This document shows positions 1 through 64,000 of a DNA stretch of 64,000 nt, piece after piece. The DNA is taken from positions 124,001 through 188,000 of IMG/VR virus record IMGVR_UViG_3300007735_000804. One strand, 5' to 3'. Positions within the stretch are counted from its first letter, which is position 1, and every line of letters begins with the position of its first letter. Under the pieces are notes generated by a model. The model ran no database searches. It was not told the DNA's origin and saw only the letters and a list, made by a program, of their open reading frames with translations. Made by a program: the position numbers and the translations under genes.

Positions 1-48
1 GTTTCAAGGTTGAAGCGGGTCATGGGGTCGTCCGTGGTTGACTGAATC

Positions 49-107
49 AGTATAAGGGGTCAGGTGGGGGGTTGGTGTCCCCCGTGTGCCAGATCAGCGA
101 CCGTCTG
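49..107 (-). promoter_or_regulatory. early promoter cassette (-10 TATACT + 22-bp palindromic element at 86-107)
   Basis: GTGCCAGAT-CAGC-GACCGTCTG 32 bp from the -10; ATG at 23 downstream. Confidence 0.7.
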
Positions 108-261
108 TGTAGTCTCCGATGATGATGCCAGTTGCGGCATCGCGGACCTGAGCGTACCCGTACTCCTCAGAGAGGTCCAGGCAGAGCAACCAGGCACGGT
201 CCTCATCGGTGGTGGTGTTCTCCCAGGGAGCGGAGGGGCAGATCACGTTGAGGCGGGTCAT
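94..261 (-). CDS. small hypothetical early protein (55 aa)
   Basis: ORF track 94..312 trimmed to ATG at 261, downstream of TGcTACAAT -10 at 285-290. Confidence 0.65.
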   Translation of the reverse strand: MTRLNVICPSAPWENTTTDEDRAWLLCLDLSEEYGYAQVRDAATGIIIGDYTDGR

Positions 262-308
262 GGTTGGTTGATTGAACTGAGAGTATTGTAGCAGGTCGGG
301 GGGAGGGG

Positions 309-485
309 TCAACCCTCCCCATCCTCTGGGGTCAGCGCCCAGACCACGCTCTCCAGAGGGGCAGCGTAGAAGTACTCCTCCCCGTTCTGGGTGACGCGCC
401 AGACCTGGCAGGTGGCGTTGGGCTCACGGGTGATACGCTCCACCCCGTAGGGTTGCAGCATCATGATGGCTTCGGAGATCAGCAT
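309..485 (-). CDS. small hypothetical early protein (58 aa)
   Basis: MLISEAIMM... start just downstream of the promoter at 509-514. Confidence 0.6.
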   Translation of the reverse strand: MLISEAIMMLQPYGVERITREPNATCQVWRVTQNGEEYFYAAPLESVVWALTPEDGEG

Positions 486-508
486 GGGTCGTTTGCTTTG
501 GTTCCCAT

Positions 509-568
509 AGTATAGAGGCAAAAGGGAGGGGGTGTGCCCCTCCGTTGTGCCATTATCAGAATTGGACC
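509..568 (-). promoter_or_regulatory. early promoter cassette with embedded terminator-like hairpin
   Basis: -10 TATACT 509-514; GGAGGGG/CCCCTCC hairpin 525-543; degenerate palindrome GTGCCATTA-TCAG-AATTGGACC 547-568. Confidence 0.6.
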
Positions 569-684
569 TCCTGCAGGGTCGGTTGGGGGGCAGCGTCCTC
601 AGCGGTGAGGGTCTCCAGGATCTGCAGGATCTGCTCTCCGTTGCGACCTTGACGGAGCAGGGAGAGGGCAAGGTTCAGGGTCAT
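556..684 (-). CDS. small hypothetical protein (42 aa)
   Basis: MTLNLALSLLRQGRNGEQILQILE...; fits the minus-strand gene tiling. Confidence 0.55.
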   Translation of the reverse strand: MTLNLALSLLRQGRNGEQILQILETLTAEDAAPQPTLQEVQF

Positions 685-719
685 GGTATGATGTCGGGTT
701 GGTTGGTAAGGGTCAGGGG

Positions 720-860
720 TCAGGGTGCCAGGTGGGCAGGCGACCCACAGGAGCGGTAGAAGGCGACCATGCGCTCCGCCTCCTCCAGGGTGCGGAACCA
801 TTGCGACCGCCACTCACAGGCATTGTAGGGGGTTTGGTAGCGAACTTCGTAGCGGATCAT
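720..860 (-). CDS. small hypothetical protein (46 aa)
   Basis: Read by hand: MIRYEVRYQTPYNACEWRSQWFRTLEEAERMVAFYRSCGSPAHLAP; -10 TGcTACAAT at 885-890. Confidence 0.65.
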   Translation of the reverse strand: MIRYEVRYQTPYNACEWRSQWFRTLEEAERMVAFYRSCGSPAHLAP

Positions 861-895
861 GGCGGGTCGGTTGGTTGCTTTGGTATTGTAGCAGG

Positions 896-1060
896 TCAGG
901 CAGCGATCAGCAGGTCGTCCTCCCAGCAGATGCGATCAGAGAACAGCAGGTCCGCGATTGCCTCCAGGTCCTGGCGGTCCTGATCTGCCTTCAGGATGGC
1001 AGCACGGCACTGGGCGGCAACTTCTTCCAGGGTGTACAGGGCGTTGCAGTTGTAGCGCAT
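896..1060 (-). CDS. small hypothetical protein (54 aa)
   Basis: Read by hand: MRYNCNALYTLEEVAAQCRAAILKAD...; downstream of the promoter at 1086. Confidence 0.6.
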   Translation of the reverse strand: MRYNCNALYTLEEVAAQCRAAILKADQDRQDLEAIADLLFSDRICWEDDLLIAA

Positions 1061-1085
1061 GAGGTCGTCCGTGGTTGACTTGTTC

Positions 1086-1144
1086 AGTATAAGGGGTCAG
1101 CGGGCAATCAGGTCGCCTGCAGTGTACAGTGCCTGGGCTGTCAC
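1086..1144 (-). promoter_or_regulatory. early promoter cassette
   Basis: -10 TATACT 1086-1091; TGTACAGTG-CCTG-GGCTGTCAC 1123-1144. Confidence 0.6.
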
Positions 1145-1264
1145 ATTACGGATGGGGCGAATCGGTTCCCATAGCAGGCAGAGCAGCACAGCAACAGCAG
1201 CAACGCGGAGCATGGTAGCACGGTGGAAGTCAGCAGAGCGGGAGCAGGTTAGGGATCGCATCAT
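1097..1264 (-). CDS. small hydrophobic hypothetical protein (55 aa)
   Basis: MMRSLTCSRSADFHRATMLRVAAVAVLLCLLWEP...; ATGA overlap with the upstream stop. Confidence 0.55.
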   Translation of the reverse strand: MMRSLTCSRSADFHRATMLRVAAVAVLLCLLWEPIRPIRNVTAQALYTAGDLIAR

Positions 1265-1602
1265 GCAAACACAAATCCATCGGAAAATTCGTATTCGTTG
1301 AACACAGGAGAAGTTCCTGCCTGTCCGACAAACTTATGAACAAACCACTTAAAGTTGCGCTGAAATACACATTCGCCCTTGATTCCAAACTCCTGAAGTA
1401 AAGCATTCAGGCGCGATTTGGTGGTCTTAGTTTGATACCCACCATCAAAGATTTCAAGGGAGGTATCATCAATCTTTGCAATCAGATTGCTGTGAAGGTA
1501 TACAAAACTCACACCTTCAATGGTGATAACTTCGGTATTGTCACACTTCCAATCGCGGTTATCACGAATGGCAGCGCACATTTCAGATTCGATCTTACGC
1601 AT
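1261..1602 (-). CDS. hypothetical early protein (MRKIESEMC...)
   Basis: ORF track; start trimmed to the ATG after the promoter at 1627. Confidence 0.75.
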   Translation of the reverse strand: MRKIESEMCAAIRDNRDWKCDNTEVITIEGVSFVYLHSNLIAKIDDTSLEIFDGGYQTKTTKSRLNALLQEFGIKGECVFQRNFKWFVHKFVGQAGTSPVFNEYEFSDGFVFA

Positions 1603-1626
1603 GAGGCGTCTCTCAGTGACAAACGT

Positions 1627-1685
1627 AGTATGGCATGGATCAGGGGTCAGCACAAGGGGGTGTGTGCCACCTGTTCAACTGGCAC
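1627..1685 (-). promoter_or_regulatory. early promoter cassette
   Basis: TGcCATACT -10; GTGCCACCT-GTTC-AACTGGCAC 1664-1685. Confidence 0.8.
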
Positions 1686-2571
1686 ACTTAAACCGTTGGT
1701 TGTTGAAGTTAGCGTTAGAAAAGACCTCACGATTCACCAGTTTGAACATACCAAACTCATTGGTCATGACATAACCCTCAGCATCAATTCTGTTGCCGTA
1801 GAGGTATGCTGCAGGACCATTGTTGCGGCAGAGGTATAAGCAATCATCCTTGATTGACTTCACCAATGCCCACAAACGCAGCAGGTTAGCATCACAATCA
1901 AAGTCGTCTGGGTTGATCTCTTCCCCAGCACGAATGCAGGCATTGATCTGTTGTTTGATCTTTGCCGCCTCTTTTACACTCACAAACTCACAGAGAGTTG
2001 CAATTTGACGGGCAAAGTCACAGACTTCTTTTACATCAGCAAACGATTCTTGCCCGTGCTGAATGTATGCTTGGGGTTGCACAAATTTCACGGTGTCAGT
2101 ATCATTCCAAACGGAACGATCAGGCATGGCAACAGCATCACGAAGATCGCTCGCAGCATAGTAACAAGTGTGCGGAGCGATGATGATACGTTGCTCTACT
2201 ACTTCAGGGAACTGATAGGTGATAGTGTTGGGGGTGTATTCAGTAGATCCACCAAACCCGATAAAGTCACCTTGATAAATGGTATTTGTAAAAGGTAGGC
2301 AATCAAAACAAGCGTGAAGAATTTCTGCAACCTGTCCCTGATGATTCTGATCGATTTCATCATGGGATTCGTTGATCTTGATTTTAACTTTGTTGAAGAC
2401 ACTTTTGGTGCCTACGAAGAAGTTACCAGTGGCAGGATTGCGACCCCAGACAATAGCGGGAGCACCATCAATCTTTACACTCAAGGTGCCACGGGCAGTA
2501 AACCAATCCAGAACAGAAAGATCACCCGTCAGGATGGTATCTTCGGGGTGTTCGAGGTGTGTGTTTTTCAT
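1675..2571 (-). CDS. DUF6267-like protein with ligase/covalent nucleotidyltransferase-type motifs
   Basis: HLEHPED N-terminus, KIDG (motif I KxDG), YQGD, EGYV, KLV. Confidence 0.65.
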   Translation of the reverse strand: MKNTHLEHPEDTILTGDLSVLDWFTARGTLSVKIDGAPAIVWGRNPATGNFFVGTKSVFNKVKIKINESHDEIDQNHQGQVAEILHACFDCLPFTNTIYQGDFIGFGGSTEYTPNTITYQFPEVVEQRIIIAPHTCYYAASDLRDAVAMPDRSVWNDTDTVKFVQPQAYIQHGQESFADVKEVCDFARQIATLCEFVSVKEAAKIKQQINACIRAGEEINPDDFDCDANLLRLWALVKSIKDDCLYLCRNNGPAAYLYGNRIDAEGYVMTNEFGMFKLVNREVFSNANFNNQRFKCAS

Positions 2572-2577
2572 GCTGTT

Positions 2578-2636
2578 AGTATGGCACGGAATCAGGGGAA
2601 TCACAAGGGGGTGTGTGCCAGTTCCTCAACTGTCAC
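2578..2636 (-). promoter_or_regulatory. early promoter cassette
   Basis: TGcCATACT -10; GTGCCAGTT-CCTC-AACTGTCAC 2615-2636. Confidence 0.8.
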
Positions 2637-2806
2637 TCCTCCAGCAGTTCAGGATAGTATTCTTCAACCTCTGCAATCAGTTCCTCATCACTATACCCAG
2701 AAAGATTTTCTTCAATCTGGTCACCAACAAGTCGCATCAGATCTTTGGTGCTCATGTTATCAAGGATGCGATCAATGTAAGCATCCAGAAGTTCTTGGCG
2801 GTTCAT
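2633..2806 (-). CDS. acidic hypothetical protein (57 aa)
   Basis: Read by hand: MNRQELLDAYIDRILDNMSTKDLMRLVG...EEYYPELLEE. Confidence 0.65.
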   Translation of the reverse strand: MNRQELLDAYIDRILDNMSTKDLMRLVGDQIEENLSGYSDEELIAEVEEYYPELLEE

Positions 2807-2808
2807 GA

Positions 2809-3078
2809 TCAGTTTGCGTAGAGTGGGAGTTTCTTACGGAGACGGATTGCGTCTTCTAATACATCACCAATCTGTTCGTAGATGTAGTCGCAACCTCCTA
2901 CATCACAGAGTACATCTTGAGTGAAAAGTGATGGGAAATACTCCTCTTGAGTCATCTCCTCATTATACTCAAACACATCATGTTGAGTGAATACAAATGC
3001 AGCACATCCTGCGTCCTCACCTTGACTCTCAATCAGTTGGTTGATAGTGTCACGAAGTTCGGAAAGTGTGCGGTACAT
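2809..3078 (-). CDS. hypothetical protein
   Basis: ORF track 89 aa; tiling. Confidence 0.65.
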   Translation of the reverse strand: MYRTLSELRDTINQLIESQGEDAGCAAFVFTQHDVFEYNEEMTQEEYFPSLFTQDVLCDVGGCDYIYEQIGDVLEDAIRLRKKLPLYAN

Positions 3079-3417
3079 AATCAGTTCAGGAGTTCAGTTA
3101 CAAAATTAAGAGTTATCTTTGTTCTTGCTGATAGTTGATGAAGTTTGTCATCATCAACATTTAGGACTACATTTTCACTCTTTGGTAGAAGTTCTTGAAA
3201 GGATTTGAGTGTAGTATAAATGTAATCCAGTTTTTCGGAATTAGTCATTCATCGTCTCCAAAGTTGTTAGTGAGGAAATCTTCAAGTTCGATGAGTTTGC
3301 TGTCACTCAAAGAGACAATGTACTCATCGACAATCATAGCGAGAAGGTCATGATCTTCCCTACATTTAGCATACAAGAACTCAAAGAGTTCTGTACCTGT
3401 AGAATAGCGAAGGTCAG

Positions 3418-3618
3418 TCATTTCAGAATGATACGATAATCAATGGATTTGACACACCAACCAGTAGCGGCGGTGATTTCTTCTACGAGGTCATCTTCAT
3501 CATCTGCTTCCCAAATTGTAGTACGAACATCGCAGATGAGATCTTCTTGCAAACCAGGAGAAAGTGGTTCACCATCAGACTCAAAATCAAACTCAATTTC
3601 AGTAACTTGGAATTGCAT
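3418..3618 (-). CDS. acidic hypothetical protein
   Basis: ORF track 66 aa, downstream of the promoter at 3653. Confidence 0.7.
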   Translation of the reverse strand: MQFQVTEIEFDFESDGEPLSPGLQEDLICDVRTTIWEADDEDDLVEEITAATGWCVKSIDYRIILK

Positions 3619-3652
3619 TACTTACGAAGAGGAGAATTGAAGTAACGAGTGA

Positions 3653-3710
3653 AGCATAGCACCAGGATGATGCCAGTGGAGATGACACCGACCAGTCCTA
3701 GAACTGTCAC
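3653..3710 (-). promoter_or_regulatory. early promoter cassette
   Basis: TGcTATGCT -10; CGACCAGTC-CTAG-AACTGTCAC 3689-3710. Confidence 0.6.
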
Positions 3711-3744
3711 AGCATCACCAGTGAACGAATAGGTTTCAATCATT

Positions 3745-3894
3745 TTAATAGGTCAGGAGTGCGGATACTTTATCATACAACTGGGAAACATCTACGCCCA
3801 GGATTTCACTACATTCCTCCCAATCTTCATGAAACTCGATGAGATCCAGCAGGGCACGAATCTCCGCTTGGTTTAGTTCAAGAACTTCTGCCAT
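3745..3894 (-). CDS. hypothetical protein (49 aa)
   Basis: MAEVLELNQAEIRALLDLIE... Confidence 0.55.
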   Translation of the reverse strand: MAEVLELNQAEIRALLDLIEFHEDWEECSEILGVDVSQLYDKVSALLTY

Positions 3895-3895
3895 T

Positions 3896-4015
3896 TCAGT
3901 AATCATAATCGGCGGCAAGATACTCATTCATGTTGAACTCTTCATCGTTCAACTCTGGGATATCAAAAATCTCACCAGGAGCATCTTGAATCTCTTGCCA
4001 AAGTTCATCAAACAT
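3896..4015 (-). CDS. very acidic mini-protein (39 aa)
   Basis: Read by hand: MFDELWQEIQDAPGEIFDIPELNDEEFNMNEYLAADYDY; first gene after the promoter at 4040. Confidence 0.6.
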   Translation of the reverse strand: MFDELWQEIQDAPGEIFDIPELNDEEFNMNEYLAADYDY

Positions 4016-4039
4016 GGTGTGTCTTTCAGGGACGAATGT

Positions 4040-4098
4040 AATGTATCAGGGGAGAGGGGGCAGATCAACCCCCCTTGTGCCACCTTCTCAACTGGCAC
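4040..4098 (-). promoter_or_regulatory. early promoter cassette
   Basis: TGaTACATT -10; GGGGG/CCCCC hairpin; GTGCCACCT-TCTC-AACTGGCAC 4077-4098. Confidence 0.8.
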
Positions 4099-4101
4099 AC
4101 A

Positions 4102-4260
4102 TTAAATTACAGAAACGTTAACCTCTTTAATATTCAAACCCATTAATTGGTTTGTAACACGATTGCAGATCACTTCGGTAGGGTTCTTTAACTTCGAACG
4201 CTCATACCAAATTGTACAGCAACCGTCATAAGTTTCGACACGAATTCGAATGTCTTTCAT
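4102..4260 (-). CDS. hypothetical protein (52 aa)
   Basis: Read by hand: MKDIRIRVETYDGCCTIWYERSKLKNPT... Confidence 0.6.
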   Translation of the reverse strand: MKDIRIRVETYDGCCTIWYERSKLKNPTEVICNRVTNQLMGLNIKEVNVSVI

Positions 4261-4283
4261 CGATCAATTGCGACGACTTGAGT

Positions 4284-4342
4284 AACATAACCCAGCACGT
4301 GGCAGAACGCAAGGGGGTGTGTGCCAGTTGATCAACCGTCCT
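4284..4342 (-). promoter_or_regulatory. early promoter cassette
   Basis: -10 TATGTT; GTGCCAGTT-GATC-AACCGTCCT 4321-4342. Confidence 0.65.
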
Positions 4343-4421
4343 CATTCTCAATAAGATCTTGTTATTGAGAATCAATAAGGACTAGTAATTGAGAATAAGA
4401 TCCAATATTTAAACTGGCACA

Positions 4422-4574
4422 CTAGTCGAACGGATCGAATTCTTTTACCCTAGAATGCACTTCCTCGTCACCCTGCAGGTCTAGGATATCACGCCAATTG
4501 ATATCATCCACATCTAGATCATCATATGCTATGATGTCTAGTGTAACTCGTATGTGACGTTTTTGTGCTATCAT
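4422..4574 (-). CDS. acidic hypothetical protein (50 aa)
   Basis: Read by hand: MIAQKRHIRVTLDIIAYDDLDVDDINWRDILDLQGDEEVHSRVKEFDPFD. Confidence 0.6.
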   Translation of the reverse strand: MIAQKRHIRVTLDIIAYDDLDVDDINWRDILDLQGDEEVHSRVKEFDPFD

Positions 4575-4583
4575 AAGATCTAG

Positions 4584-4736
4584 TTATGCGTAATGACGAT
4601 ATGCAAGTGCTTCGTAATCTTGCCCGTCTCGTGCATAATCTTCGTCGAGATCTTGTGCATCTTGTGCATAATACTCGTCGAGATCGTATGAATAATCTGT
4701 TGCGTATGTATAGTCGAGATCGTAATCGTCGTACAT
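4584..4736 (-). CDS. Asp/Tyr-rich mini-protein (50 aa)
   Basis: Read by hand: MYDDYDLDYTYATDYSYDLDEYYAQDAQDLDEDYARDGQDYEALAYRHYA; TTGCAA-18-TGcTATAAT promoter at 4768-4797. Confidence 0.6.
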   Translation of the reverse strand: MYDDYDLDYTYATDYSYDLDEYYAQDAQDLDEDYARDGQDYEALAYRHYA

Positions 4737-4914
4737 AATGCTCGTCGAGATTGTATGTGACTAGATGATTATAGCATAATTCTCGACGAGTTTGCAAGCC
4801 TTATGAATGCACAGGTCTCGTCGAGATCATAATGATATATATGTATTCTCGACTAGATTTGTGTTCTTATGATGACATTAGATCTCGTCGAGTTTCTTAT
4901 AAGGTCTCGTCGAG
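4641..4914. repeat. array of 9 CTCGWCGAG palindromic nonamers (6 perfect)
   Basis: Starts at 4641, 4674, 4710, 4741, 4782, 4817, 4848, 4884, 4906. Confidence 0.85.
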
Positions 4915-4953
4915 TTTTGTGTGGGTCTCGTGGCATTTTCGCGGGCGGCGGAC

Positions 4954-4982
4954 TTGACAAACTGCGCGTCTTATGATACGCT
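4954..4982 (+). promoter_or_regulatory. divergent sigma70-type promoter on the + strand
   Basis: TTGACA-17 bp-TACGCT with TG extended -10. Confidence 0.55.
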
Positions 4983-5007
4983 CGCTAAACTCACAAGTCT
5001 TGGAAGC

Positions 5008-5128
5008 ATTTATAAGGTATTAAACATAAGAACTGGAGAGATTTATAAGATATTAAACGCAAAACTTAACACCTTATTCTCAACGATATTCTCAATTGAT
5101 TCTCAATTATTGCAATCTTATTGAGAAT
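5008..5128. repeat. ATTTATAAGRTATTAAAC x2 and ATTCTCAA(T) x3 plus an inverted copy, before an AT-rich tract
   Basis: Direct repeats 5008-5025 and 5041-5058; ATTCTCAA at 5076, 5088, 5099; ATTGAGAAT at 5120. Confidence 0.75.
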
Positions 5129-5261
5129 GTTACAACAAACACAAATATATTTAAAAATACCTTTTTTAATTAAATTTAAGTTAAAATCCTATAAAACAGG
5201 TATAATTTCACTATTTGTATAACCTTGACTCTGTATATACTTCTCCCACAGAGATGCGTCT

Positions 5262-5522
5262 TCAATCGTATAAAAAGTTGCGATTTGTTTGGATTGTTTG
5301 CTCTTTTTGATTTTGGTGTAGATTACTTGGTATTTCATAATAATGTAGATGAATGGGTTGTGAATCGTTCCAATGTCTTATGACCCCTGCAATAATGAAT
5401 AGATTAGTAAGAAGATAAGTGCTGAATATAATAGTGCGTATATAAGCAACGTTGTCTGCTTCTCTATCATCATTAGTTGCTTTATTTCCTAATGCTTTTG
5501 CCCATAGTCTCCACATCTTCAT
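5262..5522 (-). CDS. hypothetical membrane protein
   Basis: MWRLWAKALG..D.EAD..A.IRT followed by a hydrophobic helix. Confidence 0.65.
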   Translation of the reverse strand: MKMWRLWAKALGNKATNDDREADNVAYIRTIIFSTYLLTNLFIIAGVIRHWNDSQPIHLHYYEIPSNLHQNQKEQTIQTNRNFLYD

Positions 5523-5745
5523 AAATTGATTTTCTTGACTTGACATAAGTTAATTCACCCCACTGATCAGAATAACACAATACAAGTAATCGATTATTAG
5601 CATGAAAAGGTGCTGCTGATAAATTTAGATCATCCTTTGGTTTAACCTTTGCTTCAATGGTAATGTACTCATTATCCTTATAATACACCCATCCTTCAAT
5701 ATGAGGTTTCCACTTCACATAATCATTCACCTTTGGTTCATACAT
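5482..5745 (-). CDS. hypothetical protein
   Basis: ORF track 87 aa. Confidence 0.7.
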   Translation of the reverse strand: MYEPKVNDYVKWKPHIEGWVYYKDNEYITIEAKVKPKDDLNLSAAPFHANNRLLVLCYSDQWGELTYVKSRKSIYEDVETMGKSIRK

Positions 5746-6028
5746 ACGCTGCTTCCAATGGAGTTTGTTTGATGATCATAGCAGAATATGGACTTGTATG
5801 CTCTACACTAACAATGTTCCCGACCGTGGATGAGTTAATGGGGGTGTGATATTGTTTTGTTTTGGTATTGTAGAATCCCCAAATACAACGAACGGGATCA
5901 CCAAGATTATAATCAAACCGACGATCATAATGAATCCAGATTGCGATGAGATTGCGCTTAAAGTCAGTTTGCTCATAATGCATTCCTTCTGGAGGTTTGT
6001 GAGGAAATTCAATTGTCACGGACTGCAC
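5738..6028 (-). CDS. hypothetical protein
   Basis: ORF track 96 aa. Confidence 0.7.
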   Translation of the reverse strand: MQSVTIEFPHKPPEGMHYEQTDFKRNLIAIWIHYDRRFDYNLGDPVRCIWGFYNTKTKQYHTPINSSTVGNIVSVEHTSPYSAMIIKQTPLEAAYV

Positions 6029-6166
6029 GAAGACGATTGGGGGAATAACCTAAAGACAAGTAATTGTTTAGCAACAGATCGCATTGCTCTTTTGTTAGAG
6101 CTTTTGCTTCCTCATCAATCAATTCCCATCCTGTTGTTGTCAGTTCTTGAATTTGATACAATTGCG

Positions 6167-6397
6167 TCATGTGGTAAATGCCTCCAGAAGTCCAGACTCA
6201 TATTCATCCTGCAATGGAAACTTCTGTGCATTCACAACACGTTCCATAATTCGATCTGTATATCGATCATCAAATGATTGCTCTTTAGATAGAATTTGAA
6301 ATGCTTCGGTATCTGATTCAGCAATCAGATTGATTAGACCACCATATTCAGATGAAGGAAATGGCACCCAGTAATCAACAATGTACAGATTTTTCAT
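6167..6397 (-). CDS. hypothetical protein (YIVDYWVPFPSSEYGG)
   Basis: ORF track; TTGACA/TAAAAT promoter at about 6421-6449. Confidence 0.7.
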   Translation of the reverse strand: MKNLYIVDYWVPFPSSEYGGLINLIAESDTEAFQILSKEQSFDDRYTDRIMERVVNAQKFPLQDEYESGLLEAFTT

Positions 6398-6410
6398 TGG
6401 TTGTTTGAAA

Positions 6411-6581
6411 CTACTCCTCTATTTTAGAATGAAATTTGTTGTTTGTCAACTGTCTTTGAAGTTCATACTTAACAGGTAAAAGATGTGAATGCAAATGGTG
6501 TTCATAGTCATTTCCTTTCAACAATGAAATGAGACTATCAATCTGATGAATGCCCAGCACCATCTTCATTTCTTCGGTCAT
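6411..6581 (-). CDS. hypothetical protein (56 aa)
   Basis: Read by hand: MTEEMKMVLGIHQIDSLISLLKGNDYE... Confidence 0.55.
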   Translation of the reverse strand: MTEEMKMVLGIHQIDSLISLLKGNDYEHHLHSHLLPVKYELQRQLTNNKFHSKIEE

Positions 6582-6760
6582 ACAAACTCTGCCATATAAT
6601 AATCAACAGTCACCTCAAGTTCTGCTGCTTTTGTTTCAAAATAACCTTGTGTATACTGTCGTGCTTCTTGATATTGCACATGATTCTCAATTTCAACATC
6701 AGCATGTTTCATAAAATCTTGAAATGCAATGATGAATTGTTTCAGATCTTCATCGTTCAT
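6578..6760 (-). CDS. hypothetical protein
   Basis: C-terminus KAAELEVTVDYYMAEFV; tiling. Confidence 0.6.
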   Translation of the reverse strand: MNDEDLKQFIIAFQDFMKHADVEIENHVQYQEARQYTQGYFETKAAELEVTVDYYMAEFV

Positions 6761-6886
6761 TGGCACATCCAATTGTTGAACAGTAATAAGAATCGTACAT
6801 TTTCCGATCACGTTGAATCAGAAAGGCATTATATCCGATGATGAACACCAATGCTATAATGCCGTAAACAACATATTTTGATTTCA

Positions 6887-7150
6887 TCAGCAGGCACCAT
6901 AGAAAGGGTTACCAGTTTGAGGCAGATCCTGATTGTCACCCGTGATGATGTAATCATATGCCAGGCGCTCACGAATTGCAACTGCCTTCTCCACACGATT
7001 CAGAAACTTCTTGGAGATTTGGTCAATACCCTTCCAGGACAGAATTTGCATACACCATTCTTCTGAAATGTCACCATAAGGAGTGGCAACAGGATAGAAA
7101 CCAACCAGCATCGTGCCGTCTTTGGACTGGAGGGTAGGGAAGTCAGGCAT
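6887..7150 (-). CDS. hypothetical early protein
   Basis: MPDFPTLQSKDG..., directly after the promoter at 7175. Confidence 0.7.
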   Translation of the reverse strand: MPDFPTLQSKDGTMLVGFYPVATPYGDISEEWCMQILSWKGIDQISKKFLNRVEKAVAIRERLAYDYIITGDNQDLPQTGNPFYGAC

Positions 7151-7174
7151 TGGGTGTCTCTCGATTACCTTTGT

Positions 7175-7232
7175 ATTATAGGGCATCCAGAATGATCTGG
7201 AGTGCCCTGTGTGCCAGTTCCTCAAGTGGTCG
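7175..7232 (-). promoter_or_regulatory. early promoter cassette with long spacer hairpin
   Basis: TATAAT; GGGCA-TCCAGA/TCTGGA-G-TGCCC hairpin 7181-7207; GTGCCAGTT-CCTC-AAGTGGTCG 7211-7232. Confidence 0.8.
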
Positions 7233-7434
7233 GCATCACCAGTTCAGCAACACGATCTTCACCAGGAAGACCCTCAAGAAGATCATACATCCGTTGGAAC
7301 TTGACACCAAGATTCATATAGTATGCTGCAAGTTGAGGATCTTCCTTGATATGATAAGCAGCATCTTCATTCACCTCAAGACAAGCAATGATGTCCAGAA
7401 GTTCGCCAGAAGTGAAGGTGATGGGGTTTTTCAT
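7222..7434 (-). CDS. hypothetical early protein
   Basis: ORF track 70 aa after the promoter at 7458. Confidence 0.7.
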   Translation of the reverse strand: MKNPITFTSGELLDIIACLEVNEDAAYHIKEDPQLAAYYMNLGVKFQRMYDLLEGLPGEDRVAELVMPTT

Positions 7435-7457
7435 CGTGTTCCCTTGATTACCTCTGT

Positions 7458-7515
7458 ATTATAGGTCAGAAGGATGGCACCACATCGTTGCGTAGACCAG
7501 TTTCCGAACTGTCCA
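7458..7515 (-). promoter_or_regulatory. early promoter cassette
   Basis: TATAAT; AGACCAGTT-TCCG-AACTGTCCA 7494-7515. Confidence 0.75.
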
Positions 7516-7672
7516 TCTGCTCAAAGACCGTGTAAAGTTTGTTATACAGTGCTGACACACTTCCATATTCCCGTGCAATTTGATGTTCCTCACGCAGAGT
7601 AAGAGTCTGTAGTGCAGACAAAATCACACCAATTTCATGAACATTCAGTTGTAAAATTGCTTCAGTCATCAT
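7466..7672 (-). CDS. hypothetical protein
   Basis: ORF track trimmed to MMTEAILQLNV. Confidence 0.6.
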   Translation of the reverse strand: MMTEAILQLNVHEIGVILSALQTLTLREEHQIAREYGSVSALYNKLYTVFEQMDSSETGLRNDVVPSF

Positions 7673-7819
7673 TCGATTCATCAAGTGCAAGTTCCAGGTA
7701 ATTGTAACCGATTGCCTTACGTCCTTCGTGAGTTTCAGTGTCAATCTTAACACCACTATTCTCCAATTTATCCAGACGACGATTGGTTGCAGTATTCATT
7801 TTTGTGGTCCAGTAATAAC

Positions 7820-7975
7820 TCATGAGATTCCTCCTTTCTTGTTATATTCTATCACAGAACGTCGTGCAGCGTAAGCCTCAAATTCAGATGCAAATGATGC
7901 AATAGACCGACCAGTATCTGCCCAATACAAATACCAACGTTTGGCAAACTGTCGGATGAGAATAGGTTTATCCAT
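7820..7975 (-). CDS. hypothetical protein
   Basis: ORF track trimmed to MDKPILIRQF. Confidence 0.6.
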   Translation of the reverse strand: MDKPILIRQFAKRWYLYWADTGRSIASFASEFEAYAARRSVIEYNKKGGIS

Positions 7976-8165
7976 TTGCAATTTGATTGAGAACGTTACG
8001 GGCAAAAGTCATAAAGGCATAGGGAGACACACCATTGTGCTCATAGAAGTCCAGCATATCAGATTGATTGTAAGTATTCACAATCAGCAAGCAGGCATCA
8101 TAGAGTGCTGCCTGGTGCTCTTCCTTGGATTGGAAAGAAACTGCACTGTAAGATGGTAGAGTCAC
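7968..8165 (-). CDS. hypothetical early protein
   Basis: ORF track, GTG start after the promoter at 8193. Confidence 0.65.
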   Translation of the reverse strand: MTLPSYSAVSFQSKEEHQAALYDACLLIVNTYNQSDMLDFYEHNGVSPYAFMTFARNVLNQIANG

Positions 8166-8192
8166 GGGTTCCGTTCCCTTGATTACCTTTGT

Positions 8193-8250
8193 ATTATACA
8201 GTCCTCATGAGGCGATTCGGGAAGTAATATGACACTTGCTCAACTGGCAC
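8193..8250 (-). promoter_or_regulatory. early promoter cassette
   Basis: TATAAT; ATGACACTT-GCTC-AACTGGCAC 8229-8250. Confidence 0.75.
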
Positions 8251-8706
8251 AACCTCCTCCACTTCATCCTCAAAATGCTCTACAAGTGTGGGACCATTAC
8301 AAATGAAACGGTCAGGATACAGTGCATAAAGAATGTTTTTCAGTTGCCGAGTTACACAACTCATCCCATCAGCATTATACCACTTATCCACATTCTTCAT
8401 TTGATTAACCAATAGTTCAAGCGAAGCATCGGTATGAGTATCATATTGCTGACGGAACTCACCAATAATAACCCAACGATTATCAGAGTTATTTGAAGGA
8501 TCAGTATGCTTCACATACAGATTCACCATCAATTCAAGTTCTTTCTGCGTATAACGCTCTTTCGGTCCTTGTGGTTTCTTCATAAAATATGTTGGCGAAA
8601 ACAGTTTAACAAGTTTGCTATTTGAATTATACTCCATCCCCTTCTCAATTTCAAAGGTTTTGTTCTTGATGATGCGGCGACGTGTTTGGATTGCAATGAG
8701 TTTCAT
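8194..8706 (-). CDS. hypothetical early protein (170 aa)
   Basis: ORF track; own promoter at 8730. Confidence 0.7.
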   Translation of the reverse strand: MKLIAIQTRRRIIKNKTFEIEKGMEYNSNSKLVKLFSPTYFMKKPQGPKERYTQKELELMVNLYVKHTDPSNNSDNRWVIIGEFRQQYDTHTDASLELLVNQMKNVDKWYNADGMSCVTRQLKNILYALYPDRFICNGPTLVEHFEDEVEEVVPVEQVSYYFPNRLMRTV

Positions 8707-8729
8707 GATGAATAGTGTTGTTGTTGGTT

Positions 8730-8787
8730 ATTATAGCGCAGAACAGAGGCGATTGCCAAAGAACTGTGCTACTTGTGGAACTGTCCA
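8730..8787 (-). promoter_or_regulatory. early promoter cassette
   Basis: TATAAT; GTGCTACTT-GTGG-AACTGTCCA 8766-8787. Confidence 0.75.
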
Positions 8788-9207
8788 CCCATTCTTATCA
8801 AATAGGTATTCAAGATATAGGGTTTCTTCTTGCTCCCGTGCCTCTATTTCGTGTGCTTGATGCCAATAGTCCACATTTTCCATGCATTCTTTACCATAAT
8901 ACATTTTTCCGCTTCGCAACCGCAGTGAACCGACTACCCACTGCCGCAGGTGCGTCAGTTCATGCAAAAGGGTTTTTATATACAACTCCTCATCCATATG
9001 GGCATTCAGTTCAATCAGAAAGTGACGGGGACGATAAGTTTCACCCACAACATCACAATACCCATAAACACACTCACGATTTAGACCACGATGCTCAATA
9101 TCCACCATGATCTTGTGTCGTGGAAAGAACCTATTCAGAAACCAAGCGGTAACATCCTCACAGACCCGCTTGCGATAACCATATCCAGAATGCGTGATGT
9201 AAGACAT
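8731..9207 (-). CDS. zincin-like (HExxH) metallopeptidase
   Basis: TLLHELTHLRQW plus downstream HEIEA (third ligand Glu). Confidence 0.75.
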   Translation of the reverse strand: MSYITHSGYGYRKRVCEDVTAWFLNRFFPRHKIMVDIEHRGLNRECVYGYCDVVGETYRPRHFLIELNAHMDEELYIKTLLHELTHLRQWVVGSLRLRSGKMYYGKECMENVDYWHQAHEIEAREQEETLYLEYLFDKNGWTVPQVAQFFGNRLCSAL

Positions 9208-9268
9208 TGACCCCAATGCAAAAACCAAATGAAAGAAGAAATGAAGATGAGTTTGTCAGTCTTGGTCA

Positions 9269-9637
9269 TTAGTTACAACCGAATGCGGCACCTCCTAAAA
9301 ATGCTCCAAGGGGAACAGACCATTTGTAACCATCACCACGACTCATACTAGCAGCAACACCACCGCCGAGTATACCACCTAAAAGGGTTTTTGTGGGATC
9401 ACAATAACTCCTTCGATTAGGTGAACTATTTCGATAATAGTTGCGTCCAGTGCTACCACAAGGTACATTGTATTTTTCAGTATTCACATATCCTTGTTGA
9501 TAGTTACCATACCGATCATAATATCCAGGCACATAAACCTCACGGGTCCTGGTGCATTCTTCATATTCAGTCACTTGTTGTGCAGAGACTGGTATTGAAA
9601 AGAAAGTAAGTGGTAAGAGAAGAAGTAATTGTTTCAT
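9269..9637 (-). CDS. secreted protein with C-terminal glycine zipper
   Basis: Signal peptide MKQLLLLLPLTFFSIPVSA; LLGGILGGGVAA...PLGAFLGGAAFG. Confidence 0.7.
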   Translation of the reverse strand: MKQLLLLLPLTFFSIPVSAQQVTEYEECTRTREVYVPGYYDRYGNYQQGYVNTEKYNVPCGSTGRNYYRNSSPNRRSYCDPTKTLLGGILGGGVAASMSRGDGYKWSVPLGAFLGGAAFGCN

Positions 9638-9640
9638 TGT

Positions 9641-9865
9641 TCAGCGAGCAGTAATGTTCAGAGTCTCCATCAGCATCATAGCAAGTTCGATCTGATTATC
9701 TTCATCAACCAGAGGAATGTTGGCATCTACAAACTCACTTGAAAGTTCCTGCAAGAGATCGGTCATTCGCGGATCGGCATACACAAAGTCAGCAAACTCA
9801 TCCTTAAAACCATCACGCAGCAGTTTGAGAGACTTGGTAACAGTCAGTTGTTTGGTGGTGTCCAT
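9641..9865 (-). CDS. hypothetical early protein
   Basis: MDTTKQLTVTKSL..., after the promoter at 9890. Confidence 0.7.
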   Translation of the reverse strand: MDTTKQLTVTKSLKLLRDGFKDEFADFVYADPRMTDLLQELSSEFVDANIPLVDEDNQIELAMMLMETLNITAR

Positions 9866-9889
9866 GGCGGGTGTGTTGAACATGATGTT

Positions 9890-9947
9890 ATTATAGGGCA
9901 TCTGGGGGTATTTAAGCGCCCCCATGTGCCAGTTGTTGAAGTGGACT
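9890..9947 (-). promoter_or_regulatory. early promoter cassette
   Basis: TATAAT; GGGGG/CCCCC hairpin; GTGCCAGTT-GTTG-AAGTGGACT 9926-9947. Confidence 0.75.
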
Positions 9948-10401
9948 AGCGAGCGTACAAGTAACCACCTGCCCAATCAGCATTTTCAAGCAACCATTCA
10001 CGCTGCTCAATGATACGCAGGTCGTATCGAACACCTTTGGCAGGTGCTTTCCAAGATGCAGACTTATAGACTTCACCAGTCTTCTTATCTACAAAAGCGT
10101 GGACACTGCGGGAACCATTAGCACTCATAATGATCTTGTGATATTTGCGACCCGTTTCAGGGTAGAACTCATAACCACAATTGCCGTTCTTCAGGTCAGC
10201 AATACATGCCTTATGATACTTAATACCAGTTTCGGTATTACCTTCCAGACGCTCTAGAGAACGCTGGTGCATCTTAATGCTGCGCTGGATAAAGTTCTGA
10301 CGCAGTGCCTCACAGAGGGCATAGGTGTGCCCCAAAACTGCCTCTGCGATGTTTTTCCGTGCCTCTGCTTGGGCGGAGTAGTCAGCGAAGGTGGTGGTCA
10401 T
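9946..10401 (-). CDS. conserved phage protein (GRKYHKI...SVHAFVD.KTG.VYKSASWKAPAK)
   Basis: Motif recalled from myophage hypothetical proteins; start after the promoter at 10423. Confidence 0.75.
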   Translation of the reverse strand: MTTTFADYSAQAEARKNIAEAVLGHTYALCEALRQNFIQRSIKMHQRSLERLEGNTETGIKYHKACIADLKNGNCGYEFYPETGRKYHKIIMSANGSRSVHAFVDKKTGEVYKSASWKAPAKGVRYDLRIIEQREWLLENADWAGGYLYAR

Positions 10402-10422
10402 TGGTTTGTTGCGTATGAACGT

Positions 10423-10481
10423 ATTATAGCGGCACCTAGGCACCGCTGGGAGGGTCAGTATGCCAGTTCAGAATCTGGCAC
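10423..10481 (-). promoter_or_regulatory. early promoter cassette
   Basis: TATAAT; ATGCCAGTT-CAGA-ATCTGGCAC 10460-10481. Confidence 0.75.
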
Positions 10482-10613
10482 CCAGTAGTCGTCATTCTCC
10501 AAGTATCCCATCCAATCTTGGGGGTCCGTCTCATACATAGAGATTTCCCGCAGTTCATCAATCAATTCAGATAGGTCCATTAGGAGTTATGCAACTGTGG
10601 ATATTATAGCAGA

Positions 10614-11024
10614 TTAAACTGCCAATGCACCAGAGGGAATTAGAACACTTTCCATATAGGAATCGTGCCAGTCACAGGTATCATAGCACAACCAATCTCC
10701 AGATTGAGTGTAGATATAGGCAAACTCTTCACCATTCTGAAGATAGGTTGCAAGATCACTATCAAGACGCGGGGGAGTATTTTCTCCACGTTGAGAGTAA
10801 TACTGGGGACCATAAACTCCCAGCACTTTGCTACCATCAAAGCGATCATCAGTCCAGCAGCAGGACATATCACCACCATCAATCAGTTCTGCAACTTTAT
10901 CACGAGTGTTGTAGTGAGTCTTCAGAATACGACCCAACCATTCGGGATAACCATCCCAATGGTGATACACAGAGAGCACAGAACCATCTTTGAGTTCAAG
11001 ACCGATGCGAGCGCGAGTTGCCAT
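10614..11024 (-). CDS. conserved phage protein (MxTRxRIG...YxHWDGYP family)
   Basis: ORF track 136 aa; own promoter at 11050. Confidence 0.75.
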   Translation of the reverse strand: MATRARIGLELKDGSVLSVYHHWDGYPEWLGRILKTHYNTRDKVAELIDGGDMSCCWTDDRFDGSKVLGVYGPQYYSQRGENTPPRLDSDLATYLQNGEEFAYIYTQSGDWLCYDTCDWHDSYMESVLIPSGALAV

Positions 11025-11047
11025 GGGGGCGTCTGTCGATTACTTTG

Positions 11048-11824
11048 TTAGTATAATACCTTCAGCAGCGGATTCTGGTGGTCTTGTGCCACCTCTTCAA
11101 CTGGCACAGCATTGAGGCGCTGTTGAGCAGTCAAAAAGTATTCTTCCTCACGCTCAATACCGATAAAGTTTCTATTTTCTAATTTAGATGCAATTCCAGT
11201 GGTGCCAGCACCCATACATGGGTCAAGCACCAGATCGCCCTCATTCGAGAATGTTCTAATCAACCAGCGATAAAGATCAACGGGTTTCTGTGTAGGATGG
11301 TGCTTACCTTCACCCTCCGCAGTCTTAAAATAGATAACGCTGCGAGGATACCTCAACCCACTGTCATTCTTAACATGAACTGCCTTTGTTTGCACACCAT
11401 ATGCTTCAGTGTCTCTTACAGCAGTTCCCTTATCATAAGGAGTTCCTTGTGTCATTTGAGGATTATATGTGGGTTGTTTCTTATAAAACACCACAATATC
11501 TTCATGAGCACGAAGAGGTTGCTTTTTGGCATTCAGATAACCTGTTGCTTTTGATTTCTCCCACACCATTGTGTACTTGAAGTCTTTATAATTTGAAGCA
11601 ATCAGAACACTTGTAAATGGTTGTGCTGCTGTTGAAATGATGGGGCAAGTTGGTTTACAAATATAATCCACAAGTTCCCAAAATCGCGGGTAATCAATGA
11701 TTGTGTCCCATTCATTTCTTTTATTCAGAGTTCCATAAGGAAAATCTGTCAATAACAAATCAATGCTCTGGGATGCAAGATTACCCAGAACATCAAACAT
11801 ATCTCTATTGTATAACTGACTCAT
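11048..11824 (-). CDS. N6-adenine/N4-cytosine DNA methyltransferase, beta class
   Basis: Motif IV LLTDFPY, HPTQKP, motif I LDPCMGAGTTG, GIERE; ATGA coupling to the upstream gene. Confidence 0.9.
   Translation of the reverse strand: MSQLYNRDMFDVLGNLASQSIDLLLTDFPYGTLNKRNEWDTIIDYPRFWELVDYICKPTCPIISTAAQPFTSVLIASNYKDFKYTMVWEKSKATGYLNAKKQPLRAHEDIVVFYKKQPTYNPQMTQGTPYDKGTAVRDTEAYGVQTKAVHVKNDSGLRYPRSVIYFKTAEGEGKHHPTQKPVDLYRWLIRTFSNEGDLVLDPCMGAGTTGIASKLENRNFIGIEREEEYFLTAQQRLNAVPVEEVAQDHQNPLLKVLY
11050..11107 (-). promoter_or_regulatory. early promoter cassette
   Basis: TATACT; GTGCCACCT-CTTC-AACTGGCAC 11086-11107. Confidence 0.8.
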
Positions 11825-12399
11825 TGATTCAACCACTCTACAAATTTGTTCACTTCTTCAACATCAAGTTGAAAATCAGCATTATACTGCTCCATGTAAA
11901 TTGCACGTTGGGCATTACGCTTTTTATGCTGATTGATAATGAATACTTTAACTTCTTTACCAGTCATTTTCTTAAAATATGCGAGATAATAATTAAAAGA
12001 ATCTTGTGATACACATTCTTGACCAGCAAGAATTGCATACTCTACACCATCAGGCACATCAGGCGATGCATCCAATTCAATAAAATCTAACACTGCACGT
12101 TTAAGATAGCAAGCATCCAAATAGCATTTGGATTCTACTGCTTTAACCATCACACCATCACGGTAGATATGCTTATCAACCTGCAAATTCTTCAACGAAA
12201 CTCCATCAATCTCTTCTGTTCTCTTATAATCATTCTTCTTTGCTTTTAGACTAATGTTGGTACAAATGCGTTGAATCAAATTTTCAAAAATTACACCAGA
12301 TCCATTTCTTGCTTTGCCACCGCCACCAATTAAATGAAGACGTGGAAGATCTTTTATCTCTTGATTATAAGTTTCAATGATAGTGTCAAGATTAGACAT
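11821..12399 (-). CDS. putative PD-(D/E)xK restriction-type endonuclease
   Basis: G..FE ... QVD ... ESKCYLD pattern; translationally coupled to the MTase. Confidence 0.6.
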   Translation of the reverse strand: MSNLDTIIETYNQEIKDLPRLHLIGGGGKARNGSGVIFENLIQRICTNISLKAKKNDYKRTEEIDGVSLKNLQVDKHIYRDGVMVKAVESKCYLDACYLKRAVLDFIELDASPDVPDGVEYAILAGQECVSQDSFNYYLAYFKKMTGKEVKVFIINQHKKRNAQRAIYMEQYNADFQLDVEEVNKFVEWLNQ

Positions 12400-12422
12400 G
12401 AAATACAGGATTCAATTTGTAA

Positions 12423-12480
12423 ACTATAGGGTAAAATGAGGAAGAACAGGGAATAAAGTGGTCAGTTGTCACACTGTCAC
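12423..12480 (-). promoter_or_regulatory. early promoter cassette driving the nuclease-MTase pair
   Basis: TATAGT; TGGTCAGTT-GTCA-CACTGTCAC 12459-12480. Confidence 0.65.
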
Positions 12481-12915
12481 ACCAAATGCCAAAACTCCAA
12501 TCGGTTTGCCAAAACTGTAATCGTATGTCAGAGCATCGTGGCAAACATAGTGGGGATGATTTACTGACACACCTAACCTCTCACACATTTCAGCATGATT
12601 ATCTTCCATCAATTCAACAGCATAAAGCATATGATCCAAGATGTGTTGTAAATCATGATATTCAAGAAGTTTATCACGCAAAGCAATCATAAAGTTACCA
12701 GAACCTGCCGAGTTATCAAGAAACTTGGCATTTGGATCTTTCAACTTCTCTTCTGGCAAACTATTCACCATCTGACGACAAACTTCAAGAGGTGTGAATA
12801 CTTCTTGAGTAACTTTGATTCGTTCATCAGATCTTTCAACTGAAGACCCAACTTCTTGATTGTGTTTGTTCTTTTTGTTTTTCGTAGAGTTCACAGATTT
12901 CACCTTTTGAGACAT
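12469..12915 (-). CDS. DNA methyltransferase SAM-binding half (motifs X-I-II-III)
   Basis: EVFTP, FLDNSAGSGNF, YAVEL, HDAL; no motif IV. Confidence 0.75.
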   Translation of the reverse strand: MSQKVKSVNSTKNKKNKHNQEVGSSVERSDERIKVTQEVFTPLEVCRQMVNSLPEEKLKDPNAKFLDNSAGSGNFMIALRDKLLEYHDLQHILDHMLYAVELMEDNHAEMCERLGVSVNHPHYVCHDALTYDYSFGKPIGVLAFGVTV

Positions 12916-13486
12916 GATTACGCCCATTTGTATTTGCACTAATTTTAACAAGATCTTCTTCAAGAGATAATAAAGTTTCAATAACCTTTTGGTCTCTTGC
13001 ATTCACAAAATAATGATCCAATTGCTTTGTGACTTTATTGATTGACATCTTTTCTTTCTTCGGCAGATACTTCTCAAAGTTATCTGTGAACATTTTACCA
13101 GCGTTACCAGTGCGAATGATAACTAGGTTGGCACGGTGTCGGTTCTCATAGTTCAAAAACTCAAAATCTGGATGACTTGTTTTCTCTATAATGATTGTTC
13201 TTGGTCTATCACCCAGTTGCCAAGTTTGAATTGATGCGTGAATACCTTGTGGAAATGTTTTCTCATCACAATCAACATCTTTTACGCAGTGAAGATATGA
13301 ATTACCCTTGATGATTTTATTCTGAACCGATGTCTTGCGAATTGAGTTTGGTAGAATTTCAAGAATGATACCATCCTTCTTGATGTGAAAAGATGACTTG
13401 ATGAGAAAATCAGTGGCAAGTTGTCCACAATTACCATAAGGAAAATTGCCAATAATCACATCAAAATCATTCATATCAAAAGTCAC
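12836..13486 (-). CDS. DNA methyltransferase catalytic/TRD half (motif IV onward)
   Basis: FDVIIGNFPY at the N-terminus, ILP, no FxGxG; TTGCAA-17-TATAAT promoter 13498-13526. Confidence 0.7.
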   Translation of the reverse strand: MTFDMNDFDVIIGNFPYGNCGQLATDFLIKSSFHIKKDGIILEILPNSIRKTSVQNKIIKGNSYLHCVKDVDCDEKTFPQGIHASIQTWQLGDRPRTIIIEKTSHPDFEFLNYENRHRANLVIIRTGNAGKMFTDNFEKYLPKKEKMSINKVTKQLDHYFVNARDQKVIETLLSLEEDLVKISANTNGRNHVSKGEICELYEKQKEQTQSRSWVFS

Positions 13487-13537
13487 AAGTTATGGACATT
13501 ATAAAACCCTCTTACATTTTTTGCAAGAGGATAATTA

Positions 13538-13750
13538 TCAATTGTCGTAGATTTTACACTCCGCAGCATCAGGATGTGTATCACAATAAAGTTCAAGCGG
13601 AGTTGGATCATATGAATCTTCCGGATGATGTTCTTTATATACTTTCAGTGCTTCTAGTTCCTCTTCTGTGTGTCTCCGTGCTTGTGGAGAAATTGTTGGG
13701 TCACTCAGAAGATCCTCATCTTTCTGAATGTGCTGGTTGATGTTTTCCAT
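13538..13750 (-). CDS. cp12: CP12 Calvin-cycle inhibitor (cyanophage type)
   Basis: PTPLELYCDTHPDAAECKIYD C-terminal motif. Confidence 0.92.
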   Translation of the reverse strand: MENINQHIQKDEDLLSDPTISPQARRHTEEELEALKVYKEHHPEDSYDPTPLELYCDTHPDAAECKIYDN

Positions 13751-13781
13751 AGTTTTGTATCAAGTTAATATATTTATTTTT

Positions 13782-13988
13782 CTATTCGCTAAGAGCACTA
13801 CCTCTCCAATTTTTAGGTGGAGGAGGATCACATTTCCCTTCAAGAGAACGAACCATTAGTTCAGCAAATTTTTCCATTTTTTCTGCAGAAACTGTCTGTG
13901 GAGCGTAACTAATTGCATCTTTTAGAGCTACAAGTTCATTCCATTCTTCTTGAGTGAGAGTTTCAGTACCAGTTTTTGCAAGGGTCAT
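13782..13988 (-). CDS. hypothetical protein
   Basis: ORF track trimmed to MTLAKTG. Confidence 0.65.
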   Translation of the reverse strand: MTLAKTGTETLTQEEWNELVALKDAISYAPQTVSAEKMEKFAELMVRSLEGKCDPPPPKNWRGSALSE

Positions 13989-14073
13989 AGAGTTTTTTGC
14001 GATGTATCCCAATGTTAGCATTTCAATACACTATTATCTAGTAACTTAATATTTTCTTTGGGATCAAGTTACA

Positions 14074-14430
14074 TTACTTAATGAAATCATCAAGGGCATC
14101 AAGGTCATCTTTGAGTTCTTGCTCCTTTTTCTTGTCGTGATAATAAGTCCAGAGAGCATTATGCACCTCCATCAGATGATCCACCCAGAAACCAGCAGGA
14201 TAAATGCCAAGTTCAGATTGCAAACCACGATGAGAACAACCCTCACTTTCTGCCTTACACATAATGTAGGTGATTGCTTCCACCATATCAATCTTGTCTT
14301 GTTCGGAAAGCATAAAATACTTTCCTACTGCACGTTCTCTTGCTTCTTCATTTGCTTTCTGAAGTTCCTTGAAGGAATCAGAGTCCCACCATTCTTTGAG
14401 TGCTTTGCCAAGTTCGTTAGGTTCAGTCAT
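14074..14430 (-). CDS. hypothetical protein
   Basis: ORF track trimmed to MTEPNELG. Confidence 0.65.
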   Translation of the reverse strand: MTEPNELGKALKEWWDSDSFKELQKANEEARERAVGKYFMLSEQDKIDMVEAITYIMCKAESEGCSHRGLQSELGIYPAGFWVDHLMEVHNALWTYYHDKKKEQELKDDLDALDDFIK

Positions 14431-14653
14431 CTTTTCCAAAAATAGTTCCAAAGAAACCAGAATCACCTGGTTTACGATTTTCAAGTTTATCAAGTAGAGA
14501 ATCAGTAGTCATTACAGATTCAATACGACTGATAAGATCTGCAATCACAGAACATACCATCGGGCGTTCTTGACGTGCAGCATATGCTAATGCATTACGC
14601 AGAGACTGTTCTGCTTCTTTTAGGGATTCTTCAACAGATTGTGATAGTGCCAT
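14423..14653 (-). CDS. hypothetical protein (LRNALAYAARQE)
   Basis: ORF track 76 aa. Confidence 0.7.
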   Translation of the reverse strand: MALSQSVEESLKEAEQSLRNALAYAARQERPMVCSVIADLISRIESVMTTDSLLDKLENRKPGDSGFFGTIFGKDD

Positions 14654-14865
14654 ACTTCAGGGTTCTCCAAGTCTTTACAACGGGGGTAGAAGATGCCGTC
14701 ACGATAACAAGCATCTTCTGGGTTTGGTTTATCATATTTTACCACATTTATTGGATAATCTCTAATGTTACAGAGTTCTCCTTGTCTGTGGATGTAATTA
14801 TCAAGGCATAAACTACCAACAAATGGGGCAATGCCTTTCAAGAAAAAAAGTGTATACATTAACAC
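14620..14865 (-). CDS. hypothetical protein
   Basis: ORF track 81 aa. Confidence 0.55.
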   Translation of the reverse strand: MLMYTLFFLKGIAPFVGSLCLDNYIHRQGELCNIRDYPINVVKYDKPNPEDACYRDGIFYPRCKDLENPEVWHYHNLLKNP

Positions 14866-15416
14866 TCATTAGTTTCAAGTGGTCTGAGAGATTTGCGAAT
14901 GGTAAAAGAACCATCCCTATTATCAATCCAGTGAATTGCATCACCCTCTTTGAGATTTGCTACTTCCAACAAATCTTGTGGAAAAGAGACAAAATATTCT
15001 GTTTCATCAGTATCACAATCTTTTGCCTCCTCAACTGGAAGAATCCATTTTTTTACTTTATCTTTTTCAGCAGCGTCACACATTGCATTCAGTTCTTCTT
15101 CTGTGTATTGTTGAGATTCTTCTGGATAATAACCCCCCCAGAAACTATCCCAAGATTTATCATTTTCTTTTACATCACCATCACGCAAGTCACCTACAGT
15201 TGCTTGCCAGGCAAGTTTGAACTTATCATCAAACTCTTGCAGATAATACTCAAGATATTCATAGGCAGCAGACATCATCACCTCTGCCTTATCATACTGA
15301 TGCTCCTGAATCCTATCTACTGCAGCATCAATAATTTCACGAGCAGAACAAATCTTGGATGTGACCATCTCAAGGTCATTCATCGTGCGCCAAACTTTTT
15401 GATATTCAACAGTCAT
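14859..15416 (-). CDS. protein with C-terminal AbrB/MazE/SpoVT-like domain
   Basis: YFVSFPQDLLEVANLKEGDAIHWIDNRDGSFTIRK; TTGACA/TATAGT promoter at about 15444-15471. Confidence 0.65.
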   Translation of the reverse strand: MTVEYQKVWRTMNDLEMVTSKICSAREIIDAAVDRIQEHQYDKAEVMMSAAYEYLEYYLQEFDDKFKLAWQATVGDLRDGDVKENDKSWDSFWGGYYPEESQQYTEEELNAMCDAAEKDKVKKWILPVEEAKDCDTDETEYFVSFPQDLLEVANLKEGDAIHWIDNRDGSFTIRKSLRPLETNEC

Positions 15417-15564
15417 TGAGGTGATCCTTGATTGCTTGTTCAACTATAACTTGGATCTCTTTACTTGTCAACCCATTTAACCAGGACCATTTTGGGTCTT
15501 GTGGGTCCCAATCCATTGTAAAAGAACCATCTTCATTTTCTGTTATTTTAAGAGTATCTTCCAT
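15406..15564 (-). CDS. hypothetical protein (52 aa)
   Basis: Read by hand: MEDTLKITENEDGSFTMDWDPQDPKWSWLNGL... Confidence 0.6.
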   Translation of the reverse strand: MEDTLKITENEDGSFTMDWDPQDPKWSWLNGLTSKEIQVIVEQAIKDHLNDC

Positions 15565-15727
15565 TATTTTGTTGCATCATTCAATTTATTTAATAAATTC
15601 TCCATCATAGGAGTCCAAAAAATACATCCCCATTTTTCTTGGTATGGTTTGTAAATTCTTCTAGCAAGAAGAAATCCCCGAATATAATCTATCTCTTCTT
15701 TAGTCAGAGATAATTGAAAATTTTCCA

Positions 15728-15916
15728 TTAGACACACTCATTACAATCAGTATCTTTATGTTTTTTACGAATCTTTTTAAGTTGTTTGAGTTCTTCCTTA
15801 ATCATTTTATAGGCAGCATCAGCATCAATCTTATCACCCATTTCTAGGGCAACAATAATGTCCACACGGGTTCCAAAGTGTGCTAATGCTTTTTCAAAAC
15901 AGTCTAATTCATACAT
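15728..15916 (-). CDS. conserved cyanobacterial/cyanophage small protein
   Basis: FGTRVDIIVALEMGDKI...AYKMIKEELKQLKK. Confidence 0.65.
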   Translation of the reverse strand: MYELDCFEKALAHFGTRVDIIVALEMGDKIDADAAYKMIKEELKQLKKIRKKHKDTDCNECV

Positions 15917-16184
15917 TGGTGTTAATCCTACAATGTTCAGCAAGAATATCTATGCGGGCATCAAGAGAATTTTCCATCCGATAAAGTTCATTTGTTGTAT
16001 TGATGTTTTCTTCTTCAAGAACTTTGATACGTTCCTCTAACTTAATAACGTGTTGAGTCAGCTGTTGAAGAAGTTCAATCAAAGAATATTCAGTATCTTG
16101 TTGATCGTAACAGACAATTTTATAACGTTCTTTAACGTTATCATTATCAGAAAAGAACCAGTTTATAAAACGTTTGATCATCAT
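15909..16184 (-). CDS. coiled-coil hypothetical protein
   Basis: ORF track 91 aa. Confidence 0.65.
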   Translation of the reverse strand: MMIKRFINWFFSDNDNVKERYKIVCYDQQDTEYSLIELLQQLTQHVIKLEERIKVLEEENINTTNELYRMENSLDARIDILAEHCRINTNV

Positions 16185-16314
16185 AATATACCTACCAATT
16201 TTAAATACCTTTGATACGCCATAAAGCGTTGTAGAGATGGAGTTACACCAAGACTTTCACAGCACCTGATGTAAGAAATAAACTCATACCACGGCGCTGT
16301 GGGGTCAGTGTCGC

Positions 16315-16521
16315 TCACAACTTACCTCCTACCTCACCCTCATAAGTTCGGGACGTAGTGAAACCTTCTTGCCGTCCTTTAAGATAAAAACGGGTCGCTG
16401 ATATACATTGCTCTTCAGTGAGAGATGTGACCAATCCTTTTCCATCTTTATCAGTGGAATCCCAAGTTCCCCATTTCTTTTGTTCAACATAGAAGGCGTC
16501 ATCAATTAGTTTCTTTTCCAT
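16315..16521 (-). CDS. hypothetical protein
   Basis: ORF track 68 aa. Confidence 0.7.
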   Translation of the reverse strand: MEKKLIDDAFYVEQKKWGTWDSTDKDGKGLVTSLTEEQCISATRFYLKGRQEGFTTSRTYEGEVGGKL

Positions 16522-17154
16522 TTGTCAAGTCAGGATGTGGGGCATAAAGAGGACCTTCATAATCACCAGCGTGAAGTTTCTGAAGTGCTTCTTTCACTTC
16601 TGGTGTTTCTTCCCAGATCCACTCATTACCGTGCTTATCAACAAAAGTTCTTACAGTCATTGTTCAAATTTATAGCTGAGTTTAATTTCTTTTTTCTTGA
16701 GTTTGTATCGGTCAATGTGTTTTTGACGATTGTGTTCGCTGTCAAAGTAACACTTACGAGTTTCATTCCCGTCTTTATAAACAAGTTTCCAAGGAAATTG
16801 ATCAAAGGGAAATTCTTCGGTGTAGTCCATCAGGTAGGTTGTTCAACTCTTTGAGTATACACTGTATCGAACAGTTCGTCAAGCACTTCACTACAGGTGT
16901 TATACTCTTTGCTGTCTAGCACAGTCTTATCATACTGATAACGACGAACAGCATTGTAGATGAGTTTATATTGTTCAGGTGTAAAGTTCATTCTGTACCT
17001 CCATAAAGTCGTTGCCCTTCCTCATATCCCATTCGATAAGCAGTTCGCAACCATTCCATCATAGCAATTTGATCTTTGGCATCATAATCACTCCAAAAAC
17101 GTTCGGAACGAAAACCATATCCTTCCATTTCATAAAACCAATCATCAAAGTTCA

Positions 17155-17349
17155 TTAGTCGTAAACGTTTTGTTCTTGTTGGATGCGGTCCAGATAATGG
17201 TATAAGGTCGCTTTAGAATACTTAAACTCCTTAAAACGGCGTGGGTTGTTCTTTTCCATCTTATGAAGCATATTGATCCATTGATAGCGACTATCCACTA
17301 TCCAACCATAGCGCCGCTCATCGTGAAGTAAATCAAAAATAGAAATCAT
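17155..17349 (-). CDS. hypothetical protein
   Basis: ORF track 64 aa. Confidence 0.6.
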   Translation of the reverse strand: MISIFDLLHDERRYGWIVDSRYQWINMLHKMEKNNPRRFKEFKYSKATLYHYLDRIQQEQNVYD

Positions 17350-17543
17350 TTGAACCCCTTACTCTTTTTCTGTGGAATATCAAGAACTTCAACGTGACTT
17401 AAAAACTGGTCTGGTGTTTGAAACCAATGTGCCTGAACATCCATATAGTCCTCTAAAACAATGGACTGACCATTGCTATACACCAACTTATAGTGGTGCC
17501 TGTCGTAAGGTTTATCACAGGTTTGTTTGAATGTTTCAGTCAT
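17346..17543 (-). CDS. hypothetical protein (KPYDRHHYKL...KGF)
   Basis: ORF track trimmed to MTETFKQT. Confidence 0.65.
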   Translation of the reverse strand: MTETFKQTCDKPYDRHHYKLVYSNGQSIVLEDYMDVQAHWFQTPDQFLSHVEVLDIPQKKSKGFK

Positions 17544-17802
17544 TTTCGTAAACTGGACGAGTGTTGTTACAGTGTAGGAAGTATTTGTATTCGGCAAGTG
17601 GACCATAGTGCCATTGTACCACGTCACAACCTTTATACTTACTCACAATAGTATAAGTGCCGTGATCGGGTTCAGGTTGTTCTACTTTTGTTTCTGGTTC
17701 TTTGACATTCAGTGCTACACCCACCATATAAAACAAGGTGAGCGTTGACATACCAATCACCACACCAAGCAGCACAGTACGATAATAATCAGTGTTTCTC
17801 AT
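17536..17802 (-). CDS. membrane-anchored hypothetical protein
   Basis: N-terminal TM helix; YKGCDVVQW...YFLHC. Confidence 0.65.
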   Translation of the reverse strand: MRNTDYYRTVLLGVVIGMSTLTLFYMVGVALNVKEPETKVEQPEPDHGTYTIVSKYKGCDVVQWHYGPLAEYKYFLHCNNTRPVYEND

Positions 17803-17990
17803 AATTCTTCTACCTCATCAGCAATTTCACGCAAAATCTCAATAGGGTCTTCAAGTTCTCCCCAATCGGTGCATAAACGATCAGCAACCTCACGAATCAC
17901 ACGAGCAATCAACTTCTGTCTATCGCCACTTTTAGGACGCATGGACAATTCCATCGTTGATTCTAGGATTTGTAGTGCTCTAGTCGTCAC
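17799..17990 (-). CDS. hypothetical protein
   Basis: ORF track; 4-bp overlaps on both sides. Confidence 0.6.
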   Translation of the reverse strand: MTTRALQILESTMELSMRPKSGDRQKLIARVIREVADRLCTDWGELEDPIEILREIADEVEEL

Positions 17991-18172
17991 GGGGTCTCAT
18001 CACTCCAATAATACTTCAGTTTATCACCATCCGCAGAAATATTCAAGTGATAGATTTTATCATCTTCGGTATACACACCAATCCAAAGTGTCCTCTCATT
18101 CATACTTTCCAGGTGAAACATCTTCACATCTTCCAGCACGATTTCGTCTGGGTTTTCTGTAAATCTACTCAT
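17987..18172 (-). CDS. hypothetical protein
   Basis: ORF track 61 aa. Confidence 0.65.
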   Translation of the reverse strand: MSRFTENPDEIVLEDVKMFHLESMNERTLWIGVYTEDDKIYHLNISADGDKLKYYWSDETP

Positions 18173-18307
18173 TGGTTTCTCTCCGTTGTTGTCCTAGTTC
18201 CCAACCCATTTCACATTTATTACAACCTTCTCCAATACATTCCCATCCATTGTGGCACTTCTCACATCCTTTACCACCACACTCATTACAAACAGGATGA
18301 CTATCCA

Positions 18308-18541
18308 TCACTCTGCCTCCCAGTTATTTCTCATTATACCACAATTACCATAACTCCTTTCAGTAGAACAAGTAGTATAAGGACTAACAGTTCCATTCAC
18401 ATAATCAACAAACTTCACACGATTTGGATGAAAGCACTTTTGTAAAGTAGGATATCCAAAGATACGAGAACTTATCCAATCAAAGACACCTTCATAATCT
18501 TTGTAATACTTACAATTGTGGCAGGTTTTGATTTCAGTCAT
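18308..18541 (-). CDS. Cys-containing hypothetical protein
   Basis: CxxC...C...C..R...CG...WE. Confidence 0.6.
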   Translation of the reverse strand: MTEIKTCHNCKYYKDYEGVFDWISSRIFGYPTLQKCFHPNRVKFVDYVNGTVSPYTTCSTERSYGNCGIMRNNWEAE

Positions 18542-18700
18542 TCACTTTCTCTCCAAATCTAAAAGGATAAAGTCGTTTCACACCACCAGAACCATACTTG
18601 ATTTCACATTCCAGTTGTTGGATATACACAGAAACATCGTAAGGAACCTTGTAGTGTTCCAGTTCTCGTGTTTCCTGATTATAGCACGAAATATAAGAAC

Positions 18701-18997
18701 TCATTTCAACACCTCATCAGCAGAAACATAATCATAATCATCAATACAAAGTTTGAACCTTACGAAATCAGTAAAATCTGTCTCATCTCTTTCATAGACA
18801 TAATATCCACCATTATTATCGGATTCCAAAAAATTTGAAAAATAGTCCTCAAATACAAGCATAATCGCAAGGGCACGGGATTGGTCGTGCTCTGTGATGG
18901 TCTTATGAGGATGTGCTACGATCTTGGTGATACAGTTGAAAAGCTCCTCACGAGTATATGAGAATGCTGTTGCTTCTGGATTGAGATTGTAAGTCAT
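18701..18997 (-). CDS. hypothetical protein
   Basis: ORF track 98 aa. Confidence 0.65.
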   Translation of the reverse strand: MTYNLNPEATAFSYTREELFNCITKIVAHPHKTITEHDQSRALAIMLVFEDYFSNFLESDNNGGYYVYERDETDFTDFVRFKLCIDDYDYVSADEVLK

Positions 18998-19203
18998 TGT
19001 CCTAATCGTAGTTTGCGTTCGGGTGATGGAATGTGTCCGTAGAAAATATCATCATAGGGATAGATGTATTCATCATACCATCCAGAAGAAAGAGCTTCCC
19101 AAAACTCACGATAATCCTCATCATCATAACACTCCCAAGCATACAGGAAGTTATGAAATCCGTCAAGGAAGAGTTCCCATTTTGTTGGTTCTTGAAATCT
19201 CAT
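18994..19203 (-). CDS. hypothetical protein
   Basis: ORF track 69 aa. Confidence 0.6.
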   Translation of the reverse strand: MRFQEPTKWELFLDGFHNFLYAWECYDDEDYREFWEALSSGWYDEYIYPYDDIFYGHIPSPERKLRLGQ

Positions 19204-19363
19204 TTTACATCCTCAAAGAAAATTGTATGATACTCACCTTCTACTTCTTCAAAGGTAAAGTTTTCGTGCCAAGCATAAGGTAACATCTCTTTTACTGTTA
19301 AGATTTGGTTTTGCTCAAGAACATCCTTATATGGACCGAAACCAGTATATCTAACTTTATAAG

Positions 19364-19630
19364 TCATTTCAACCTTTCTAATACATTACGAATATGAGAT
19401 ACTGAAAGATAAAACTCTCTGGTGTTTTGTCCTCCCAATACAATTGCGTTGAGTTCTTCAAGTGCTTCGTTGATGAGTTCTCTTCGTTCTGCTTCTTCAA
19501 GCATTTCTTCGTGGGTCATAAGTTCTCGGAGTTTCTGTTTGCCGTATTCTGTGAGGTGTTGTTTATTGGTGCGGAGTTCTTGGATTTCTTCTGGTGTGAG
19601 ATTGAGCCACGGAGCATCATCAGGTTCCAT
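19364..19630 (-). CDS. hypothetical protein
   Basis: ORF track 88 aa. Confidence 0.6.
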   Translation of the reverse strand: MEPDDAPWLNLTPEEIQELRTNKQHLTEYGKQKLRELMTHEEMLEEAERRELINEALEELNAIVLGGQNTREFYLSVSHIRNVLERLK

Positions 19631-19901
19631 ACTTCCTCTCTACTTCTTGAACTCGTTCCATAAAACTGTCCTCTCCGTGATCGCCAGAATACAAAAAGTC
19701 AATGTGCCTCATAATGTCCGCCATTTTGTGAATGAAATGCACCTGTTCTTCCAGATACTCAATCACTTCTGGAGCATAATCTTTGACATATCCATACTCA
19801 TCTGGTTTATTGTTGTTTTGGATTTCTTCTTCCAGTTCATAAGCAAACTGGCAAACCTGATGGTAGATGTATCCGTTTCCGTTAAAGTGCCCGCCGCTCA
19901 T
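19620..19901 (-). CDS. hypothetical protein (MSGGHF...SGD.G.DSF)
   Basis: ORF track 93 aa. Confidence 0.7.
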   Translation of the reverse strand: MSGGHFNGNGYIYHQVCQFAYELEEEIQNNNKPDEYGYVKDYAPEVIEYLEEQVHFIHKMADIMRHIDFLYSGDHGEDSFMERVQEVERKYGT

Positions 19902-20227
19902 TCTTCATTCTCCCAAAATGCTTTCCATTCCAATTTATCCACATCAGTCATTTCTACAACCTCAAATCCACTTACATCTTCTTGAGGTAGTGAAAGACCA
20001 AAATGTTTGATAATTAAATCTGTGGGATCGTTCACCAACCAATCTCCAAAATCTTCTGGATTATTCAGTTCATCGTGTTCGTGAGCATAAGGATTGAACT
20101 TCACACAGAAAGTCACCTTATAACCAACAGCACATTCTTTTGATTGTGTTAGAAACTCTTTTCTTTCTTCAATTTGTTTTTCAAGTACTTGAAGTTCTTC
20201 ATAAGAAAGTTTAGAAAGGTCGGTCAT
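19898..20227 (-). CDS. hypothetical protein
   Basis: ORF track 109 aa. Confidence 0.65.
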   Translation of the reverse strand: MTDLSKLSYEELQVLEKQIEERKEFLTQSKECAVGYKVTFCVKFNPYAHEHDELNNPEDFGDWLVNDPTDLIIKHFGLSLPQEDVSGFEVVEMTDVDKLEWKAFWENEE

Positions 20228-20400
20228 TCCTCATCCTCTTCATAAGGGAACATTTCATCATACTCCTCATCAGTAAGAGTAAGATACTGAACATTAGCAT
20301 TCTTGTGCTCTTCAGCATACACTAACTGGTAGTGTGCGAAAGAAGAAGGGTCAGTGCTAGCAAACTCTAGCAGACCATCAACAAAACAAAGGTAGTTCAT
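20224..20400 (-). CDS. hypothetical protein
   Basis: ORF track trimmed to MNYLCFVDG. Confidence 0.6.
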   Translation of the reverse strand: MNYLCFVDGLLEFASTDPSSFAHYQLVYAEEHKNANVQYLTLTDEEYDEMFPYEEDEE

Positions 20401-20657
20401 TCTACAATCAAACAATAACGACACTGGAAAGCAAAAGCATCCTTTTCGTGAGTAAATTTCTCCCCATTTAGTTCCCAAGAATACAGAACTTCAATCCAAG
20501 GCTTTGTGTCTCCATAAGAATTGAGACCTTCAACAGTCACAAAACCTTTGGAACCATCTGCCCGTGCCCAACGAGAACCAATTTGGATTTCGTGTGCCTT
20601 AAAGAAATGACGAACGATTGCTTTGCGTCCGTCTATGATTTCAGTTTCGTAGTCCAT
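20397..20657 (-). CDS. hypothetical early protein
   Basis: ORF track; after the promoter at 20680. Confidence 0.7.
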   Translation of the reverse strand: MDYETEIIDGRKAIVRHFFKAHEIQIGSRWARADGSKGFVTVEGLNSYGDTKPWIEVLYSWELNGEKFTHEKDAFAFQCRYCLIVE

Positions 20658-20679
20658 CGGTTTGGTTGCTTATGAGAGT

Positions 20680-20738
20680 ATCATACCAAAAAGGGCACCT
20701 GAAATCAAGTGCCCTTGTTCCAGTTTGAGAAGTGTCCT
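20680..20738 (-). promoter_or_regulatory. early promoter cassette with embedded terminator
   Basis: TGgTATGAT; AAGGGCAC/GTGCCCTT hairpin followed by a T run; GTTCCAGTT-TGAG-AAGTGTCCT 20717-20738. Confidence 0.75.
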
Positions 20739-20937
20739 AGAGAACTTCCCACTCCGTTTCCCAGTGACAATCGTTGCTTACATTCACCCAAAAGAAGTAT
20801 TTCTGGTTCTCTGATGCGAGAAACAGCATACCATCACCCTTATCCTGCTCAACAATACAGACAGGATTTCCTCCCATCATGTTAGCAAGACGATTCTTTG
20901 CTTTACTGCTCTTCGGTTTTACAGTCACTCTTCGCAT
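20737..20937 (-). CDS. hypothetical protein (VKPKSSKAKNRLANMM)
   Basis: ORF track 66 aa. Confidence 0.7.
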   Translation of the reverse strand: MRRVTVKPKSSKAKNRLANMMGGNPVCIVEQDKGDGMLFLASENQKYFFWVNVSNDCHWETEWEVL

Positions 20938-21329
20938 TGTTCTTCCTCATCAGACAAGACAGTTCCCATAGGACCTTTTTTAAGACGTGCCCACTCTTCT
21001 TCTGCCTGTTGCATATCATCAAACTTCTTCCTCAGGTCTTCACCCAAAGTCAGGTCAAACTCATCAGCAACCTTACGCATATCTTCTTCTTTGCGGTGTT
21101 CACCGAATGCGAGACCACAAGCACCTTTCATAATGTTGATGTCATCGTGACCCATTGCACGGGCAACGGTTGCGAAAAAGTTAAACAGTTGATAAGTGTT
21201 AAGGTCTTCAGCAGGAATTTCAAAAGTATAATGCTCTTCGGGGAGCATCATATCATCAAAACCACTGCTGTAATGGGTGGAGGTCCATTCAGTATCAAAA
21301 GAGACTTTGAGGCGAGCTTTGTAGGTCAT
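20925..21329 (-). CDS. hypothetical early protein
   Basis: ORF track trimmed to MTYKARLK after the promoter at 21351. Confidence 0.7.
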   Translation of the reverse strand: MTYKARLKVSFDTEWTSTHYSSGFDDMMLPEEHYTFEIPAEDLNTYQLFNFFATVARAMGHDDINIMKGACGLAFGEHRKEEDMRKVADEFDLTLGEDLRKKFDDMQQAEEEWARLKKGPMGTVLSDEEEQCEE

Positions 21330-21350
21330 TGGTCTGTTGTGTATGAATGT

Positions 21351-21408
21351 ATTATAGAGTATCAGGAGTCTTCTGTGGAGTCTGCTGTGCCAGTTCGTCA
21401 AGTGTCCT
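21351..21408 (-). promoter_or_regulatory. early promoter cassette
   Basis: TATAAT; GTGCCAGTT-CGTC-AAGTGTCCT 21387-21408. Confidence 0.75.
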
Positions 21409-21760
21409 CGTCGGGCAGTTCTTCATTCAAATCTACATCAATTCCATCAGTGAGTTCTTTCATTCGTTCAAAGAAATCTTCATCTAATGGAATCAGTTTC
21501 TCTTCTCCACGTTCAATACGATCACACATTTCCATCAGATACTCAAGAAACTCTTTTGGATAAGTTTCATCTAGGTTGATAGAAGTCCAGAACCATTGAT
21601 AACACTCTTTGTAAGGATCGTCATCTGATAGTAGAGCATAATTCTCATAGTTTCCACTGATGAGATCTCTCCACATCTTAAAGTTATTCCAGATCTCTCT
21701 CCAACCAGTTTGGAAGCAGTGACCGATGTAATACTCAAACCAGTTCATCTTTTTGGACAT
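21398..21760 (-). CDS. hypothetical protein
   Basis: ORF track trimmed to MSKKMNWF. Confidence 0.65.
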   Translation of the reverse strand: MSKKMNWFEYYIGHCFQTGWREIWNNFKMWRDLISGNYENYALLSDDDPYKECYQWFWTSINLDETYPKEFLEYLMEMCDRIERGEEKLIPLDEDFFERMKELTDGIDVDLNEELPDEDT

Positions 21761-22016
21761 AGAACAATTCATCCCGCCAGTTACGACCAGCAATATCAAA
21801 ACTAAATCCTAACTTACCAAGAGTGAATAGAAATGAGAACAATCTACCATATCCCATACAGATTTGTAGATAAGGCCATTCTATCCAGTTACCATATTCA
21901 CCAATATCAAATTCAACTTGAAGAAGTGAATATCGTTCTGTAAGAAATAGTGCTAGGTAAAACTCTTTACCATAATCTTCTCTGATACCCCATTTTGCGA
22001 CTTGAAACAGTTTCAT
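21735..22016 (-). CDS. hypothetical protein
   Basis: ORF track 93 aa. Confidence 0.65.
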   Translation of the reverse strand: MKLFQVAKWGIREDYGKEFYLALFLTERYSLLQVEFDIGEYGNWIEWPYLQICMGYGRLFSFLFTLGKLGFSFDIAGRNWRDELFYVQKDELV

Positions 22017-22195
22017 ACCATTTTCCTCTTATCAGTATCAAAGATTGTCCATTTTGCTATTTTAAGGCACATTAGCAGAGTTTGGTGTTCACGCTGATAC
22101 AAGTTCCAGTCACCTTTACATTTAGCAGCGTGTCTTCTACGATAGGCACAAGTCCATACGTTCTTGTATATTTGTGCCTTTTCGGTAAGTGTCAT
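22013..22195 (-). CDS. hypothetical protein
   Basis: ORF track 60 aa. Confidence 0.6.
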   Translation of the reverse strand: MTLTEKAQIYKNVWTCAYRRRHAAKCKGDWNLYQREHQTLLMCLKIAKWTIFDTDKRKMV

Positions 22196-22425
22196 TTATT
22201 TTTAAACTCTTCTTGAAGTTCTTTGGCAATTTTATATGCTCTTCTCCACATCAAATATTTTACCACTGGATTTGTTGGATTGTGAAGTATCCACCATTTA
22301 GTCTTCTCATATTGAACTCTTGCCAGTTGAGTCAGCATATAGAATGCCCTCGCTACGGATTGATCGGTAACAATCAAATACCCAACACAAAAGAATATAA
22401 TAAAGTAAATGTATGAAGCACTCAT
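22192..22425 (-). CDS. membrane-anchored hypothetical protein
   Basis: N-terminal hydrophobic helix; HPxNP motif. Confidence 0.65.
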   Translation of the reverse strand: MSASYIYFIIFFCVGYLIVTDQSVARAFYMLTQLARVQYEKTKWWILHNPTNPVVKYLMWRRAYKIAKELQEEFKNK

Positions 22426-22618
22426 TTTGTATCTTTTTTCACAACTACTGGGCAAGTAGGAATTGATTTTTGTATCTCTTCAATTATTTCGTTTTTAATT
22501 TGTCTAGGTAAACCCTCTTTTGCTTCAATACGATTAATAACGCTAACAGCCTGACTGCAGGTAATAATCGTCGTAAGAAATAGAGCAGTCATAGCTCTCT
22601 CCTATGCTTGAAGAATAT

Positions 22619-22846
22619 TTATAGAAACTTTTCTAAAGTTGCAGTATTCTTTTTAGATATCTTAATCTGTTTTTTAATGTAAGAAAGTGCAGTATCATAG
22701 GTATTGGCAGTATGCACTTGTTGTCCGTTATGAATGATTATAAACTTTTTATCATACGGAACTGCTGCCCATATACCATCTTTGGTCACATAACCATTTG
22801 GATCTCCTGGTTTAGGATTCAGGAGACCTTCATTTTGAATGTTCAT
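22619..22846 (-). CDS. hypothetical protein (GYVTKDG.WAAVP)
   Basis: ORF track. Confidence 0.65.
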   Translation of the reverse strand: MNIQNEGLLNPKPGDPNGYVTKDGIWAAVPYDKKFIIIHNGQQVHTANTYDTALSYIKKQIKISKKNTATLEKFL

Positions 22847-22983
22847 CGGGCAGCGCAAACATTTACAATACGTCCGTTAGGATTGCGAGCAAGCACAACG
22901 TCTTGTGCTTCACGGGGACTGTTAGCATGAACCTGTTCGCTTAAGCGACGGTTACCAGCGACGTAGATAACTTCGTATTTCAT
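22843..22983 (-). CDS. small hypothetical protein (A...ALARNP-type)
   Basis: MKYEVIYVAG...ARNPNGRIVNV; TTGTCA-17-TATAAT promoter 23006-23034. Confidence 0.65.
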   Translation of the reverse strand: MKYEVIYVAGNRRLSEQVHANSPREAQDVVLARNPNGRIVNVCAAR

Positions 22984-23020
22984 AGCGAGAGTTGAGAACG
23001 TGAGTATTATAGCAGAAAAG

Positions 23021-24202
23021 TCAGCGCCTGACAACGCTGATAGCAGGTAAACCCTGCTGAAACACGGTGTCTACGACCGCCTGAACGCTCTTGGCGGTGC
23101 TGACCCCCACCTTATCATAGACAGGCACACAGACCAGTCCAAAGGTCTTCTGGGCGCCTCCCAGACGGATCACGCGACCGATGCTCTGAGAGATACCGAT
23201 GTAGTCCATGTTCCGCATGAACAGAACTGCTTCCAGACCAGACACATTGATGCCCTCGGACAGAATGCTGTGATGAAGAACCACAAACTTTTTGGAGGAG
23301 TCTTTGCCCCAAGCATTGAGAGTGTCAAAGAATACCTCACGGTTGACCTTTTGACCGTCAATCACAGCACCAGTCTTGGAAGTGATATACATCCAAGAAT
23401 AACCACGCTCTTTGAGGTCAGAGCAGAAGTCAGACTGTGAAATCAGATTGATGATCTGTTTGGTAGAACGAGCGCAGATTAGGATCTTATCCAGACCGTT
23501 ATCGTCAATGGTCTCCAGCAGGTTAGCAGAGTCACGATCAGCAATCATCTGCTTGTCCTGAACCATCTCAAGTTGCTTGACCACAACTTTAGGGGGCAAA
23601 ATGTAACCTTGCTCCACCAGTTCAGGAGCAGGAACATTACAAATGACGTTGCCGTAGACCTCTGGCATATTCATACCAGGTTTAGAAATGGTTGCAGAAT
23701 GCTTTGGAGTCGCAGTGAAGAAATAGCAGCGGTCAGCAGCAGAAGCGAAGTGCTCCGTAGCAGGGAAAAAGTTACGTTGGACTGAATTGTGTGCTTCATC
23801 GAAGTAAATGGTATCAACGTGAATATCTGCCTGCTGCAGACGTTGCAGGGAGTTGTAGGTAGTGAAGATCAGTTGATGTTTGTAGGCACGACGAGACCAG
23901 TTGTGAATCTCACTGGGTTTCGTGGTGCTCTGGTGATGAGTCTCACCGCTGTGAACGTGCAGCACAGCAACGTTGGTGATAAACTCAAGGTACTCGGCAG
24001 ACAACTGCTCCGCCAGGAGGATGCGAGGTGCCACCACTACGATGGTTTTAGGAGCATCAGACTGGAACTCACGCAGAGCATCAAAGATCATCGTAGGGGT
24101 CTTGCCCGCACCAGTCGGCATGATCAGCTGACCTAGTTGATGCTGTTCCATAGCATCAAGACCACGCTGCTGGTGGGGACGAAGTTCGAACACAGGTCTC
24201 AT
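23021..24202 (-). CDS. superfamily 2 (ResIII/DEAH-like) helicase
   Basis: Q motif LRPHQ, Walker A PTGAGKT, DEAH, TAT, EGINV, QSIGRVIR. Confidence 0.9.
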   Translation of the reverse strand: MRPVFELRPHQQRGLDAMEQHQLGQLIMPTGAGKTPTMIFDALREFQSDAPKTIVVVAPRILLAEQLSAEYLEFITNVAVLHVHSGETHHQSTTKPSEIHNWSRRAYKHQLIFTTYNSLQRLQQADIHVDTIYFDEAHNSVQRNFFPATEHFASAADRCYFFTATPKHSATISKPGMNMPEVYGNVICNVPAPELVEQGYILPPKVVVKQLEMVQDKQMIADRDSANLLETIDDNGLDKILICARSTKQIINLISQSDFCSDLKERGYSWMYITSKTGAVIDGQKVNREVFFDTLNAWGKDSSKKFVVLHHSILSEGINVSGLEAVLFMRNMDYIGISQSIGRVIRLGGAQKTFGLVCVPVYDKVGVSTAKSVQAVVDTVFQQGLPAISVVRR

Positions 24203-24215
24203 TGCGTATGAAACT

Positions 24216-24271
24216 ATTATAGCAGAAAACCGCCCCTAGTGCGACCCAGTGGACGGTTCTTAAAGTGGCTT
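24216..24271 (-). promoter_or_regulatory. early promoter cassette (degenerate)
   Basis: TGcTATAAT; TGGACGGTT-CTTA-AAGTGGCTT 24250-24271 (29 bp offset). Confidence 0.55.
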
Positions 24272-24333
24272 AGACTCTCATCTTCAACCCAGACAAAGGT
24301 AGTCTATATGGATTTGAGTATTATGTCAAGACC

Positions 24334-26169
24334 TTAATATAAATCGAACCATGCAGATCCATTGAATCCTTGATGTTTATTGGTGCTTGTATTGTAAATG
24401 ATCGCACCTGGTACAGTTGATAATCCAGATCTACCTGAATTTGAAACTTTTGGTGGAATCATAAATCGGAGAGTATCGCCAAAGTTTATATGATTGGATC
24501 CCGCAGCACTAAAATCTGCGAAACAACTTGGTGTAGTAGTTCCAACTCCGACTCCTTGAAAATAAGCTACACCTCTAGCGGCATCAATACTTACGTTATA
24601 CGATTGTCCTGGAGCATCATTAAAAATTGTTGTTCCAATTCCAATTCCACCATTATCATTAATTATGATTTGATTGCTGGTATAATAATTAGACCCAGAA
24701 TTTATTATCACTGGGTAAGTTTGTGAAACATTTGTTTTGATACCAATATTGCCAGATGTTCTTAATGTAGTTACAGATGTAATTCCAGTTACGAGAACAG
24801 TTCCAAGTGTGGAAATTCCTGATGTGTTTATATTACCAATAAATGTTCCAGTTATTGAATTTGCGTTAAAAGTAGTTACAGAGAAATTATTTGCAGTTAA
24901 AAGTGAATTTATAGTTAGATTACCATCAACTGTAAGATTTCCATTAACATATGAACTACCAGTTACTGTAGAAGTTCCAACAACATGTAAAGTATTAGTT
25001 GGAGTTGTGATACCCAATCCCAGACAACCACCATAAGTTAAAGTCATCAGTGGAGAGTTTGCACTCTTACCATAGATCCAGTTGAAACTACCAGTATTAA
25101 TTCCAGCGATAGAACCTAGATGTAAATAATTGTTTAGATTTCCAAGACCATAATTAATTACATCTAGAGAAGAAGTTGTGCTATACTTTTGACTTACATT
25201 AGTATTTCCAAATCTTAAATCACCATTGTTTCCAGTACGAGTAACACTTCCTCCAATTGAAATGTAAGCCTCATTACCATTATCACTTGTTAATTGAACT
25301 GATGCTCCAGTATTTGCATCACGAATATGGATGACCGCGTTAGGATTATTTGTTCCTACGCCAATTGCCCCTAAAGGTGCAATATTCAGTAGTGTATAAA
25401 TTGTAGATATTCCAGATGTAGAAAATCCACTATTGATTGAGGTAATAATTCCAATTTGTGCGTTAATTGTCCGTGTTGTTAATATTCCACTTGAATTGTA
25501 ATTATTTGCTGAAATATTAGTTACTGTGATACTTGGACTTCCACTTAAACTTAATGCAGTAGAGGCAATTCCCGTAACATTTCCCCTAAAACCACTAATT
25601 GCTGTGATAATTCCAGCAACATTGATGTTTGAAGGAAGTCTAGAATTATTTAAAGTTCCAGAAGATATATTAACCGCATCAATTCCTGTTATATTTGTCC
25701 CAAACCCAGCAAAAGATAATGCTGTCACTATTCCAGTGTAGGATGCATTTCCAGTCGAGTTGATTGTAACTCCAGTTCCAACTTGTAAATTTCCTCTTGG
25801 AATCGTAGTTCCTATACCAACACTAAAAGATGTAGAAATTGTAGAGTTACTGCTGTTTACATACCAACCATCAACAGCAATCGCATAAATTCCAGTTAAA
25901 CCAGACGCACTTCCAGAGAAAGACGTTGCAGTAACAATGCCCGTAACTGATACACCTTGAGTTGCACTTAAAACTCCTACCGTTGCGATACCAGCATATA
26001 AACTATTTGCTGTCACAAAACCAACAATTTTTGCATTTCCGCGAATATCTAAAAATTCAGTGGGAATAGAAGTTCCGATTCCCACTAAACCATTTGGATT
26101 TACAATAAAATTGTCGTCATCAATCTGAACACCATTACGAAGATTAAATGACTTTCTATAATTTGCCAT
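24334..26169 (-). CDS. tail fibre-associated structural protein
   Basis: Repeated G.VGIGTT.P...LDV.G and GIVTA motifs; C-terminal GAIIYNT. Confidence 0.75.
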   Translation of the reverse strand: MANYRKSFNLRNGVQIDDDNFIVNPNGLVGIGTSIPTEFLDIRGNAKIVGFVTANSLYAGIATVGVLSATQGVSVTGIVTATSFSGSASGLTGIYAIAVDGWYVNSSNSTISTSFSVGIGTTIPRGNLQVGTGVTINSTGNASYTGIVTALSFAGFGTNITGIDAVNISSGTLNNSRLPSNINVAGIITAISGFRGNVTGIASTALSLSGSPSITVTNISANNYNSSGILTTRTINAQIGIITSINSGFSTSGISTIYTLLNIAPLGAIGVGTNNPNAVIHIRDANTGASVQLTSDNGNEAYISIGGSVTRTGNNGDLRFGNTNVSQKYSTTSSLDVINYGLGNLNNYLHLGSIAGINTGSFNWIYGKSANSPLMTLTYGGCLGLGITTPTNTLHVVGTSTVTGSSYVNGNLTVDGNLTINSLLTANNFSVTTFNANSITGTFIGNINTSGISTLGTVLVTGITSVTTLRTSGNIGIKTNVSQTYPVIINSGSNYYTSNQIIINDNGGIGIGTTIFNDAPGQSYNVSIDAARGVAYFQGVGVGTTTPSCFADFSAAGSNHINFGDTLRFMIPPKVSNSGRSGLSTVPGAIIYNTSTNKHQGFNGSAWFDLY

Positions 26170-26178
26170 TTGAAATTT

Positions 26179-26811
26179 TTAACTATTTATTGGTCTGTTG
26201 ATCTGATAAACTTTCGGAATATATGTATCAATAGTTGCTTGTATATCAAAACTTTTACCTTTTCCAATTTTCAGATATTTGCCAAAATTGAGACTGGTAA
26301 AACTTTCATCTTCTGAACTCTTATATGCTATTGTGTTTGGTTCCGAATCATATATTGGATTTGTAATCCAAATATCTTTTTCGTTATCAACAAGATTAAT
26401 TGTCTCCCCTGTTGATATTTTAATTTGCTCACCATTTAAAGTTATGGGCGTATTAAAACAGACCCAATCAATTCCTTCATCTACATTTGTAGTAAATAAA
26501 GTATCCATATGTACAGAATAACACCATTTTGTATTATCTTCTAATGCTGTTATTAGTATTGCTTTTTGCGGTCTTCTATTAAAACAATCACCGGCAGATA
26601 CAATACCCGATGCATTACTATCAATTTCTCGACAATTAAGACTACCACTAGTTACAAAAGTACATCCATAATCTTCTATTTGATTGTCATCACCAATTGG
26701 AATTTTTGATAAGTCGCATGTAATAAATATTTCTCCTTTATTCATATTCCAATAAGATGTGCATAATTTATTTTTACTATCCCTAAATCTTTTAAATTCT
26801 ACTGGTTGCAT
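26179..26811 (-). CDS. hypothetical protein, possibly cupin-like
   Basis: TFVTSGSL...AGDCF...ITALEDNTKWC; coupled to the adhesin gene. Confidence 0.6.
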   Translation of the reverse strand: MQPVEFKRFRDSKNKLCTSYWNMNKGEIFITCDLSKIPIGDDNQIEDYGCTFVTSGSLNCREIDSNASGIVSAGDCFNRRPQKAILITALEDNTKWCYSVHMDTLFTTNVDEGIDWVCFNTPITLNGEQIKISTGETINLVDNEKDIWITNPIYDSEPNTIAYKSSEDESFTSLNFGKYLKIGKGKSFDIQATIDTYIPKVYQINRPINS

Positions 26812-27707
26812 TATGCTACCCCCCCTAATCTAATTCCTTCTACTAGCCAAGTTGCATAACCACTATTAACTATATAGTTTCCTCCAGATCCTCCATTGCC
26901 CCCATTGCCCCCATTGCCGTCGGTGCCCTTATTACCGCTAGATCCAAGATCTCCACCACTACCCCCAGTTCCTGATTCAGCTCTTCCGCTGTTAGAACCG
27001 CCACCACCGGCGCCGCCACTGACAAGAGTTCCACTATTGCCATCATTACCACCAGATCCACCGTTACCCGCATCATATCCTGCACCACCTCCGCCACCTC
27101 CACCATCGGAAGTATCAGTATAGCAATCTTGAGTAAAACAAGATTTAGGTATACAATAGTTTTGATATCCATATCCACCAGCGCCACCGCCACCGCCACC
27201 GCCTGCTATAGTACCATTGTTTGTAATAAAGGTGGATAATAAAAGTGTTAGAGCTGGACCACCATTACCTCCAGCATCACCATTTGTATTTCCTCCATTA
27301 CCACCTTTTCCAACAATAAAGTTATTGTTTATTAGGTATAATGAAGATCCTGCAGGAAATGTTCCAGTATCAAAAGCAGTTGATGTAGTGCTAGTAGATC
27401 CTATTACTCCATTCACCGTTACATATAATTTAACGGGTAAATTATTACTTACAATTGTTGCAATTGATTTGTACCCCCCAACAACAGATGCATTTGAAAG
27501 ATCAGAATATGCATTATAGTTTTGATTTGTACCTATTGTTCTCGTAGCGTTGATAATCTTTCCATAAAAATTAGAAAATTTTATAGGACCACTATTTGGA
27601 ATGCCTGCATCTAGTCCATAATAATTTGATAGAGATACTGGACTAGCAACACCAAATTCATCAGTTATTTCAGTAAAAGAAAGTTGCCCAGAAGATTTAA
27701 TAGTCAT
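26811..27707 (-). CDS. Gly-rich tail-fibre tip adhesin (T-even gp38-like)
   Basis: [12 protein letters not shown]...SLSNYY...P.SG.I..SNFYG N-terminus; polyglycine C-terminus; follows an S74 fibre. Confidence 0.7.
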
Positions 27708-27712
27708 TCTTA

Positions 27713-30700
27713 TTATTTCTTGTTAATTGACTTTTTTAAATCATCAATTTCAGTTTTTAAATCTTTAATTGCCTCAATCAGAAGTGGCACGAGTTTCTCA
27801 TAACGAACTGCAAGATAACCATTTTCTCTAGATGTAACTGCTTGAGGTAAGACTTCAAGAATTTCTTGTGCAACAACACCAATATCACTACCTTCCTTAC
27901 CAGATTCATTGTTCCAATCAAAGGTATTGCCACTAATTGAAATGACTTTCTCAAGCGCATCTGGAATTGGGGTAATATTATCCTTAAGTCTTTGGTCTGA
28001 AGTATAAAATGCGGTAATATCACCAGTTACATTTAAAGCACCATTAACTTGTGTTGAAGCATTAAACAACTGCAGAATTGTATTGTAAGATCCAGCACCA
28101 TTCTTAACATTAAATTGGATTTGACCACTATTTGTGGTGTTATTAATTCCAAATACACCATCACCACCACCATCACTATGAAGATCTCCTTGTCCGGCGC
28201 CACTAGAGTTAATGTTTAAGGCATTTACGGAGGTGCTGCCAGAAACAGATAGAGTGCTTGAGAGTGTCGTAGATCCAGTGACATTCAATGTAGAATTGAA
28301 TGTGGATATTCCAGTTACATTTAGTGTTGAATTAAGTGATGTTGCTCCAGTAACGCCCAATGTAGAACTTAATGTTGTTGCTCCAGTAACGCCTAATGTA
28401 GAACTTAATGTTGTTGCTCCAGTAACGTCCAATGTAGAACTTAATGTCGTTGCTCCAGTTACATTTAAGGTCCCACCAACATTTAGATTTTTACCAATAC
28501 CAACTCCACCCGAAATAATTAAGTTTCCAGTTGTGGTTGAAGTTGATTGCGACCCTTGTGTTAGACGAACTATATTGTTAAAAGTAGATAGTGCTTTTAT
28601 TCTCAACTCTTTGTTGAAGGTGACAGGACCATCAAATTGAGAAAGAACCGCGCCAGATACACCACCTTCAACTAGAAGTCTTTCTTTAACAGTAACTTCA
28701 TCAAATACAACACTGAGTTTATTTGGGTCTTGACCCGTTACTGTTGGATTTGGAATGTCATAAGAAATAACTTCTCCGCTGGATGCGGAAGTTTTGGTGT
28801 TACCAGTGTAAAAATCACCATTGTTGTTCATACCTGTATAAACAACAACCCCACAAGAACGCTCTTGAGAATTTGCCAAGAAGTTTTCTTGGTCATTTAG
28901 AGTCTTAACTTGAACTTGTGGTAAACCTGTAGAATAGTTGCCAGGACCATAACCAAGATATTCAAAGGTATGTCCAGAAGCGCGAAGAATTGATGGTCTG
29001 CGGAATTCAATCGCAATTGGGTTGATTTTGCGAATTAATGAATTAGCATCATGATCTTCTTGAACTGTACCAAGAGCTCCACGAATAACAGACGCAGAAG
29101 TAGTATTATTACTACTTATAACTCTCATAATTTCATTATCAATTTGAATATAAGAACCTAGTGGTAATCTTTGTGCTGTTCCAATTCCAACACCAGTAAT
29201 ATTAATTACAGTGCCAGTGGTTAATGTAGATGTAAGTGTAAATTTATCGTTTGCATAGAAAGCGACGCTACGTGCCCCAAAGTTTTCACCCCTATCATCA
29301 GAAGTTGCTTCATTAGAACTGAGACCATGCTTTAAGATATAACCGCTTGCTGTTGCAATACCTACGTTAGTAATTGCTGTAAATGTTGTTACGCCAACCT
29401 TTTTCTCTACAATATAATCTCCAAGATTGTTGTTGTTAGAATCGATAATTCTGAATTTATTTCCAACAAGAAGACCGTGTGCAGAAGAAGTTGTAAATGT
29501 TGTAATACCAGTCGTGGATTCGGAAATTGCAGACGATAGACCAATAGAAGGTCCAACTACAAATACATATTGACTACTTAAAATTATTGGATCTCCAGAA
29601 GTTTTAGCAATTGAAATTGTAGTTGAAGATGGGACAGATGTAATTCTGTAATAACCATCAGATGTTGTTCCAGTACCCGTAACTTGAATTACATCATTAA
29701 TATTGGTGGAAATACCTGCTGTAGTGATAGTATATCTTGCATTTCCATTACCAGTTCCGATTTTTGTTCTATCGAAGTGTAACCCAGTTGCTGAATAACC
29801 AGAACCAGGTGCCATAAGTTCTGCAGAAACTACACCACCACCAACTACTTCAACTTTTGCCGTTGCTCCATTCCAAGTTCCAACGGATGGATTTGAACTG
29901 CTATTTAAAAGTTTTACATTATAATAAACTCCATCATTGTAAGATGCACCTGAAGTTAGAGATGAATATGTTACAATTCCAGAAAGACCATGGAATCTTG
30001 GGAATGTAATTGTGGCAATTCCTGAAGATGATGCAATAGAACTAATTGTAAGACCAATACCTATATCTTTAAGTGTAAGGTCTGCAGTTTCTCTAGTGAT
30101 ACTGTTCTTTAAATCATTTGTATCAATCGCACCAATTGGAGAGCGTTTTGCAAAAGTTTTTGCAGATGGTGGATTATCATTTATATTATCACGATCAAGT
30201 TGTGGATATAAGTCTACTGGCAGTTGCCCATATTCAAGGTTTGTGAATAGATTTGCATTAACTGTATTGCTTGCATTTAAAACATATAAATGATATATGC
30301 CGTCTTGTTGATTGTAAATATATGGGGAAATAACTTCATTTCGGTAAATATACAAGTTTCCTTGCAAATCATTCCTCTCAAATCTTGGAAGATTTACATC
30401 TCTAGTTGTTGTAGTATCTGTAAATGTTCCTGGTGTATGCCCATTACCTTCTACATCTGTAGTTGAATATTGAAAAGTATATGCGTCGCTGATAGCAGTA
30501 ATCGCAAATCTTCCATTATAACCTTCATTGAATGTGCCACTTACATTTGAAGAACTTTTCACATTTCTGATGATTACTAGATCTCCAACTTGAAGATCAT
30601 GTGGTAATTCTGAAATAACTGTAACTGTGCTAGAAATTACAGAACAAGTTGAAATAAATCTTGGGTTTTTTAAGTAATCATAATCAGTACTCGCAATACT

Positions 30701-33214
30701 TGTTCTGGTAAAATCAGTGCTAGTTCTAATGCCAGTAGAACTAGATTCTTGAATTACAAATCCAGTTTCAGGATCTTTTGCATTTCGAAGTTCTTTTGGA
30801 ATAACAACTCTAAATTTATAAAGTTTTTCATCCAAACTTCTTTCATCTGATGTGCGCTTAATATAAGCAAGATCTGTAGTTGTTCCATATGTTGCCGTTC
30901 CACCAATACTTAAAGCATTATAAATTTGATTATTTGAATTGACATGAATAAACCAGTTTTTATTTTGTGCATCAAATTGAACTGGCGATCCAAATTCTCC
31001 AGATTCTTTATCCGAAACACGACTCAAGATATGAAGATTAGTTCCTCCCGATAATTGAATAGCTTGACCCTGAAGTGCGTTTGTATAAGAAGACGCAAGT
31101 CTGATCGTATTATTATCACCAACATTAATAGCATAATAAGTTTCATGAGCATCAATATTTTCAGGAAGATCACCATCATCACTTATAATTTTAACTTTTT
31201 CACCTGTAATAAAATTGTTAGAACCGACTGTAAATGATGTTGTAAACCCCGTGGATGGGGTTGTAGTTGCATTATAATATTTGACTGAACTTGTAGTTCC
31301 ATAAGCTGTTGTGAGTCCAGTTGCACTTATTACATTATCACACATGTAAATACTAGATTCACTTGTTCCAGTACTTAGAGGAACATATAACTTATCATTT
31401 AATTTTGCACCAATTCGATAACCTTGTGTTTGCGATGATGGTGCTGCGTCGGGGGAGTTGAATCCATAAAGATAAAGATGACTTGAGATACCAACAGAAG
31501 TTGTTAAACCAACATCTAGTGATAACCATTCAACATTCTCTTCAGATGAAACAACAGATCTTGGAGGAATGATTGACGTAATAAAAGCATTATTATCTTT
31601 ATCAAATGATTCTTTTTTAAATCCAGAAGAATTTAAAGAAATTTGTCCAAAGTTTGAGTTGGAGTTAGTGATTGAACCATCGCCACCAGACTCTGCATCA
31701 AAATGTTTATTAAAACCAATTGCGAATACAGAAACAATTTGAATGAACGCATCATTACTAATTTTAATGTGACTTGTTTCCCATCCTTGACGATAAATTG
31801 CATCTGGATCTAGATGATAAACTTGACTTGAATCTGTTTGTGATGAACCATTTGGAAGATCGGAACCAGTAACTGTGGTATAATCTATTTTTTCATAAGT
31901 TCTCGATGACTTATTATACTTTGCAAATGCACGATCATCTTTTTGAAGAGATACTGCAGTAAATTGTGCAACAACTGTGCTTCTGAAACCAGATGCTTTA
32001 CTACCATCGGCATGAAGACCATTCATACCCCATACAGAACGTAATGAGGTATTAAAGATATAAGGTGAGGCACCAGATACAGTATCAGTTTCAACGGTTA
32101 CTGTTGCACTCGCAGGACTTGGACTTGGATTAATTGTTGGATAAGATCCCAGTGCTGGTAAAAGATAAGTAAATGATGTGGAACTCTCAACACTTCTAAC
32201 TATTGTTGAAATATTATAGGGTTGAGTAACACCAGAACCACCGACTCCATTAATTTTAATAGGAGTTCCTGCATTTAATCCATGCTCATTTGATGTTGTA
32301 ACTGTAACAAGAGATGTTGCAACACTACCATTACCAGAAATAATTGAAGAGATTGAAATTGGGTCTGCAGCAAAGGCACCAACAATCTCCCACTCTGGAT
32401 TTCTCTTTGCAAACCCAAGAGGACTTCCTGGATATTTTTGAGTTATTTGACGATAAGCATTATAAGCATTACCAACCTTACTATAATACATATCAAGGTC
32501 TGTGATTCCATAAGACCCAACCTTGTTTACTCCATCACAAAACTCAAAACAAGTTAGTTTGTGATGAGAGAAATTAGGTGTAGATGTATTAATTGATCCA
32601 AAATTATCTGGATTAGTATAAACAAAACTACTTGGATCTGCATCAAATAAAGAGAATTGCCAGAAATAACAAGCACCAGTAATTCTAAAAATCGCAGATT
32701 TTGCTACAGTATCATCAGTTGGATTTGGAACATATTTTGGACGAATCTTGGTTTTTCTTAAATCGAGACCAACAATAGAGGTGCCTCTTGGAACAACAAC
32801 ACCACCATAATAACTATTAAACTTATAAAGAATATTATCTTCTTGTGTTAGATCAAAGTTAGAGTCTAATCCAAGAGAAAGAACAGAAGACGCTAAAACT
32901 CCTACACCACCTGCTCTTGAAACCGCATAAGCAGTACCACCGTTATCATAAATGGCAAAACCAGGTCTATTGTCAATTAAGTGCTCACCAGGGAACAACA
33001 GAATCGTTGTCTTCTCTGTAATATCATTATTATCTCCAGCAACATAAGAGAATCTTGCTGCTTCTAACAGTGCTCTCTGAACTGTTTTAAAAGGACGGGC
33101 AAGAGAATTACCTTCATTCTCTATACTATCTGTAGAATCAAGGTCGTTAGGATTGACATAAAGAATACGACCTTCAGTATTCTTAATAAAATTATCTAAC
33201 TTATTAAGAGGCAT
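27713..33214 (-). CDS. long tail fibre with C-terminal intramolecular chaperone (peptidase S74)
   Basis: 1833 aa; [10 protein letters not shown]...GVVAQE...[17 protein letters not shown]. Confidence 0.85.
28340..28470. repeat. 36-bp tandem repeat (12-aa [11 protein letters not shown]) in the fibre
   Basis: GTTGCTCCAGTAACGYCYAATGTAGAACTTAATGT x3 plus degenerate flanks. Confidence 0.85.
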
Positions 33215-33249
33215 CGGATTATTACGACCAGAATATTTCTATGTTCTAT

Positions 33250-33555
33250 TTAGCTGGTCAAATCTTCCTCACCATATTCATATTCGATGTCATCTGGCAT
33301 ATCTTCAGGGTTCTCTAACTCAACTGGAAAGAAGCAAGGATGGACTTCTTCATCTATCAGATAGAAAGAAGTGCGATATAAATCATCTGGTTCAAAAGAT
33401 CTGTTTTTATCAGCTGCTCTACAAAGATCTTGATCATACAAATGTCCATCAGGCATTTCATCAAACGTAAAAGGAACGTGGTTGATGAAGTACATTTTCA
33501 CAATCATACTGCCATTGTTGTACCAGCAATATGCGTGATCTATGCGATAAGACAT
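33250..33555 (-). CDS. conserved cyanophage hypothetical protein
   Basis: IVKMYFINHVPFTFDE...YLIDEEVHPC. Confidence 0.75.
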   Translation of the reverse strand: MSYRIDHAYCWYNNGSMIVKMYFINHVPFTFDEMPDGHLYDQDLCRAADKNRSFEPDDLYRTSFYLIDEEVHPCFFPVELENPEDMPDDIEYEYGEEDLTS

Positions 33556-33586
33556 AGGGTTTTCCCATATCTTATATTTATTTTTA

Positions 33587-33659
33587 TACCCGTGAGTGGA
33601 TTCGAACCACCGCTTGGAACATTTTAAGTGTTCTGCCTCTTCCGCTGGGCTACACGGGC
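33587..33659 (-). tRNA. tRNA-Leu(UAA), short variable arm
   Basis: GCCCGTG/CACGGGT-A acceptor, GAACA-CTTAAAA-TGTTC anticodon arm, GGTGG-TTCGAAT-CCACT T arm. Confidence 0.9.
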
Positions 33660-33736
33660 TGGTGGTCGCAGTGGGAATCTAACCCACCTTCGGCGGTTTA
33701 TGAGACCGCTGCATTCGAACAGATTGCTATACGACC
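33660..33736 (-). tRNA. tRNA with CAU anticodon (Met or Ile2), encoded CCA
   Basis: GGTCGTA/TGCGACC-A-CCA, GCGGT-CTCATAA-ACCGC, T loop TTAGATT. Confidence 0.85.
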
Positions 33737-33768
33737 TACATTCGCTATTCGCAAACAACGAATAGCAA

Positions 33769-33856
33769 TACGAGTGCCTGGATTCGAACCAGGTCAAAGC
33801 CGCTAATCTGGCGGAAAGAGTTTATAAGACTCCTCTGACTACCAAGTCTCACTCGC
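33769..33856 (-). tRNA. atypical tRNA with UAU anticodon (nominally Ile) and long variable arm
   Basis: GCGAGTG/CACTCGT-A, GGAGT-CTTATAA-ACTCT, CCGC/GCGG variable stem, CCTGG-TTCGAAT-CCAGG. Confidence 0.8.
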
Positions 33857-33866
33857 AATACAAATA

Positions 33867-34040
33867 CTACGGAGCTTCATTATTAAGCTCAGTATGTATT
33901 CGTATAAGGTCATCATCAAAGGGCATCATAACTGCTGCCTGTCCATCTTCATTGATAATACCTATGTGCTCGCCATTCTCTACACGAGTCATAAGTTCAT
34001 CCCATCGTTCCTGAAACTCTTCCACAGTGAAAACTTCCAT
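33867..34040 (-). CDS. Phd/YefM-like small protein (57 aa)
   Basis: Read by hand: MEVFTVEEFQERWDELMTRVENGEHIGIINEDGQAAVMMP... Confidence 0.6.
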   Translation of the reverse strand: MEVFTVEEFQERWDELMTRVENGEHIGIINEDGQAAVMMPFDDDLIRIHTELNNEAP

Positions 34041-34051
34041 GGTGTTGATAT

Positions 34052-34258
34052 TTAGTTGGACTCACCATACACGGCAAGATCAGCGTACTCAATTTGTTCG
34101 GGGTCAAGATTTGCGGTAACAACTTCCAGAACGTTCATAAACTCTTGAACGGTCTCACATTCAACCAGACGTTCACTACCTTGATCGCTCAATAGAAGGA
34201 AGGTGCGAGTGCAGACATCAATCACAATACCTTGAACGGTTTCTTGTGCGGTGCTCAT
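34052..34258 (-). CDS. conserved hypothetical protein
   Basis: ORF track; TTGACA-17-TATAAT promoter 34284-34312. Confidence 0.75.
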   Translation of the reverse strand: MSTAQETVQGIVIDVCTRTFLLLSDQGSERLVECETVQEFMNVLEVVTANLDPEQIEYADLAVYGESN

Positions 34259-34301
34259 TGAGGGTTTTCTTGATTACCCCCATATTATAAAGGGTCTTGG
34301 G

Positions 34302-34859
34302 TCAGGTGTCAAGTGGTTTTAAAAAATTCTCCAGAGGGCGATGGGCACCAAACATCCAAAGAATTCTGGGGATGTCTCCTTTTACTTCTGTAACATAATG
34401 TGGTTGCTCTGAAGCATAATAGCAGTGCAAATCTCCGACATTTATATCAATCAATTTTCCATCCACATATAAATTCCCACCACTTTCTGGTGCTTGCGTC
34501 ATTACATTGCATCTAAAAGTTGTCAGACCATCGGGTGATTTTGGATCTTGATGCTCATAAACATCACCTCCATTATATGTAACTGAAACAACAACTCCTT
34601 GGCTTCCGTGACCTAGAATTAAAGGATTATCTTGTAAATTCATAAATTTTCTAATTTTATCAGATATTTCGATTACATATAGTGGATATTTTTTACCTGC
34701 CATATGCATTCTACTTGTAAATCTTTTTTCATAAGCAAATTTACCTCTAGAAAGTCCAGGGGCAACCCAATGCTCTTTAATTCCTTGTAATGCAATATTA
34801 GATAATTTCTTACACTCTTCTTCAGTAAGAAAATTTCTAAAAATTTGAACCATATTCAA
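34302..34859 (-). CDS. 2OG-Fe(II) oxygenase (prolyl-hydroxylase-like)
   Basis: FLTEEEC, HQD...GG.L...H.V..V....R. Confidence 0.85.
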   Translation of the reverse strand: MNMVQIFRNFLTEEECKKLSNIALQGIKEHWVAPGLSRGKFAYEKRFTSRMHMAGKKYPLYVIEISDKIRKFMNLQDNPLILGHGSQGVVVSVTYNGGDVYEHQDPKSPDGLTTFRCNVMTQAPESGGNLYVDGKLIDINVGDLHCYYASEQPHYVTEVKGDIPRILWMFGAHRPLENFLKPLDT

Positions 34860-35596
34860 TAACCAAATCTTTCAAAATCCTTTTTATATAAATTTTTAAT
34901 TAATTCAATAGTAGTATCTGTTATATTTTTTTCTATTTTTTTAGATCCATTATGATGAGGATGTTCTCCCTTGATATTATAGTGCCCTCTTAAAAAATTA
35001 GAACATTCTTTAAGATTTTCAAGTTTAAAAATTTTTAATTTATTGTCGAGATTCACATCTAAAATATCATTCATTCCCAAAAACATTCTAGATGGATATT
35101 TTTCGGGTAATCCATTGGTAGCAAACTCTTTTACAAACTCATTAAAGTCTTTAATCTTGTATTCTTCTTCTTTTTTAGTCAAAGAAAATAATACAGATTC
35201 GTGATTAGAATTCGTACAATAATTCCAAATACTAAACAACCTATCAACAGGATTCCTTACGATTGAAAAAACTTTTTTACTGTCATGCTCAAAAATGTTC
35301 TTACAAAATCCTTGTCTAATTTCAGAAAGACGGTTGATAAAAAAGGTTTGCTCTCCAGAAATAAAATGAAGTAGTCCCCAATCATTTGAATCATCACTAG
35401 TTTTATATGTTGGGGGACATGTTACATAAGGTTGAAACCAGCAATCATCCGACTCATAATCTCTATAAGTAAACACCTTATCAGAAGTGCCGATAAAATG
35501 AGACATACTGATACTAGAAGATCTAGGTATGGGACAATACATCAACAGATCTTCATTCTCATCATTTAATTTTTGTTTTAGATCTTTTAGAATCAT
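34856..35596 (-). CDS. sulfotransferase family 2 protein
   Basis: 5'-PSB-like PIPRSSSIS, 3'-PB SIVRNPVDRLFS, C-terminal Y..DF..FGY. Confidence 0.8.
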   Translation of the reverse strand: MILKDLKQKLNDENEDLLMYCPIPRSSSISMSHFIGTSDKVFTYRDYESDDCWFQPYVTCPPTYKTSDDSNDWGLLHFISGEQTFFINRLSEIRQGFCKNIFEHDSKKVFSIVRNPVDRLFSIWNYCTNSNHESVLFSLTKKEEEYKIKDFNEFVKEFATNGLPEKYPSRMFLGMNDILDVNLDNKLKIFKLENLKECSNFLRGHYNIKGEHPHHNGSKKIEKNITDTTIELIKNLYKKDFERFGY

Positions 35597-35597
35597 A

Positions 35598-35777
35598 CTA
35601 CCACTTTCCTACAGGACACTTTTGACCAGAAAGTCTAACTTTTACAGGCATAAAGCATCCACACTTTTTACATTGACGAGTTGGTTTGAAAAAATGTTCA
35701 CATTGTAAACAGAATTTCATTCTATCGACCGCTTGGCGATTTTCATTATTTTCGGTATTTTCGTTATCCATATCCAT
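35598..35777 (-). CDS. small Cys-rich protein (CxxC...CxxCGC...CPxxKW)
   Basis: Read by hand: ...RMKFCLQCEHFFKPTRQCKKCGCFMPVKVRLSGQKCPVGKW. Confidence 0.75.
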   Translation of the reverse strand: MDMDNENTENNENRQAVDRMKFCLQCEHFFKPTRQCKKCGCFMPVKVRLSGQKCPVGKW

Positions 35778-35822
35778 AATCTTAAATGTTTTATTTTATT
35801 ATAAAATGTTTTGATTAATTTG

Positions 35823-36377
35823 TCAATTTGAATTATTTGATTCTGCTTCTAACTCTGCCTCTGCCTGTGCAAGAAGTTCTTCATCAGATAATGTTGTTAA
35901 AGATATCCCACCAGAAGTTAAAGGATTGTTTTCTCGTGCTTCAGTAATCAAATCCTCTACAGAAGTATTTGTTTTTTCTAAATAATCTTCTATAAAAGAA
36001 TCAAGAACGTCAAGTAATCTAGTATCACCATTTCTTGCAAGATACTTTGAAATAGAATCTAAACTGAAAGGACGATGTGATGTTCTTCCTGGAGTAAGAG
36101 GTTTTATCGCTATTCCATCTGGAGGAATTACAGGTTCTATTTTAATTGGCGTTGGATCATCAGTTTCTTTTCTTACAGAGGATCTTTCTTGACCAATATA
36201 AACATCAGGATTGCAAACATCTTCTTGTTTTTTTATAAAATCTGGATCATATTTAGATACTTCATGATCAATATCTTCTAAGCTAGCGCCAGGGGCAATT
36301 GGTACAATTGCCCAAGATCCATCTTCATATTCAACTTTAACTTGCCCTGGGGCAACATCTAAAATTTTGTATTGCAT
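35823..36377 (-). CDS. hypothetical protein (adhesin-adjacent)
   Basis: ORF track 184 aa; late-type ATAAATA upstream. Confidence 0.7.
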   Translation of the reverse strand: MQYKILDVAPGQVKVEYEDGSWAIVPIAPGASLEDIDHEVSKYDPDFIKKQEDVCNPDVYIGQERSSVRKETDDPTPIKIEPVIPPDGIAIKPLTPGRTSHRPFSLDSISKYLARNGDTRLLDVLDSFIEDYLEKTNTSVEDLITEARENNPLTSGGISLTTLSDEELLAQAEAELEAESNNSN

Positions 36378-36402
36378 AAAAAAAAATTAATTCTTGTATT
36401 AT

Positions 36403-37272
36403 TTATCCAACTCTTCCAAGACGAGTTCCTGTTGCGGACCAAGTAACATTGTTATCATTGACAATATAATAACCTGCTAAACCACCAGCGGCGCCAGCAG
36501 ATCCAGCAGTATAATTACCATTTGCTCCAGTTCCACCATTTCCCCCAGATACTCCAAAAGTTCCACCATTGCCACCAGTTCCCCCATTACCAGCATTTGT
36601 TCCGCCAGCAGCACCACCAGAACCATTAGTATTATTTCTTGCATATCCTTGACCTAATCCACCAGTACCCCCAGCACCTCCAGCATAATAGTTAGTCCCT
36701 GTACAAGTATCACAGCAAGTATAGCAGTTGCAGCATTGTCCTCCTTTACCACAACAATAGCAACCTCCGTCACCACAACAAGTCTGACAACAACCACAAT
36801 TGCAACACTCATGGCAATTACAATCATAGGTGTAGTTTTGATATCCTTGACCCCCAGTACCACCTTGTCCACCACCACCTCCGCCACCATAAATGGTTCC
36901 TGCGTTATTAATCGTCACTGCAGATCCTGCATAAATTGCATTTCCTCCAGTTCCGCCATTGGCAGCACCACCAGCACCCTGAATAGAACCATTATTAACA
37001 AGAATGAGACTCCCAGACATGCTTGAATTTATGTACAAAGCATAATCTGATACATTAGGAGACCCAACAACTACACCTGAATTAATAGTAAGTCTTTTTG
37101 GAACATTAGATGTCCAATATGATCCAAATAAAACAGCAACGTTTACATTAATTGTATTGGTGGCAATAGTAGCGGAAGCTTCATAATCTCCATATATTGA
37201 AGATCTTGCCGAATATATACTTCCCATGTAATAAATTTTTACAGTATTAGGTGAATAAAAATTACTAGGCAT
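36403..37272 (-). CDS. Gly-rich gp38-like adhesin with an 18-Cys insert
   Basis: L..VNNGSIQGAGG...G.IYGGGGGGG...RLG C-terminus like 26811-27707; CNCHECCNCGCCQTCC... insert. Confidence 0.7.
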   Translation of the reverse strand: MPSNFYSPNTVKIYYMGSIYSARSSIYGDYEASATIATNTINVNVAVLFGSYWTSNVPKRLTINSGVVVGSPNVSDYALYINSSMSGSLILVNNGSIQGAGGAANGGTGGNAIYAGSAVTINNAGTIYGGGGGGGQGGTGGQGYQNYTYDCNCHECCNCGCCQTCCGDGGCYCCGKGGQCCNCYTCCDTCTGTNYYAGGAGGTGGLGQGYARNNTNGSGGAAGGTNAGNGGTGGNGGTFGVSGGNGGTGANGNYTAGSAGAAGGLAGYYIVNDNNVTWSATGTRLGRVG

Positions 37273-37281
37273 ATAAGTTAT

Positions 37282-37725
37282 TTATTGTAACCCCAATAAG
37301 ATCTTTAATTCTTCAACGGTTAATCCTGCACTTTCTAGTTTTTGTTCTGGTGTCAATTGTACTTCTGGTGCATCTTCTATTAACCAACTTTCACTAGCAT
37401 TATCCCATTTAATTCTTTTTCTTAATTTTGGTTCTGGAGGATCTGGCGGTTGCTTTCTGGTTGCATTTGTCGGCAAAAAATTCGGATCATCAACCCATAG
37501 CTTCATTCTTGTATCAAGATCATACCAAGTTCCCCTATTGTCTTTAATAATCTTCCAGGATTGCCCATCAAATATTGGAATATAACCTGGAGAATAATTT
37601 GGTGCTTGAATCATCGTTGCATGTGCTGGTATTAACCATACATCTGGTTCATCTAATGGTGAAGGATCAGCAAAACCTTCAGAAGTAAAATACTTATACT
37701 CTGGGTGATAATTATAAATTTTCAT
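37282..37725 (-). CDS. tail fibre assembly chaperone (Tfa-like)
   Basis: IYNY...ADPSPLDEP.VWLIPAHAT...P...F....W....DNRG. Confidence 0.75.
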   Translation of the reverse strand: MKIYNYHPEYKYFTSEGFADPSPLDEPDVWLIPAHATMIQAPNYSPGYIPIFDGQSWKIIKDNRGTWYDLDTRMKLWVDDPNFLPTNATRKQPPDPPEPKLRKRIKWDNASESWLIEDAPEVQLTPEQKLESAGLTVEELKILLGLQ

Positions 37726-37734
37726 AATTTTAAA

Positions 37735-38205
37735 TTAAAAATAGTTTAAATTTATTACAACTCTAGCAGGAGCATCCGTACAACTAGTACCACAGTGCTC
37801 TAAATTACTATCAAAAATAACAACTCTATTTGCAACACTATTTACCTTTTTTCCATTTTTAAATTTTGTATACCCATCGCAAGTATTAAGATAAAAGACC
37901 GCAGTTTTCATATTTGGAAAATCAATATGATAATCGTGTTCTTCTATTGTTTCTGTTCTTGGATTTAAATTTGCTTTAACTCTAACTAAAGATTGTACGT
38001 TGAGTTTTTCTCTCAAGCACAAAATATTTGAATACAAATGTGTTGGTTGATCGTATTGATAAAAGCAATGTGTATTTTGATGGAATTTACTTCCAGTTGT
38101 AACAGATCCAAAAAACCAGGGAAAACTAGTCCCCATAACTAAACGACGAATCATATCAAATTGATTATGATTTAAAAAATCATCAATAATCTCAAAATTT
38201 GTCAT
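37735..38205 (-). CDS. 2OG-Fe(II) oxygenase
   Basis: IIDDFL, HID, GYTKF, NRVVIFD...H...R.VIN.NY. Confidence 0.85.
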   Translation of the reverse strand: MTNFEIIDDFLNHNQFDMIRRLVMGTSFPWFFGSVTTGSKFHQNTHCFYQYDQPTHLYSNILCLREKLNVQSLVRVKANLNPRTETIEEHDYHIDFPNMKTAVFYLNTCDGYTKFKNGKKVNSVANRVVIFDSNLEHCGTSCTDAPARVVINLNYF

Positions 38206-38232
38206 ATTAATCTCATAAAATAATATTTATGG

Positions 38233-41200
38233 TCAATATTTTATGCAAGGAAGAAGTGCTAGGTTACGTGGACGAGTTTCAGATCCACCAGCGGGATCAG
38301 TTGTCCAATCAGTATAGAATGGGTTATTATCATTGTCATTTCCTGTTCTTGAACCTGGATAGTAATTTGGCAATCCAGAGTTACCATTATTTTCAGCGTA
38401 ATAAAAGTTTCTAAAATTGTGAGCATGTGATTGAATATCTTGAGATTGGAATGATCCAAAGGTTCTTCCACCATCTACACCTCTTCCACCATCCCAACCC
38501 CGAATGAATTCTCCACGCAAATCAGGAAGATTAAATGTTGTGCTACCATCACCTGCACCATAAGTAGTTCCAAGAATGGTAAACAATACAGAATACGTTG
38601 TTCTTGAAATTGCTGCACCATTACATGATAGATACCCAGTTGGAGCACTTGATGCTGCAAAATAAAATACAGATCCAGTAGGAACAACACTGCTGCCTAC
38701 TGAAGTGTCGTACCAAATGTCACCATCACAAAGACCAACTGGTTCTGTAGGTTGAACAAATCTTCTACCATATGCATTACTAGTTGACCCAATGCCAATA
38801 ATATTACCACCAGTTACTGAAATTGGATTTGGACAAGCATATCCAATTTGATTTACGGTAACGTTACCACCACCGCCACCACTAATTGAAACATTCACTA
38901 ATCCTGCAGATGGGCTTATTGCTGTAACTGCAGATCCAATGAAATTAATCGTTGTAATTCCAAGTTGAGTTCCTACAGTTGCACCTTCTTCTTGAATTGT
39001 AATTCCTGCAATGCCACCAGCACTAGATACTGATTTCCATGTCCAACCGCCAGAACCATTTGCAGTTAAAACAAAATTATTAGTTCCAGTCCCACCGCCA
39101 GAATCTTGAATGCTAGATGGTTTTATACTTGGAACAGTAAGCAAATCAGTAGAAGGGGTGTATGTAATTGCAGAATCTACAAATGCTGTGGTGATTCCAC
39201 TAGTAACACTAGACAAAACTAGATATCTAGATGAACCACTAGTATCAGTCGTTACATTAAGACTTGATGCTACTCCAATTGTAATAGTATTTGGATCAGA
39301 CCAAACAGGTGCATTACTTGTATCATTCCAAGTAAGAATTCTACCATTAGCATTTGGATCTGCTAAAAATGTGGTTGTATTTGACGCTGTTTGATATGGT
39401 ATAGAACCTGCAGCACCACCTTTAAGATTTGTAGCAATGCCAGAGTTATCAGCATAATTTGCTTTATCGACAATTAATCCAGTTGGATTGACCCAAGAAG
39501 GTGCTGAACCAGAATTATATTGAAGAAGTTGACCTGTAAGTGTTCCGTTTGATATGAATGCAGTTGTATTCGCTGCCGTCTGATAAGGTATTTGATAAGC
39601 AGCACCACCTTTAAGATTTGTAGCAATGCCAGCATTTGTAGCAATACCGGCATTATCCGCATAAGATGCTTTATCTACACTTAATCCAGTTGGATTTACC
39701 CAAGAGGGTGCTGAAGTTCCATTGGATTGTAGTAGTTGTCCTGAAGTTCCATTAGGAATGAATGCAGTTGTATTTGCTGCCGTTTGATAAGGAATTTGAG
39801 ACGCAATACCACCTTTAAGATTGGTAGCGATACCAGAGTTGTCAGCATAATTAGCCTTATCTACAGTAAGACCAGTTGGATTGACCCAAGAAGGTGCTGA
39901 ACCAGAGTTATATTGGAGAAGTTGACCTGTAGTAGATCCATTAGGAATAAATGCAGTTATATTCGCTGCCGTCTGATAAGGTATTTGATAAGCAGCACCA
40001 CCTTTAAGATTTGTGGAAATACCAGCATTGTTAGCATAGTTTGCTACGCTAAAATCAATACTTACATTAGATGCTGCTGTTACTCTACCTTTAGCATCTA
40101 CTGTCAAAATACCCACTTGAGTTGCAGATCCATAAGTACCTGCTACAACACCACTATTACTTAAAATAGTAGTAATGGTGACGTTCTGACTTCCATCAAA
40201 CGTAGTACCAATACCAACACCAATTACATCACCATCAATATCAATATTTCTTGGTGTTGCCAGTCTGGTTGCAGTATCAGCATTTCCCGAAATAGCGCCC
40301 ACGAAAGTGTTAGCGTAAACGTTATTCCATTTATTAGAAGTTGCACCTAAATTTAAAGTGCCATTTGTTGATGGAAGTACATTTCCACCAAATGTTGACA
40401 CACCAGCGATATTTAATTGTTTGGAGAATAAATTAGGTCCAGTAACTGTTGCAATACCCGCAAATGTTGATAAACCAGAAACAATGAGTTGAGATGTTGA
40501 AGTTCCGCTACCAGCTACTGTAAGGGTAGTTGTAGGGTTCGAAACATTGATCCCAAGAGAATTTGTGCTTGGATTATAAACAATTTCACTATCAACTAAT
40601 GCCGATGTAATACCACTGGTTCCACTTGATAAAAGTAAATATCTATCAATATTGGCATTATCAGTTGTTACTGTAAGACTTGATGCTGCACCAGTTAACG
40701 TTCCAATTATATTGGTAGCATAAAAATTATTCCAGCGAAATGATGGAGATCCTAAATTATAAGTGTTATCTACTGATGGAAGAATATTTCCTCCAAATGT
40801 TGATACACCAACGATTCTTATATTACCTTGAACATATAAAGATGATGTTGGATTTGCAGTTCCTATACCAATATTACCAGAACTATTAATAACTAAATGA
40901 TTTGCATTATCACTATTAGTAGCATTAAAGAAAATAGCATTATCCGCAGAAAGTAATCCAAATCTTGCTTTTTCTGTCCCTTGTCTAAAATATCTTACAT
41001 AAGTTTGATCTTGTGCTGCTAAACCTCTATCAATTCTAAAGATACCTTGTAAATGCAAACTGTCTTGTGGATTTGTGGTCCCTATGCCAAGATTATTTGT
41101 GTTGGGGTTATAAACAATCCCATCATCAGAAAGTGCTGTCGTAATACCACTTGTTTTACTAGACAAGACAAAATATCTAGATGTATTTGCATCATCTGTA

Positions 41201-43296
41201 GTTACTGTAAGACTCGATGCCGCTCCAGTAATATTGCCAATTATATTATTGACATAAAAATTATCCCAACGAAGTGATGGAGATCCTAAATTATAAGTAT
41301 TATCTGCTGATGGAGATACATTGGAACTAATTCGAGCATTAAATGTAACTGTATCACTATTAGCGTCTCCTAAAGTTACATTGCCTCCAACATTTAAATT
41401 CTTCTCAATACCAACACCACCTTCAACAACTAATGCCCCAGTATCTTTATTTGTAGACTCTGTAGTGTTTGATATTGAAGTAATACCAGAAACAACTAGT
41501 TGATCATTAATTGATGTAGTGCCGCCAGAAGAATCAATTGTTAAATTACCTGTTGTTGTATCAATTGTATTATCATTTGTAATTCCAATTTGAATATTAT
41601 CAATATATGCTCCGGCGAGAGTACTAACCCCAACTACTCTCAAATTTCTAGTAGTGGTTATACCAGAAACACCTAAAGTTGCAACTGTAGCAACTCCACT
41701 TACGGTGAAGTCTCTTGTAGATACGATTCCTGTAAAGAAACCATTTCTAGCAAAAAGTTCGTCATAAAAAACATCATCTTTTATGAATAAATCCCCACCA
41801 ACATATAAATCACCACCAGTTGTCGTAATACCACCTAAAGTTGCTAAATTAACTGCTCCACCAACATTGAGACGTTTTTCAATACCAACACCACCTTCAA
41901 CAATAAGAGCACCAGTATCTTTGTCCGTAGATTCAGTTGTATCATTGATATAAACGGCATCATTAATTTGGGTTGTTCCTAGAGCAGAATCTAAAATTAA
42001 ATTTCCTGTTAAAGTACTAATAGTATTAGTATCTAATTTGATATTATCAAAAGTTCCAACACCAGTAACGTTTAAATTATTAACATTAACTATAGATGAA
42101 AATGTTGAAACACCACTAACATTTAATTGATTAAGAGTAAGAGTTTGATAAACTTGAAGATTTTGAGTTGTTGTAAGACCAGTGACTCCTAGATCGCTAT
42201 TAATATTGACCTTTTGTAAAAAGGTTGATACTCCAGTTACATATAAATTCGTAACATCTATAGCGCCAATAAATTTTGATGCTGTTACAATACCAGCAAA
42301 ATATGCATTTGTACCAGTTATAAAACCTAATGTTGCAATACCAGATACAACAAGATTACGAGTTGTAGTTGTCCCTGTTACGCCAAGAGTTGAAACCGCA
42401 AGATTATCAACTGTGACACCGCCTCTAAAACTAGATATTCCTAAAACATCTAGTAAAACTCTTGGTTGCGTAGTTCCAATACCAATTCGATTATTGTTAT
42501 CATCAAACACAAAATTGGGAGCACCACCAATTAAACCAGCACTGTTATGAAATTGTATGTTTTGATATGTACCACCAGCACCTGCATTAATTGTTCCAGG
42601 ATTTGTCCAATTCAATCCACCAAAATTATTTTTAACTAAAATTTGAGAATTAGTTCCTGGTTGATTATTGGAATCATAAATTGTTCCAGTTAATCTTAAA
42701 TCTCCTTGAATATGAAGTTCTTGTGTTGGATTTGTGGTTGCTATACCAACCAAACCATCAAGAGTTGTAGTAATTACAGTGCCGCCAGCACCAACAAAAA
42801 TCCTATCACCAGCAGATAAGAGTCCTGTAGGTGAATCAAAAGTAAGTTTTGATGAGGTTGAAAATTCATTTGATGCATTGAATAAAAGTTCTTTATTATT
42901 TCCAGGAGCAAATACAGTAATTGTGACTGCTACACCTGGAGAACTATCAGGATTTAAATAACCTTTGGCAGAAACCGCTGCACCAACAAAATTTAATTGA
43001 GTAATACTACTCAATCCACCAGTCGGAGTTAAAACTCCATCGTCAAATACACTAATTGAACCAGGAATGATGCCACCCTGATTTATAATCCAATATCTAT
43101 CAGTCGCACCAGATCCAACAGAGGCAAGAATATATTGAGTTCCTGGGGGTATAGGCTTTGCTCCAATAGAAGATGGACCTACTAATGGATTGCCAAGATT
43201 TGGTTCTACTTCATCAGTATACAAATACTTGTATCTATCGTTGCGTAATTGTTCTTGCGGGGTTAGTCTAGTACGACCCGATAAGTAACGTGGCAT
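38233..43296 (-). CDS. tail fibre with C-terminal tail-collar domain
   Basis: 1687 aa; VPTGSVFYFA...CNG..ISRTTY..LF...GTTYG.GDGSTTFNLPDLRGEFIRG...ETRPRN. Confidence 0.85.
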   Translation of the reverse strand: MPRYLSGRTRLTPQEQLRNDRYKYLYTDEVEPNLGNPLVGPSSIGAKPIPPGTQYILASVGSGATDRYWIINQGGIIPGSISVFDDGVLTPTGGLSSITQLNFVGAAVSAKGYLNPDSSPGVAVTITVFAPGNNKELLFNASNEFSTSSKLTFDSPTGLLSAGDRIFVGAGGTVITTTLDGLVGIATTNPTQELHIQGDLRLTGTIYDSNNQPGTNSQILVKNNFGGLNWTNPGTINAGAGGTYQNIQFHNSAGLIGGAPNFVFDDNNNRIGIGTTQPRVLLDVLGISSFRGGVTVDNLAVSTLGVTGTTTTRNLVVSGIATLGFITGTNAYFAGIVTASKFIGAIDVTNLYVTGVSTFLQKVNINSDLGVTGLTTTQNLQVYQTLTLNQLNVSGVSTFSSIVNVNNLNVTGVGTFDNIKLDTNTISTLTGNLILDSALGTTQINDAVYINDTTESTDKDTGALIVEGGVGIEKRLNVGGAVNLATLGGITTTGGDLYVGGDLFIKDDVFYDELFARNGFFTGIVSTRDFTVSGVATVATLGVSGITTTRNLRVVGVSTLAGAYIDNIQIGITNDNTIDTTTGNLTIDSSGGTTSINDQLVVSGITSISNTTESTNKDTGALVVEGGVGIEKNLNVGGNVTLGDANSDTVTFNARISSNVSPSADNTYNLGSPSLRWDNFYVNNIIGNITGAASSLTVTTDDANTSRYFVLSSKTSGITTALSDDGIVYNPNTNNLGIGTTNPQDSLHLQGIFRIDRGLAAQDQTYVRYFRQGTEKARFGLLSADNAIFFNATNSDNANHLVINSSGNIGIGTANPTSSLYVQGNIRIVGVSTFGGNILPSVDNTYNLGSPSFRWNNFYATNIIGTLTGAASSLTVTTDNANIDRYLLLSSGTSGITSALVDSEIVYNPSTNSLGINVSNPTTTLTVAGSGTSTSQLIVSGLSTFAGIATVTGPNLFSKQLNIAGVSTFGGNVLPSTNGTLNLGATSNKWNNVYANTFVGAISGNADTATRLATPRNIDIDGDVIGVGIGTTFDGSQNVTITTILSNSGVVAGTYGSATQVGILTVDAKGRVTAASNVSIDFSVANYANNAGISTNLKGGAAYQIPYQTAANITAFIPNGSTTGQLLQYNSGSAPSWVNPTGLTVDKANYADNSGIATNLKGGIASQIPYQTAANTTAFIPNGTSGQLLQSNGTSAPSWVNPTGLSVDKASYADNAGIATNAGIATNLKGGAAYQIPYQTAANTTAFISNGTLTGQLLQYNSGSAPSWVNPTGLIVDKANYADNSGIATNLKGGAAGSIPYQTASNTTTFLADPNANGRILTWNDTSNAPVWSDPNTITIGVASSLNVTTDTSGSSRYLVLSSVTSGITTAFVDSAITYTPSTDLLTVPSIKPSSIQDSGGGTGTNNFVLTANGSGGWTWKSVSSAGGIAGITIQEEGATVGTQLGITTINFIGSAVTAISPSAGLVNVSISGGGGGNVTVNQIGYACPNPISVTGGNIIGIGSTSNAYGRRFVQPTEPVGLCDGDIWYDTSVGSSVVPTGSVFYFAASSAPTGYLSCNGAAISRTTYSVLFTILGTTYGAGDGSTTFNLPDLRGEFIRGWDGGRGVDGGRTFGSFQSQDIQSHAHNFRNFYYAENNGNSGLPNYYPGSRTGNDNDNNPFYTDWTTDPAGGSETRPRNLALLPCIKY
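39410..40030. repeat. about 60-aa tandem module x3-4 (TNLKGG...IPYQTAANTTAF...APSWVNPTGL.VDKA)
   Basis: Near-identical DNA copies inside the 1687-aa fibre. Confidence 0.8.
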
Positions 43297-43298
43297 AA

Positions 43299-43970
43299 TT
43301 ATGCGGTACTATTTTCAAGAATACTACAAATAAATTCCATCTGAAGTGGTCCTACATTGCCGCCACTCAAATAGGTATGTGCAATCCCAACTACTTTTCC
43401 AGAATTAGTTACAAAAGTTCTAGATGTTCCAACTGTATCGACAATAGAAGTGACAGTAAAAGATTGTTGGGGAGATGGGAAAATTGTTGTTGTAAGTCCA
43501 AATGAACCACTACAAGTAAATGCCAAACCACTCATTGTGACTTCATCACCAACACTAAAATTATGAGGACTGATTGTAGTTATTGTTGTTATACCAGTAT
43601 TATGATCATACTTACAGTTAGTAATTGATACTATTCCAGATTGAACTCCTCTAATTACAATAGAATCAGTAATAACTGGGGTTTTTTCCAATACTAATCT
43701 ACCATCAATAATTACTAAGGTGTCTTGTGGTGGAACTTCAACATTCTTGACAACTCTTATATCTCTTGTATTTCCTGCAGTTCTGGAAGATGTACTTTTT
43801 CGTCTATGCGTTAATGTAACGGTTGGATATGTATTGCCAATGCCGACGTTTGCAACTTGAGCATAAAGAAGAATTGCAGAGACTCCTGTAGGAGTTGTAT
43901 ATACAATATTTTCTCCTGGAGCAACTGGAACTGCAATGGTTAAAAACTTATTAAGTGGTGCAACTGCCAT
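43299..43970 (-). CDS. virion structural protein (fibre-associated)
   Basis: YD..TG..TITT..PHNF.VGD.V module; 2-3 bp spacing within the fibre operon. Confidence 0.7.
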   Translation of the reverse strand: MAVAPLNKFLTIAVPVAPGENIVYTTPTGVSAILLYAQVANVGIGNTYPTVTLTHRRKSTSSRTAGNTRDIRVVKNVEVPPQDTLVIIDGRLVLEKTPVITDSIVIRGVQSGIVSITNCKYDHNTGITTITTISPHNFSVGDEVTMSGLAFTCSGSFGLTTTIFPSPQQSFTVTSIVDTVGTSRTFVTNSGKVVGIAHTYLSGGNVGPLQMEFICSILENSTA

Positions 43971-43973
43971 ATT

Positions 43974-46900
43974 TTATCTCAACGCAAGTATAAGTGGGGT
44001 AACTTCTGCTTGTATTGCCTTACTAAAGTCTCTTCCTCTAATCGTTGCTGTTGGTTGATTGATTTGAAATCCTTCACCAATGTCAAAGTTTCCTTTTTGG
44101 TCAGTGCTTGTAAATGGTACTTGAGCTCCATCTAGTGCGACAATCTCATTCTGTTTTATTGGAACAGCGCCTTTAAAAGGTGTTGCTGTATTTATATCAA
44201 CACCCGTACCAATATATTCAAAAGAGTGAGAGCTCGTAAGAATGCGACTAATTCTTTTAAGTGAAACTTCTTCTCCACCAAATAATTCATATGGGATGAA
44301 TTCATTAAAAGTAACTGTTGTAATGCCAGTAACTGGTGTTGGGGCAGTTGCAACATCAACTGTATAGTAAATTGGTTGTGTTACTATTGTTGCCGTAGCA
44401 CCTCCAGTGCCATCAATAAAAACTTCAAGATTTTGTGTTGGAAGATAATTTCTACCGCTACTAACAACATCAATTGCAGTAATTGCACCAGAAACTTCAT
44501 CAATAGTTGGACTTACTTCTGCAATAACTCCTTGGGGTCCTTTTGGTTGTTGAGTTAAATCGCCAGCATCCCGAATAATTACAGTTGGTGGTGATGCTGC
44601 ACTATAACCAGACCCACCATTAGTAACAATAATTTCTTGAACTTGCAACATAGGTTGTTGCAAAATTGTTGTTGATAGACCTGTTGTTATAGCATCGGGA
44701 TATCTACTCAAATCAATCTTAAAAAATAAAGCTTGCCCATCATAAGGTCTTCTTACGGTTCCTATTCCTCCGTTTGAATTATCTTTCATATTCGCAAAAG
44801 TAACTATATCACTTACAGCATCAACACCAGGTTGGGTTCTTGTAGGTGGATATGTACTTACAATACCAGTAAACTCTGTAGATCCTAAACCTACAGCATA
44901 TAGACCATAATTGCCAAAAGATGAGTTAGAGTTCGTAAGATCACAAGAACCTCCACTTGCGGCAAAAATACCAATATCGCAGTTAATTGTAAAAATAGAA
45001 ACCAATTGAGCATAACCATTGTTGGTAATGGATACTCCAATACCATTTTCATTATATTGCGTAAAAGAGTCACATACCATTGATTTTAGATCGTTACCAA
45101 TTGTTGCTGCTGTAGCATGATTTCCATCAATCTTCATACCAATACTCTTGGTCATGAAATTGGTACAGTTTCTTACATAAGGACTTCTCCATCTACCACT
45201 AGATCCTTCTGTTGCTGGACCAGGTGATATATATCCAGATACGGCATAATTTGCTGGATTTGTAGGTGGAAATGCAACTGCACCACAACCAGTATGAGCA
45301 ACTGCAACACTTGTACCTGCAAAATTAAGATTTTCAATTAGACATCCACGTCGAACATGAAAAACATCTTTTGTTGGATTATTTGGAATAATCGTAACCA
45401 GTCTTAAATCTTGTCCAGAAACTGAAACATCAGTCCTTAATCCAATTGGATTATTTTCTTGATATACTCCGGAGCGAACAAAAATAGTATCACCTTCTTG
45501 TGCAATTGAGGCAGCCGCACCTACAGTTCTTTTCGCATCACCTTCAAGATAACCAGTGTTTGCATCATTACCATCCATTGTAACCCAAATAGCATTTTGA
45601 GTTTGTACTCCTGGCGGTCTCCAAGAAACACCAGACCCAACAGACGAAAGGCGATAATCAAATTTTCCTGATGCTGTGCTATTGTTTACATCAATTAAAG
45701 AAGAATCTAATTCTAAAGTCCCAACTAGTTTAGTATCTTCGCCTACATTTAAATTTTTCTCAATACCAACTCCACCTTGAGTAATTAATGCTCCAGTATC
45801 TTTGCTTGTCGATTGTGTTGCACTATTAAATGTAACATCTCCATCAACATCTAAAATATCATTAAGTGTGGTGGCACCATCAACATTCAGAGTTGTATCT
45901 AGATCAGTTGCACCTTTGACATTTAAAGTGGTCTGAAGAACCGTAGCACCATCAACATTCAGAGTTGTATCTAGATCAGTTGCACCTTTGACATTTAAAG
46001 TAGTTTGGAGTACTGTTGCACCATCAACATTCAGAGTTGTATCTAGATCAGTTGCACCTTTGACATTTAAAGTAGTTTGGAGTACTGTTGCACCATCAAC
46101 ATTCAGAGTTGTATCTAGATCAGTTGCACCTTTGACATTTAAGGATGATTGAAGAACTGTATTACCATCAACATTCAAGGTCGCATCAAAATCAACTGCT
46201 CCAGTGGTGTGAAGAGTACCTCCAATGTCTAAAGTTGATGTTGGCGTATTACTTTGAATACCAACATTTGTCATTCTGTAAATACTTCCAGTAGAATCAA
46301 ATCCCCATAAGTCTTGAGTCTTAATATCTGCTATAAAATTGGGATTGGATGGATTTGGAATAGGTGTTATTGTTGTAGTTCCTATACCAAGACTGTTGAC
46401 TTCTACAAAGTTTAATACTGTAAATGATTTTGCAATTCCAGTTACTGGTATATAAGTTCCATCATCTTGAACAAAAATACCATTGCTAAAATTTGGAGAT
46501 GCTGCTATCCAACGAACTCCTCCAGAGTCCATGTTTAAGTAATAACCATTTATTCCTGGAGAATTTACAGAATCGTAAATGAAATCATCAATTTTTACAC
46601 TTCCAGCTACATCAAGTTTTTGTTCTGGATTTGTGCTTCCTATTCCAATTCTATCACTAACAATCGCTGTTCCGATTACATCCAATGTTGTTCTTGGATT
46701 AGTAGACGCAATGCCAACTCTACCATTATTTGCATTTGCTGTTAAAGTTGTTCCACCAACACCAACATCTAATCTTTCTCTTACCGTTAGAATTCCTACA
46801 TTTACAGTTTTGGTAAAATAAACATCATCATAAAAATTTGCTGGTCCGTAAAAATTTGACGACCCTAAAATATCTAAATCTTGTACGGTAAGTTTAGTAT

Positions 46901-47003
46901 TAAAAACATTATAATGAAGAGTTCCGTAAATATAAACATCTTTGAAAAATACAGCGTCTTCATTAAAATTAGATTGTAATCCAAAATATTGAGGATCTGC
47001 CAT
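43974..47003 (-). CDS. tail fibre/baseplate-associated structural protein
   Basis: VGIGST.P motifs, YAQLVSIFT...SNSSFG and HSFEYIG blocks shared with 27713-33214. Confidence 0.75.
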   Translation of the reverse strand: MADPQYFGLQSNFNEDAVFFKDVYIYGTLHYNVFNTKLTVQDLDILGSSNFYGPANFYDDVYFTKTVNVGILTVRERLDVGVGGTTLTANANNGRVGIASTNPRTTLDVIGTAIVSDRIGIGSTNPEQKLDVAGSVKIDDFIYDSVNSPGINGYYLNMDSGGVRWIAASPNFSNGIFVQDDGTYIPVTGIAKSFTVLNFVEVNSLGIGTTTITPIPNPSNPNFIADIKTQDLWGFDSTGSIYRMTNVGIQSNTPTSTLDIGGTLHTTGAVDFDATLNVDGNTVLQSSLNVKGATDLDTTLNVDGATVLQTTLNVKGATDLDTTLNVDGATVLQTTLNVKGATDLDTTLNVDGATVLQTTLNVKGATDLDTTLNVDGATTLNDILDVDGDVTFNSATQSTSKDTGALITQGGVGIEKNLNVGEDTKLVGTLELDSSLIDVNNSTASGKFDYRLSSVGSGVSWRPPGVQTQNAIWVTMDGNDANTGYLEGDAKRTVGAAASIAQEGDTIFVRSGVYQENNPIGLRTDVSVSGQDLRLVTIIPNNPTKDVFHVRRGCLIENLNFAGTSVAVAHTGCGAVAFPPTNPANYAVSGYISPGPATEGSSGRWRSPYVRNCTNFMTKSIGMKIDGNHATAATIGNDLKSMVCDSFTQYNENGIGVSITNNGYAQLVSIFTINCDIGIFAASGGSCDLTNSNSSFGNYGLYAVGLGSTEFTGIVSTYPPTRTQPGVDAVSDIVTFANMKDNSNGGIGTVRRPYDGQALFFKIDLSRYPDAITTGLSTTILQQPMLQVQEIIVTNGGSGYSAASPPTVIIRDAGDLTQQPKGPQGVIAEVSPTIDEVSGAITAIDVVSSGRNYLPTQNLEVFIDGTGGATATIVTQPIYYTVDVATAPTPVTGITTVTFNEFIPYELFGGEEVSLKRISRILTSSHSFEYIGTGVDINTATPFKGAVPIKQNEIVALDGAQVPFTSTDQKGNFDIGEGFQINQPTATIRGRDFSKAIQAEVTPLILALR
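45877..46177. repeat. 72-bp tandem repeat x4 (24-aa LNVKGATDLDTTLNVDGATVLQTT)
   Basis: Units start at 45877, 45949, 46021, 46093. Confidence 0.9.
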
Positions 47004-47004
47004 A

Positions 47005-47586
47005 TTACGTTACCGCATCAACTACAGTATTAACAACATTAGCAAACATTCCTGCAGTGTTTAAAATTTGAGAAACTTTATCAAGACCAATTTTACTTTC
47101 TTCAAACACTTTTGTTGTAAAATCTTTTTTTAATAACTCTATCAAATTTCCACTTGTTCCTTTAACATCGACTTTTTGACCATCTATCATAATACGACCA
47201 GAACCAGATTTCATACTAATATTTCTTCCCGCCTTAAAATGCAGATCTTCCTCTGCCTCTATCATAATATTTGTGGCATAAATGCGAACCATTCCGTTTG
47301 CTGAAATGGATACGTTGCCATTATTGCCAATAATAACTATGTCTTCTCGCCCTTCTTCATTTTTTTTACCTGCACAAATTTGAAGAGAGTGATCATTATA
47401 AATTGACATCAATCCACTACTACTTAAACTGATTGATGACTGATTATCTCCATTATCCGTTACGCCATAAATTTTATAAACATCTACTCCACTACCTCCC
47501 ATTTGAGGGTTAGCAGTGTCAATCCTAAAATTAGGATTAAAACTAATTAATTGTCTTTTAAAAAAATTTTTGGGTCTTTCTGCCAT
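47005..47586 (-). CDS. baseplate spike beta-helix-like protein (gp5 C-terminal-like)
   Basis: Beta-strand repeats NVSISANG...NIMIEAEEDLHFKAGRNISMKSG; follows gp5. Confidence 0.55.
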   Translation of the reverse strand: MAERPKNFFKRQLISFNPNFRIDTANPQMGGSGVDVYKIYGVTDNGDNQSSISLSSSGLMSIYNDHSLQICAGKKNEEGREDIVIIGNNGNVSISANGMVRIYATNIMIEAEEDLHFKAGRNISMKSGSGRIMIDGQKVDVKGTSGNLIELLKKDFTTKVFEESKIGLDKVSQILNTAGMFANVVNTVVDAVT

Positions 47587-47587
47587 T

Positions 47588-49552
47588 TTATATTGGGCAA
47601 TCTATTGATGTTTTAATGTCTCCAGAAACCTTAACTGTACCCAAAAGTGGACGAAGAATTGCTCCAGTTCCAGTGTTTGATGTAATTGTAAGAATTGGTA
47701 AGGTATCAATAACATTATTTAGAGGTTTAACTCGATAGATACGACCATCAACAATTTGGGAATCGTAAGTATTTCCAACACTATCAGTAATTACAACATC
47801 TTTATATCCAGTTCCACCATTCTCTATTATCACATCTATAATAGAATATTCATCAATATTACCAATTGAATAATTTTCTCCTTCAGAAACTATGTAAATT
47901 GATTTAATTTCTCCACTTCCATTTAAAGTTGCTCTTGCAACTGCACCATAACCTTGATCTGCATCATCAATAATTTCAACAAATGGTGGAAATGCATAAC
48001 CAGATCCAGGATTTGTAACTTGAACTCCAATAACACTTGCAGTTGTATTACCATCCGAATTAGTTACAACATTTCCAAAAATTGGAACTGCTTCAGCACC
48101 AGAACCACCACCACCAAAGATATTAATTGTAGGTGGGCTTGCAAATTGTAATGCATCCGTAAAACATTGTTGAACAGAATTAATGTCAACACCAGAATTT
48201 ACAATATCTGTAATATTTTGTACAGAATCAAAAGTATCTACCATCGAGTTTGTTAATGATGATACTGATCCAGATGAACCACCACCTACAGTCCATTGAT
48301 TTACAAGATTTTTGAAATTATCTGTGCTTTGATTACAAGCAAATCCCACACCAAATTGAGATAATAAACCTATAGATTCTCTGAGAACATTACCAAGATC
48401 AAAATCTGAGAAAAATTGTAAAAGTTGTACTACTGCTTCTATAGGTCCACTCAATAGATTTTCTAAAACACCAATGACAGAATTTAAAAGAGTTCCTGCG
48501 AATTGATCAACTGCACAACTTACAAATCTATCTACATTATCAACAACAGAATTTAAAATATCAGAAACAACACCTTTTAATTCTTCAATAACAGAACCAG
48601 CAACACATCCAAATGCTTCTTCAAGTGACTTAACTGGTATTACCATAGCTTCTTGAGCTAGAAGACCAGCTTGGTGTGCTAATGCTGGATTACCAGTCGC
48701 TATAAGGAATTGGGCGTAGACTAGATCATATAGTAATTTTAAACCTTCCTTCAATAAACCAACTAGACCTGGAAAACTACCTCCATTTTCTTCATCGCCA
48801 TTAATCAAATAATCAAACATACCACCCACAAAATCATTACAATAAGTAACAATTGTATCTGCTGCTCTATCAATTTCTGTTTGAATTTTTTGAAGATCTC
48901 CTTGAAGTTGTCTTAAATCCTTGAGAAGATTATCGACAGTTGATTTTATTTTATCAATCTGAGTATTTTTAACCGTGTTAGCAAGAGGAAACTTATCTCC
49001 AATTGCATCACTTTCTGGAACTATTTGCTCACCTACTTCTTGTGATAATTGTTGTGCTTGCTCTGGTGTAATGCTTTGAGGTGAACGTTGAGAATTTTCG
49101 GTGGGTTGATTACTTTCACTTGGAGTAACTTTCGCTTTTTCTACTTTACTAGAATAACCAGTAAACGCTTCAAATGGAGATTGATAACTTGTTGAAGGAA
49201 CAAAATCACTTCTACCAAATGTTGCAAGAATAACTGGAATTTGAGCATTATCACCATCTAAAAAGAATCCAAGAACAACATCGCCTTGTTGAAGTTGAAC
49301 TCCAGTCGCTACATTCGCAGCACCACTCCCTGCCGTGGTTGGAATCAAACATTGTGCCCAAGGTAGATCTTCATTTGGAAGATCCGCCTCACTATAAGGA
49401 TGATAACCTAAAATTCTAACCTTAAAACGATTTCCCCAACCACCACCTTCTATTTGTTGTCCCATAGAAGATAATGGTGGAATCTGACCGATCCACCAAC
49501 GAAACCCGTCTCTACCAATAAAGTGACTTTGAAGTAATGATTGATCTAACAT
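47588..49552 (-). CDS. gp5: baseplate hub subunit gp5 (OB-fold, no T4 lysozyme domain)
   Basis: GRDGFRWWIGQ...RFKVRILGYH...LPWA...VLGFFLDGDNAQIPVIL. Confidence 0.85.
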   Translation of the reverse strand: MLDQSLLQSHFIGRDGFRWWIGQIPPLSSMGQQIEGGGWGNRFKVRILGYHPYSEADLPNEDLPWAQCLIPTTAGSGAANVATGVQLQQGDVVLGFFLDGDNAQIPVILATFGRSDFVPSTSYQSPFEAFTGYSSKVEKAKVTPSESNQPTENSQRSPQSITPEQAQQLSQEVGEQIVPESDAIGDKFPLANTVKNTQIDKIKSTVDNLLKDLRQLQGDLQKIQTEIDRAADTIVTYCNDFVGGMFDYLINGDEENGGSFPGLVGLLKEGLKLLYDLVYAQFLIATGNPALAHQAGLLAQEAMVIPVKSLEEAFGCVAGSVIEELKGVVSDILNSVVDNVDRFVSCAVDQFAGTLLNSVIGVLENLLSGPIEAVVQLLQFFSDFDLGNVLRESIGLLSQFGVGFACNQSTDNFKNLVNQWTVGGGSSGSVSSLTNSMVDTFDSVQNITDIVNSGVDINSVQQCFTDALQFASPPTINIFGGGGSGAEAVPIFGNVVTNSDGNTTASVIGVQVTNPGSGYAFPPFVEIIDDADQGYGAVARATLNGSGEIKSIYIVSEGENYSIGNIDEYSIIDVIIENGGTGYKDVVITDSVGNTYDSQIVDGRIYRVKPLNNVIDTLPILTITSNTGTGAILRPLLGTVKVSGDIKTSIDCPI

Positions 49553-50890
49553 TTATAATGCCTTTGCCTCTACATTAATACCAAATGTATCTCTTACTAA
49601 TTTCATCGAAGTATATGAATAATTTGCATCAAAGTGATGGCACAACTCCTTAATCATATATAGACCACTAGTTTCAGTGTCATATTCTTTTGCTTTTGAT
49701 TGTGTGATTTTTGGAAACTGACACTCTATAATATCACCTGCTCTTAAATTTGTGTTCGATGGCACCATTACACTTAAAGTTTGTGTAAACAAAATATTGT
49801 ATCTCATAAGAGATTGAGACTGATATTCCGTTTGATCAGAATTAATTGCTGTTGATACATCCTTCTCCATCGTACCAACGTCATAAACTGCAGTAATAAG
49901 ACGAGTTGGAACATCTCCTAACGTCTTGTCGGATCCCTCTGAAAGTGGTGGTAATTTAAGTTGACTACCAAGATTTTTAGTTTTACCTGCATAATTCTCA
50001 AGTTTAAACATTCCCTCTTCTGGTTTAGAAAATGAAAAATCTAGTGGGTTAAAAAACATTCTATGACTACCATATGTTCCTAACTTTAATTTTTCAATCA
50101 AATTTTGATTTTTTTCGGTTACATAATTCAAAATTTTAAAATCATTGTTTACTTTATTATTATTTTCATCATAAGATTCATTCGCTTGGTTATAAGTATA
50201 GACTGCTTTTGCAGGTTGCTTTATCAAATCATCAACAGATCTAAACTGAAAACCATCTTTTGTTTGATAAAATAAAAATCCTGCAGTAGCACTTCCAGAA
50301 CTTTCAGGAACTGCTTTTGATGCTAACCATATTAATACACTAAATGGTTTTCTTAAATTTCCAATAAATCCATACTTGTTAGATGACTTATCGATTGTCC
50401 CTATCTTATTTGTCTTTAAAGTATCTTTTAAAATTTTCTCTACAGAATTGCTGATTTTTAAACTTGTTGGATATTTTTGTCCAACTCTTGTAGTCTCATT
50501 TGTAATTGCTTCTCTTGAAACAAGATGTAATGTAAAACTTTCTTGGTTAGTTTCAGAAATAACATCAGTAATGCTTGAAACATATAAGTAATCTTCTACT
50601 TTTTTTGAAAAATCAAGTCCAGGATTTGTCTGTGAATTACCTGCAACTTTCATCGAAAGTCTTTCACCACCGCGAAGTGGAAGACCATTATAAATTGATT
50701 GCTTATCAGTTCCCCCTTCTGCAGTAATTGTATTACCTGTGTTTATAATTTTAACCTTTGCTGTAATCGTGGGTGAAAAAATGTCCTCAAAATAATCAAC
50801 GGAAATGGCACCAGTCGAAATATCAATTGTTCGACTGCGATCATTTGACTCTAAAACTAACTCTTCGTATATTGACTTTGTAATCGACAT
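49553..50890 (-). CDS. baseplate hub protein (gp27-like)
   Basis: YFEDIFSP...LPLRGGE...GFLFYQTKDGFQFRS...SGLYMI..LCH.F...LVRD. Confidence 0.7.
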   Translation of the reverse strand: MSITKSIYEELVLESNDRSRTIDISTGAISVDYFEDIFSPTITAKVKIINTGNTITAEGGTDKQSIYNGLPLRGGERLSMKVAGNSQTNPGLDFSKKVEDYLYVSSITDVISETNQESFTLHLVSREAITNETTRVGQKYPTSLKISNSVEKILKDTLKTNKIGTIDKSSNKYGFIGNLRKPFSVLIWLASKAVPESSGSATAGFLFYQTKDGFQFRSVDDLIKQPAKAVYTYNQANESYDENNNKVNNDFKILNYVTEKNQNLIEKLKLGTYGSHRMFFNPLDFSFSKPEEGMFKLENYAGKTKNLGSQLKLPPLSEGSDKTLGDVPTRLITAVYDVGTMEKDVSTAINSDQTEYQSQSLMRYNILFTQTLSVMVPSNTNLRAGDIIECQFPKITQSKAKEYDTETSGLYMIKELCHHFDANYSYTSMKLVRDTFGINVEAKAL

Positions 50891-52668
50891 TATAGGTACG
50901 CCAAATCTAAAAGAAGTTTATTCTTGATAAAGTTATTTAACATCATAAAGTTCGATGCTGGAGTTTGACCAGTATCTCCACCACCTCCACCTCCTCCCAT
51001 AATAACATTCTGTTGAGATGGTGGTTGAGCAATAATAATGTCTTGCCCTCTTCTTTCTGGAGTGATTCCTGCTGGATATGACATTCTTTGTTGTGGTGGT
51101 GCTGATATTTGCGCTGGCGAAGATTTTACTACTCCCGGAGATGTTCCACCTTTAAATTCAAAATGCCCTCCATGACTTCCAGAATAATCATATGCATACC
51201 AACCATATCTAGCACCATATTTTCTCATCCAAGCATTTGAAGGACCATGTATATCTAATGCTAATCCCTTAAGGTGTTTGGATTTTATGGCGCCACCAAC
51301 TTTTACATTTTTTTCAAAACTGCGCTGACTACTTGCAACGTCAGATCCTTTTACTATCCCTCCAGAATCTCTCATCATAGCAGCAAATGCTTCTGCTGCA
51401 GATCTAGAAAGAACTACTGGTCTACCATAAACATCTTTTGCACCATCAGGAGTAAATCCACCACCAGTATCCGCAGTTCCAGATGTATATTGGGAAGAAC
51501 CAGCAGTAACAATAGATGGTTTTGAAGGTGACTGTATATTTTGTTGAGTTGGTTTCCCAAGTGGAGTATTTTTCGCTTTATACATTAATGCTATTTGCTC
51601 TTTTGTATATTTGGAATACTTTGTCCAAGCACCAGGACCTTGTGTTTTAAGTAGTCCCATTGCCAATAAATCTTGATTATTTTGATCAAATCTATCATTA
51701 TCCTTTAATCCAGCAGATGTTTGTGCAGATATAAGAGATCCTGGAATAATTTGATATCTACCAGCTGCCCACAAAGTTTTTTTAACATTTTGATATTGCT
51801 TGACTTCACCAATGCTCATATCGGTAAGATTTTTTCCAAGCCATTTCTTTGATCCTCCCGGGCGATCACCAGCTTGACCATTGTTCATTGCGTTATAATC
51901 ACCACCACTTTCTGGTCCTGCAATAATATCTAAAGCTTGTTTATGAATCGGTTGCAATTTTCCACCTTGACCTGATGTTCCAGGGTCATTATAAGCCCCC
52001 TCATCAGTTATTTCTGTTCCAAATCCAGGAATTTGTTCCCCACTATACTTACCTTGAGTCAAAGGTGTAGTTACAAGACCAAATGCCTCTTCTATCTGCA
52101 CCCCTAATCCAGCAATTGTCGAATTTAATTGGTCAAATGAACTTCTTAATCGATTTGAACTATCTAGAAAATCAAAACTCGCAATATTTTGTCCCAATGC
52201 ACCCATAATATTGCCAAAATTAGCAAATAATTGAATTGTATTGTTGAAGAATCCAGATAACAATTGCCCTGCTCTTTGTAATCTAGCAATAAACTCTTTA
52301 CCAATTCCAAGCAAAGTTGGAAGGTTATTCAATAACCAACCAGCAGTTAAATAACCAACAAATCCTATAAGTCTTTCAAAAAATCCTTTTGAGGTATCTG
52401 CTTGTGCAAGATTTTGAGCACCATTAGGTTTCTGTAATGTATCTACTGCCTCAATTTCATCTTCAAGTTGTTTTCTTCTCTCCGTCTCAACACGACGAGT
52501 TCTCAACATTTTGGTTTGAGTAAATATTTCTCTTTTAACTTTCGTTCTTTTAAATACAACTTGAGAAATATTTTGTATAGACTTATTTGCAGTCGTAACA
52601 CCTTTTTTAGCAAGGTCTGTAGTTTTTGATAGTTTTTGAAAATTAACAGAAGGAGCTAAAAGTGCCAT
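50890..52668 (-). CDS. virion-associated peptidoglycan hydrolase (lysozyme-like + M15 peptidase)
   Basis: ESGGDYNA...AAGRYQI...FD..NQD; SSQRS...SKHLKGLALD...HGGHFE. Confidence 0.75.
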   Translation of the reverse strand: MALLAPSVNFQKLSKTTDLAKKGVTTANKSIQNISQVVFKRTKVKREIFTQTKMLRTRRVETERRKQLEDEIEAVDTLQKPNGAQNLAQADTSKGFFERLIGFVGYLTAGWLLNNLPTLLGIGKEFIARLQRAGQLLSGFFNNTIQLFANFGNIMGALGQNIASFDFLDSSNRLRSSFDQLNSTIAGLGVQIEEAFGLVTTPLTQGKYSGEQIPGFGTEITDEGAYNDPGTSGQGGKLQPIHKQALDIIAGPESGGDYNAMNNGQAGDRPGGSKKWLGKNLTDMSIGEVKQYQNVKKTLWAAGRYQIIPGSLISAQTSAGLKDNDRFDQNNQDLLAMGLLKTQGPGAWTKYSKYTKEQIALMYKAKNTPLGKPTQQNIQSPSKPSIVTAGSSQYTSGTADTGGGFTPDGAKDVYGRPVVLSRSAAEAFAAMMRDSGGIVKGSDVASSQRSFEKNVKVGGAIKSKHLKGLALDIHGPSNAWMRKYGARYGWYAYDYSGSHGGHFEFKGGTSPGVVKSSPAQISAPPQQRMSYPAGITPERRGQDIIIAQPPSQQNVIMGGGGGGGDTGQTPASNFMMLNNFIKNKLLLDLAYL

Positions 52669-52669
52669 T

Positions 52670-54250
52670 TTACATTACCACATTATAATTGAGTTGTGAA
52701 TATAAAACATAGAAGTTATCAGTATTTCCAGAAGGAACAAATGGAACATCAGTAAGTGGTTGTTGCTGTGGTGCAGGTGCAACTTGTGTTCTATCTTGTC
52801 CTCCGCTTGCAACAATTATATTTGGTTTTGGATCTGGTAAAGTTCCAACTGGTGCTATTGGTTTTGGTGGTGCTTGAACTTTTGCTTGACTCGTTTTTTT
52901 AGTTGGTTCTGATAGTTTTTGCTGCAACCCTTCAAAATCAATCGTTCCATATGGTGATGTAGACTCTGTTGGTTGTGTTTGTATGTCATTAAATGCGTTC
53001 AATTGATTTGCAGTATCTACAGAGAATGAAAATTCACTTAACTGTGGTGTTGCTGGTGTTTGTGGTTGAACTGGTGGCATCTCTGCAGGAGTTGGCGATG
53101 CTGCGGTTGGTTTTACTTTTGCTGTTGATGGTTCTTCTTTTTTACCAAAAAATGTACCTTTACCAAATCCAAATTCTCTTGCAACATCTAAACCAGCAAA
53201 TCCCAAACCAATACCAGGAATCGCAGATCCATAAGATAATAAACCTCCAACAATATCACCTTTAGCAATTCGATATGTACCAACTCCAAGTGCTAATGGT
53301 GTAAAGACTTTAGAAGCAACATTTCCTGCACCTCTTAAAAGACCACTAGCACCTTTACCTACATTTTTAGCTGCGCCCAAAAATTTGTCAAGGAAATTTC
53401 CACCTCTAGATAAAACTTTTCCACCACTTGTTGTAATTGGTACTTTTCCAGCAGTTTTTGCAGCAGCAGATCCAAGACCAAATAATTTCGAAAATGCTGC
53501 ACCTGCTGCTCTGAATGGTGCTAAAGCAATTTTGGCAGCTAACCCAGCAATTCTAAAAGTAAGAGCACTAATGGTTCTCATTACGAGACCAAAACCTATC
53601 TTAATTGCAGCAAATGCACCAATAGTATAAAGAACATTTTTAATTACAGAATTTTTAATTTCTTCAAGTTTTTTTGTATCGCCAGATGTAAATGCCTTGA
53701 GAGTTTCAATTCCCTGATTTGTTAACCAACCGAAAAATAGCGTTGTCATCGCACCCATTATTCGGTCAAATAAACCAACAACTTTCTTTTGAATATTAAG
53801 AACTGGTCTTGCTAAAGCTGCTGTTATTCTTCTTTCTAGTAAACTTTCTCGACCAGCTCTAATTTGTCTTTCGTTTAATCTTCTTTCTGCTTCTTGTTCA
53901 TCTTTTAAATTCTTTTGTTCAAGTTGACCCTCTAATAAAAGTTGTCTACCAAGATTTCCAATTCCACCAGATAGAACCTGAACATTAACACGAATTACGT
54001 CTAGACTTTGTTGAAGAGCACCTACAGATTGTTGCGTTTGTTCAATCTGCAAATTTTGAGTTCTATCAACTAAACTTGTTTGTGGTCTTACAATTATAGC
54101 ACTACCCTTTCCAGTTTCTCCGCCTCCTCCACCGCTTGCAAATCCAGATACTCTGGTGCTTCTAAATATTGCTTTTCTTCTCTCCGCAGACAAATAAGAC
54201 CCGGTAACAGGATCAACCCCAGTTTGTGCTATAGTTACGGGATCAGCCAT
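52670..54250 (-). CDS. baseplate hub/tape-measure-like protein
   Basis: Coiled coil plus Gly/Ala-rich hydrophobic segments; position after gp26-gp51. Confidence 0.6.
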   Translation of the reverse strand: MADPVTIAQTGVDPVTGSYLSAERRKAIFRSTRVSGFASGGGGGETGKGSAIIVRPQTSLVDRTQNLQIEQTQQSVGALQQSLDVIRVNVQVLSGGIGNLGRQLLLEGQLEQKNLKDEQEAERRLNERQIRAGRESLLERRITAALARPVLNIQKKVVGLFDRIMGAMTTLFFGWLTNQGIETLKAFTSGDTKKLEEIKNSVIKNVLYTIGAFAAIKIGFGLVMRTISALTFRIAGLAAKIALAPFRAAGAAFSKLFGLGSAAAKTAGKVPITTSGGKVLSRGGNFLDKFLGAAKNVGKGASGLLRGAGNVASKVFTPLALGVGTYRIAKGDIVGGLLSYGSAIPGIGLGFAGLDVAREFGFGKGTFFGKKEEPSTAKVKPTAASPTPAEMPPVQPQTPATPQLSEFSFSVDTANQLNAFNDIQTQPTESTSPYGTIDFEGLQQKLSEPTKKTSQAKVQAPPKPIAPVGTLPDPKPNIIVASGGQDRTQVAPAPQQQPLTDVPFVPSGNTDNFYVLYSQLNYNVVM

Positions 54251-54416
54251 TCGATTGGTTCTTTAAGTTTTCTTCTTCAATATACTGTTGGAGAAGACTA
54301 ATATAAACTTCCCTTTCCCAAGGAATCATATTTTCCAACTCTGTTAATGAATATTTATGATGCTGAATGAGGGCAAAGTTAGTTTTATAGTATGACGCAA
54401 GATCCTCATGCGTCAT
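54243..54416 (-). CDS. gp51: baseplate hub assembly catalyst gp51-like (57 aa)
   Basis: Read by hand: YYKTNFALIQHHKYSLTELENMIPWEREVY. Confidence 0.8.
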   Translation of the reverse strand: MTHEDLASYYKTNFALIQHHKYSLTELENMIPWEREVYISLLQQYIEEENLKNQSNG

Positions 54417-54418
54417 TG

Positions 54419-55138
54419 CTAGGCGAAAAAACTTGTTAGACCCTCCAGAACAACCTCACTTTCAACATCTGTATTTGGATTCTTAATCTTAATAGTATGA
54501 GAAAGTTTTGGCATAGTCTCAAAGAATTTCTCAATTTGCTTAAATTGTTGTGATGTAAGTTGTTCTAGAAACTCTTTAAGTTCTTTCTTTGTTACATCAG
54601 ATGCCGACCAAGATTCTTCTTCATTATAAATTTGCTCGACACAGGCACAAATCATATCAAAAGTATCATCAACAGAAATATTATTATCAGAAGTAAAATT
54701 ATTTTTAATGAACTCTTGCATTGAAGGATATTTCATTCTCAACGTCAGATTTTCATCAAGTTTAATATCTCTTGAATGATCTTCTCTAAATTCTACTTGA
54801 ATATCATCCAAATTAATACTCATTGGAACTTGTGTAGTATTATCATCTGGACAAGTAAGTAAAATGTCTACACTTTCTCCAACAGACTTTCCACGAATAT
54901 TAAGAAACAAATATTCAATATCAAAAGTTGCCAGTTGCTCAATTTTAATACCACGAGTTATGATGCAGTTACTAATAACTTCTTTAACAGATTCTGCGAT
55001 TTGCTTTGGATCTTCACTCTCCATCGCAATAATCAGAATCTTTTCTTCTTTAACAAGAAATGGTCGATATTTAACTGATTTTTTTAATGACGGAATTTCC
55101 AACTCATACGTTGGCGTAGAAATCTTTGGTAAAGGCAT
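54419..55138 (-). CDS. gp26: baseplate hub subunit gp26
   Basis: MPLPKI.TPTYEL...YRPFLVKEEKIL...FDIEYLFLNIRGKSVGE. Confidence 0.85.
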   Translation of the reverse strand: MPLPKISTPTYELEIPSLKKSVKYRPFLVKEEKILIIAMESEDPKQIAESVKEVISNCIITRGIKIEQLATFDIEYLFLNIRGKSVGESVDILLTCPDDNTTQVPMSINLDDIQVEFREDHSRDIKLDENLTLRMKYPSMQEFIKNNFTSDNNISVDDTFDMICACVEQIYNEEESWSASDVTKKELKEFLEQLTSQQFKQIEKFFETMPKLSHTIKIKNPNTDVESEVVLEGLTSFFA

Positions 55139-55164
55139 AATGACCTATAGAACTTCAGTAAAAT

Positions 55165-55172
55165 TATTTATA
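55165..55172 (-). promoter_or_regulatory. T4-type late promoter TATAAATA
   Basis: Exact consensus 27 bp upstream of the gp26 ATG. Confidence 0.8.
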
Positions 55173-55175
55173 GTC

Positions 55176-56015
55176 TTATGGACCAAATCCTGGAGGATAT
55201 TGTCCTATTTCTTTAGCAACATAATCGGGCGATCTGTTCCAATCAATACTATTAGTAGTATCTACAGAAAAATTATAACTTTCTTGAGTTGCACTAAAAA
55301 TATCTTCTGAAGATAATGAACTATCAAGAGGTCTATTCCCATCTAAAGGATCTAAATTATTATTATTTCCTAAAACTTCATCAATACGATTAGTTTTACC
55401 TGCAATATAACGATCATAACTAAATGTTGCAGATACTTTAAGTGTATCAGAACTCATGTATGAGACAGGAATTGAACTCATATTTCTTGGATAAAATCCT
55501 CTGAAATTATACTCAATTTCTTTTTTATAATCCCTATCAAACTTTACAATCTTTACAGCATTTGCTTTATAATATGCAGGATATTGCATTCTTACGAAGT
55601 AATTATTAACATTCTGACTAATTGGAGCATTTTCACCTCCTAATCCAATAGAATTGAAAGATCCACTAGCAATAAATTCCATCCATGATTCTAAAAATTT
55701 AATCATTCTATAATCTCGATCAACATAAAAATCAAAACTAATTTCATCATAAATTCTAGAGTGTGCAAATTTTTCCTGAACTCCCATAAAGTTTCCAGAA
55801 ATTGTATTTGATCCTAAATTAGTTGTTGGAAGTGAAGCACTGTAGCAAAGAAGACCTGCACTTTCTGCAATAAATCTAGAATCAACACCTTTACCCCCCA
55901 AAAAAGTCATCAATTCTGGTGGAAGAGAACCAAATTGAACTTCGTAATGAGAAGTTTGGGCCAGACTTGTTAATAGTGGTTTAATATCCGATATTCTACG
56001 GGGACTTACTGCCAC
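55176..56015 (-). CDS. tail tube-like baseplate initiator (gp54/gp19-like)
   Basis: LLCYSASLP...RIYDEISFDFYVD...ESWM...F...YP...KVSATFSY. Confidence 0.65.
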   Translation of the reverse strand: MAVSPRRISDIKPLLTSLAQTSHYEVQFGSLPPELMTFLGGKGVDSRFIAESAGLLCYSASLPTTNLGSNTISGNFMGVQEKFAHSRIYDEISFDFYVDRDYRMIKFLESWMEFIASGSFNSIGLGGENAPISQNVNNYFVRMQYPAYYKANAVKIVKFDRDYKKEIEYNFRGFYPRNMSSIPVSYMSSDTLKVSATFSYDRYIAGKTNRIDEVLGNNNNLDPLDGNRPLDSSLSSEDIFSATQESYNFSVDTTNSIDWNRSPDYVAKEIGQYPPGFGP

Positions 56016-56055
56016 TCTAAATACCTTATATGATTTTTACAGTATAAGTATTTAG

Positions 56056-56493
56056 ATGTCTTATAAGGGAAAATACAAACCATCATACCCAAAAAAATAT
56101 AAGGGAGATCCAACAAATATCATCTATCGTTCTTTGTGGGAGCGTAAATTTATGGTTTATTGTGATACCAATGAAAAAATATTAGAATGGGGCAGTGAAG
56201 AAGTATTTGTATGGTACAAGTCTCCAATTGATGGGAAACCTCACCGATATTTTCCAGATTTTTATATCAAAGTTCAAGAAGCAAACGGAACCACTAAAAA
56301 ATATCTTATTGAAATCAAACCACGAAGGCAGACGGTTCCACCAATAAAACCTCAAAGACAGACAAAAAAATACATCAGTGAAGTCTATGAGTATGCTAAA
56401 AATCAATCAAAGTGGGAAGCAGCACGAGAATGGTGTGCTGATCGTGGATATGAGTTCAAAATCATCACGGAATCAGAATTAGGTATCGGTTAA
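56056..56493 (+). CDS. gp4: head completion nuclease gp4
   Basis: YKGKYKP..P.KYKGDP.NIIYRSLWE...HRYFPDF...EIKP...NQSKW.AA. Confidence 0.92.
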   Translation: MSYKGKYKPSYPKKYKGDPTNIIYRSLWERKFMVYCDTNEKILEWGSEEVFVWYKSPIDGKPHRYFPDFYIKVQEANGTTKKYLIEIKPRRQTVPPIKPQRQTKKYISEVYEYAKNQSKWEAAREWCADRGYEFKIITESELGIG

Positions 56494-56861
56494 TGCCTAG
56501 AAAGACACTTCAACAACGAAATCGCATTGCTCCCCTCGTTAAAAAACTGATTGGGATTGAAAGTGCTGATGATTTAATGCTTGAACTGATGAATGTTCTC
56601 ACAGAAACTAAAGAACCTCCAAGAGCTGGACGTTATTATATTTTTGTTTATAATGCTAAAACACCAAATATGAGATATGATCAAAATCCATTTGTTTATA
56701 TAAAGAATGTTTATACCTGGGGTTTTAGGGCATTAAATTATCATTGGGGTGAAGATAGACAATATACTTGGGATGAAATCGCTGGAGGAATATATGAGAT
56801 TTATAAAGACGAAATTGCAGATATGAGAAGAATACCTTTTGGCAATATTCGAACTAAATAA
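56493..56861 (+). CDS. DNA end protector gp2-like (short)
   Basis: GRYYIFVYNAKT...YDQNP...GF...NYHW; position after gp4. Confidence 0.55.
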   Translation: MPRKTLQQRNRIAPLVKKLIGIESADDLMLELMNVLTETKEPPRAGRYYIFVYNAKTPNMRYDQNPFVYIKNVYTWGFRALNYHWGEDRQYTWDEIAGGIYEIYKDEIADMRRIPFGNIRTK

Positions 56862-56874
56862 CTAAAAAACATAA

Positions 56875-57789
56875 ATGGCGGCCGCAACGCAAGATTTAAA
56901 AATATTTCGTTATCCTTATAAAAAACTTGAAAAAAATGAAGATTATCTAAAAATAGAGTGCTTGGAATATAGACCTCCAGGTATTGGTGAATCTTTTGGT
57001 GTTTCAGACTTTGGGTTAGCAAGTTCAGATGATGCTTATCGTAGTGTAGGACAAAAAGATATAAGAGGAACAATTATATTACCAATACCAGAAGGACTTC
57101 CTCAAAATGGAAATAGTGTTTCTTGGGGAGATAGTAAAATAAATCCCTTACAAGCAGGATTAATTGGGGTAGGAAATGAAGCTGTAACTGGAGGTCCAAT
57201 TGAAGGAGTTAAAGCTTTATTTAATACAGGTGCAAAAGTTTTAGAGGCAGCACAAACGGGAGTCGGTCAAAAGGCAGTTCAATCTGGATTTGTTAGTGCT
57301 GCAGTAGGGCAGTTGCTAGCGCAAGACAACTTATTTGCTGATGTTTTAGGGAGACAAACTGGTGCTGTTTTTAATGAAAATGTAGAACTACTTTTCCGTG
57401 GAATTAATCTACGTGATGCGTTTAGTTTTACTTTTGATATAATACCAAGATTTAAAAAAGAAGCAGAAGAAGTAAAGCAAATGATAATTTTCCTCAAAAA
57501 AGAAATGTCTGCTAAAAAAGGAACAAGTTCCGGATCTGCCTCTGGTTTATTTTTAAAAGCACCAAGCGTATTCAAAATTCAATATATGAGTGGTGGAAAA
57601 CCCCACCCCTATCTAAATAGGTTCAAGATTTGTGCAATGCCTTCTCTCTCGGTCAACTTTAATGGATCGAATACCTATGCAACATATTCTGATGGAACAC
57701 CAGTTCATATGCAATTAACTTTAACGTTCCAAGAACTGACTCCAATTTACGATGTAGATTATAACAACCCAGTAGGTACAGGTTACTAA
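56875..57789 (+). CDS. gp48: baseplate tail-tube cap gp48
   Basis: IILPIP...N..W...N.ELLF.G...R.F.F.F...P...E...P..F...L.F.EL. Confidence 0.85.
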   Translation: MAAATQDLKIFRYPYKKLEKNEDYLKIECLEYRPPGIGESFGVSDFGLASSDDAYRSVGQKDIRGTIILPIPEGLPQNGNSVSWGDSKINPLQAGLIGVGNEAVTGGPIEGVKALFNTGAKVLEAAQTGVGQKAVQSGFVSAAVGQLLAQDNLFADVLGRQTGAVFNENVELLFRGINLRDAFSFTFDIIPRFKKEAEEVKQMIIFLKKEMSAKKGTSSGSASGLFLKAPSVFKIQYMSGGKPHPYLNRFKICAMPSLSVNFNGSNTYATYSDGTPVHMQLTLTFQELTPIYDVDYNNPVGTGY

Positions 57790-58436
57790 TGACTTATTTT
57801 AGAGAGTTACCAAATCTAGAATATCAATCCTTTCTATCAGATAGAAAATCTGTTGATGAATACATAACGGTTAAAAATTTATTTCGTAGAGTCAAACTTC
57901 GTGACGATCTACAAAATGTTTTCACAATTTTTGACAAATACCAAATACCTGATGGTTCAAGACCTGAATTAGTTGCAGAAGAACTTTATGGTAACACTCA
58001 ATATGATTGGGTTGTTTTAATTGGTGCAGGAATTACAAGAGTCAGAGACCAATGGCCTCTTTCTGATGCACAAGTTTATGATTATGCAGAATCAATTTAT
58101 GGTGCAGATTTAAATACCATACATCACTATGAAACTACAGAAGTTAAAGACTCACAAGATCGTCTAATTCTTCCAGCAGGTAAAGTTGTTGATTCTAATT
58201 TTACAATTCCAAATCCAAGCAGTCCAGCAGAATCTTTAAATCCAGTAGTAGGAATATCAAACTATGAATATGAAGTTCTGAAAAATAACGAAAAACGTAG
58301 TATTTACGTTATCAGACCACGATATCTTCAGCAAGTTTTAAATGATACAAGAAAAGCGATGACTTATGATCAATCATCGCAATATGTAAATAATAAACTT
58401 ATTAAAACCGAAAATACAAGGGCATCAAACCCATAA
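57789..58436 (+). CDS. gp53: baseplate wedge protein gp53
   Basis: YFRELPN..Y...NLFRR...RPE.VA..LYG....DWVVL...WP...HHYE. Confidence 0.9.
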   Translation: MTYFRELPNLEYQSFLSDRKSVDEYITVKNLFRRVKLRDDLQNVFTIFDKYQIPDGSRPELVAEELYGNTQYDWVVLIGAGITRVRDQWPLSDAQVYDYAESIYGADLNTIHHYETTEVKDSQDRLILPAGKVVDSNFTIPNPSSPAESLNPVVGISNYEYEVLKNNEKRSIYVIRPRYLQQVLNDTRKAMTYDQSSQYVNNKLIKTENTRASNP

Positions 58437-59015
58437 GAGTTTTAAGTTCTTATCAAAGGTCATCACATATCGGTGTTTGCGGGAGCGTTCTTTCCATTCT
58501 CCTGCAGCACCTTTAACTTTGCCTCTAGAGTGTTTAGTTCCGTCTGCATAGTAGAAATCTTTCTTTGGGTCTGAAAGTCCGCAATATTTAAAATTACAAG
58601 CGCGATAGATTGTACCATAATGGAAATCACTATCAGCGTAAAAGATGATTGCCCTAACTTTTGTATCCTTCCGTAACTGTCTAATCGCTCTTGAAACAAA
58701 CCAAGAAGTGATATTATATTCGGTTCCTTGGGTTTCAGGGTGGATGCAAAGTCGTGAAAGTTCAAATAGTCCTTCTTGCTCATTCCGCTCTAGTCCAAAT
58801 GCTCCTTGTGCGATTTCAGGAACAGGGAGACCTGTGAAGACACAGACTCCCTGAATGCCACCAATATTCAACGGGCAAAAGTCGTTGCCCTTATAAAGAC
58901 CGTAGTTATATCCTGAACGAAACCCTTTTGAAAAGTCCTTGAGATAATGAAACCGCAGAAGTAACTCTGCGGCTTCGGATTTACTTACACGGTCAATGTA
59001 GTAATCGTTTTTCAA
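58425..59015 (-). CDS. Mom-like (GNAT-fold) DNA modification protein
   Basis: HYL...ELSRL...N..SWFVSRAI...YAD...GTIY.A.NF.Y.G...KHRY. Confidence 0.7.
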   Translation of the reverse strand: MKNDYYIDRVSKSEAAELLLRFHYLKDFSKGFRSGYNYGLYKGNDFCPLNIGGIQGVCVFTGLPVPEIAQGAFGLERNEQEGLFELSRLCIHPETQGTEYNITSWFVSRAIRQLRKDTKVRAIIFYADSDFHYGTIYRACNFKYCGLSDPKKDFYYADGTKHSRGKVKGAAGEWKERSRKHRYVMTFDKNLKLLWV

Positions 59016-59932
59016 TCTTCGGCAAGACGGGCGAAATACTGCAAGGCATCATCATCCTCATCTTCCTCAACCGCAGCACGACGGGTGGGTTGAAGATTGT
59101 TAAGTTCGGTGCGAAGGTCTTCATCGAGTTCCTTCACAGAACCACGGGTATTATCTTCATCAAGATCTTCGGGGTCCTGATAGCGAGGAGTGCCTTTGGT
59201 GCCAAGAACATAATCAAGACGCTTCTTCAGTTCATCATAAGACTTAAACTGATCGGCAGCGGTCAGTTCGGCAAGCGAATACTGCTTCTTCCACACTGCT
59301 TCCATGGCATCATCATCGTCCAGGAGAGCTTCAGAGCGAGCAAACTCACTGGAGTCATAGTTACGATAACCAGCGACATTCTTTGCCTTCAGTTTGAAGT
59401 TAGCGCCCTGCCAGAAGTCAAACGGATCAATCGCTTCCTCATCTTCAAACTCAGGTTGCATTGCAGCGGTGAGTTTGTCAAAGATCTTCTTACCATACTT
59501 GAACAGGAACACCTTACCTTCGTTGGCAGGGTTGGCAGGATCCTTCACCACATAGATGTTGGACACATAGGTCAGTTTACGCTTCTGCTTGCGGGCAAGT
59601 TCTTTACCAGCATCAGTGCCGTTGTTCCAGAGTTCGGAGTTCAGTTCGGACACAGGATCCTTCTGACCCAGAGTAGTCAGGGAGTTCTCAATATACCAAC
59701 CACCAGGACCTTGGAAGGCGTGGGAATAGAGTTTCACAAACGGCAGGTCTTCGCCGTTAGGGGCAGGTAGGAAACGGATCACGGCATAACCATTGCCGCC
59801 CTTATCTACATCCAGTTTCCACAGACGGTCATCACTAGAACCGCTGCTAGTATTCATTTTTTCTACTTCTTTGACCAGTTTGGCAGTAAGATTGCCAAGT
59901 TTGGACTGCTTTTTAAGGTCGGAAAACGACAT
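59012..59932 (-). CDS. gp32: single-stranded DNA-binding protein gp32
   Basis: DDRLWK...GNGYAVIRFLPAP...WYIENS..T...FKYGKKIFDK...NYDSS; acidic tail. Confidence 0.97.
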   Translation of the reverse strand: MSFSDLKKQSKLGNLTAKLVKEVEKMNTSSGSSDDRLWKLDVDKGGNGYAVIRFLPAPNGEDLPFVKLYSHAFQGPGGWYIENSLTTLGQKDPVSELNSELWNNGTDAGKELARKQKRKLTYVSNIYVVKDPANPANEGKVFLFKYGKKIFDKLTAAMQPEFEDEEAIDPFDFWQGANFKLKAKNVAGYRNYDSSEFARSEALLDDDDAMEAVWKKQYSLAELTAADQFKSYDELKKRLDYVLGTKGTPRYQDPEDLDEDNTRGSVKELDEDLRTELNNLQPTRRAAVEEDEDDDALQYFARLAED

Positions 59933-59975
59933 TTGGATTACCTCGGATAGTTTGGATTCGGGGGATTACTCGGAT

Positions 59976-60004
59976 AGTATAGCGAAGATTGAATCACCTG
60001 TCAA
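59976..60004 (-). promoter_or_regulatory. sigma70-type promoter for gp32
   Basis: TTGACA-17-TATACT. Confidence 0.75.
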
Positions 60005-60326
60005 TGAATTGTTTGAGTGACTCAATGGTCTTGTTCATACTACTGAATAAAACTTGCATATCAGTCTCTGGTGGGAACCCCATCAGAGCCACTGACTTGC
60101 GTAGGTTCTCTTTCATCTCAACCGCTTGGGGGTCGTCTGAAAGGGACAACCTAGTATACATCACTCTCTGCTTTTCTAGCAAGAGCTCAAGTTTTTCAAT
60201 GTGTTCCAGTTTGGTCTCACGGGGCATCATACCGAAAGTCAAAATGCTTCCGTAGATTTCTTCTTGTAACTTGTTGATTTCTCTCAATTCGTCTTGAATA
60301 ATATCGGAGTCAAAAAAGCTACTCAT
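59994..60326 (-). CDS. DUF1825-like conserved cyanophage protein
   Basis: FFDSDII...L..LLEKQ...Y.RLSLSDDP.A. Confidence 0.75.
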   Translation of the reverse strand: MSSFFDSDIIQDELREINKLQEEIYGSILTFGMMPRETKLEHIEKLELLLEKQRVMYTRLSLSDDPQAVEMKENLRKSVALMGFPPETDMQVLFSSMNKTIESLKQFIDR

Positions 60327-60915
60327 TGATTATTTCCCGTAAAATGCGTTTAAACTGGAATATGTCTGTATTTAGAAAAGGAGAATACTTTTTGATTTTT
60401 AAAGATACGGTCTCCCACACTGGGTCTAAAAGTTTCTTATCAAACTTATTCCCGAACAGGAATATTCTATCATAGATCACTAGGGTTTCTAGTGAAATTT
60501 TCCCACCCAGGAACTTTTTAAGGACGGGTGGATGACCTTTGGAACAGTTCAAGGCATCGTCTAATTTTGTCTCCGAGAACAATTCGCTGCTTTGTTCTTT
60601 GAACAAGTAAGTCAAACTCTGTTGGCGTCGCATCCACTCTTGGTAGGTTCTTTCTCCAGAATTGATAATCTCACCAATCCATAAATTACCAGGTGTGTCT
60701 GCAGATACAAAGTTTGATACAAGAAAATCTACGACCTCTTTGTCATTATACTTGCGACTTGTTTTTTCGAACCAGTATTTATCGCGCCGTTTATTAAAAG
60801 ACGTTAAACTGGCACGAGTCTTTGCACCGTATTTAAAGAAGTCGTATTTTGGGTTTGTGAAATGATTTTTGAGTGACAAATAATGTTGATAAGTTTCAAA
60901 GGGTGTCACAATCAT
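60319..60915 (-). CDS. gp59: helicase loader gp59
   Basis: YLSLKNHFT...YDFFKY....AS..SF.KR.DKYWF. Confidence 0.9.
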   Translation of the reverse strand: MIVTPFETYQHYLSLKNHFTNPKYDFFKYGAKTRASLTSFNKRRDKYWFEKTSRKYNDKEVVDFLVSNFVSADTPGNLWIGEIINSGERTYQEWMRRQQSLTYLFKEQSSELFSETKLDDALNCSKGHPPVLKKFLGGKISLETLVIYDRIFLFGNKFDKKLLDPVWETVSLKIKKYSPFLNTDIFQFKRILREIINE

Positions 60916-61172
60916 AGAGGCAGTTTTGCTTTCGAAGTTCGTTTCATAAAGTTAAGACGGGTTGCGTCCCACTTTAATCGCTCTTTCAACGGTTTTGAAA
61001 TCAGTTTTGTAACTGATTCTACTTCAAGACTATTGATTTCGCAATAATGACAAATCGCATCAATATAATTCATATTTTCTGCTGCCACAATATGTTCTAT
61101 CTCCAAAGCAAACTTTGATGGAGTTAAAAACTTATTCTCGATGACCTGTTCTAATTCTTTATTTGGTTCCAT
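60912..61172 (-). CDS. gp33: late transcription coactivator gp33
   Basis: F..EIE.IV......YIDAI..YCE.N.LE......LISKPLKE.L..DA..LN. Confidence 0.9.
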   Translation of the reverse strand: MEPNKELEQVIENKFLTPSKFALEIEHIVAAENMNYIDAICHYCEINSLEVESVTKLISKPLKERLKWDATRLNFMKRTSKAKLPL

Positions 61173-61839
61173 ATTCGTTAAGTTTATCTCCAACAAACTT
61201 TCTAATGTATTCTGTGAGAAGTTTGATGTATTTTGATTTGTCTCTTTCTTCATAAACGACGCATTCTCCATTTTCACAAGCCATGATGATTACAAGTTTT
61301 TTGACTGAAATACCAGTCAGTTCGTAGAGCATACAACCATATGCCATACATTGAACAAAATAATGTTCGATCCACTCTCGTGGTTTAGGTTTTTTAGAAG
61401 TCTTAAAATCGATTATTGATAGTTCGCCATCAAACTCGGCAATACAATCTACGGTTCCAGCAATACCCAGTTGCTTACTATATAGGGATCCTTCAAGGGC
61501 GTAAATATTATTTATGCGTTTTAAATCCGTTTTCGCAATCTTAAAAAGAAAATCCGCCATCGGCGCAACAGGCGGAAGGTCTTGATTTTTAAGATGGTTT
61601 TCTGTAAGAGAATGAAAGTCTGTGCCGCGAGAAGTAGCCGCTTTAGTAACCTTTTGCGCCTCATCCTCACCAACCTTTTTGCGCCAGTTATCGAAGATTT
61701 CACGATTAAAGTGACTCGTAACAGAGGTAATCGAAACTAGACGAAGAAGAACTTCTTCATCTGGAACTTTATAATAACGAACACCATCGATTGTCTCACG
61801 CTCCAACTTTGGGAGTTCAATATCAATATGTTTGAACAT
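61159..61839 (-). CDS. PD-(D/E)xK exonuclease (Cas4/RecB-like phage exo)
   Basis: SITSV, RGT.FH, E, AGTVDC, IIDFKTS, Q..AY. Confidence 0.85.
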   Translation of the reverse strand: MFKHIDIELPKLERETIDGVRYYKVPDEEVLLRLVSITSVTSHFNREIFDNWRKKVGEDEAQKVTKAATSRGTDFHSLTENHLKNQDLPPVAPMADFLFKIAKTDLKRINNIYALEGSLYSKQLGIAGTVDCIAEFDGELSIIDFKTSKKPKPREWIEHYFVQCMAYGCMLYELTGISVKKLVIIMACENGECVVYEERDKSKYIKLLTEYIRKFVGDKLNEYGTK

Positions 61840-62594
61840 TAAAAACCAGCATCCATTTTTGCCATAATATATTCTTTGACAAGTCCAGAACGAACAATGT
61901 CTTCGACTCCAAATTCAATTATATCAAAAGATGGCATTTTACGCAAGACTGTCATAAAATCGACAATACCATTGCGCTCATTTGTTTTCTGTAAGTCAGA
62001 TTGTGAAGCATCACCACAGAAACAAATCTTGGTATTTTCACCCACACGAGTAATGATAGAGTCTAATTCATGGAAGTTTAGATTTTGAAATTCATCCACG
62101 ATAATGATGGCATTATCAAGAGTTGTACCACGGAGGAATGAAGTGCTCCAGAACTTGATAGTCTCTTGTGACTTGAGGTTACCATAAAGCATCTCAAAGT
62201 CAGCGTCAGAAGGCATCTGGAACATATACTTCACCATATTCTTATAAGGAATCTGATAAATGTCTGCCTTGTCTTCATGAGAACCAGGCAGGAATCCAAT
62301 CTCTCTTGTGGCAACTAATGAACGAACAAGATAAATTCTTTCATAAGGACTTCTTTCATCAAGAACATCTTTTAAAGCGTTATAAAGGGTAATGAAAGTT
62401 TTACCTGTTCCGGCACAACCATACGCGACAATGTGTTTACCTTCAGCATAAGAATCAAAAAGTTTTCTTTGATTATCTGTAAGAGGATCAATATCGACCA
62501 AATAATCGGAACTTAATGGTTTTTTACGCTTCATTTGACGAGTAGTAAGACCAACCCCGATTGGTTGCTCTGCTCTTCTGTTTCTTCTTGCCAT
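61839..62594 (-). CDS. phoH: PhoH-like protein
   Basis: GCAGTGKT, GFLPG, FLRGTT, IVDEFQN, TRVG, GD..QSD, IVRSGLV. Confidence 0.95.
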   Translation of the reverse strand: MARRNRRAEQPIGVGLTTRQMKRKKPLSSDYLVDIDPLTDNQRKLFDSYAEGKHIVAYGCAGTGKTFITLYNALKDVLDERSPYERIYLVRSLVATREIGFLPGSHEDKADIYQIPYKNMVKYMFQMPSDADFEMLYGNLKSQETIKFWSTSFLRGTTLDNAIIIVDEFQNLNFHELDSIITRVGENTKICFCGDASQSDLQKTNERNGIVDFMTVLRKMPSFDIIEFGVEDIVRSGLVKEYIMAKMDAGF

Positions 62595-62595
62595 A

Positions 62596-62844
62596 TTAGA
62601 GTTTCTTTACATTTGAACCTGGTGCTCTAGATGCCTTATCTAGGACATCATTCCATCCTGGATTTCGATTGATAAGTTTATTTCTCCACTCTCCCACTTC
62701 TCCAGGAGAAGGGCAAGTAGAAGGATCAGACCAATCGCGGATCCATTCTGGATTCTCATTTTTCCACTGATCCCAGTCGTGGATACTCATTTCCACTTCT
62801 TTCTGTTCACCAGTTTTTGTATTCACTACAGGATATGTTGCCAT
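62596..62844 (-). CDS. conserved cyanophage hypothetical protein
   Basis: MATYPV.N..TGE...GW.DVL......PGS. Confidence 0.8.
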   Translation of the reverse strand: MATYPVVNTKTGEQKEVEMSIHDWDQWKNENPEWIRDWSDPSTCPSPGEVGEWRNKLINRNPGWNDVLDKASRAPGSNVKKL

Positions 62845-62871
62845 TGTTATAATTTCAAGATATTTTATTTA

Positions 62872-63528
62872 TCAGTAAATCCAACCCTCAAACTTCGTCC
62901 ATTCAAGTGCCTCTGCAACTGAAGGAAACTGCTCAATAAAAACATTTTTACATGCAAGTGCGATATCCATATGTTCCTTTTGAGTTCCGTTTGCGGTGCG
63001 AAGATTAATGTAATGGATCCAACTGCGACAAGATCCGCTCATATAGATGCGTGTGGGCGTCGCCAAGGGCAGTACAAACCTTGCACACTCTTTTGCTACA
63101 CCATGAGTAAGAAGTTCTTTGTAGAGTTGCATAGAGTGTGTAAAATGCTCTTGAATCTTGCTCTGCAATTTGAGTTTCTCATATCCTGGAATATCATCAA
63201 TCGAATTCTGACGATTCTTGGTATCTTGACGACGAAGATCGGGAACAGGAATATATTCGGAAATCAATGAAGTATCAGCATAACGCTGGGAAAACTCTTG
63301 ATAGGTGAATGAACGGTGACGCAGAATCTGTGCTGCAATGCCACGGTTCGTTTCGATCTCAAGAGTCATAAAAGACTGCTCAAAAACAGACCAATGATTA
63401 TGCTTAATGCAATAAGCAAGCAACTTGGCATAGTTTTCGTTCTCTTGATTAGCAGGGTTGCTAACTCTAGCAACATACGCCATTGTTTTTTCTGCATCGG
63501 GTGTCACGCTGATGAGTTTTACTGCCAT
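62872..63528 (-). CDS. thyX: FAD-dependent thymidylate synthase ThyX
   Basis: H.SVFE, QILRHRSFTYQEFSQRY, ECARFVLP, TQKEH. Confidence 0.95.
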   Translation of the reverse strand: MAVKLISVTPDAEKTMAYVARVSNPANQENENYAKLLAYCIKHNHWSVFEQSFMTLEIETNRGIAAQILRHRSFTYQEFSQRYADTSLISEYIPVPDLRRQDTKNRQNSIDDIPGYEKLKLQSKIQEHFTHSMQLYKELLTHGVAKECARFVLPLATPTRIYMSGSCRSWIHYINLRTANGTQKEHMDIALACKNVFIEQFPSVAEALEWTKFEGWIY

Positions 63529-63692
63529 TTCTTTCCAAATCCTTTCGATGTTTTTGCTTCTAGTCCTGCAAGTTCTTCTTTTAGTGCTCGCAGTTGTTGT
63601 TTCATTTCTATAATTTTTTCTTCAGTATAAAGATGATCTTGCTTAACAAGTCTTTCAAGCAATTTTATCAATTTCCGTGCCCTATTAGTCAT
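63519..63692 (-). CDS. small hypothetical protein (57 aa, KGF C-terminus)
   Basis: Read by hand: MTNRARKLIKLLERLVKQDHLY...SKGFGKKWQ. Confidence 0.65.
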   Translation of the reverse strand: MTNRARKLIKLLERLVKQDHLYTEEKIIEMKQQLRALKEELAGLEAKTSKGFGKKWQ

Positions 63693-63858
63693 CTAAATCA
63701 GAATCCTCAAAAATTTCGTCGTAATCTAGAATAGGTCTCTTTCTCACTTCTGGTTCTGTATATTTGTATGTAGAAGTGTCAGAATAAATTTCTGCTTTCA
63801 GAGAATCAACCAACAGTTCAAGATTACGAACAATCAGTTTTAGTTTGTCTTTGTCCAT
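63685..63858 (-). CDS. small conserved hypothetical protein (57 aa)
   Basis: Read by hand: MDKDKLKLIVRNLELLVDSLKAEIYSD...DYDEIFED. Confidence 0.7.
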   Translation of the reverse strand: MDKDKLKLIVRNLELLVDSLKAEIYSDTSTYKYTEPEVRKRPILDYDEIFEDSDLDD

Positions 63859-63890
63859 AAGATACCATTCTCTTCGTCAATTTTATCATA

Positions 63891-63915
63891 AAAAAAGGAG
63901 GGAATCAACCCTCCT
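63891..63915 (-). terminator. intrinsic terminator overlapping a sigma70-type promoter
   Basis: AGGAGGG-TTGATT-CCCTCCT-TTTTT on the minus strand; TTGATT-17-TAAAAT within it. Confidence 0.7.
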
Positions 63916-64000
63916 AAACATCAAGCAATTTGTGGTTGCTTTGCCATATTCAGTTGTGCTTCACGAAGACGCTTTTCTTTCAGCAGTTTTTGTTTAATAA

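Follow-up and report, generated by a model that had tools for sequence, protein, structure and literature searches.

How does a T4-like cyanophage switch on its host-takeover genes when their promoters carry no recognizable -35 element? We addressed this question in the window, a 64,000-nucleotide stretch at positions 124,001 to 188,000 of the IMG/VR record IMGVR_UViG_3300007735_000804, which represents a new, uncultured and probably freshwater-type phage. The original prediction described at least 19 early promoters between positions 49 and 24,271 that share a 22-bp palindrome at a fixed position, and inferred that a dimeric activator, either a host factor or an injected phage protein, switches on the whole region. 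We found that the observation holds, whereas the interpretation is supported only in part. The half-sites of the palindrome are the same as those of the host element CGRE1, which is bound by the cyanobacterial regulator PlmA (PMM1637) to activate yfr2 genes, and the phage therefore probably borrows this host activator to start infection.

A palindrome at a fixed distance from the -10 box

All 19 predicted coordinates hold a copy of the palindrome, read on the minus strand. The consensus as originally written matches only 6 sites within 3 mismatches, against 0.04 expected, because one half is often degenerate. We therefore scored each copy with a leave-one-out position weight matrix (PWM). Thirteen sites scored 15-29 bits and the site at 3689 scored 12.5 bits, giving 14 statistically solid copies, whilst the five copies at 86, 547, 1123, 12459 and 24250 are degenerate, at 6-11 bits. 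Genome-wide, 23 positions score at or above 12 bits, against 1.7 in shuffled sequence. The count of "at least 19" omits five copies elsewhere in the genome. The promoters, with their leave-one-out scores, are as follows.

49-107, minus strand: promoter 1, degenerate palindrome at 86-107 (the proximal half CTGGCAC is kept; 9.0 bits), 31-bp spacer with a G5/C6 hairpin, -10 TATACT at 49-54.
509-568, minus strand: promoter 2, degenerate palindrome at 547-568 (7.6 bits), 32-bp spacer with a GC hairpin, -10 TATACT at 509-514.
1086-1144, minus strand: promoter 3, very degenerate palindrome at 1123-1144 (6.0 bits), 31-bp spacer, -10 TATACT at 1086-1091.
1627-1685, minus strand: promoter 4, strong palindrome at 1664-1685 (24.5 bits), 31-bp spacer, -10 CATACT; the stop codon of the upstream DUF6267 gene lies inside the motif and the gene downstream is Kyano_Gp96.
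2578-2636, minus strand: promoter 5, the best palindrome in the window, at 2615-2636 (29.3 bits), 31-bp spacer, -10 CATACT; upstream of the DUF6267 gene.
3653-3710, minus strand: promoter 6, palindrome at 3689-3710 with a weak proximal half (12.5 bits), 30-bp spacer, -10 TATGCT.
4040-4098, minus strand: promoter 7, strong palindrome at 4077-4098 (23.9 bits), 31-bp spacer with a G6/C5 hairpin, -10 TACATT.
4284-4342, minus strand: promoter 8, palindrome at 4321-4342 (22.6 bits), 31-bp spacer, -10 TATGTT.
7175-7232, minus strand: promoter 9, palindrome at 7211-7232 (19.9 bits), 30-bp spacer holding an 11-bp hairpin (-17.5 kcal/mol), -10 TATAAT.
7458-7515, minus strand: promoter 10, palindrome at 7494-7515 (15.0 bits), wholly inside the upstream ORF, 30-bp spacer, -10 TATAAT.
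8193-8250, minus strand: promoter 11, palindrome at 8229-8250 (22.3 bits), inside the upstream ORF, 30-bp spacer, -10 TATAAT.
8730-8787, minus strand: promoter 12, palindrome at 8766-8787 (16.8 bits), inside the upstream ORF, 30-bp spacer, -10 TATAAT.
9890-9947, minus strand: promoter 13, palindrome at 9926-9947 (22.1 bits), 30-bp spacer with a G5/C5 hairpin, -10 TATAAT.
10423-10481, minus strand: promoter 14, palindrome at 10460-10481 (16.7 bits), 31-bp spacer, -10 TATAAT; upstream of the DUF7717 gene.
11050-11107, minus strand: promoter 15, strong palindrome at 11086-11107 (25.2 bits), inside the 3' end of the N6/N4 DNA methylase gene, 30-bp spacer, -10 TATACT.
12423-12480, minus strand: promoter 16, degenerate palindrome at 12459-12480 (10.5 bits), 30-bp spacer, -10 TATAGT.
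20680-20738, minus strand: promoter 17, palindrome at 20717-20738 (17.5 bits), 31-bp spacer that is a canonical hairpin plus T-run terminator (-17.6 kcal/mol), -10 TATGAT.
21351-21408, minus strand: promoter 18, palindrome at 21387-21408 (24.5 bits), 30-bp spacer without a hairpin, -10 TATAAT.
24216-24271, minus strand: promoter 19, degenerate palindrome at 24250-24271 (10.9 bits), 28-bp spacer, -10 TATAAT; upstream of the UvsW-like helicase gene at 23021-24202.
22174-22195, minus strand: a possible twentieth copy, weak and not originally listed (11.5 + 5.8 bits), with -10-like TATCGT 29 bp below.

Each of the 19 copies has a -10-like hexamer 28-32 bp below the 22-mer: 30 bp at nine sites, 31 bp at eight, 32 bp at 547 and 28 bp at 24250. 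This equals the predicted 31-32 bp from the proximal edge to the first T in 17 of 19 copies. As predicted, none has TTGACA at the -35 position, although 1664, 2615, 4077, 4321 and 20717 have TTGnnn there. The downstream start codon lies about 57-63 bp below the motif. The stop codon of the upstream ORF lies inside the motif at six sites, and the whole motif lies inside the upstream ORF at six others. The reading frames are mixed (0, 1 and 2), indicating that this is not a peptide motif, in agreement with the prediction of a DNA-level element. No composite site lies between 24.3 and 64 kb, as originally stated. However, the stretch from 12.5 to 20.7 kb has no copy either, and it was not shown that one factor switches on the whole region.

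To define the architecture more broadly, we examined related loci. Around 362 motif sites in 120 IMG/VR loci, TAnnnT occurs 200 times at offset 30 and 108 times at offset 31, against a background of about 12. A pooled logo of 454 promoters gives a 24-bp palindrome, no information in the spacer, TATAAT, and a purine 7 nt after the hexamer. Thus, the motif belongs to the promoter, since its spacing to the -10 box is fixed while the 30-bp spacer carries no sequence information. At the variable pair 7/16 of the palindrome the counts are G-C 197, C-G 23, G-G 102 and C-C 99, such that Watson-Crick pairs number 220 against 250 expected (p = 0.0014). The two halves do not co-vary, indicating a protein site and not a hairpin.

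Conservation among cyanomyoviruses

A search of related cyanomyoviruses had been suggested as a check on the motif, and it revealed that the element is not special to this phage. The same palindrome, TGTG(C/A)CA(G/C)TT-N4-AA(C/G)TG(G/T)CACA, occurs with the same spacing in Syn9, S-PM2, P-HM1, P-SSM2, S-SRM01 and dozens of IMG/VR contigs. Counts of the pattern versus the same pattern reversed were 16 vs 2 in S-PM2, 15 vs 1 in P-HM1, 28 vs 3 in S-SRM01, 18 vs 1 in P-SSM2 and 9 vs 0 in Syn9, but 1 vs 2 in T4, from which the element is absent. We interpret this as conservation in cyanomyoviruses only. The 24-mer and the spacing persist across genera whose DNA no longer aligns.

The original prediction left undecided whether this is the non-T4 early element of Syn9. 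Syn9 has 10 composite sites, against 0.3 in shuffled sequence, with the same palindrome, 30 bp and -10 architecture; six lie within its gp55-gp93 small-gene block. As at promoter 19, Syn9 has a composite site upstream of its own helicase gene. The palindrome is most likely the "novel early regulatory element" reported for T4-like cyanophages (Syn9 and P-TIM40; Doron et al. 2016, ISME J 10:1437). That element reportedly lies upstream of small genes of unknown function, is not a T4-type early promoter and is conserved across cyanomyovirus genomes and metagenomes. The assignment rests on this description and on our Syn9 scan, without a comparison of the two logos or of the mechanism proposed there. 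The link to CGRE1/PlmA described below appears in none of the papers that we examined.

Host genomes, which had likewise been named as a place to look for the motif, show no regulon of the palindrome. The 121 genomes searched hold 0-2 copies each, below the reversed control, and a complete Prochlorococcus genome matches the shuffled expectation at nearly every threshold.

Half-sites shared with the host element CGRE1

The palindrome consists of two inverted copies of one 10-bp half-site, H (TGTGNCAGTT), separated by 4 bp. Each half-site is identical to a half-site of CGRE1 (AACTGTCACA|TGTGACAGTT), the element in picocyanobacterial yfr2 promoters. CGRE1 has been described as a 21-22-nt palindrome located 55-57 nt upstream of yfr2 transcription start sites (Lambrecht et al. 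2018, PMC6191309). In that study, the cyanobacteria-specific GntR regulator PMM1637/PlmA was pulled down on the element and shifted it in EMSA, and the promoters were activated in a reporter, whilst the R50A mutant was inactive.

In a complete Prochlorococcus genome, the yfr2 (RF01701) promoters and one further site read AACTGTCACATGTGACAGT(T/A). Of 31 yfr2-type promoters from picocyanobacteria, 16 carry H with the same variants that the phage uses (GTGACAGTT, GTGCCAGTT, AGGACAGTT). The distance from the end of H to the start of the -10 box is 43-44 bp in 9 of 12 host promoters, and 43 bp (232 promoters) or 44 bp (122) in the phage set. The distal phage half-site has the same orientation and the same distance to the -10 box as the promoter-proximal half of CGRE1. 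Both elements are about 22 bp in total length, their promoters lack a recognizable -35 element, and CGRE1 works upstream of -40 as an activator site.

The order of the half-sites is, however, swapped. CGRE1 is rcH|H with the dyad at CAC|GTG and no spacer, whereas the phage element is H-N4-rcH, which places the dyad about 12 bp closer to the promoter in the phage (about -53.5 against about -65.5). The two arrangements are almost mutually exclusive, with 285 phage-type copies in IMG/VR loci against 0-14 of the CGRE1 type. The phage has roughly 20 or more copies per genome, while the host has two to four.

We also searched for a phage-borne regulator of this family. No GntR domain was found in this phage, and no PlmA homolog was found in this phage, Syn9, S-PM2, S-SRM01 or P-SSM2. 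By contrast, the PlmA-like gene is single-copy in 56 of 61 genomes of the host family, and its wHTH domain is invariant at 68 of 78 residues.

Proposed mechanism

Taken together, we interpret these sequences as host-RNA-polymerase promoters of the small-gene (host-takeover) region, each consisting of a -10 box only plus an upstream protein-binding palindrome at about -64 to -43 (center about -53.5). We propose that pre-existing host PlmA dimers bind the phage palindromes as soon as the DNA enters the cell and recruit RNA polymerase to promoters that lack a -35 element. Because the PlmA DNA-binding domain is nearly invariant among picocyanobacteria, one promoter design would work in every host. 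Our analysis demonstrates the sequence, its spacing, its conservation and the identity of the half-sites; binding and activation of CGRE1 by PMM1637 are taken from the published work; that PlmA binds the phage arrangement, that the effect is activation rather than repression, and that the promoters are early, are inferences. Neither binding nor timing was assayed, there are no expression data or mapped transcription start sites for this phage, and the metatranscriptome contigs that we examined gave no 5' ends. The dimeric activator of the original prediction now has a concrete host candidate, and we estimate the probability of this reading at roughly 0.55.

Several findings speak against it. 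A rigid C2 dimer could not bind both half-site arrangements, so flexible DNA-binding domains or two dimers must be assumed. PMM1637 did not shift its own promoter or alter its activity (PMC6191309), yet in the HL Prochlorococcus genome that we examined this gene is preceded by a phage-type palindrome, although that site is imperfect and the extent of the published fragment is not known to us. The yfr5 promoter, with only one good half-site, was not shifted in the same study. Induction of yfr2 by PMM1637 is conditional (nitrogen starvation, high light), so PlmA may not be constitutively active. PlmA is also scarce, with about 200 dimers per cell quoted for S. elongatus (PMC7344720).

Alternative explanations

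A less likely possibility is that the palindrome is bound by a phage protein, carried in the virion or made very early, that evolved to read host-like half-sites in a phage-specific arrangement, which would keep phage promoters separate from the host PlmA regulon. The H-N4-rcH arrangement is essentially phage-specific, host genomes show no regulon of it and PMM1637 did not bind its own promoter. T4 sets a precedent by injecting a protein (Alt) that favors early promoters. However, beyond the absence of a GntR domain in this phage and of PlmA homologs in this phage and four named relatives, Pfam scans of the 20 larger ORFs of the region found no clear DNA-binding domain, the only hint being a sub-threshold PrlF-like hit at 21398-21772. 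The agreement with PlmA-activated host promoters in half-site, orientation and 43-44 bp distance would then be coincidence or mimicry without a purpose.

It is more doubtful that the palindrome is an operator for shutting off or tuning early promoters. In this view, the -10-only promoters would be constitutively recognized, and PlmA or a phage protein bound at -64 to -43 would modulate them when infection moves to the middle phase. Picocyanobacterial promoters generally need only a -10 box, and host-like promoters reportedly drive the middle genes (Doron et al. 2016). The conserved phage-type palindrome upstream of host plmA overlaps the -35 region, a typical repressor position. On the other hand, a position upstream of -42 does not occlude RNA polymerase, PMM1637 activates from the equivalent position in yfr2 promoters, and tandem arrays of two to six palindromes upstream of promoters in one locus, L077, look like enhancer-type recruitment.

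Least likely is that the repeats are mobile cassettes resembling PeSLs (promoter-early stem-loops), conserved by descent and recombination or as a DNA/RNA hairpin rather than through recognition by a specific protein, since the spacer sequences are unrelated between copies yet fixed in length, the halves do not co-vary, and the 24-mer and spacing outlast alignable DNA. A cassette role is compatible with the PlmA reading as a second role, not as a replacement for it.

Related promoter systems

PeSL cassettes are described in T4-type phages (Arbiol et al. 2010, PMC2839356; Comeau et al. 2014, PMC4122927) as repeated composite cassettes between small ORFs of hyperplastic regions, with GC-rich stem-loops placed inside the promoter, some of them true terminators. 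The region studied here is likewise a block of small ORFs of unknown function. Of the spacers, 26% fold at -8 kcal/mol or below, against 2% of shuffled spacers, and 13% carry a T-run. Three families of near-identical 5' leaders follow the -10 boxes, and contigs of related phages skip 7154-7446 and 9254-9948, from one cassette to the next. PeSLs, however, carry strong -35 and -10 boxes and an AT-rich upstream region; here the -35 and the AT-rich region are absent and a sequence-specific palindrome takes the upstream position.

NtcA-activated (class II) cyanobacterial promoters, also predicted in cyanophages (Sullivan et al. 2010, PMC3037559), are similarly -10-only promoters that depend on a dimeric host activator bound to an upstream palindrome, with the phage exploiting a host regulator. 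The NtcA site is GTA-N8-TAC centered at -41.5, whereas the motif described here differs in sequence and length and is centered at about -53.5.

The palindrome promoters in the phage genome

The virus record is 213,274 bp long, of which the window covers bases 124,001-188,000, and is rated complete by CheckV. It is a T4-like cyanomyovirus that encodes psbA, and only short stretches of it align to named phages (S-SRM01, S-PM2, S-SKS1 and ACG-2014f). The psbA gene did not serve as a guide to the host, since it is too conserved, with about 85% identity to cyanobacteria of every order. Window 1-24.3 kb is a one-directional, minus-strand block of about 85 small ORFs, in which the recognisable genes are Kyano_Gp96, DUF6267, DUF7717, an N6/N4 DNA methylase and a UvsW-like helicase. 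In content the block corresponds to the gp55-gp93 block of Syn9, which lies next to the baseplate genes.

To establish whether the 19 palindromes of the original prediction are real, we re-examined each position. All 19 sites are present and read on the minus strand, and the observation is therefore confirmed. The strict consensus proposed for them is matched within three mismatches at only six sites, against 0.04 expected. A leave-one-out PWM gives 15-29 bits for thirteen sites, 12.5 bits for one and 6-11 bits for five. A motif search of the full genome had been suggested in advance as a check, and it returned 23 positions at or above 12 bits against 1.7 in shuffles, and 15 at or above 18 bits against 0.1. 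All 19 sites have a -10-like hexamer 28-32 bp below the 22-mer, and 17 have it at 30-31 bp. Start codons follow about 57-63 bp below the motif, which predicts leaders of 15-21 nt. Twelve copies overlap the 3' end of the upstream ORF or lie wholly inside it, in all three reading frames, and a peptide motif was rejected on this basis. As originally stated, no copy lies in window 24.3-64 kb. Five more copies lie elsewhere in the genome, outside the window:

Genome 68067, a copy with the standard spacing and a terminator in the spacer.
Genome 71058, a copy with the standard spacing and a terminator in the spacer.
Genome 30556-30577, 36191-36212 and 72096-72117, three copies that directly abut a canonical TTGACx-N17-TAnnnT promoter at its -35 box, with 24-25 bp from motif to -10, which puts them about 6 bp closer to the -10 box than the standard class.

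Anatomy of the promoter class

To obtain a larger sample, we scanned the IMG/VR collection with a pattern of 14 specified bases, which returned 120 loci, 46 of them with three or more copies. Around 362 motif positions, TAnnnT occurs 66, 200, 108 and 36 times at offsets 29-32, against a background of about 12. We then pooled 454 unique promoters from the phage genome, Syn9 and these loci. The element is a 24-bp palindrome, TGTG(C/A)CA(G/C)TT-N4-AA(C/G)TG(G/T)CACA. The 30-bp spacer carries no sequence information (IC at most 0.35 bit per position), so there is no -35 element. The -10 box is TATAAT followed by A, and a purine lies 7 nt after the hexamer and is followed by a T. With that purine as +1, the palindrome spans about -65 to -42 and is centred about -53.5. 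An exact composite pattern proved too strict for database scans, giving 6 hits in the phage's own genome and 0 in Syn9.

We next asked whether the palindrome acts as a protein site or as a structure. At the variable mirror positions the two halves do not compensate. Pair 7/16 shows G-C 197, C-G 23, G-G 102 and C-C 99, and Watson-Crick pairs are fewer than independence predicts (220 against 250, p = 0.0014), with the same trend at pairs 0/23, 2/21 and 10/13. A weak half therefore tends to be paired with a strong half, which is the behaviour of a dimeric protein site, and an RNA or DNA hairpin or cruciform was rejected. One IMG/VR contig (L077, IMGVR_UViG_3300031784_003461) carries, at 150-2900, tandem arrays of two to six palindromes at a 57-58-bp period upstream of single small genes, in which only the last copy of each array has the standard distance to a -10 box. 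This again looks like a protein-binding site. We are highly confident that the palindrome is an upstream protein-binding element of a conserved cyanomyovirus promoter class.

The spacer is GC-rich (0.49 against 0.40 downstream) and enriched in hairpins: 26% of spacers fold at -8 kcal/mol or below, against 2% of shuffled ones, and 13% carry a T-run. Terminators of the upstream genes are therefore often tucked between the palindrome and the -10 box, as in the PeSL cassettes of T4-type phages. However, stable GC-rich stem-loops are present in only a minority of promoters, so this feature of PeSL cassettes is neither clearly shared nor clearly lacking. The strong sigma-70-type -35 and -10 boxes with an AT-rich upstream region that characterise PeSL cassettes were not found, as only the -10 box is present. 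Evidence on recombination between cassettes, which in PeSL creates indels of the flanked ORFs, likewise points in neither direction. Contigs of phages 90-95% identical, from a freshwater metatranscriptome, skip window 7154-7446 and 9254-9948, each skip running from one promoter/leader cassette to the next. These look like gene-cassette indels of the PeSL kind, but the two joints rest on short anchors of 27-32 nt.

Comparison with other promoter types gave no match. The NtcA/CRP-type class II promoter, GTA-N8-TAC (or TGTGA-N6-TCACA) centred at -41.5, differs in both logo and position. For the sigma-54 promoter (TGGCAC-N5-TTGC at -24/-12), TGGCAC is part of the half-site, but TTGC, where present, lies 8 nt away and a TATAAT box follows at 30 bp; moreover, cyanobacteria lack sigma-54. 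LexA, HrcA/CIRCE, RpaB/HLR1, SufR and IHF sites were compared with the logo only, and none of these, nor the sigma-54, NtcA and CRP sites, fits in sequence or spacing; none was tested further.

Distribution among phages

Related cyanomyoviruses and the early motif of Syn9 had both been named beforehand as points of comparison. We compared a degenerate pattern (three or fewer mismatches) with the same pattern reversed.

Table. Copies of the degenerate palindrome pattern and of the reversed control in phage genomes.
S-PM2: pattern 16, reversed control 2
P-HM1: pattern 15, reversed control 1
S-SRM01 (freshwater): pattern 28, reversed control 3
P-SSM2: pattern 18, reversed control 1
T4: pattern 1, reversed control 2
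Syn9 (a shorter pattern, one mismatch or fewer): pattern 9, reversed control 0

A composite scan of Syn9 found 10 promoters against 0.3 in shuffles. Six lie at 44.7-53 kb within the gp55-gp93 block, including one upstream of the helicase gene, as in this window. Doron et al. 2016 state that a novel regulatory element controls early-gene transcription in Syn9 and P-TIM40, and that it is abundant and conserved among T4-like cyanophages. The palindrome agrees with this description, being present upstream of the small-gene cluster of Syn9, the phage in which the element was defined, and abundant and conserved among T4-like cyanophage genomes and metagenomes. A direct comparison with the published logo was not made, and none of the papers found quotes it. 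We judge it likely that their element is this palindrome, and on that basis the feature described here is a further example of an element already reported rather than a new type. Whether the promoters lie upstream of start sites of early-class genes was not measured for this phage: there is no infection transcriptome, and the two runs that contain the stretch are metatranscriptomes with relatives 90-95% identical, which give no 5' ends. The original interpretation, that a dimeric activator, either a host factor or an injected phage protein, switches on the whole host-takeover region, is partly supported, and is sharpened below to a named host candidate.

The palindrome in host genomes

A scan of host genomes had likewise been proposed as a test, and it revealed no regulon. 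In five freshwater Synechococcus/Cyanobium genomes and 121 genomes of the same family, the palindrome (two or fewer mismatches) occurs 0-2 times per genome, which is fewer than the reversed control. In the larger (Synechococcus/Cyanobium-size) genomes among the 121, it is several-fold rarer than the same pattern read backwards (typically 0-1 against 5-10), which may be avoidance or only a dinucleotide or codon bias. A complete Prochlorococcus genome (G072, 1,674,013 bp) has exactly the shuffled expectation at nearly every PWM threshold. Recurrent host hits proved to be coding sequence of a LysR (rbcR-like) gene, or a terminator hairpin of variable sequence upstream of a DUF3136 gene in three Prochlorococcus genomes. 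The latter is not conserved in 30 orthologous loci, and the phage has no DUF3136. The palindrome as such is therefore not a common host operator. The sites in the Prochlorococcus genome G072 that are discussed here are:

C1:1231006-1231029, the best phage-type hit (21.7 bits), 35 nt upstream of the start of a 328-aa GntR-family regulator.
C1:61119-61142, the second-best phage-type hit (18.7 bits), about 90 nt upstream of an ORF with a signal-peptide-like N-terminus.
C1:1085349-1085368, a perfect copy of the host element CGRE1 (AACTGTCACATGTGACAGTT) at a place where RF01701 reported no yfr2 gene, which is at odds with the published statement that CGRE1 occurs only at yfr2 genes, unless a diverged yfr2 copy lies there.

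The GntR-family gene is single-copy, with matches in 56 of 61 genomes of the family, nearly all at 65-92% identity, and belongs to the PlmA subfamily. In Prochlorococcus MED4 the protein is PMM1637. Its wHTH domain is invariant at 68 of 78 residues across genomes with 33-66% GC, which would explain why one phage element serves all hosts.

Relationship to the host element CGRE1

Lambrecht et al. 2018 (PMC6191309) showed by pull-down and EMSA that PMM1637 binds CGRE1, a 21-22-nt palindrome 55-57 nt upstream of the yfr2 sRNA start sites, and that the R50A mutant was inactive. PMM1637 raised yfr2 and yfr4 promoter activity in a reporter. A search with GTTA-N3-GTGTACAC-N3-TAAC, reconstructed from the wording of the paper, found nothing. 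We therefore located yfr2 in G072 with RF01701 and read the promoters directly. CGRE1 is AACTGTCACA followed immediately by TGTGACAGT(T/A). These are the same two 10-bp half-sites as in the phage palindrome, in swapped order and without a spacer. The CGRE1 half-site (AACTGTCAC / GTGACAGTT) thus agrees with the pooled phage half-site TGTG(C/A)CA(G/C)TT, and host yfr2 promoters carry TGTGACAGTT, TGTGCCAGTT and TAGGACAGTT. Among 31 yfr2-type promoters from picocyanobacteria, 16 carry the half-site H (TGTGNCAGTT) with the very variants the phage uses.

The distance from the end of H to the -10 box is 43-44 bp in 9 of 12 measurable host promoters. In the 454 phage promoters it is 43 bp (232), 44 bp (122), 42 bp (69) or 45 bp (31). 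The distal half of the phage palindrome thus occupies exactly the place and orientation of the promoter-proximal half of CGRE1. This agreement in position holds for the shared half-site only, as the phage dyad as a whole lies about 12 bp closer to the promoter. The ten bases after H+N4 in host yfr2 promoters (nAGCGGCCYn) also score far above background with the phage proximal-half matrix (-6.4 against -22.2), although these sequences are related and the p-value is inflated.

In contrast to the half-site, the CGRE1 arrangement, with the dyad between CAC and GTG flanked by GTT(G/A)...CAAC, is not that of the phage, which is H-N4-rcH. The two arrangements are nearly exclusive. IMG/VR loci hold 285 phage-type copies against 0 HL-type and 14 LL-type CGRE1 copies (two or fewer mismatches), and the host genome has two perfect CGRE1 copies. 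At 68056-68088 of the phage genome, outside the window, three half-sites lie in a row, forming a CGRE1-type pair and a phage-type pair that share the central TGTGACAGTT. A search for phage-borne proteins of this family found no GntR domain in this phage, and no PlmA homologue in this phage, Syn9, S-PM2, S-SRM01 or P-SSM2.

PMM1637 did not bind or regulate its own promoter in vitro (PMC6191309). Yet a degenerate phage-type palindrome plus a lone CGRE1 half-site are conserved upstream of plmA in about 25 of 30 genomes. This upstream region (G072 C1:1231006-1231029 and the 30 host loci L351-L380), conserved from Prochlorococcus to Synechococcus, reads: half-site AACTG(G/T)CACA, 8 nt, (A/G)(T/G)GACA-N10-TTGTCAC in the phage-type arrangement, 16 nt, TAAGGT, then a conserved leader GTGGCCACATTGCAACCTGGCC. 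Since the published EMSA found no autoregulation, the factor that binds here has not been identified. Neither the two CGRE1 papers nor a 2020 PipX/PlmA review mentions phages, and no paper linking phage promoters to PlmA was found in the literature we searched, which was bounded, so that an earlier report of the link is not excluded.

Proposed mechanism

Taken together, the sequence analysis establishes -10-only promoters with a conserved, non-co-varying palindrome at a fixed distance, built from CGRE1 half-sites, one of which is positioned as in PlmA-activated host promoters. That PlmA/PMM1637 binds CGRE1 and activates, that PlmA is universal in cyanobacteria and restricted to them, and that it docks to PII-PipX are taken from the literature. 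From these we infer that resident PlmA binds the phage palindromes on DNA entry and recruits RNA polymerase. In this view, the second half-site has been moved from the upstream to the downstream side of H, bringing the dyad about 12 bp, or one turn, closer to the polymerase in a phage-specific "inside-out" palindrome. This may make the phage sites stronger or independent of the host's signal, a step that is speculation. We put the probability that the factor is PlmA at about 0.5-0.55. A rigid symmetric dimer cannot read both arrangements, yfr2 induction is conditional on stress, and PlmA is not abundant. Binding and activation at the phage sites were not assayed here, and the published data cover yfr2 and yfr4 only. 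If PlmA is not the factor, the strict phage-specific arrangement of host-like half-sites still needs an explanation.

T4-like cyanophages kill a large share of the picocyanobacteria of the ocean and of lakes, yet they lack the tools of T4 for taking over host transcription (Alt, ModA/B, MotA, AsiA). How they get their first genes read has therefore been open since the Syn9 transcriptome showed a non-T4 early element. The analysis turns this into a question within reach of existing reagents, namely the purified PMM1637 protein, its R50A mutant, the EMSA and the E. coli GFP reporter of Lambrecht et al. 2018. If cyanomyoviruses do start infection by hijacking PlmA, this would name the unknown factor behind the cyanophage early regulatory element, and would give PlmA, whose regulon is described as unknown, a second class of targets. 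Early phage transcription would depend on a regulator wired to the PII-PipX nitrogen/energy signalling hub, which would connect the nutrient and light status of the host to the first minutes of infection and to infection success. It would also explain why one promoter design works across Prochlorococcus, marine Synechococcus and freshwater Synechococcus, and would point to a simple host resistance route and a phage counter-route.

Local sequence context in the small-gene region

Further features of the window accompany the promoters:

Window 1-2600, with G+C of 55% against 33-43% in the rest of the window, holds Kyano_Gp96, DUF6267 and the three most degenerate palindromes, each with a G/C-run hairpin in the spacer.
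Window 4321-4420, where a second, weaker palindrome at 4399-4420 lies 78 bp from the one at 4321, with inverted copies of CTTATTGAGAAT between them.
Window 7150-7180, 7430-7463, 8165-8198 and 11025-11055, and also 10400-10428, 20660-20685, 21330-21356 and 24203-24221, where the -10 boxes are followed by three families of near-identical 5' leaders of unknown purpose (for example ACAAAGGTAATCGAGAGAC and ATTCATACGCAACAAACC).

What the first reader, a model, noticed from the sequence alone, without database searches (positions are those of the whole stretch)
4641..5220. Origin-like locus: phased CTCGWCGAG iterons, divergent promoters, AT-rich tract
Seen: nine palindromic nonamers spaced 33, 36, 31, 41, 35, 31, 36 and 22 bp (roughly 2-4 helical turns). 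One sits inside the spacer of a minus-strand promoter. They are followed by a GC patch, a + strand promoter, two 18-bp direct repeats 33 bp apart and a very AT-rich stretch (about 5140-5220). This is the longest gene-free interval in an otherwise tightly tiled window. Known: T4 origins are a promoter plus a DNA-unwinding element primed by an R-loop, and oriE has iterons. Inference: replication origin, or packaging/injection landmark, of a cyanomyovirus.
Basis: partly seen in the sequence, partly recalled or inferred. Interest (0 to 1): 0.62.

Follow-up and report, generated by a model that had tools for sequence, protein, structure and literature searches.

The report
Origin-like iteron module in a cyanophage
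A 0.8-kb control region of a T4-like cyanophage holds ten copies of an 11-base repeat laid over two back-to-back early promoters, next to an AT-rich tract. Many related phages keep the same region, and some carry host DnaA boxes at the matching spot. It is therefore the best sequence candidate so far for a replication origin in this phage group, though this is unproven.

Summary
All six exact CTCGWCGAG copies in the 213-kb genome lie at 4674-4914 (0.09 expected), with four degenerate copies beside them.

- The motif is a directional 11-mer, CTCGWCGAGAT, not a simple palindrome.
- The three leftmost copies lie inside a real but unannotated 50-aa gene (4584..4736, minus strand), with codons locked to the motif.
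- Phasing in the window fits 11.0 bp, not 10.5 bp.

The locus is a conserved module found in more than 100 uncultured cyanophage contigs and in the isolates S-SRM01, S-T4 and S-SKS1. From left to right it holds:
- two small acidic genes;
- a sigma-70 promoter P(-) with one iteron in its spacer and one on its 5'UTR;
- further iterons about 32 bp apart;
- a strongly conserved divergent extended -10 promoter P(+) with no ORF downstream;
- variable tandem repeats;
- a "slot" of short head-to-tail repeats;
- an AT-rich tract.

In 13 of 70 relatives the slot holds 1-5 perfect cyanobacterial DnaA boxes (TTTTCCACA). In the window it holds ATTCTCAAT repeats in the same geometry.

An origin of the T4 oriE or iteron-plasmid kind is my best reading (about 0.5). 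A purely transcriptional operator array is the main rival (about 0.3). No binding protein was identified, and no expression or copy-number data could be obtained.

The parts
4319..4422 (.). Left boundary element. A split inverted repeat, GTGTGCCAGTT (4319-4329) and AACTGGCACAC (4412-4422), encloses the ATTCTCAAT/ATTGAGAAT hairpin copies at 4344-4396. It lies just downstream of the two-gene P(-) operon.
   Evidence: Inverted repeats I1, I9 and I10 and the motif positions. The 15-nt sequence ATCTTATTGAGAATG is the 3' arm on both outward-reading strands (I3, 4343-4357 and 5115-5129). TTCTCAA..TTGAGAA hairpins occur left of the module in 30 of 82 related loci.
4422..4574 (-). Second gene of the P(-) operon. 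It encodes a 50-aa acidic protein of phrog_12516, function unknown.
   Evidence: The PHROGs hit has E 6.9e-15, and Pfam gives no hit. The gene is found in 85-107 related loci by tblastn. The AF2 model has pLDDT 82 but no Foldseek or PDB-sequence match.
4584..4736 (-). First gene of the P(-) operon. It encodes a 50-aa Asp/Tyr-rich protein (MYDDYDLDY...DLDE...DLDEDYARDGQDYxxLAYRHYA), is not annotated in S-T4 or S-SRM01, and holds three iteron copies as the codons GAT CTC GAC GAG (DLDE).
   Evidence: An intact in-frame ORF of 42-71 aa, with conserved N and C termini, occurs in 81 motif-found loci and in all 25 loci found through the neighbouring gene. Within LDE tripeptides the codons are locked to the motif. 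In the gene-ascertained set, GAC is used for 21 of 26 Asp in LDE against 66 of 179 elsewhere, and CTC for 24 of 26 Leu against 13 of 40. The AF2 model is low-confidence (pLDDT 62).
4641..4935 (+). Iteron array of ten same-orientation copies of CTCGWCGAGAT. The 9-mer cores start at 4641*, 4674, 4710*, 4741, 4782, 4817, 4848*, 4884, 4906 and 4927* (* marks degenerate copies). The array covers part of the ORF, the 5'UTR, the P(-) spacer and the region upstream of both promoters.
   Evidence: The directional AT flank is shown. Copies keep a fixed register relative to the ORF's ATG in 65 dereplicated loci (-96, -63, +3, +44, +77, +109, +142), giving a period of about 32-33 or 41-42 bp. Variant lineages carry (G/A)TCTCGTR units, partly as 11-bp tandem repeats, at the same place.
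4768..4797 (-). P(-), a sigma-70-type promoter (TTGCAA, 18-nt spacer, TG-extended TATAAT) for the two-gene operon. Iteron 4782 lies in its spacer, and iteron 4741 lies 4 nt upstream of the ATG.
   Evidence: The promoter scan gives 10 of 12 matches with TG before the -10. The same arrangement recurs in relatives...CTCGWCGAGATGCAA... for the -35 and TATTRTAGCA for the -10.
4936..4953 (.). G+C-rich patch (cgcgggcggcggac) just upstream of the P(+) -35 element.
   Evidence: Read directly from the sequence. Relatives keep it as ATTTTCGCGG...GGGG.
4954..4990 (+). P(+), a divergent extended -10 sigma-70 promoter: TTGACA 4954-4959, TG 4974-4975, TACGCT 4977-4982. The inferred start is about 4989, and no ORF follows.
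   Evidence: Across 69 loci the -35 is TTGACA in 59, TTGACT in 8 and TTGACG in 2. TG sits at the exact extended -10 position in 66, and the -10 is TAnnnT in nearly all, while its inner bases vary. Homing-endonuclease genes in relatives are inserted in the same direction downstream.
4992..5057 (+). Two 33-bp tandem units with the core CATTTATAAG, downstream of P(+). The copy number varies among relatives.
   Evidence: Repeat family D5. Relatives have 2 to more than 8 units of differing length but keep the TTATAAG/CATAAG core. There is no Rfam match, and the fold z-score is -1.16.
5074..5129 (+). Accessory-site 'slot'. It holds three head-to-tail copies, TTATTCTCAAC (5074), ATTCTCAAT (5088) and ATTCTCAAT (5099), spaced 12-14 and 11 bp, plus one inverted copy, ATTGAGAAT (5120). 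This is the positional analogue of the DnaA-box clusters in relatives.
   Evidence: In 13 of 70 relatives the same position holds 1-5 same-orientation TTTTCCACA or TTATCCACA boxes spaced 10-28 bp, at 1.51 per kb against 0.12 per kb elsewhere in the loci. L060 shows direct replacement, followed by the same conserved GAATGTTAYAAAACAC...AT-rich sequence. S-T4 has ATTCTYA three times at a 12-bp period.
5137..5220 (.). AT-rich tract, the candidate unwinding element. It includes the conserved motif ATATATTTAAAAATACCTTTTTTAATTAAATTT.
   Evidence: GC is 12-14% over 60-80 bp, among the 5-9 most AT-rich stretches in 213 kb. Related sequence is present in S-SRM01, S-SKS1, L033, L038, L060, L062 and L113. 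In relatives that carry a homing endonuclease, the tract is cut short at the insertion point.

Best explanation
The locus is a cis-acting, origin-type nucleoprotein assembly site built around a pair of divergent early promoters.

**Shown by sequence and comparison**
- Ten same-orientation CTCGWCGAGAT iterons span about 290 bp.
- They occupy fixed positions: inside the first 100 nt of a small gene, on its 5'UTR, in the -35/-10 spacer of its promoter P(-), and upstream towards the second promoter.
- A strongly conserved extended -10 promoter, P(+), fires the other way into non-coding DNA.
- That non-coding DNA consists of variable tandem repeats, a slot of short head-to-tail repeats, and an AT-rich tract.

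**Inferred**
- A sequence-specific protein, not yet identified, coats the iterons. This shuts or tunes P(-) and organises the DNA, as plasmid Rep proteins do on iterons that overlap their own promoter.
- Host RNA polymerase transcribes from P(+) towards the AT-rich tract.
- A second factor sits on the slot. In relatives with TTTTCCACA boxes this would be host DnaA. In this phage it would be whatever recognises ATTCTCAAT.
- Transcription, acting either as an R-loop primer or by transcriptional activation, together with the bound factor opens the AT-rich DNA.
- The phage's T4-type replisome then loads there, before recombination-dependent replication takes over.
For: 1. **Uniqueness.** All exact and nearly all relaxed motif copies of the 213-kb genome lie at this one locus.
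2. **Selection at the DNA level.** The register is fixed across 65 dereplicated loci. Inside the ORF, codons are locked to the motif beyond what the protein needs.
3. **Iteron-like organisation.** The copies are direct repeats with a directional flank. One lies in the promoter spacer and one on the 5'UTR.
4. **P(+).** It is conserved position by position as a promoter, with no ORF downstream in the window, S-SRM01 and many other loci.
5. **DnaA boxes in the slot.** In 13 of 70 relatives, including the isolate S-SKS1, the slot between P(+) and the AT-rich tract holds clusters of perfect cyanobacterial DnaA boxes. They are head-to-tail, often 11 bp apart, and all in one orientation. The box identity comes from PMC4674748. 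The window has a different 9-mer in the same arrangement, and L060 shows a direct swap.
6. **AT-rich tract.** It directly follows the slot and is among the most AT-rich stretches of the genome.
7. **Precedent.** T4 oriE combines evenly spaced direct repeats with an early-mode promoter. oriF and oriG combine a promoter with an A+T-rich unwinding element (PMC3016281).
Against: - There is no functional evidence of any kind.
- Cumulative GC skew falls monotonically, with no turn at the locus. In a genome transcribed almost wholly from one strand this test is weak.
- The window and its genome have no DnaA-box cluster at the locus or anywhere else.
- No initiator gene was found. The two module genes encode 50-aa acidic proteins with no recognisable DNA-binding fold.
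- Some relatives have two or three iteron arrays, each just upstream of another small early gene and without P(+) or a slot. That looks more like operators.
- The iteron positions relative to P(-) are by themselves fully explained by repression.
- The module is confined to a sub-lineage of cyanophages. Among isolates it was found only in S-SRM01, S-T4 and S-SKS1.
Confidence: 0.5

Rival explanations
1. This is a purely transcriptional control region. The iterons would be operators for a repressor or activator, phage- or host-encoded. That protein would switch the divergent immediate-early promoters P(-) (the two small acidic proteins) and P(+) (a short non-coding RNA). The slot repeats or DnaA boxes and the hairpin would only stop or insulate transcription.
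For: - One iteron sits in the -35/-10 spacer and one directly upstream of the ATG, in a conserved register.
- Relatives carry additional arrays of 3-5 copies directly upstream of the start codons of other small early genes, without P(+) or an AT-rich tract.
- The same hairpin sequence ends both outward transcription units (I3).
- From established knowledge, DnaA bound to its boxes can block or modulate transcription.
Against: - Eight to ten sites over 290 bp, reaching 100 nt into a coding region with codon-locked conservation, is more than operators usually need.
- In this genome the motif occurs at one locus only, so it is not a general early-gene switch.
- Head-to-tail DnaA-box clusters placed next to an AT-rich tract are the signature of origins rather than of terminators.
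- No regulator gene was found. The wHTH gene present in L032 is absent from this genome.
Confidence: 0.3
2. This is an RNA-level element. The motif would act in the mRNA as AUCUCGWCGAG, for instance as binding sites for a translational repressor or a processing nuclease in 5'UTRs and intercistronic regions of long minus-strand early transcripts.
For: - All copies share one orientation relative to the coding strand.
- In every array, one copy lies 2-7 nt upstream of a start codon.
- The whole genome is transcribed from the minus strand, so upstream copies could be present in read-through RNA.
Against: - The 9-mer core is a DNA palindrome, which is typical of dimeric proteins that bind double-stranded DNA.
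- Half of the copies lie upstream of the P(-) start, and one lies inside the promoter spacer.
- The central base is mostly the same in neighbouring copies (348 T against 47 A), so copy-to-copy RNA pairing is not under selection.
- The spacing keeps a regular period of about 32 or 42 bp in non-coding DNA.
Confidence: 0.08
3. This is a landing pad for homing endonucleases or a mobile cassette. The conserved non-coding DNA would be kept because free-standing endonuclease genes target it and use its promoter.
For: About 30 of 69 related loci carry a + strand homing-endonuclease gene directly after the slot. At least two kinds occur, GIY-YIG and a second type starting MNSRYRILSELEDF. The insertion point falls inside the AT-rich tract. 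A perfect 15-bp inverted repeat brackets the module (I3).
Against: - The module is fully conserved in genomes without any endonuclease gene, such as the window and S-SRM01.
- The endonuclease genes bring their own upstream sequence.
- The flanking gene context is largely syntenic rather than scattered.
- This reading does not explain the iterons or the DnaA boxes.
Confidence: 0.05
4. This is a packaging (pac) or DNA-injection landmark.
For: Only that it is a unique, repeat-rich, non-coding site.
Against: - From established knowledge, T4-like phages package by the headful from concatemers and have circularly permuted ends, with no fixed landmark.
- The locus lies inside the contig (128.7 of 213 kb) and at unrelated coordinates in the isolate records.
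- Promoters, DnaA boxes and an AT-rich tract are not features of pac sites.
Confidence: 0.02

Closest known systems
Bacteriophage T4 oriE
   Same: Both have a cluster of evenly spaced short direct repeats ('iterons') next to small genes. Both depend on an early-mode (host sigma-70) promoter rather than a MotA promoter. In both, the repeats are conserved at syntenic positions in related phages (PMC3016281). Both belong to T4-like myoviruses.
   Different: T4's repeats are 12 nt long, and their role is still undefined. There is no sequence similarity to the repeats here. I did not search for a RepEA or RepEB homologue, and none is evident. T4 oriE is not reported to have DnaA boxes or a slot of accessory sites. 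Here the repeats run through a promoter and into an ORF.
Bacteriophage T4 oriF / oriG (R-loop origins)
   Same: Both have a promoter that reads into an A+T-rich region with no need for a protein product. In T4 the transcript would prime leading-strand synthesis (PMC3016281).
   Different: The T4 promoters are MotA-dependent middle promoters, and the unwinding element lies directly downstream within a minimal origin of about 100 bp. Here the promoter is a -35/extended -10 type. The AT-rich tract starts about 150 nt downstream, after tandem repeats and a binding-site slot.
Iteron-type theta origins of plasmids and phages (P1 oriR, pSC101, RK2 oriV, R6K gamma; lambda ori inside gene O). This comparison rests on established knowledge.
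   Same: Both have same-orientation iterons, some overlapping the promoter of the adjacent gene. Both combine host DnaA boxes (here only in relatives), an AT-rich region and a neighbouring GC-rich patch. As in lambda, some iterons lie within a coding sequence.
   Different: Those origins encode a recognisable Rep or O initiator next to the iterons. Here the adjacent genes encode 50-aa acidic proteins with no detectable DNA-binding fold. The iterons are about 32 bp apart rather than contiguous 19-22-mers. The host genome is a lytic T4-like phage. This particular phage has no DnaA boxes.
Bacterial oriC (cyanobacterial type, TTTTCCACA boxes)
   Same: Relatives have clusters of 2-5 perfect boxes, head-to-tail and often 11 bp apart, beside an AT-rich tract (PMC4674748).
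   Different: The window's slot carries ATTCTCAAT (6-8 of 9 matches to TTWTNCACA) instead of consensus boxes. There is no dnaA or dnaN context, and a phage-specific iteron array lies alongside.
Plasmid R1 parC / ParR-type centromere-operators. This comparison rests on established knowledge.
   Same: Both have arrays of about ten short direct repeats that flank and cover a promoter, bound cooperatively, with autoregulation.
   Different: No ParM or ParR-like genes are nearby, and a lytic phage has no obvious need for partition. R1 parC has no DnaA boxes, AT-rich tract or divergent non-coding promoter.

Membership tests
T4 oriF/oriG-type R-loop origin | MotA-dependent middle promoter (MotA box at -30 plus a sigma-70 -10) | tested here: not met
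   P(+) has a canonical -35 TTGACA (59 of 69 loci) and a TG-extended -10, not a MotA box.
T4 oriF/oriG-type R-loop origin | [quoted passage not shown] | tested here: inconclusive
   An AT-rich tract exists (12-14% GC), but it starts about 150 nt downstream of the inferred start site, beyond the repeats and the slot.
T4 oriF/oriG-type R-loop origin | Persistent R-loop that primes the leading strand | not testable with these tools
   This needs R-loop mapping or nascent-DNA mapping.
T4 oriE-type origin | Cluster of evenly spaced short direct repeats, conserved at a syntenic position in relatives | tested here: met
   Ten copies lie in a fixed register with a period of about 32-33 or 41-42 bp in 65 dereplicated loci.
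T4 oriE-type origin | Dependence on an early-mode (host sigma-70) promoter | tested here: inconclusive
   Two sigma-70-type promoters are present and conserved. Whether replication depends on them cannot be tested here.
T4 oriE-type origin | Early replication activity at the site, and involvement of RepEB | not tested
   No copy-number data were available, and I did not search for a RepEB homologue.
Iteron-plasmid / lambda-type theta origin | Three or more same-orientation iterons | tested here: met
   The directional AT flank is present in about 90% of copies, and ten copies are present.
Iteron-plasmid / lambda-type theta origin | Adjacent gene for the iteron-binding initiator (Rep/O) | tested here: not met
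   The adjacent genes encode 50-aa acidic proteins. They have no Pfam domain, no structural match and no DNA-binding fold. An initiator encoded elsewhere is not excluded.
Iteron-plasmid / lambda-type theta origin | Host DnaA boxes plus an AT-rich region beside the iterons | tested here: inconclusive
   Met in 13 of 70 relatives. The window has the AT-rich region, but ATTCTCAAT repeats take the place of consensus boxes.
Bacterial oriC-type, DnaA-dependent origin | Cluster of consensus DnaA boxes (TTWTNCACA; TTTTCCACA in cyanobacteria) | tested here: not met
   There is no cluster in the window or the genome. The only locus-proximal match is TTATGCACA at 4663 on the minus strand. The genome holds nine scattered perfect boxes.
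ParR/parC-type centromere | Partition NTPase and adaptor genes next to the repeats | tested here: not met
   The neighbouring ORFs show no such domains in Pfam or PHROGs.
Known non-coding RNA families (Rfam 15) | Covariance-model match | tested here: not met
   Positions 3000-7000 give no match except a chance NEAT1_2 hit (E 0.14) outside the locus. The P(+) transcript folds with a z-score of -1.16.

The most novel reading that the evidence does not exclude
A lineage of T4-like cyanophages (Serangoonvirus, Tamkungvirus, Llyrvirus and many uncultured relatives) starts replication at a single plasmid-like origin. At this origin a phage-specific iteron array works together with an exchangeable cassette of accessory sites. 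In some phages the cassette is made of host DnaA boxes. In others, including this one, it is made of ATTCTCAAT sites for an unknown factor. That would make this a DnaA-assisted, iteron-type theta origin inside a T4-like genome. Homing endonucleases would repeatedly insert at its unwinding element.
Probability: 0.3. Interest if true: 0.8.

Novelty: new variant of a known kind. Interest (0 to 1): 0.66.

Why it matters
No replication origin of a cyanomyovirus has been mapped by experiment. The review PMC2984593 records only a single predicted theta origin, for Syn9. Cyanomyoviruses are among the most abundant viruses in the ocean, and their replication draws on host photosynthesis and nucleotide pools.

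This module gives a precise, conserved and testable candidate:
- It is present in three cultured phage-host pairs.
- It has defined cis elements that can be mutated: the iterons, P(+), the slot and the AT-rich tract.
- It makes a specific prediction that host DnaA binds the S-SKS1-type slot.

If confirmed, it would show that a T4-like phage recruits the host initiator. It would also link T4 oriE's unexplained iterons to a working mechanism. If instead the locus is only an operator array, it still defines a new regulatory motif, two unannotated conserved early genes and a conserved non-coding early transcript. I found no paper in the searchable library that mentions the motif in cyanophages or links cyanophages with DnaA boxes.

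Tried and rejected
- **Rfam scan of 3000-7000.** No relevant family.
- **RNA fold of the P(+) transcript (4988-5200).** The z-score is -1.16, and only the ATTCTCAAT hairpin is stable.
- **Inverted repeat CTTRTG...CAYAAG around the P(+) -10.** There is no covariation. CTTATG pairs with CACAAG in 23 loci and with CATAAG in 14, so I dropped it.
- **Tandem repeats as T4-type late promoters on the minus strand.** The genome's late promoter is TATAAATA (18 on the coding strand, 0 on the other). The repeats keep CTTATAA and lack the final A, so I rejected this.
- **Cumulative GC skew.** It is monotonic, with no turn at the locus.
- **Intrinsic terminators.** None was found in 4200-5700.
- **Candidate binder 1.** The winged-helix gene next to the arrays in L032 is absent from this genome.
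- **Candidate binder 2.** I tested phrog_12516 as an AbrB/MazE- or RHH-like DNA binder.
  - The AF2 model has pLDDT 82 but almost no secondary structure.
  - Foldseek against the PDB gave nothing, and the PDB sequence profile gave nothing.
  - Only sub-threshold Pfam hits appeared: one MazE hit at E 0.17 and 11 Tudor-like hits at E 0.002 or weaker.
  - The idea is not supported.
- **MYDD protein fold.** The model is low-confidence (pLDDT 62, pTM 0.19).
- **Scan of bacterial genomes for iteron pairs.** High-GC coding matches saturated the scan. None of the 80 listed rows was a cyanobacterium, so it says nothing about a host binder.
- **Scan of IMG/VR for TTTTCCACA pairs.** The pairs are widespread in unrelated contigs. 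Only 3 of about 115 sampled loci belong to this module, so DnaA-box pairs are not specific to it.
- **Co-occurrence of neighbouring genes with slot type.** No gene is exclusive to one type.
- **A second DnaA-box site in the genome (6.6 kb).** Two boxes lie 89 bp apart in and beside coding DNA, which is probably chance.
- **Not needed.** I used no alternative genetic code. I did not use the large protein search.
Full report

The window is positions 124,001-188,000 of a 213,274-bp virus record that CheckV rates as complete. Its closest DNA matches are Synechococcus myoviruses of the Kyanoviridae.

- The nonamer CTCGWCGAG occurs six times in the window, all between 4674 and 4914. Shuffles give 0.09.
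- These are the only six copies in the whole genome.
- Allowing one mismatch adds 4641 and 4848. The repeat finder adds 4710 and 4927.
- Looser forms of the motif are also nearly confined to this locus.
- The words that make up the motif are otherwise avoided in this genome. CTCG stands at 0.33 of expectation, TCGA at 0.39, and CTCGAG has 0 copies against 24 expected.

The other listed features are also present:
- the minus-strand promoter TTGCAA-18-TATAAT at 4797..4768, with a copy in its spacer;
- the GC patch;
- the + strand promoter (TTGACA 4954-4959, TG 4974-4975, TACGCT 4977-4982);
- the two 33-bp repeat units at 4992-5057;
- the AT-rich tract, with 12-14% GC and among the 5-9 most AT-rich stretches of the genome.

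**2. Corrections to the description**

(a) *The motif is directional.* In loci oriented like the window, the two bases to the right of the core are A and T in about 90% of copies, whether the central base is T (348 copies) or A (47). The left flank is weak. The unit is therefore CTCGWCGAGAT, and the array is a set of direct repeats, that is, iterons.

(b) *The interval is not wholly gene-free.*
- Positions 4584..4736 on the minus strand encode a 50-aa Asp/Tyr-rich protein, MYDDYDLDYTYATDYSYDLDEYYAQDAQDLDEDYARDGQDYEALAYRHYA.
- The same ORF, 42-71 aa long and always in frame with conserved ends, is present in 81 loci found through the DNA motif.
- It is also present in all 25 loci found independently through the neighbouring gene.
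- It is unannotated in the S-T4 and S-SRM01 records.
- Iterons 4641, 4674 and 4710 are read in this ORF as GAT CTC GAC GAG (DLDE).
- In the gene-ascertained set, the codons of LDE tripeptides are fixed to the motif. GAC is used for 21 of 26 Asp against 66 of 179 elsewhere. GAG is used for 22 of 26 Glu against 21 of 40. CTC is used for 24 of 26 Leu against 13 of 40.
- These copies are therefore kept at the DNA level on top of coding.
- The real intergenic gap is 4737-5188 (452 bp). It is still the longest gap without a minus-strand ORF outside a block of + strand genes.

(c) *Phasing.* In the window alone, the ten positions do not phase at 10.5 bp (R 0.15) but do at 11.0 bp (R 0.73, p about 0.005 before correcting for scanning periods). 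Across relatives, spacings cluster at 30-33, 39-43 and 60-67 bp. Shared ancestry inflates any statistic on these spacings.

**3. What is there: a conserved module**

About 109 of them have cyanophage-like GC content and clusters of 4-8 copies.

The isolates S-SRM01 (Serangoonvirus), S-T4 (Tamkungvirus) and S-SKS1 (Llyrvirus) carry the same region. The common model cyanomyoviruses were not hit.

In window orientation the module reads as follows:
- **Left hairpin element.** It lies at 4319-4422.
- **phrog_12516 gene.** It lies at 4422..4574 on the minus strand.
- **The MYDD gene.** It lies at 4584..4736 on the minus strand.
- **An iteron 2-5 nt upstream of the ATG.**
- **P(-).** It has a TG-extended -10, an iteron in the spacer, and a -35 that abuts the iteron's AT flank.
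- **Further iterons.** They continue at about 32-bp intervals. The register relative to the ATG is -96, -63, +3, +44, +77, +109 and +142 in 65 dereplicated loci.
- **A conserved GTGTGGGTCTC...ATTTTCGCGG...GGGG stretch.**
- **P(+).**
- **Tandem repeats.**
- **The slot.**
- **The AT-rich tract.**

P(+) is conserved the way a promoter is. Across 69 loci:
- the -35 is TTGACA in 59, TTGACT in 8 and TTGACG in 2;
- TG sits at the exact extended -10 position in 66;
- the -10 is TAnnnT, with variable inner bases.

No ORF follows P(+) in the window, in S-SRM01 or in many other loci.

In some lineages (L132-L137, L140, S-SKS1) the iterons are replaced by (G/A)TCTCGTR units. These partly form six contiguous 11-bp repeats that abut the -35 of P(+), while the ORF and P(+) are kept. 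The window's degenerate copies (4627 and 4926 TCTCGTG) are of this type.

**4. The slot**

Downstream of P(+) and its tandem repeats, the window has TTATTCTCAAC (5074), ATTCTCAAT (5088) and ATTCTCAAT (5099) head-to-tail, plus an inverted ATTGAGAAT (5120). Seven of the genome's ten ATTCTCAAT or ATTGAGAAT copies lie in the two clusters that flank the module.

In 13 of 70 relatives, the same position holds one to five perfect DnaA boxes, TTTTCCACA or TTATCCACA.
- All the boxes face the same way and lie 10-28 bp apart. An example is TTTTCCACAggTTTTCCACAgg.
- Their density is 1.51 per kb, against 0.12 per kb for the relaxed pattern elsewhere in the loci. About 0.1-0.3 boxes would be expected by composition.
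- S-SKS1 has TTTTCCACA followed by two TTATCCACA.
- TTTTCCACA is the DnaA-box form reported for cyanobacterial oriC (PMC4674748).
- L060 shows a straight swap. Three boxes are followed by GAATGTTATAAAACAC...TTTTTTAATACCTTTTTTAATTAAATTTAA, the same sequence that follows the window's ATTCTCAAT copies.
- TTCTCAA-type copies in other loci are 11-12 or 22-24 bp apart, and S-T4 has three at a 12-bp period.

The slot is therefore a cassette of short head-to-tail binding sites whose specificity differs between lineages. One of those specificities is the host replication initiator. The window's genome has no DnaA-box cluster anywhere.

**5. Surroundings**

- Almost the whole genome is transcribed from the minus strand, and cumulative GC skew falls monotonically.
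- The neighbours are small early-type ORFs of unknown function: Kyano_Gp96, DUF6267 and several PHROGs. A DNA methylase lies at 11048-11836 and a UvsW-like helicase at 23021-24202.
- About 30 of 69 related loci have a homing-endonuclease gene on the + strand directly after the slot. Most are GIY-YIG, and a few are a second type. The insertion falls within the AT-rich tract, and each gene abuts the next minus-strand gene.
- Some relatives have two or three iteron arrays within 10 kb. The extra ones lie directly upstream of the start codons of other small genes, without P(+) or a slot. Homologues of those genes exist in this genome without any iterons.

**6. Mechanism**

*Shown:*
- the sequence elements;
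- their uniqueness in the genome;
- their conservation and fixed register;
- the DNA-level constraint inside the ORF;
- the promoter-type conservation of P(+) and P(-);

*Inferred:*
- A specific protein coats the iterons and thereby controls P(-).
- P(+) transcription runs into the slot and the AT-rich tract.
- A second factor on the slot helps to open the AT-rich DNA. This would be DnaA where boxes are present and an unknown factor here.
- The transcript, or transcription itself, starts leading-strand synthesis.

This follows known cases. [quoted passage not shown] From established knowledge, iteron plasmids and lambda combine iterons that overlap a promoter or gene with DnaA boxes and an AT-rich region.

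I put this reading at about 0.5. The main rival, at about 0.3, is that the iterons are only operators of a divergent immediate-early unit. That rival explains the register relative to P(-) and the extra arrays in relatives. It explains less well the number and extent of the sites, their confinement to one locus, and DnaA-box clusters beside an AT-rich tract. The RNA-level, homing-endonuclease landing-pad and packaging readings are less likely, for the reasons given under rivals.

**7. What failed or could not be done**

- I could identify no binding protein. phrog_12516 gave a confident-looking AF2 model but no fold or family match. The MYDD protein gave a low-confidence model. The wHTH gene of L032 is absent from this genome.
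- There is no Rfam family and no significant RNA fold, and the one inverted repeat I suspected shows no covariation.
- The tandem repeats are not consensus late promoters.
- The bacterial-genome scan for iteron pairs was swamped by high-GC coding matches.
No read-based test of transcription or copy number was made, and read laying was not used.
- I met no sequence that I took for human and no toxin gene, and I named no alternative genetic code.

**8. Novelty**

Full-text searches found no paper with this motif in a cyanophage context. None links cyanophages with DnaA boxes. The review PMC2984593 records only a predicted single theta origin for Syn9.

I class the locus as a new variant of a known kind, namely an iteron and promoter-type origin or control region. 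It differs in four ways:
- it sits in a T4-like cyanophage;
- its iterons are dual-coded in a small gene;
- it has an exchangeable accessory-site slot that includes host DnaA boxes;
- endonuclease genes have repeatedly inserted at its AT-rich end.

Noticed in passing
window 1659-1690, 4075-4103; half copies at 2610, 7206 and 8243; split copy at 4316-4328 / 4412-4422: A recurrent intergenic element, CAAGGGGGT-GTGTGCCA-(about 10 nt)-TGGCACAC, lies between small minus-strand genes. At 4316-4422 its loop holds the ATTCTCAAT hairpins. Relatives have related GTGCCAGT...GTCACA elements, sometimes followed by a canonical terminator, downstream of the phrog_12516 gene. It may be a 3'-end or processing signal.
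   Followed up: partly
related loci, e.g. L007:9134-9343 region, L011, L014, L017, L036, L064, L079; second type in L073, L078, L140: Free-standing homing-endonuclease genes sit on the + strand directly after the module in about 30 of 69 related loci. Most are GIY-YIG, and a few are a second type beginning MNSRYRILSELEDF. The genomes are otherwise transcribed from the other strand. The insertion point lies inside the AT-rich tract. The window has none.
   Followed up: partly
whole genome G000 (window included): CTCGAG is absent (0 against 24 expected). TCGA stands at 0.39, CTCG at 0.33 and CG at 0.60 of expectation, while GATC is at expectation. This looks like avoidance of XhoI/AvaI-type and TaqI-type restriction sites. 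The iteron is built from these avoided words.
   Followed up: no
whole genome G000: TATAAATA, the T4-type late promoter, occurs 18 times on the coding (minus) strand and never on the other strand, usually 25-45 nt upstream of a start codon.
   Followed up: partly
L005 (S-SRM01 MW015081) about 4590-4727; L006 (S-T4 MH412654) about 2497-2643: The conserved MYDD...LAYRHYA small gene is not annotated in the GenBank records of S-SRM01 and S-T4. In S-SKS1 a 67-aa version is annotated as hypothetical (SWZG_00191).
   Followed up: yes
L032:1468-1728 (minus), also L026, L036, L056, L074 and others: An 86-aa protein that looks like a winged helix (by eye; no family scan was run) is encoded near the extra iteron arrays in 14 related loci. 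It is absent from this genome. It could be a lineage-specific regulator.
   Followed up: partly
window 11048-11836 (-) and 23021-24202 (-): An N6/N4 DNA methylase (PF01555, E 1e-30) and a UvsW-like helicase (ResIII/DEAD) lie in the same early region. I did not examine the methylase's target.
   Followed up: no
genome G000:C1:6619 and 6708 (outside the window): Two perfect TTTTCCACA boxes on opposite strands lie 89 bp apart, one between genes and one inside a gene. There are no further boxes or AT-rich tract nearby, so this is probably chance.
   Followed up: yes

What the first reader, a model, noticed from the sequence alone, without database searches (positions are those of the whole stretch)
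11048..12480. Phage-encoded restriction-modification-like pair under an early promoter
Seen: a 192-aa PD-(D/E)xK-pattern protein (FE...QVD...ESKCYLD) is coupled by an ATGA overlap to a complete beta-class amino-MTase. The pair is bracketed by two palindrome cassettes (11086, 12459) and the nuclease is transcribed first. Known: lytic phages usually carry orphan MTases, and complete R-M pairs are uncommon. Inference: a self/non-self weapon that cuts unmethylated host or co-infecting phage DNA, acquired as one cassette.
Basis: partly seen in the sequence, partly recalled or inferred. Interest (0 to 1): 0.6.

Follow-up and report, generated by a model that had tools for sequence, protein, structure and literature searches.

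The report
Cyanophage restriction-modification gene pair
A freshwater T4-like cyanophage carries a restriction-enzyme-like nuclease fused by a 4-base overlap to a DNA methylase, and comparative genomics suggests the nuclease cuts CTNAG, a site that phages carrying this gene have largely or wholly purged from their own genomes.

Summary
The two genes, the ATGA overlap, the PD-ExK motif and the beta-class methylase are real. The 192-aa protein matches no sequence family. Its high-confidence model (pLDDT 95.9) is a Type II restriction-endonuclease fold, nearest BbvCI (Z 13.5) and the Bpu10I family. A symmetric homodimer is supported. E39, D75, E89 and K91 are invariant. The pairing is conserved both ways: 78 of 85 nuclease loci carry this methylase clade directly downstream, and 63 of 71 methylase loci carry the nuclease directly upstream, in varying neighbourhoods.

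New result: CTNAG, the core site of the BbvCI/Bpu10I/Bsu36I/BlpI enzymes, is the most depleted palindrome in genomes with the nuclease. Observed/expected is 0.28 here and 0.00-0.01 in S-CAM1, S-CAM3 and AG-345-P14. It is 0.68-1.26 in ten isolates without the gene. The median is 0.09 in 76 nuclease loci against 0.85 in 79 control loci.

I read the pair as a Type IIP R-M module, probably CTNAG-specific, used offensively. Activity, methylase specificity and timing are untested. The "early promoter" is not shown. Of the two "bracketing palindromes", one belongs to the next gene's upstream cassette and the other is a tandem repeat.

The parts
11821..12399 (-). 192-aa nuclease gene: a new, virus-restricted PD-(D/E)xK restriction-endonuclease-like family (phrog_10849). 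Catalytic codons are E39 at 12283-12285, D75 at 12175-12177, E89 at 12133-12135 and K91 at 12127-12129.
   Evidence: AF2 model with pLDDT 95.9. Nearest folds are BbvCI (Z 13.5), NucC (11.1), then Bse634I, PspGI, NgoMIV and Cfr10I at 9-10. Atlas: Bpu10I family, TM 0.64. Homodimer ipSAE 0.53 against best control 0.00.
11048..11824 (-). 258-aa beta-class N6/N4 DNA methyltransferase gene. Motif IV DFPY is at 11735-11746 and motif I at about 11198-11230.
   Evidence: Pfam PF01555 E 9e-31. phrog_67. PDB relatives are M1.HpyAVI/DpnA-type, M.MboIIA, CcrM and M.RsrI. It is the only PF01555 gene in the 213-kb genome.
11821..11824 (-). ATGA: the methylase start codon overlaps the nuclease stop codon.
   Evidence: The same 4-nt overlap occurs in L004, L006 and L007. 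Overlap or near-abutment is typical of 63 loci.
11085..11108 (.). Inverted repeat TGTGCCA-N10-TGGCACA, one of three copies (also at 1663 and 4076). It is part of a conserved cassette of about 90 nt upstream of the next gene (10614..11024) and does not belong to the pair.
12467..12481 (-). Tandem direct repeat TGTGACA-G-TGTGACA, 68-82 nt upstream of the nuclease ATG. It overlaps the stop of the upstream ORF. It is unique and its function is unknown.
13498..13532 (-). Hairpin followed by the best sigma-70-like site of the region (TTGCAA-17-TATAAT). This is the candidate start of a four-gene unit.
   Evidence: Not above chance, and no RNA data exist.
12469..13486 (-). Context: two overlapping ORFs (216 aa at 13486..12836; 177 aa at 13002..12469, probable ATG at 12915). 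They carry methyltransferase motif IV (GNFPYG) and then motifs X-I-II-III (FLDNSAGSGNF). This looks like a second, split methylase at the head of the same gene string.
   Evidence: No indels in four metagenome runs.

Best explanation
The two genes form a Type IIP restriction-modification module carried by a freshwater T4-like cyanomyovirus. The 192-aa protein founds a virus-restricted family of homodimeric PD-(D/E)xK endonucleases. Its closest structural relatives are the BbvCI/Bpu10I group. It most likely cuts the palindrome CTNAG, as DdeI does. The downstream beta-class methylase, probably translationally coupled, most likely modifies the same site (m6A, or m4C).

Proposed mechanism. Virion DNA arrives already modified, and CTNAG has also been thinned to about a quarter of expectation in the phage genome. 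The nuclease can therefore be made first. It would cut the unmodified host chromosome, where CTNAG is at expectation, and the DNA of co-infecting phages that lack the system. That would yield nucleotides and exclude rivals.

Shown: gene structure, fold, conserved residues, linkage, and the association with CTNAG depletion. Inferred: nuclease activity, CTNAG specificity, methylase specificity, protection, timing and biological role.
For: Fold. AF2 gives pLDDT 95.9 and pTM 0.91. D75 sits at the head of strand 76-80, E89-x-K91 lies in strand 83-94, and E39 lies in helix 27-48. VIA-align gives BbvCI Z 13.5 (172 of 192 residues, rmsd 3.2), then NucC and a run of Type II enzymes. Foldseek agrees. 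The nearest named atlas cluster is RE_Bpu10I. A symmetric homodimer scores ipSAE 0.53 against a best control of 0.00; that mark was reached by 20 of 30 solved homodimers and 1 of 23 monomers, the runs agree in 100% of contacts, and partner pLDDT is at least 89.

Linkage. Of 85 nuclease loci with room downstream, 78 have this methylase next. Of 71 loci of the methylase clade (67-94% identity), 63 have the nuclease directly upstream. Methylases in related nuclease-free contigs are only 26-48% identical. The pair's neighbours differ between phages.

Specificity. CTNAG is the most depleted of all 4-7-bp palindromes tested in G000: 123 observed against 437 expected. It is nearly absent from S-CAM1 (3 of 450), S-CAM3 (1 of 218) and AG-345-P14 (1 of 124), which carry a 30%-identical homologue. 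GANTC is at expectation throughout. Ten isolates without the gene score 0.68-1.26, including S-PM2 on the same laboratory host as S-CAM1 and five phages from the same sites as S-CAM1 and S-CAM3. The median is 0.09 in 76 nuclease loci against 0.85 in 79 helicase-anchored control loci, Mann-Whitney p 2e-22. BbvCI, Bpu10I, Bsu36I and BlpI all cut C|TNAG-core sites, and M.DdeI protects against BbvCI (PMC6326814).

Methylase effect. Genomes with the cognate methylase clade keep 28-38% of expected sites (G000, G007, G008). Lineages without it keep 0-1%.

Targets. Picocyanobacterial loci carry CTNAG at expectation, about 1-3 per kb.
Against: - No sequence-level match to any restriction-enzyme family: Pfam, NCBIfam and PDB give nothing. 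hhalign against Bpu10I-family proteins gives probability 1.5%, E 0.035.
- The methylase's target is unknown. Its relatives methylate unrelated sites.
- Many paired contigs are almost as purged as solo ones (median 0.09), so what the methylase adds is unclear.
- Some solo-nuclease contigs keep CTNAG without a methylase in view: G002 has 17 of 26 expected, and L038 and L039 are similar. These are fragments covering 3-17% of a genome.
- Bpu10I-family enzymes occur in 36 of 401 sampled cyanobacterial genomes, so host restriction could drive the depletion.
- The genomes compared fall into few independent lineages.
- There is no RNA evidence and no promoter next to the gene.
Confidence: 0.6

Rival explanations
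1. The pair is a true R-M pair, but CTNAG depletion is imposed by DdeI/Bpu10I-type restriction systems of the natural hosts. The phage nuclease then has some other, unknown specificity, and the association with the gene reflects shared ancestry or shared host range.
For: RE_Bpu10I genes occur in 36 of 401 sampled cyanobacterial genomes. Other short palindromes (CCGG, AGCT, GTAC, TGCA) are depleted in nearly all cyanomyoviruses whether or not they carry the gene. Two methylase-only fragments are also partly depleted, at 0.28 and 0.34. Few independent lineages were compared.
Against: S-PM2 and S-SKS1 were isolated on the same host strain (WH7803) as S-CAM1, and they score 0.97 and 0.71 against 0.01. 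Five co-occurring Californian phages score 0.68-1.26. The depleted site is exactly the core of the nuclease's nearest structural relatives. In one search the listed matching genomes measure 3.3-8.5 Mb, and none of the listed 1.6-2.9-Mb genomes matched.
Confidence: 0.15
2. The nuclease is mainly a selfish, free-standing endonuclease of the kind seen in the seg and mob genes of T4-type phages. It spreads by cutting genomes that lack it, and the methylase is an accessory immunity gene.
For: In L009 and L010 the gene sits alone between the gp45 clamp and gp44 clamp-loader genes. It is also alone in L022, L029, L038, L039, L055, S-CAM1 and S-CAM3. Nuclease and methylase identities are discordant between loci, for example 57% against 93%, which points to recombination within the pair. 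Population variants break off at about 10905-10924 and 13513-13585.
Against: Homing enzymes recognise long, rare sites near their own gene and do not drive genome-wide purging of a 5-bp palindrome. The fold and the predicted symmetric dimer are those of orthodox Type IIP enzymes. This view overlaps the accepted picture of R-M systems as selfish elements, so it is only partly a rival.
Confidence: 0.1
3. The nuclease is a methyl-directed nicking or repair enzyme (MutH-like logic), or a signal-activated non-specific nuclease like NucC, that works together with the methylase instead of being blocked by it.
For: NucC is the second-best fold match at Z 11.1. MutH-type enzymes are also PD-(D/E)xK proteins paired functionally with a methylase (general knowledge).
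Against: Neither model predicts selective loss of CTNAG from carrier genomes. The protein is 50 residues shorter than NucC. A dimer is supported, and no trimer was tested. No cyclic-nucleotide synthase is seen beside it.
Confidence: 0.05
4. The adjacency has no functional meaning: an orphan counter-defence methylase happens to lie next to an unrelated small gene.
For: Cyanophage methylases are usually read as orphans (PMC12801897). Methylases 45-51% identical are orphans in hundreds of unrelated phages.
Against: Two-way linkage of 89-92% across varied neighbourhoods. The start and stop codons overlap. The catalytic residues are invariant.
Confidence: 0.05

Closest known systems
BbvCI / Bpu10I / Bsu36I / BlpI restriction endonucleases (Pfam RE_Bpu10I; PDB 6EG7, 6MAF, 6MAG) and, by specificity, DdeI (C^TNAG)
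   Same: Best structural match: Z 13.5 over 172 of 192 residues, and atlas TM 0.64. Canonical D...ExK site. The inferred target CTNAG is the shared core of these enzymes (PMC6326814). The weak profile alignment places ESKxYLD on ECKTNLD.
   Different: No significant sequence similarity. The protein has 192 aa against about 275-310. It is encoded by one gene with a predicted homodimer, whereas BbvCI and Bpu10I are heterodimers. The inferred site is 5 bp, not 7 bp. It is found only in viruses. Its partner is an amino-methylase, whereas M.DdeI is a C5 methylase (my own knowledge).
Chlorovirus R-M systems (for example CviAI/CviAII) and Marseilleviridae GATC R-M systems
   Same: Virus-encoded Type II pairs used offensively: host DNA degradation in chloroviruses, exclusion of rival viruses in marseilleviruses. 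In melbournevirus the nuclease is transcribed before the methylase (PMC7253447).
   Different: Those are eukaryotic viruses with different enzyme families and sites. Here the carrier genomes are additionally purged of the site, completely so in lineages without the cognate methylase.
Eco29kI R-M operon
   Same: The nuclease gene precedes and partly overlaps the methylase gene in one operon (PMC3113576 abstract).
   Different: It is a plasmid-borne bacterial defence system with unrelated proteins.
T4 host-DNA nucleases EndoII (denA) and EndoIV (denB)
   Same: A T4-type phage destroys host DNA while its own DNA is chemically exempt (my own knowledge, not tested here). This is the functional analogy.
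   Different: T4 discriminates by hydroxymethylcytosine and uses a GIY-YIG enzyme and another fold. Here discrimination would be by site methylation and site avoidance.
NucC (CBASS / type III CRISPR effector nuclease)
   Same: Second-best fold match, Z 11.1.
   Different: NucC is a cA3-activated trimer or hexamer with no sequence specificity. Nothing here suggests nucleotide signalling.

Membership tests
Type II restriction-modification system | Endonuclease with a restriction-enzyme catalytic fold and an intact active site | tested here: met
   The model has a PD-(D/E)xK core. E39, D75, E89 and K91 are invariant. This is a prediction, not an assay.
Type II restriction-modification system | Separate DNA methyltransferase gene adjacent to the nuclease and co-inherited with it | tested here: met
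   4-nt overlap. Linkage is 78 of 85 and 63 of 71.
Type II restriction-modification system | Nuclease and methylase recognise the same sequence, and methylation blocks cleavage | not testable with these tools
   Only indirect evidence: genomes with the methylase clade keep 28-38% of expected CTNAG, and lineages without it keep 0-1%.
Type II restriction-modification system | Sequence-specific double-strand cleavage | not testable with these tools
   Inferred from CTNAG depletion that tracks the gene.
Type IIP (homodimer, palindromic site) | Symmetric homodimer | tested here: met
   ipSAE 0.53 against a best control of 0.00, with an identical interface on both copies. This is model support only.
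RE_Bpu10I (PF09549) / BbvCI family | Significant match to the family profile | tested here: not met
   No Pfam hit at E up to 0.1. hhalign against 10 cyanobacterial members gives probability 1.5%, E 0.035.
RE_Bpu10I (PF09549) / BbvCI family | Same fold with the catalytic motif in the equivalent place | tested here: met
   Z 13.5 and TM 0.64. The ExK strands are aligned by hhalign.
Beta-class N6/N4 amino-methyltransferase (PF01555) | Profile match over the gathering score, with motif order IV (DPPY-like), then TRD, then I (FxGxG) | tested here: met
   108 bits against a cut-off of 26.7. DFPY is at residues 27-30 and VLDPCMGAGTTG near residue 200.
Free-standing homing endonuclease | Long, rare target next to its own insertion site | not tested
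   Only context is available: the gene is solo between gp45 and gp44 in L009 and L010.
NucC-like signal-activated nuclease | Association with a cyclic-oligonucleotide synthase, and trimeric assembly | tested here: not met
   No such neighbour appears in the six fully listed loci. A dimer is supported. A trimer was not tested.

The most novel reading that the evidence does not exclude
A widespread, virus-only family of small restriction enzymes lets cyanomyoviruses shred any CTNAG-bearing DNA, whether host chromosome or rival phage. Self-immunity would come mainly from purging the 5-bp site from a 200-kb genome (3 sites left in S-CAM1, which has no beta-class methylase). The methylase would be an optional add-on that lets a lineage keep about a third of its sites. 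That would be restriction without modification, used as an inter-phage weapon that shapes phage genome composition. A parallel may exist in contig G002, which carries MvaI/BcnI-like nuclease genes and has only 2 of 42 expected GATC sites.
Probability: 0.35. Interest if true: 0.8.

Novelty: new member of a known kind. Interest (0 to 1): 0.62.

Why it matters
Cyanophage methylases are routinely annotated as orphan counter-defence genes, and this nuclease family is annotated only as hypothetical.

If the reading holds, several things follow:
- Many abundant aquatic cyanomyoviruses carry an offensive restriction system.
- The system would account for host-DNA breakdown without T4-style base substitution.
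- It would provide a mechanism for exclusion between co-infecting cyanophages.
- It would explain a strong oligonucleotide signature, CTNAG loss, that could serve as a genomic marker of the system.
- It would add a compact 192-aa enzyme family to the CTNAG-core group.

The prediction is directly testable, because S-CAM1 and S-CAM3 are cultured isolates.

Tried and rejected
Searches that found nothing:
- Sequence searches of the nuclease against Pfam, NCBIfam and PDB, as a single sequence and as a profile.
- The scan of 185,579 prokaryote genomes, which found no relative of the nuclease. It only reaches fairly close relatives.
- The feature search of the ESM Atlas, which gave only a weak MunI lead (0.89, 126 shared features). 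I did not pursue it.
- hhalign against Bpu10I-family proteins, which was not significant.

Ideas rejected:
- GANTC as the target, suggested by the CcrM- and HinfI-like hits. GANTC is at expectation in every genome.
- The flanks of the 123 CTNAG sites that remain in G000 give no sign of a longer recognition site.

Limits:
- I looked for the methylase elsewhere in solo-nuclease contigs, but these are fragments covering 2-17% of a genome, so the blank says nothing.
- No RNA runs hold the sequence, so transcription timing could not be examined. Laid contigs showed only that the sequence and the split upstream methylase recur without indels.
- The psbA-anchored host search returned mostly distant cyanobacteria. 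I used only five picocyanobacterial loci and the pooled set.
- The search for homologous proteins sees only proteins of 0.55-1.75 times the query length, so fusions of the nuclease would have been missed.

Failed or corrected calls: 51 (regions and files given together), 54 (script timeout), 62 (pattern too short), 70 (script error), 97 (wrong handle type).

Not used: the large representative-protein search, and any alternative genetic code.
Full report
WHAT IS THERE

The window is bases 124001-188000 of a complete 213,274-bp IMG/VR virus record. The record carries psbA, and its nearest DNA relatives are Kyanoviridae cyanomyoviruses. Near-identical sequence turns up in riverine, lake, freshwater and sediment metagenomes from ten studies, so this is a freshwater T4-like cyanophage.

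On the minus strand, ORF 12399..11821 (192 aa) ends in TGA. That stop overlaps the ATG of ORF 11824..11048 (258 aa) as ATGA. The second ORF is a full-length N6_N4_Mtase (Pfam E 9e-31). Motif IV (DFPY) lies near its N-terminus and motif I near its C-terminus, which is the beta-class order. It is the only PF01555 gene in the genome.

THE NUCLEASE

The 192-aa protein has no Pfam, NCBIfam or PDB sequence match. It belongs to PHROG 10849, which has no assigned function. It has more than 220 metagenomic homologues of the same length.
- E39, D75, E89 and K91 are invariant in 33 diverse homologues. They are also invariant in the 30%-identical proteins of the isolates S-CAM1 and S-CAM3 and of the single-virus genome AG-345-P14.
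- An AlphaFold2 model from that alignment is very confident: pLDDT 95.9, pTM 0.91. Its topology is the classical restriction-enzyme core. E39 lies in the first long helix, D75 at the head of one strand, and E89-x-K91 in the next strand.
- An exhaustive structural comparison puts BbvCI first, at Z 13.5 with 172 residues aligned at rmsd 3.2. NucC follows at 11.1, then Bse634I, PspGI, NgoMIV, Cfr10I, BsaWI, PfoI, SgrAI, EcoRII-C and AgeI at 9-10. Foldseek agrees.
- Among ESM Atlas clusters the nearest named one is the Bpu10I family, TM 0.64.
- A symmetric homodimer is supported. The score is ipSAE 0.53 against a best control of 0.00. That mark was reached by 20 of 30 solved homodimers and 1 of 23 monomers. 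The three runs agree in 100% of contacts, and partner pLDDT is at least 89.
- A profile-profile comparison with ten cyanobacterial Bpu10I-family proteins is not significant (probability 1.5%). It does align ESKxYLD with ECKTNLD.

I therefore call this a restriction-endonuclease fold nearest the BbvCI group. I do not call it a member of that Pfam family. No relative was found in 185,579 prokaryote genomes, and the atlas clusters are viral.

LINKAGE

Among loci fetched through the nuclease, 78 of 85 with room downstream carry the methylase immediately after it. This holds in different neighbourhoods: after a UvsW-like helicase, after DUF7717, or before DUF6267.

Among loci fetched through the methylase (67-94% identity), 63 of 71 have the nuclease directly upstream. 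The two sets share contigs, so they are not independent.

In 79 related contigs anchored on the neighbouring helicase, none has the nuclease. The methylases they carry are only 26-48% identical to this one. This methylase clade is therefore specific to the pair.

Identities of the two genes are discordant between loci, for example 57% for the nuclease and 93% for the methylase. That suggests recombination within the module.

Exceptions exist. The nuclease stands alone between the gp45 and gp44 genes in L009 and L010. It is also alone in L022, L029, L038, L039 and L055 and in S-CAM1 and S-CAM3. S-CAM1 has no PF01555 gene anywhere in its 198 kb.

A SPECIFICITY LEAD

I scored every 4- to 7-bp palindrome, with N, W or S centres allowed, against a maximal-order Markov expectation.

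CTNAG is the most depleted palindrome in this phage, with 123 observed against 437 expected. It is almost absent from the three genomes carrying the distant homologue. GANTC is at expectation everywhere.

CTNAG observed/expected by genome:
- With the nuclease and the cognate methylase: this phage (G000) 0.28, G007 0.38, G008 0.28.
- With the distant nuclease homologue: S-CAM1 3 of 450, S-CAM3 1 of 218, AG-345-P14 1 of 124.
- Without the gene: S-PM2 0.97, Syn9 1.10, P-SSM2 0.88, P-HM1 1.03, S-SKS1 0.71, S-CAM4 0.99, S-CAM9 0.98, S-CAM22 1.14, S-WAM1 1.26, S-CAM7 0.68.

S-PM2 and S-SKS1 were isolated on the same strain (WH7803) as S-CAM1. The S-CAM phages come from the same Californian sites. 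CCGG, AGCT, GTAC and TGCA are depleted in nearly all of these phages regardless of the gene, so they behave as host-driven signals.

At contig level, 76 nuclease-bearing loci have a median of 0.09. The 79 helicase-anchored controls have a median of 0.85 (Mann-Whitney p 2e-22).

CTNAG is exactly the shared core of BbvCI (CC|TCAGC), Bpu10I (CC|TNAGC), Bsu36I (CC|TNAGG) and BlpI (GC|TNAGC). M.DdeI methylation protects against BbvCI (PMC6326814). Two independent lines, fold kinship and genome signature, therefore point to a DdeI-like CTNAG specificity.

Candidate hosts are not depleted. Five picocyanobacterial loci carry about 1-3 sites per kb at expectation, and 1.38 Mb of cyanobacterial sequence scores 0.94.

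ROLE OF THE METHYLASE

Genomes with the cognate methylase clade keep about a third of expected CTNAG sites. The S-CAM1, S-CAM3 and AG-345-P14 lineage, which lacks it, keeps 0-1%. This fits a methylase that protects CTNAG and relaxes the purge.

The methylase's target is nonetheless unknown. Its solved relatives methylate GAGG-type, GAAGA, GANTC or GAATTC sites. Beta-class m6A enzymes predicted for CTSAG/CTNAG exist in giant viruses (PMC12700378). m4C CTNAG methylases exist in Helicobacter and in archaea.

Three observations weaken the argument:
- Many paired contigs are nearly as purged as solo ones.
- Two methylase-only fragments are partly depleted, at 0.28 and 0.34.
- Some solo fragments keep sites (G002, 17 of 26 expected). 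These are small pieces of genomes.

TRANSCRIPTION AND THE "CASSETTES"

No sigma-70-like site lies just upstream of the nuclease gene. The best one in the region (TTGCAA-17-TATAAT, beside a hairpin at 13532..13498) precedes two further ORFs. Hits in the region are not above chance.

Those two ORFs carry methyltransferase motif IV and then motifs X-I-II-III in separate, overlapping frames. Four metagenome runs show no indel there, so the split is real.

The inverted repeat at 11085-11108 is one of three copies of a conserved cassette. Each copy sits about 60 nt before the next gene's ATG. The element at 12467-12481 is a tandem direct repeat.

Population variants break away at about 10905-10924 and about 13513-13585. 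These breakpoints flank the whole four-gene block and not the pair alone. No RNA run holds the sequence, so "early" cannot be judged.

MECHANISM PROPOSED

The nuclease is a homodimeric Type IIP enzyme that cuts unmodified CTNAG. The phage is exempt through methylation by the coupled methylase and through site thinning. Its targets are the host chromosome and co-infecting phages that lack the system; such phages carry 2-3 CTNAG sites per kb.

The closest functional precedents are the chlorovirus R-M systems, which degrade host DNA, and the marseillevirus R-M systems, which exclude rival viruses and transcribe the nuclease before the methylase (PMC7253447). Eco29kI shows the same order, with the nuclease gene before and overlapping the methylase gene.

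The literature held here treats cyanophage methylases as orphan counter-defence genes (PMC12801897). It contains nothing on this family or on CTNAG avoidance in cyanophages.

VERDICT

The promoter and bracket claims are not. As a kind, this is a new member of a known class (Type II R-M) carried by a lytic cyanophage. The added points of interest are a testable specificity and a possible self-immunity by site purging.

Noticed in passing
window 12469-13486 (minus strand): A second methyltransferase appears split into two overlapping ORFs. A 216-aa part carries motif IV (GNFPYG). A 177-aa part carries motifs X-I-II-III (FLDNSAGSGNF) and has a probable ATG at 12915. Each half matches its own PHROG (5172 and 4376). 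S-SKS1 has the same two ORFs. No indels were seen in four runs.
   Followed up: partly
window 1663-1686, 4076-4099, 11085-11108: A conserved cassette occurs three times: TGTGCCAGTTGAAnAGGTGGCACA, then about 30 nt, then a TATACT-like -10, then AGACGCC..ATG. These are its only copies in the 213-kb genome. Each precedes a minus-strand gene. A variant contig's loose end at 13545 carries a similar TGTGCCAGTTTGAGAAC. It may be a regulatory or recombination unit.
   Followed up: partly
L038 3185-3766 and 6577-7158 (contig G002, 12 kb): Two paralogous 193-aa genes hit the MvaI_BcnI restriction-endonuclease family just under threshold (22-23 bits against 25). The contig has only 2 GATC sites against 42 expected. 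This may be a second case of a phage nuclease with a purged target.
   Followed up: partly
L007 2268-4275: One relative carries a further N6_N4 methylase, a 353-aa ORF with no family match and a 72-aa DpnI_C-domain ORF. These lie just upstream of the DUF7717 gene and the nuclease-methylase pair.
   Followed up: no
G000 whole genome; Within CTNAG, the W-centred sites are more depleted than the S-centred ones in this phage: CTWAG 33 of 214 against CTSAG 90 of 223. S-CAM1 has lost both. The remaining sites are commonest at 30-90 kb and 120-130 kb.
   Followed up: no
cyanomyovirus isolates: CCGG is completely or almost absent from most cyanomyoviruses examined (0 sites in S-CAM1, S-CAM3, S-PM2, P-SSM2, P-HM1, S-CAM22 and S-WAM1) but normal in S-CAM4 and S-SKS1. 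AGCT, GTAC, TGCA and CATG are also widely depleted.
   Followed up: no
window 10905-10924 and 13513-13585: Contigs from several metagenomes diverge from the window at these points. They flank the block made of the split methylase, the nuclease, the methylase and the start of the next gene. Variant positions within the methylase gene fall on third codon positions.
   Followed up: no
L008 4561-5357: In one long-read-polished contig the cognate methylase is split into 155-aa and 110-aa ORFs. This could be a frameshift, a pseudogene or an assembly error.
   Followed up: no
401 sampled cyanobacterial genomes: RE_Bpu10I-family genes occur in 36 of the 401 genomes. The listed matching genomes measure 3.3-8.5 Mb. 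Several genomes have two partial hits within a single frame of about 337 aa.
   Followed up: no
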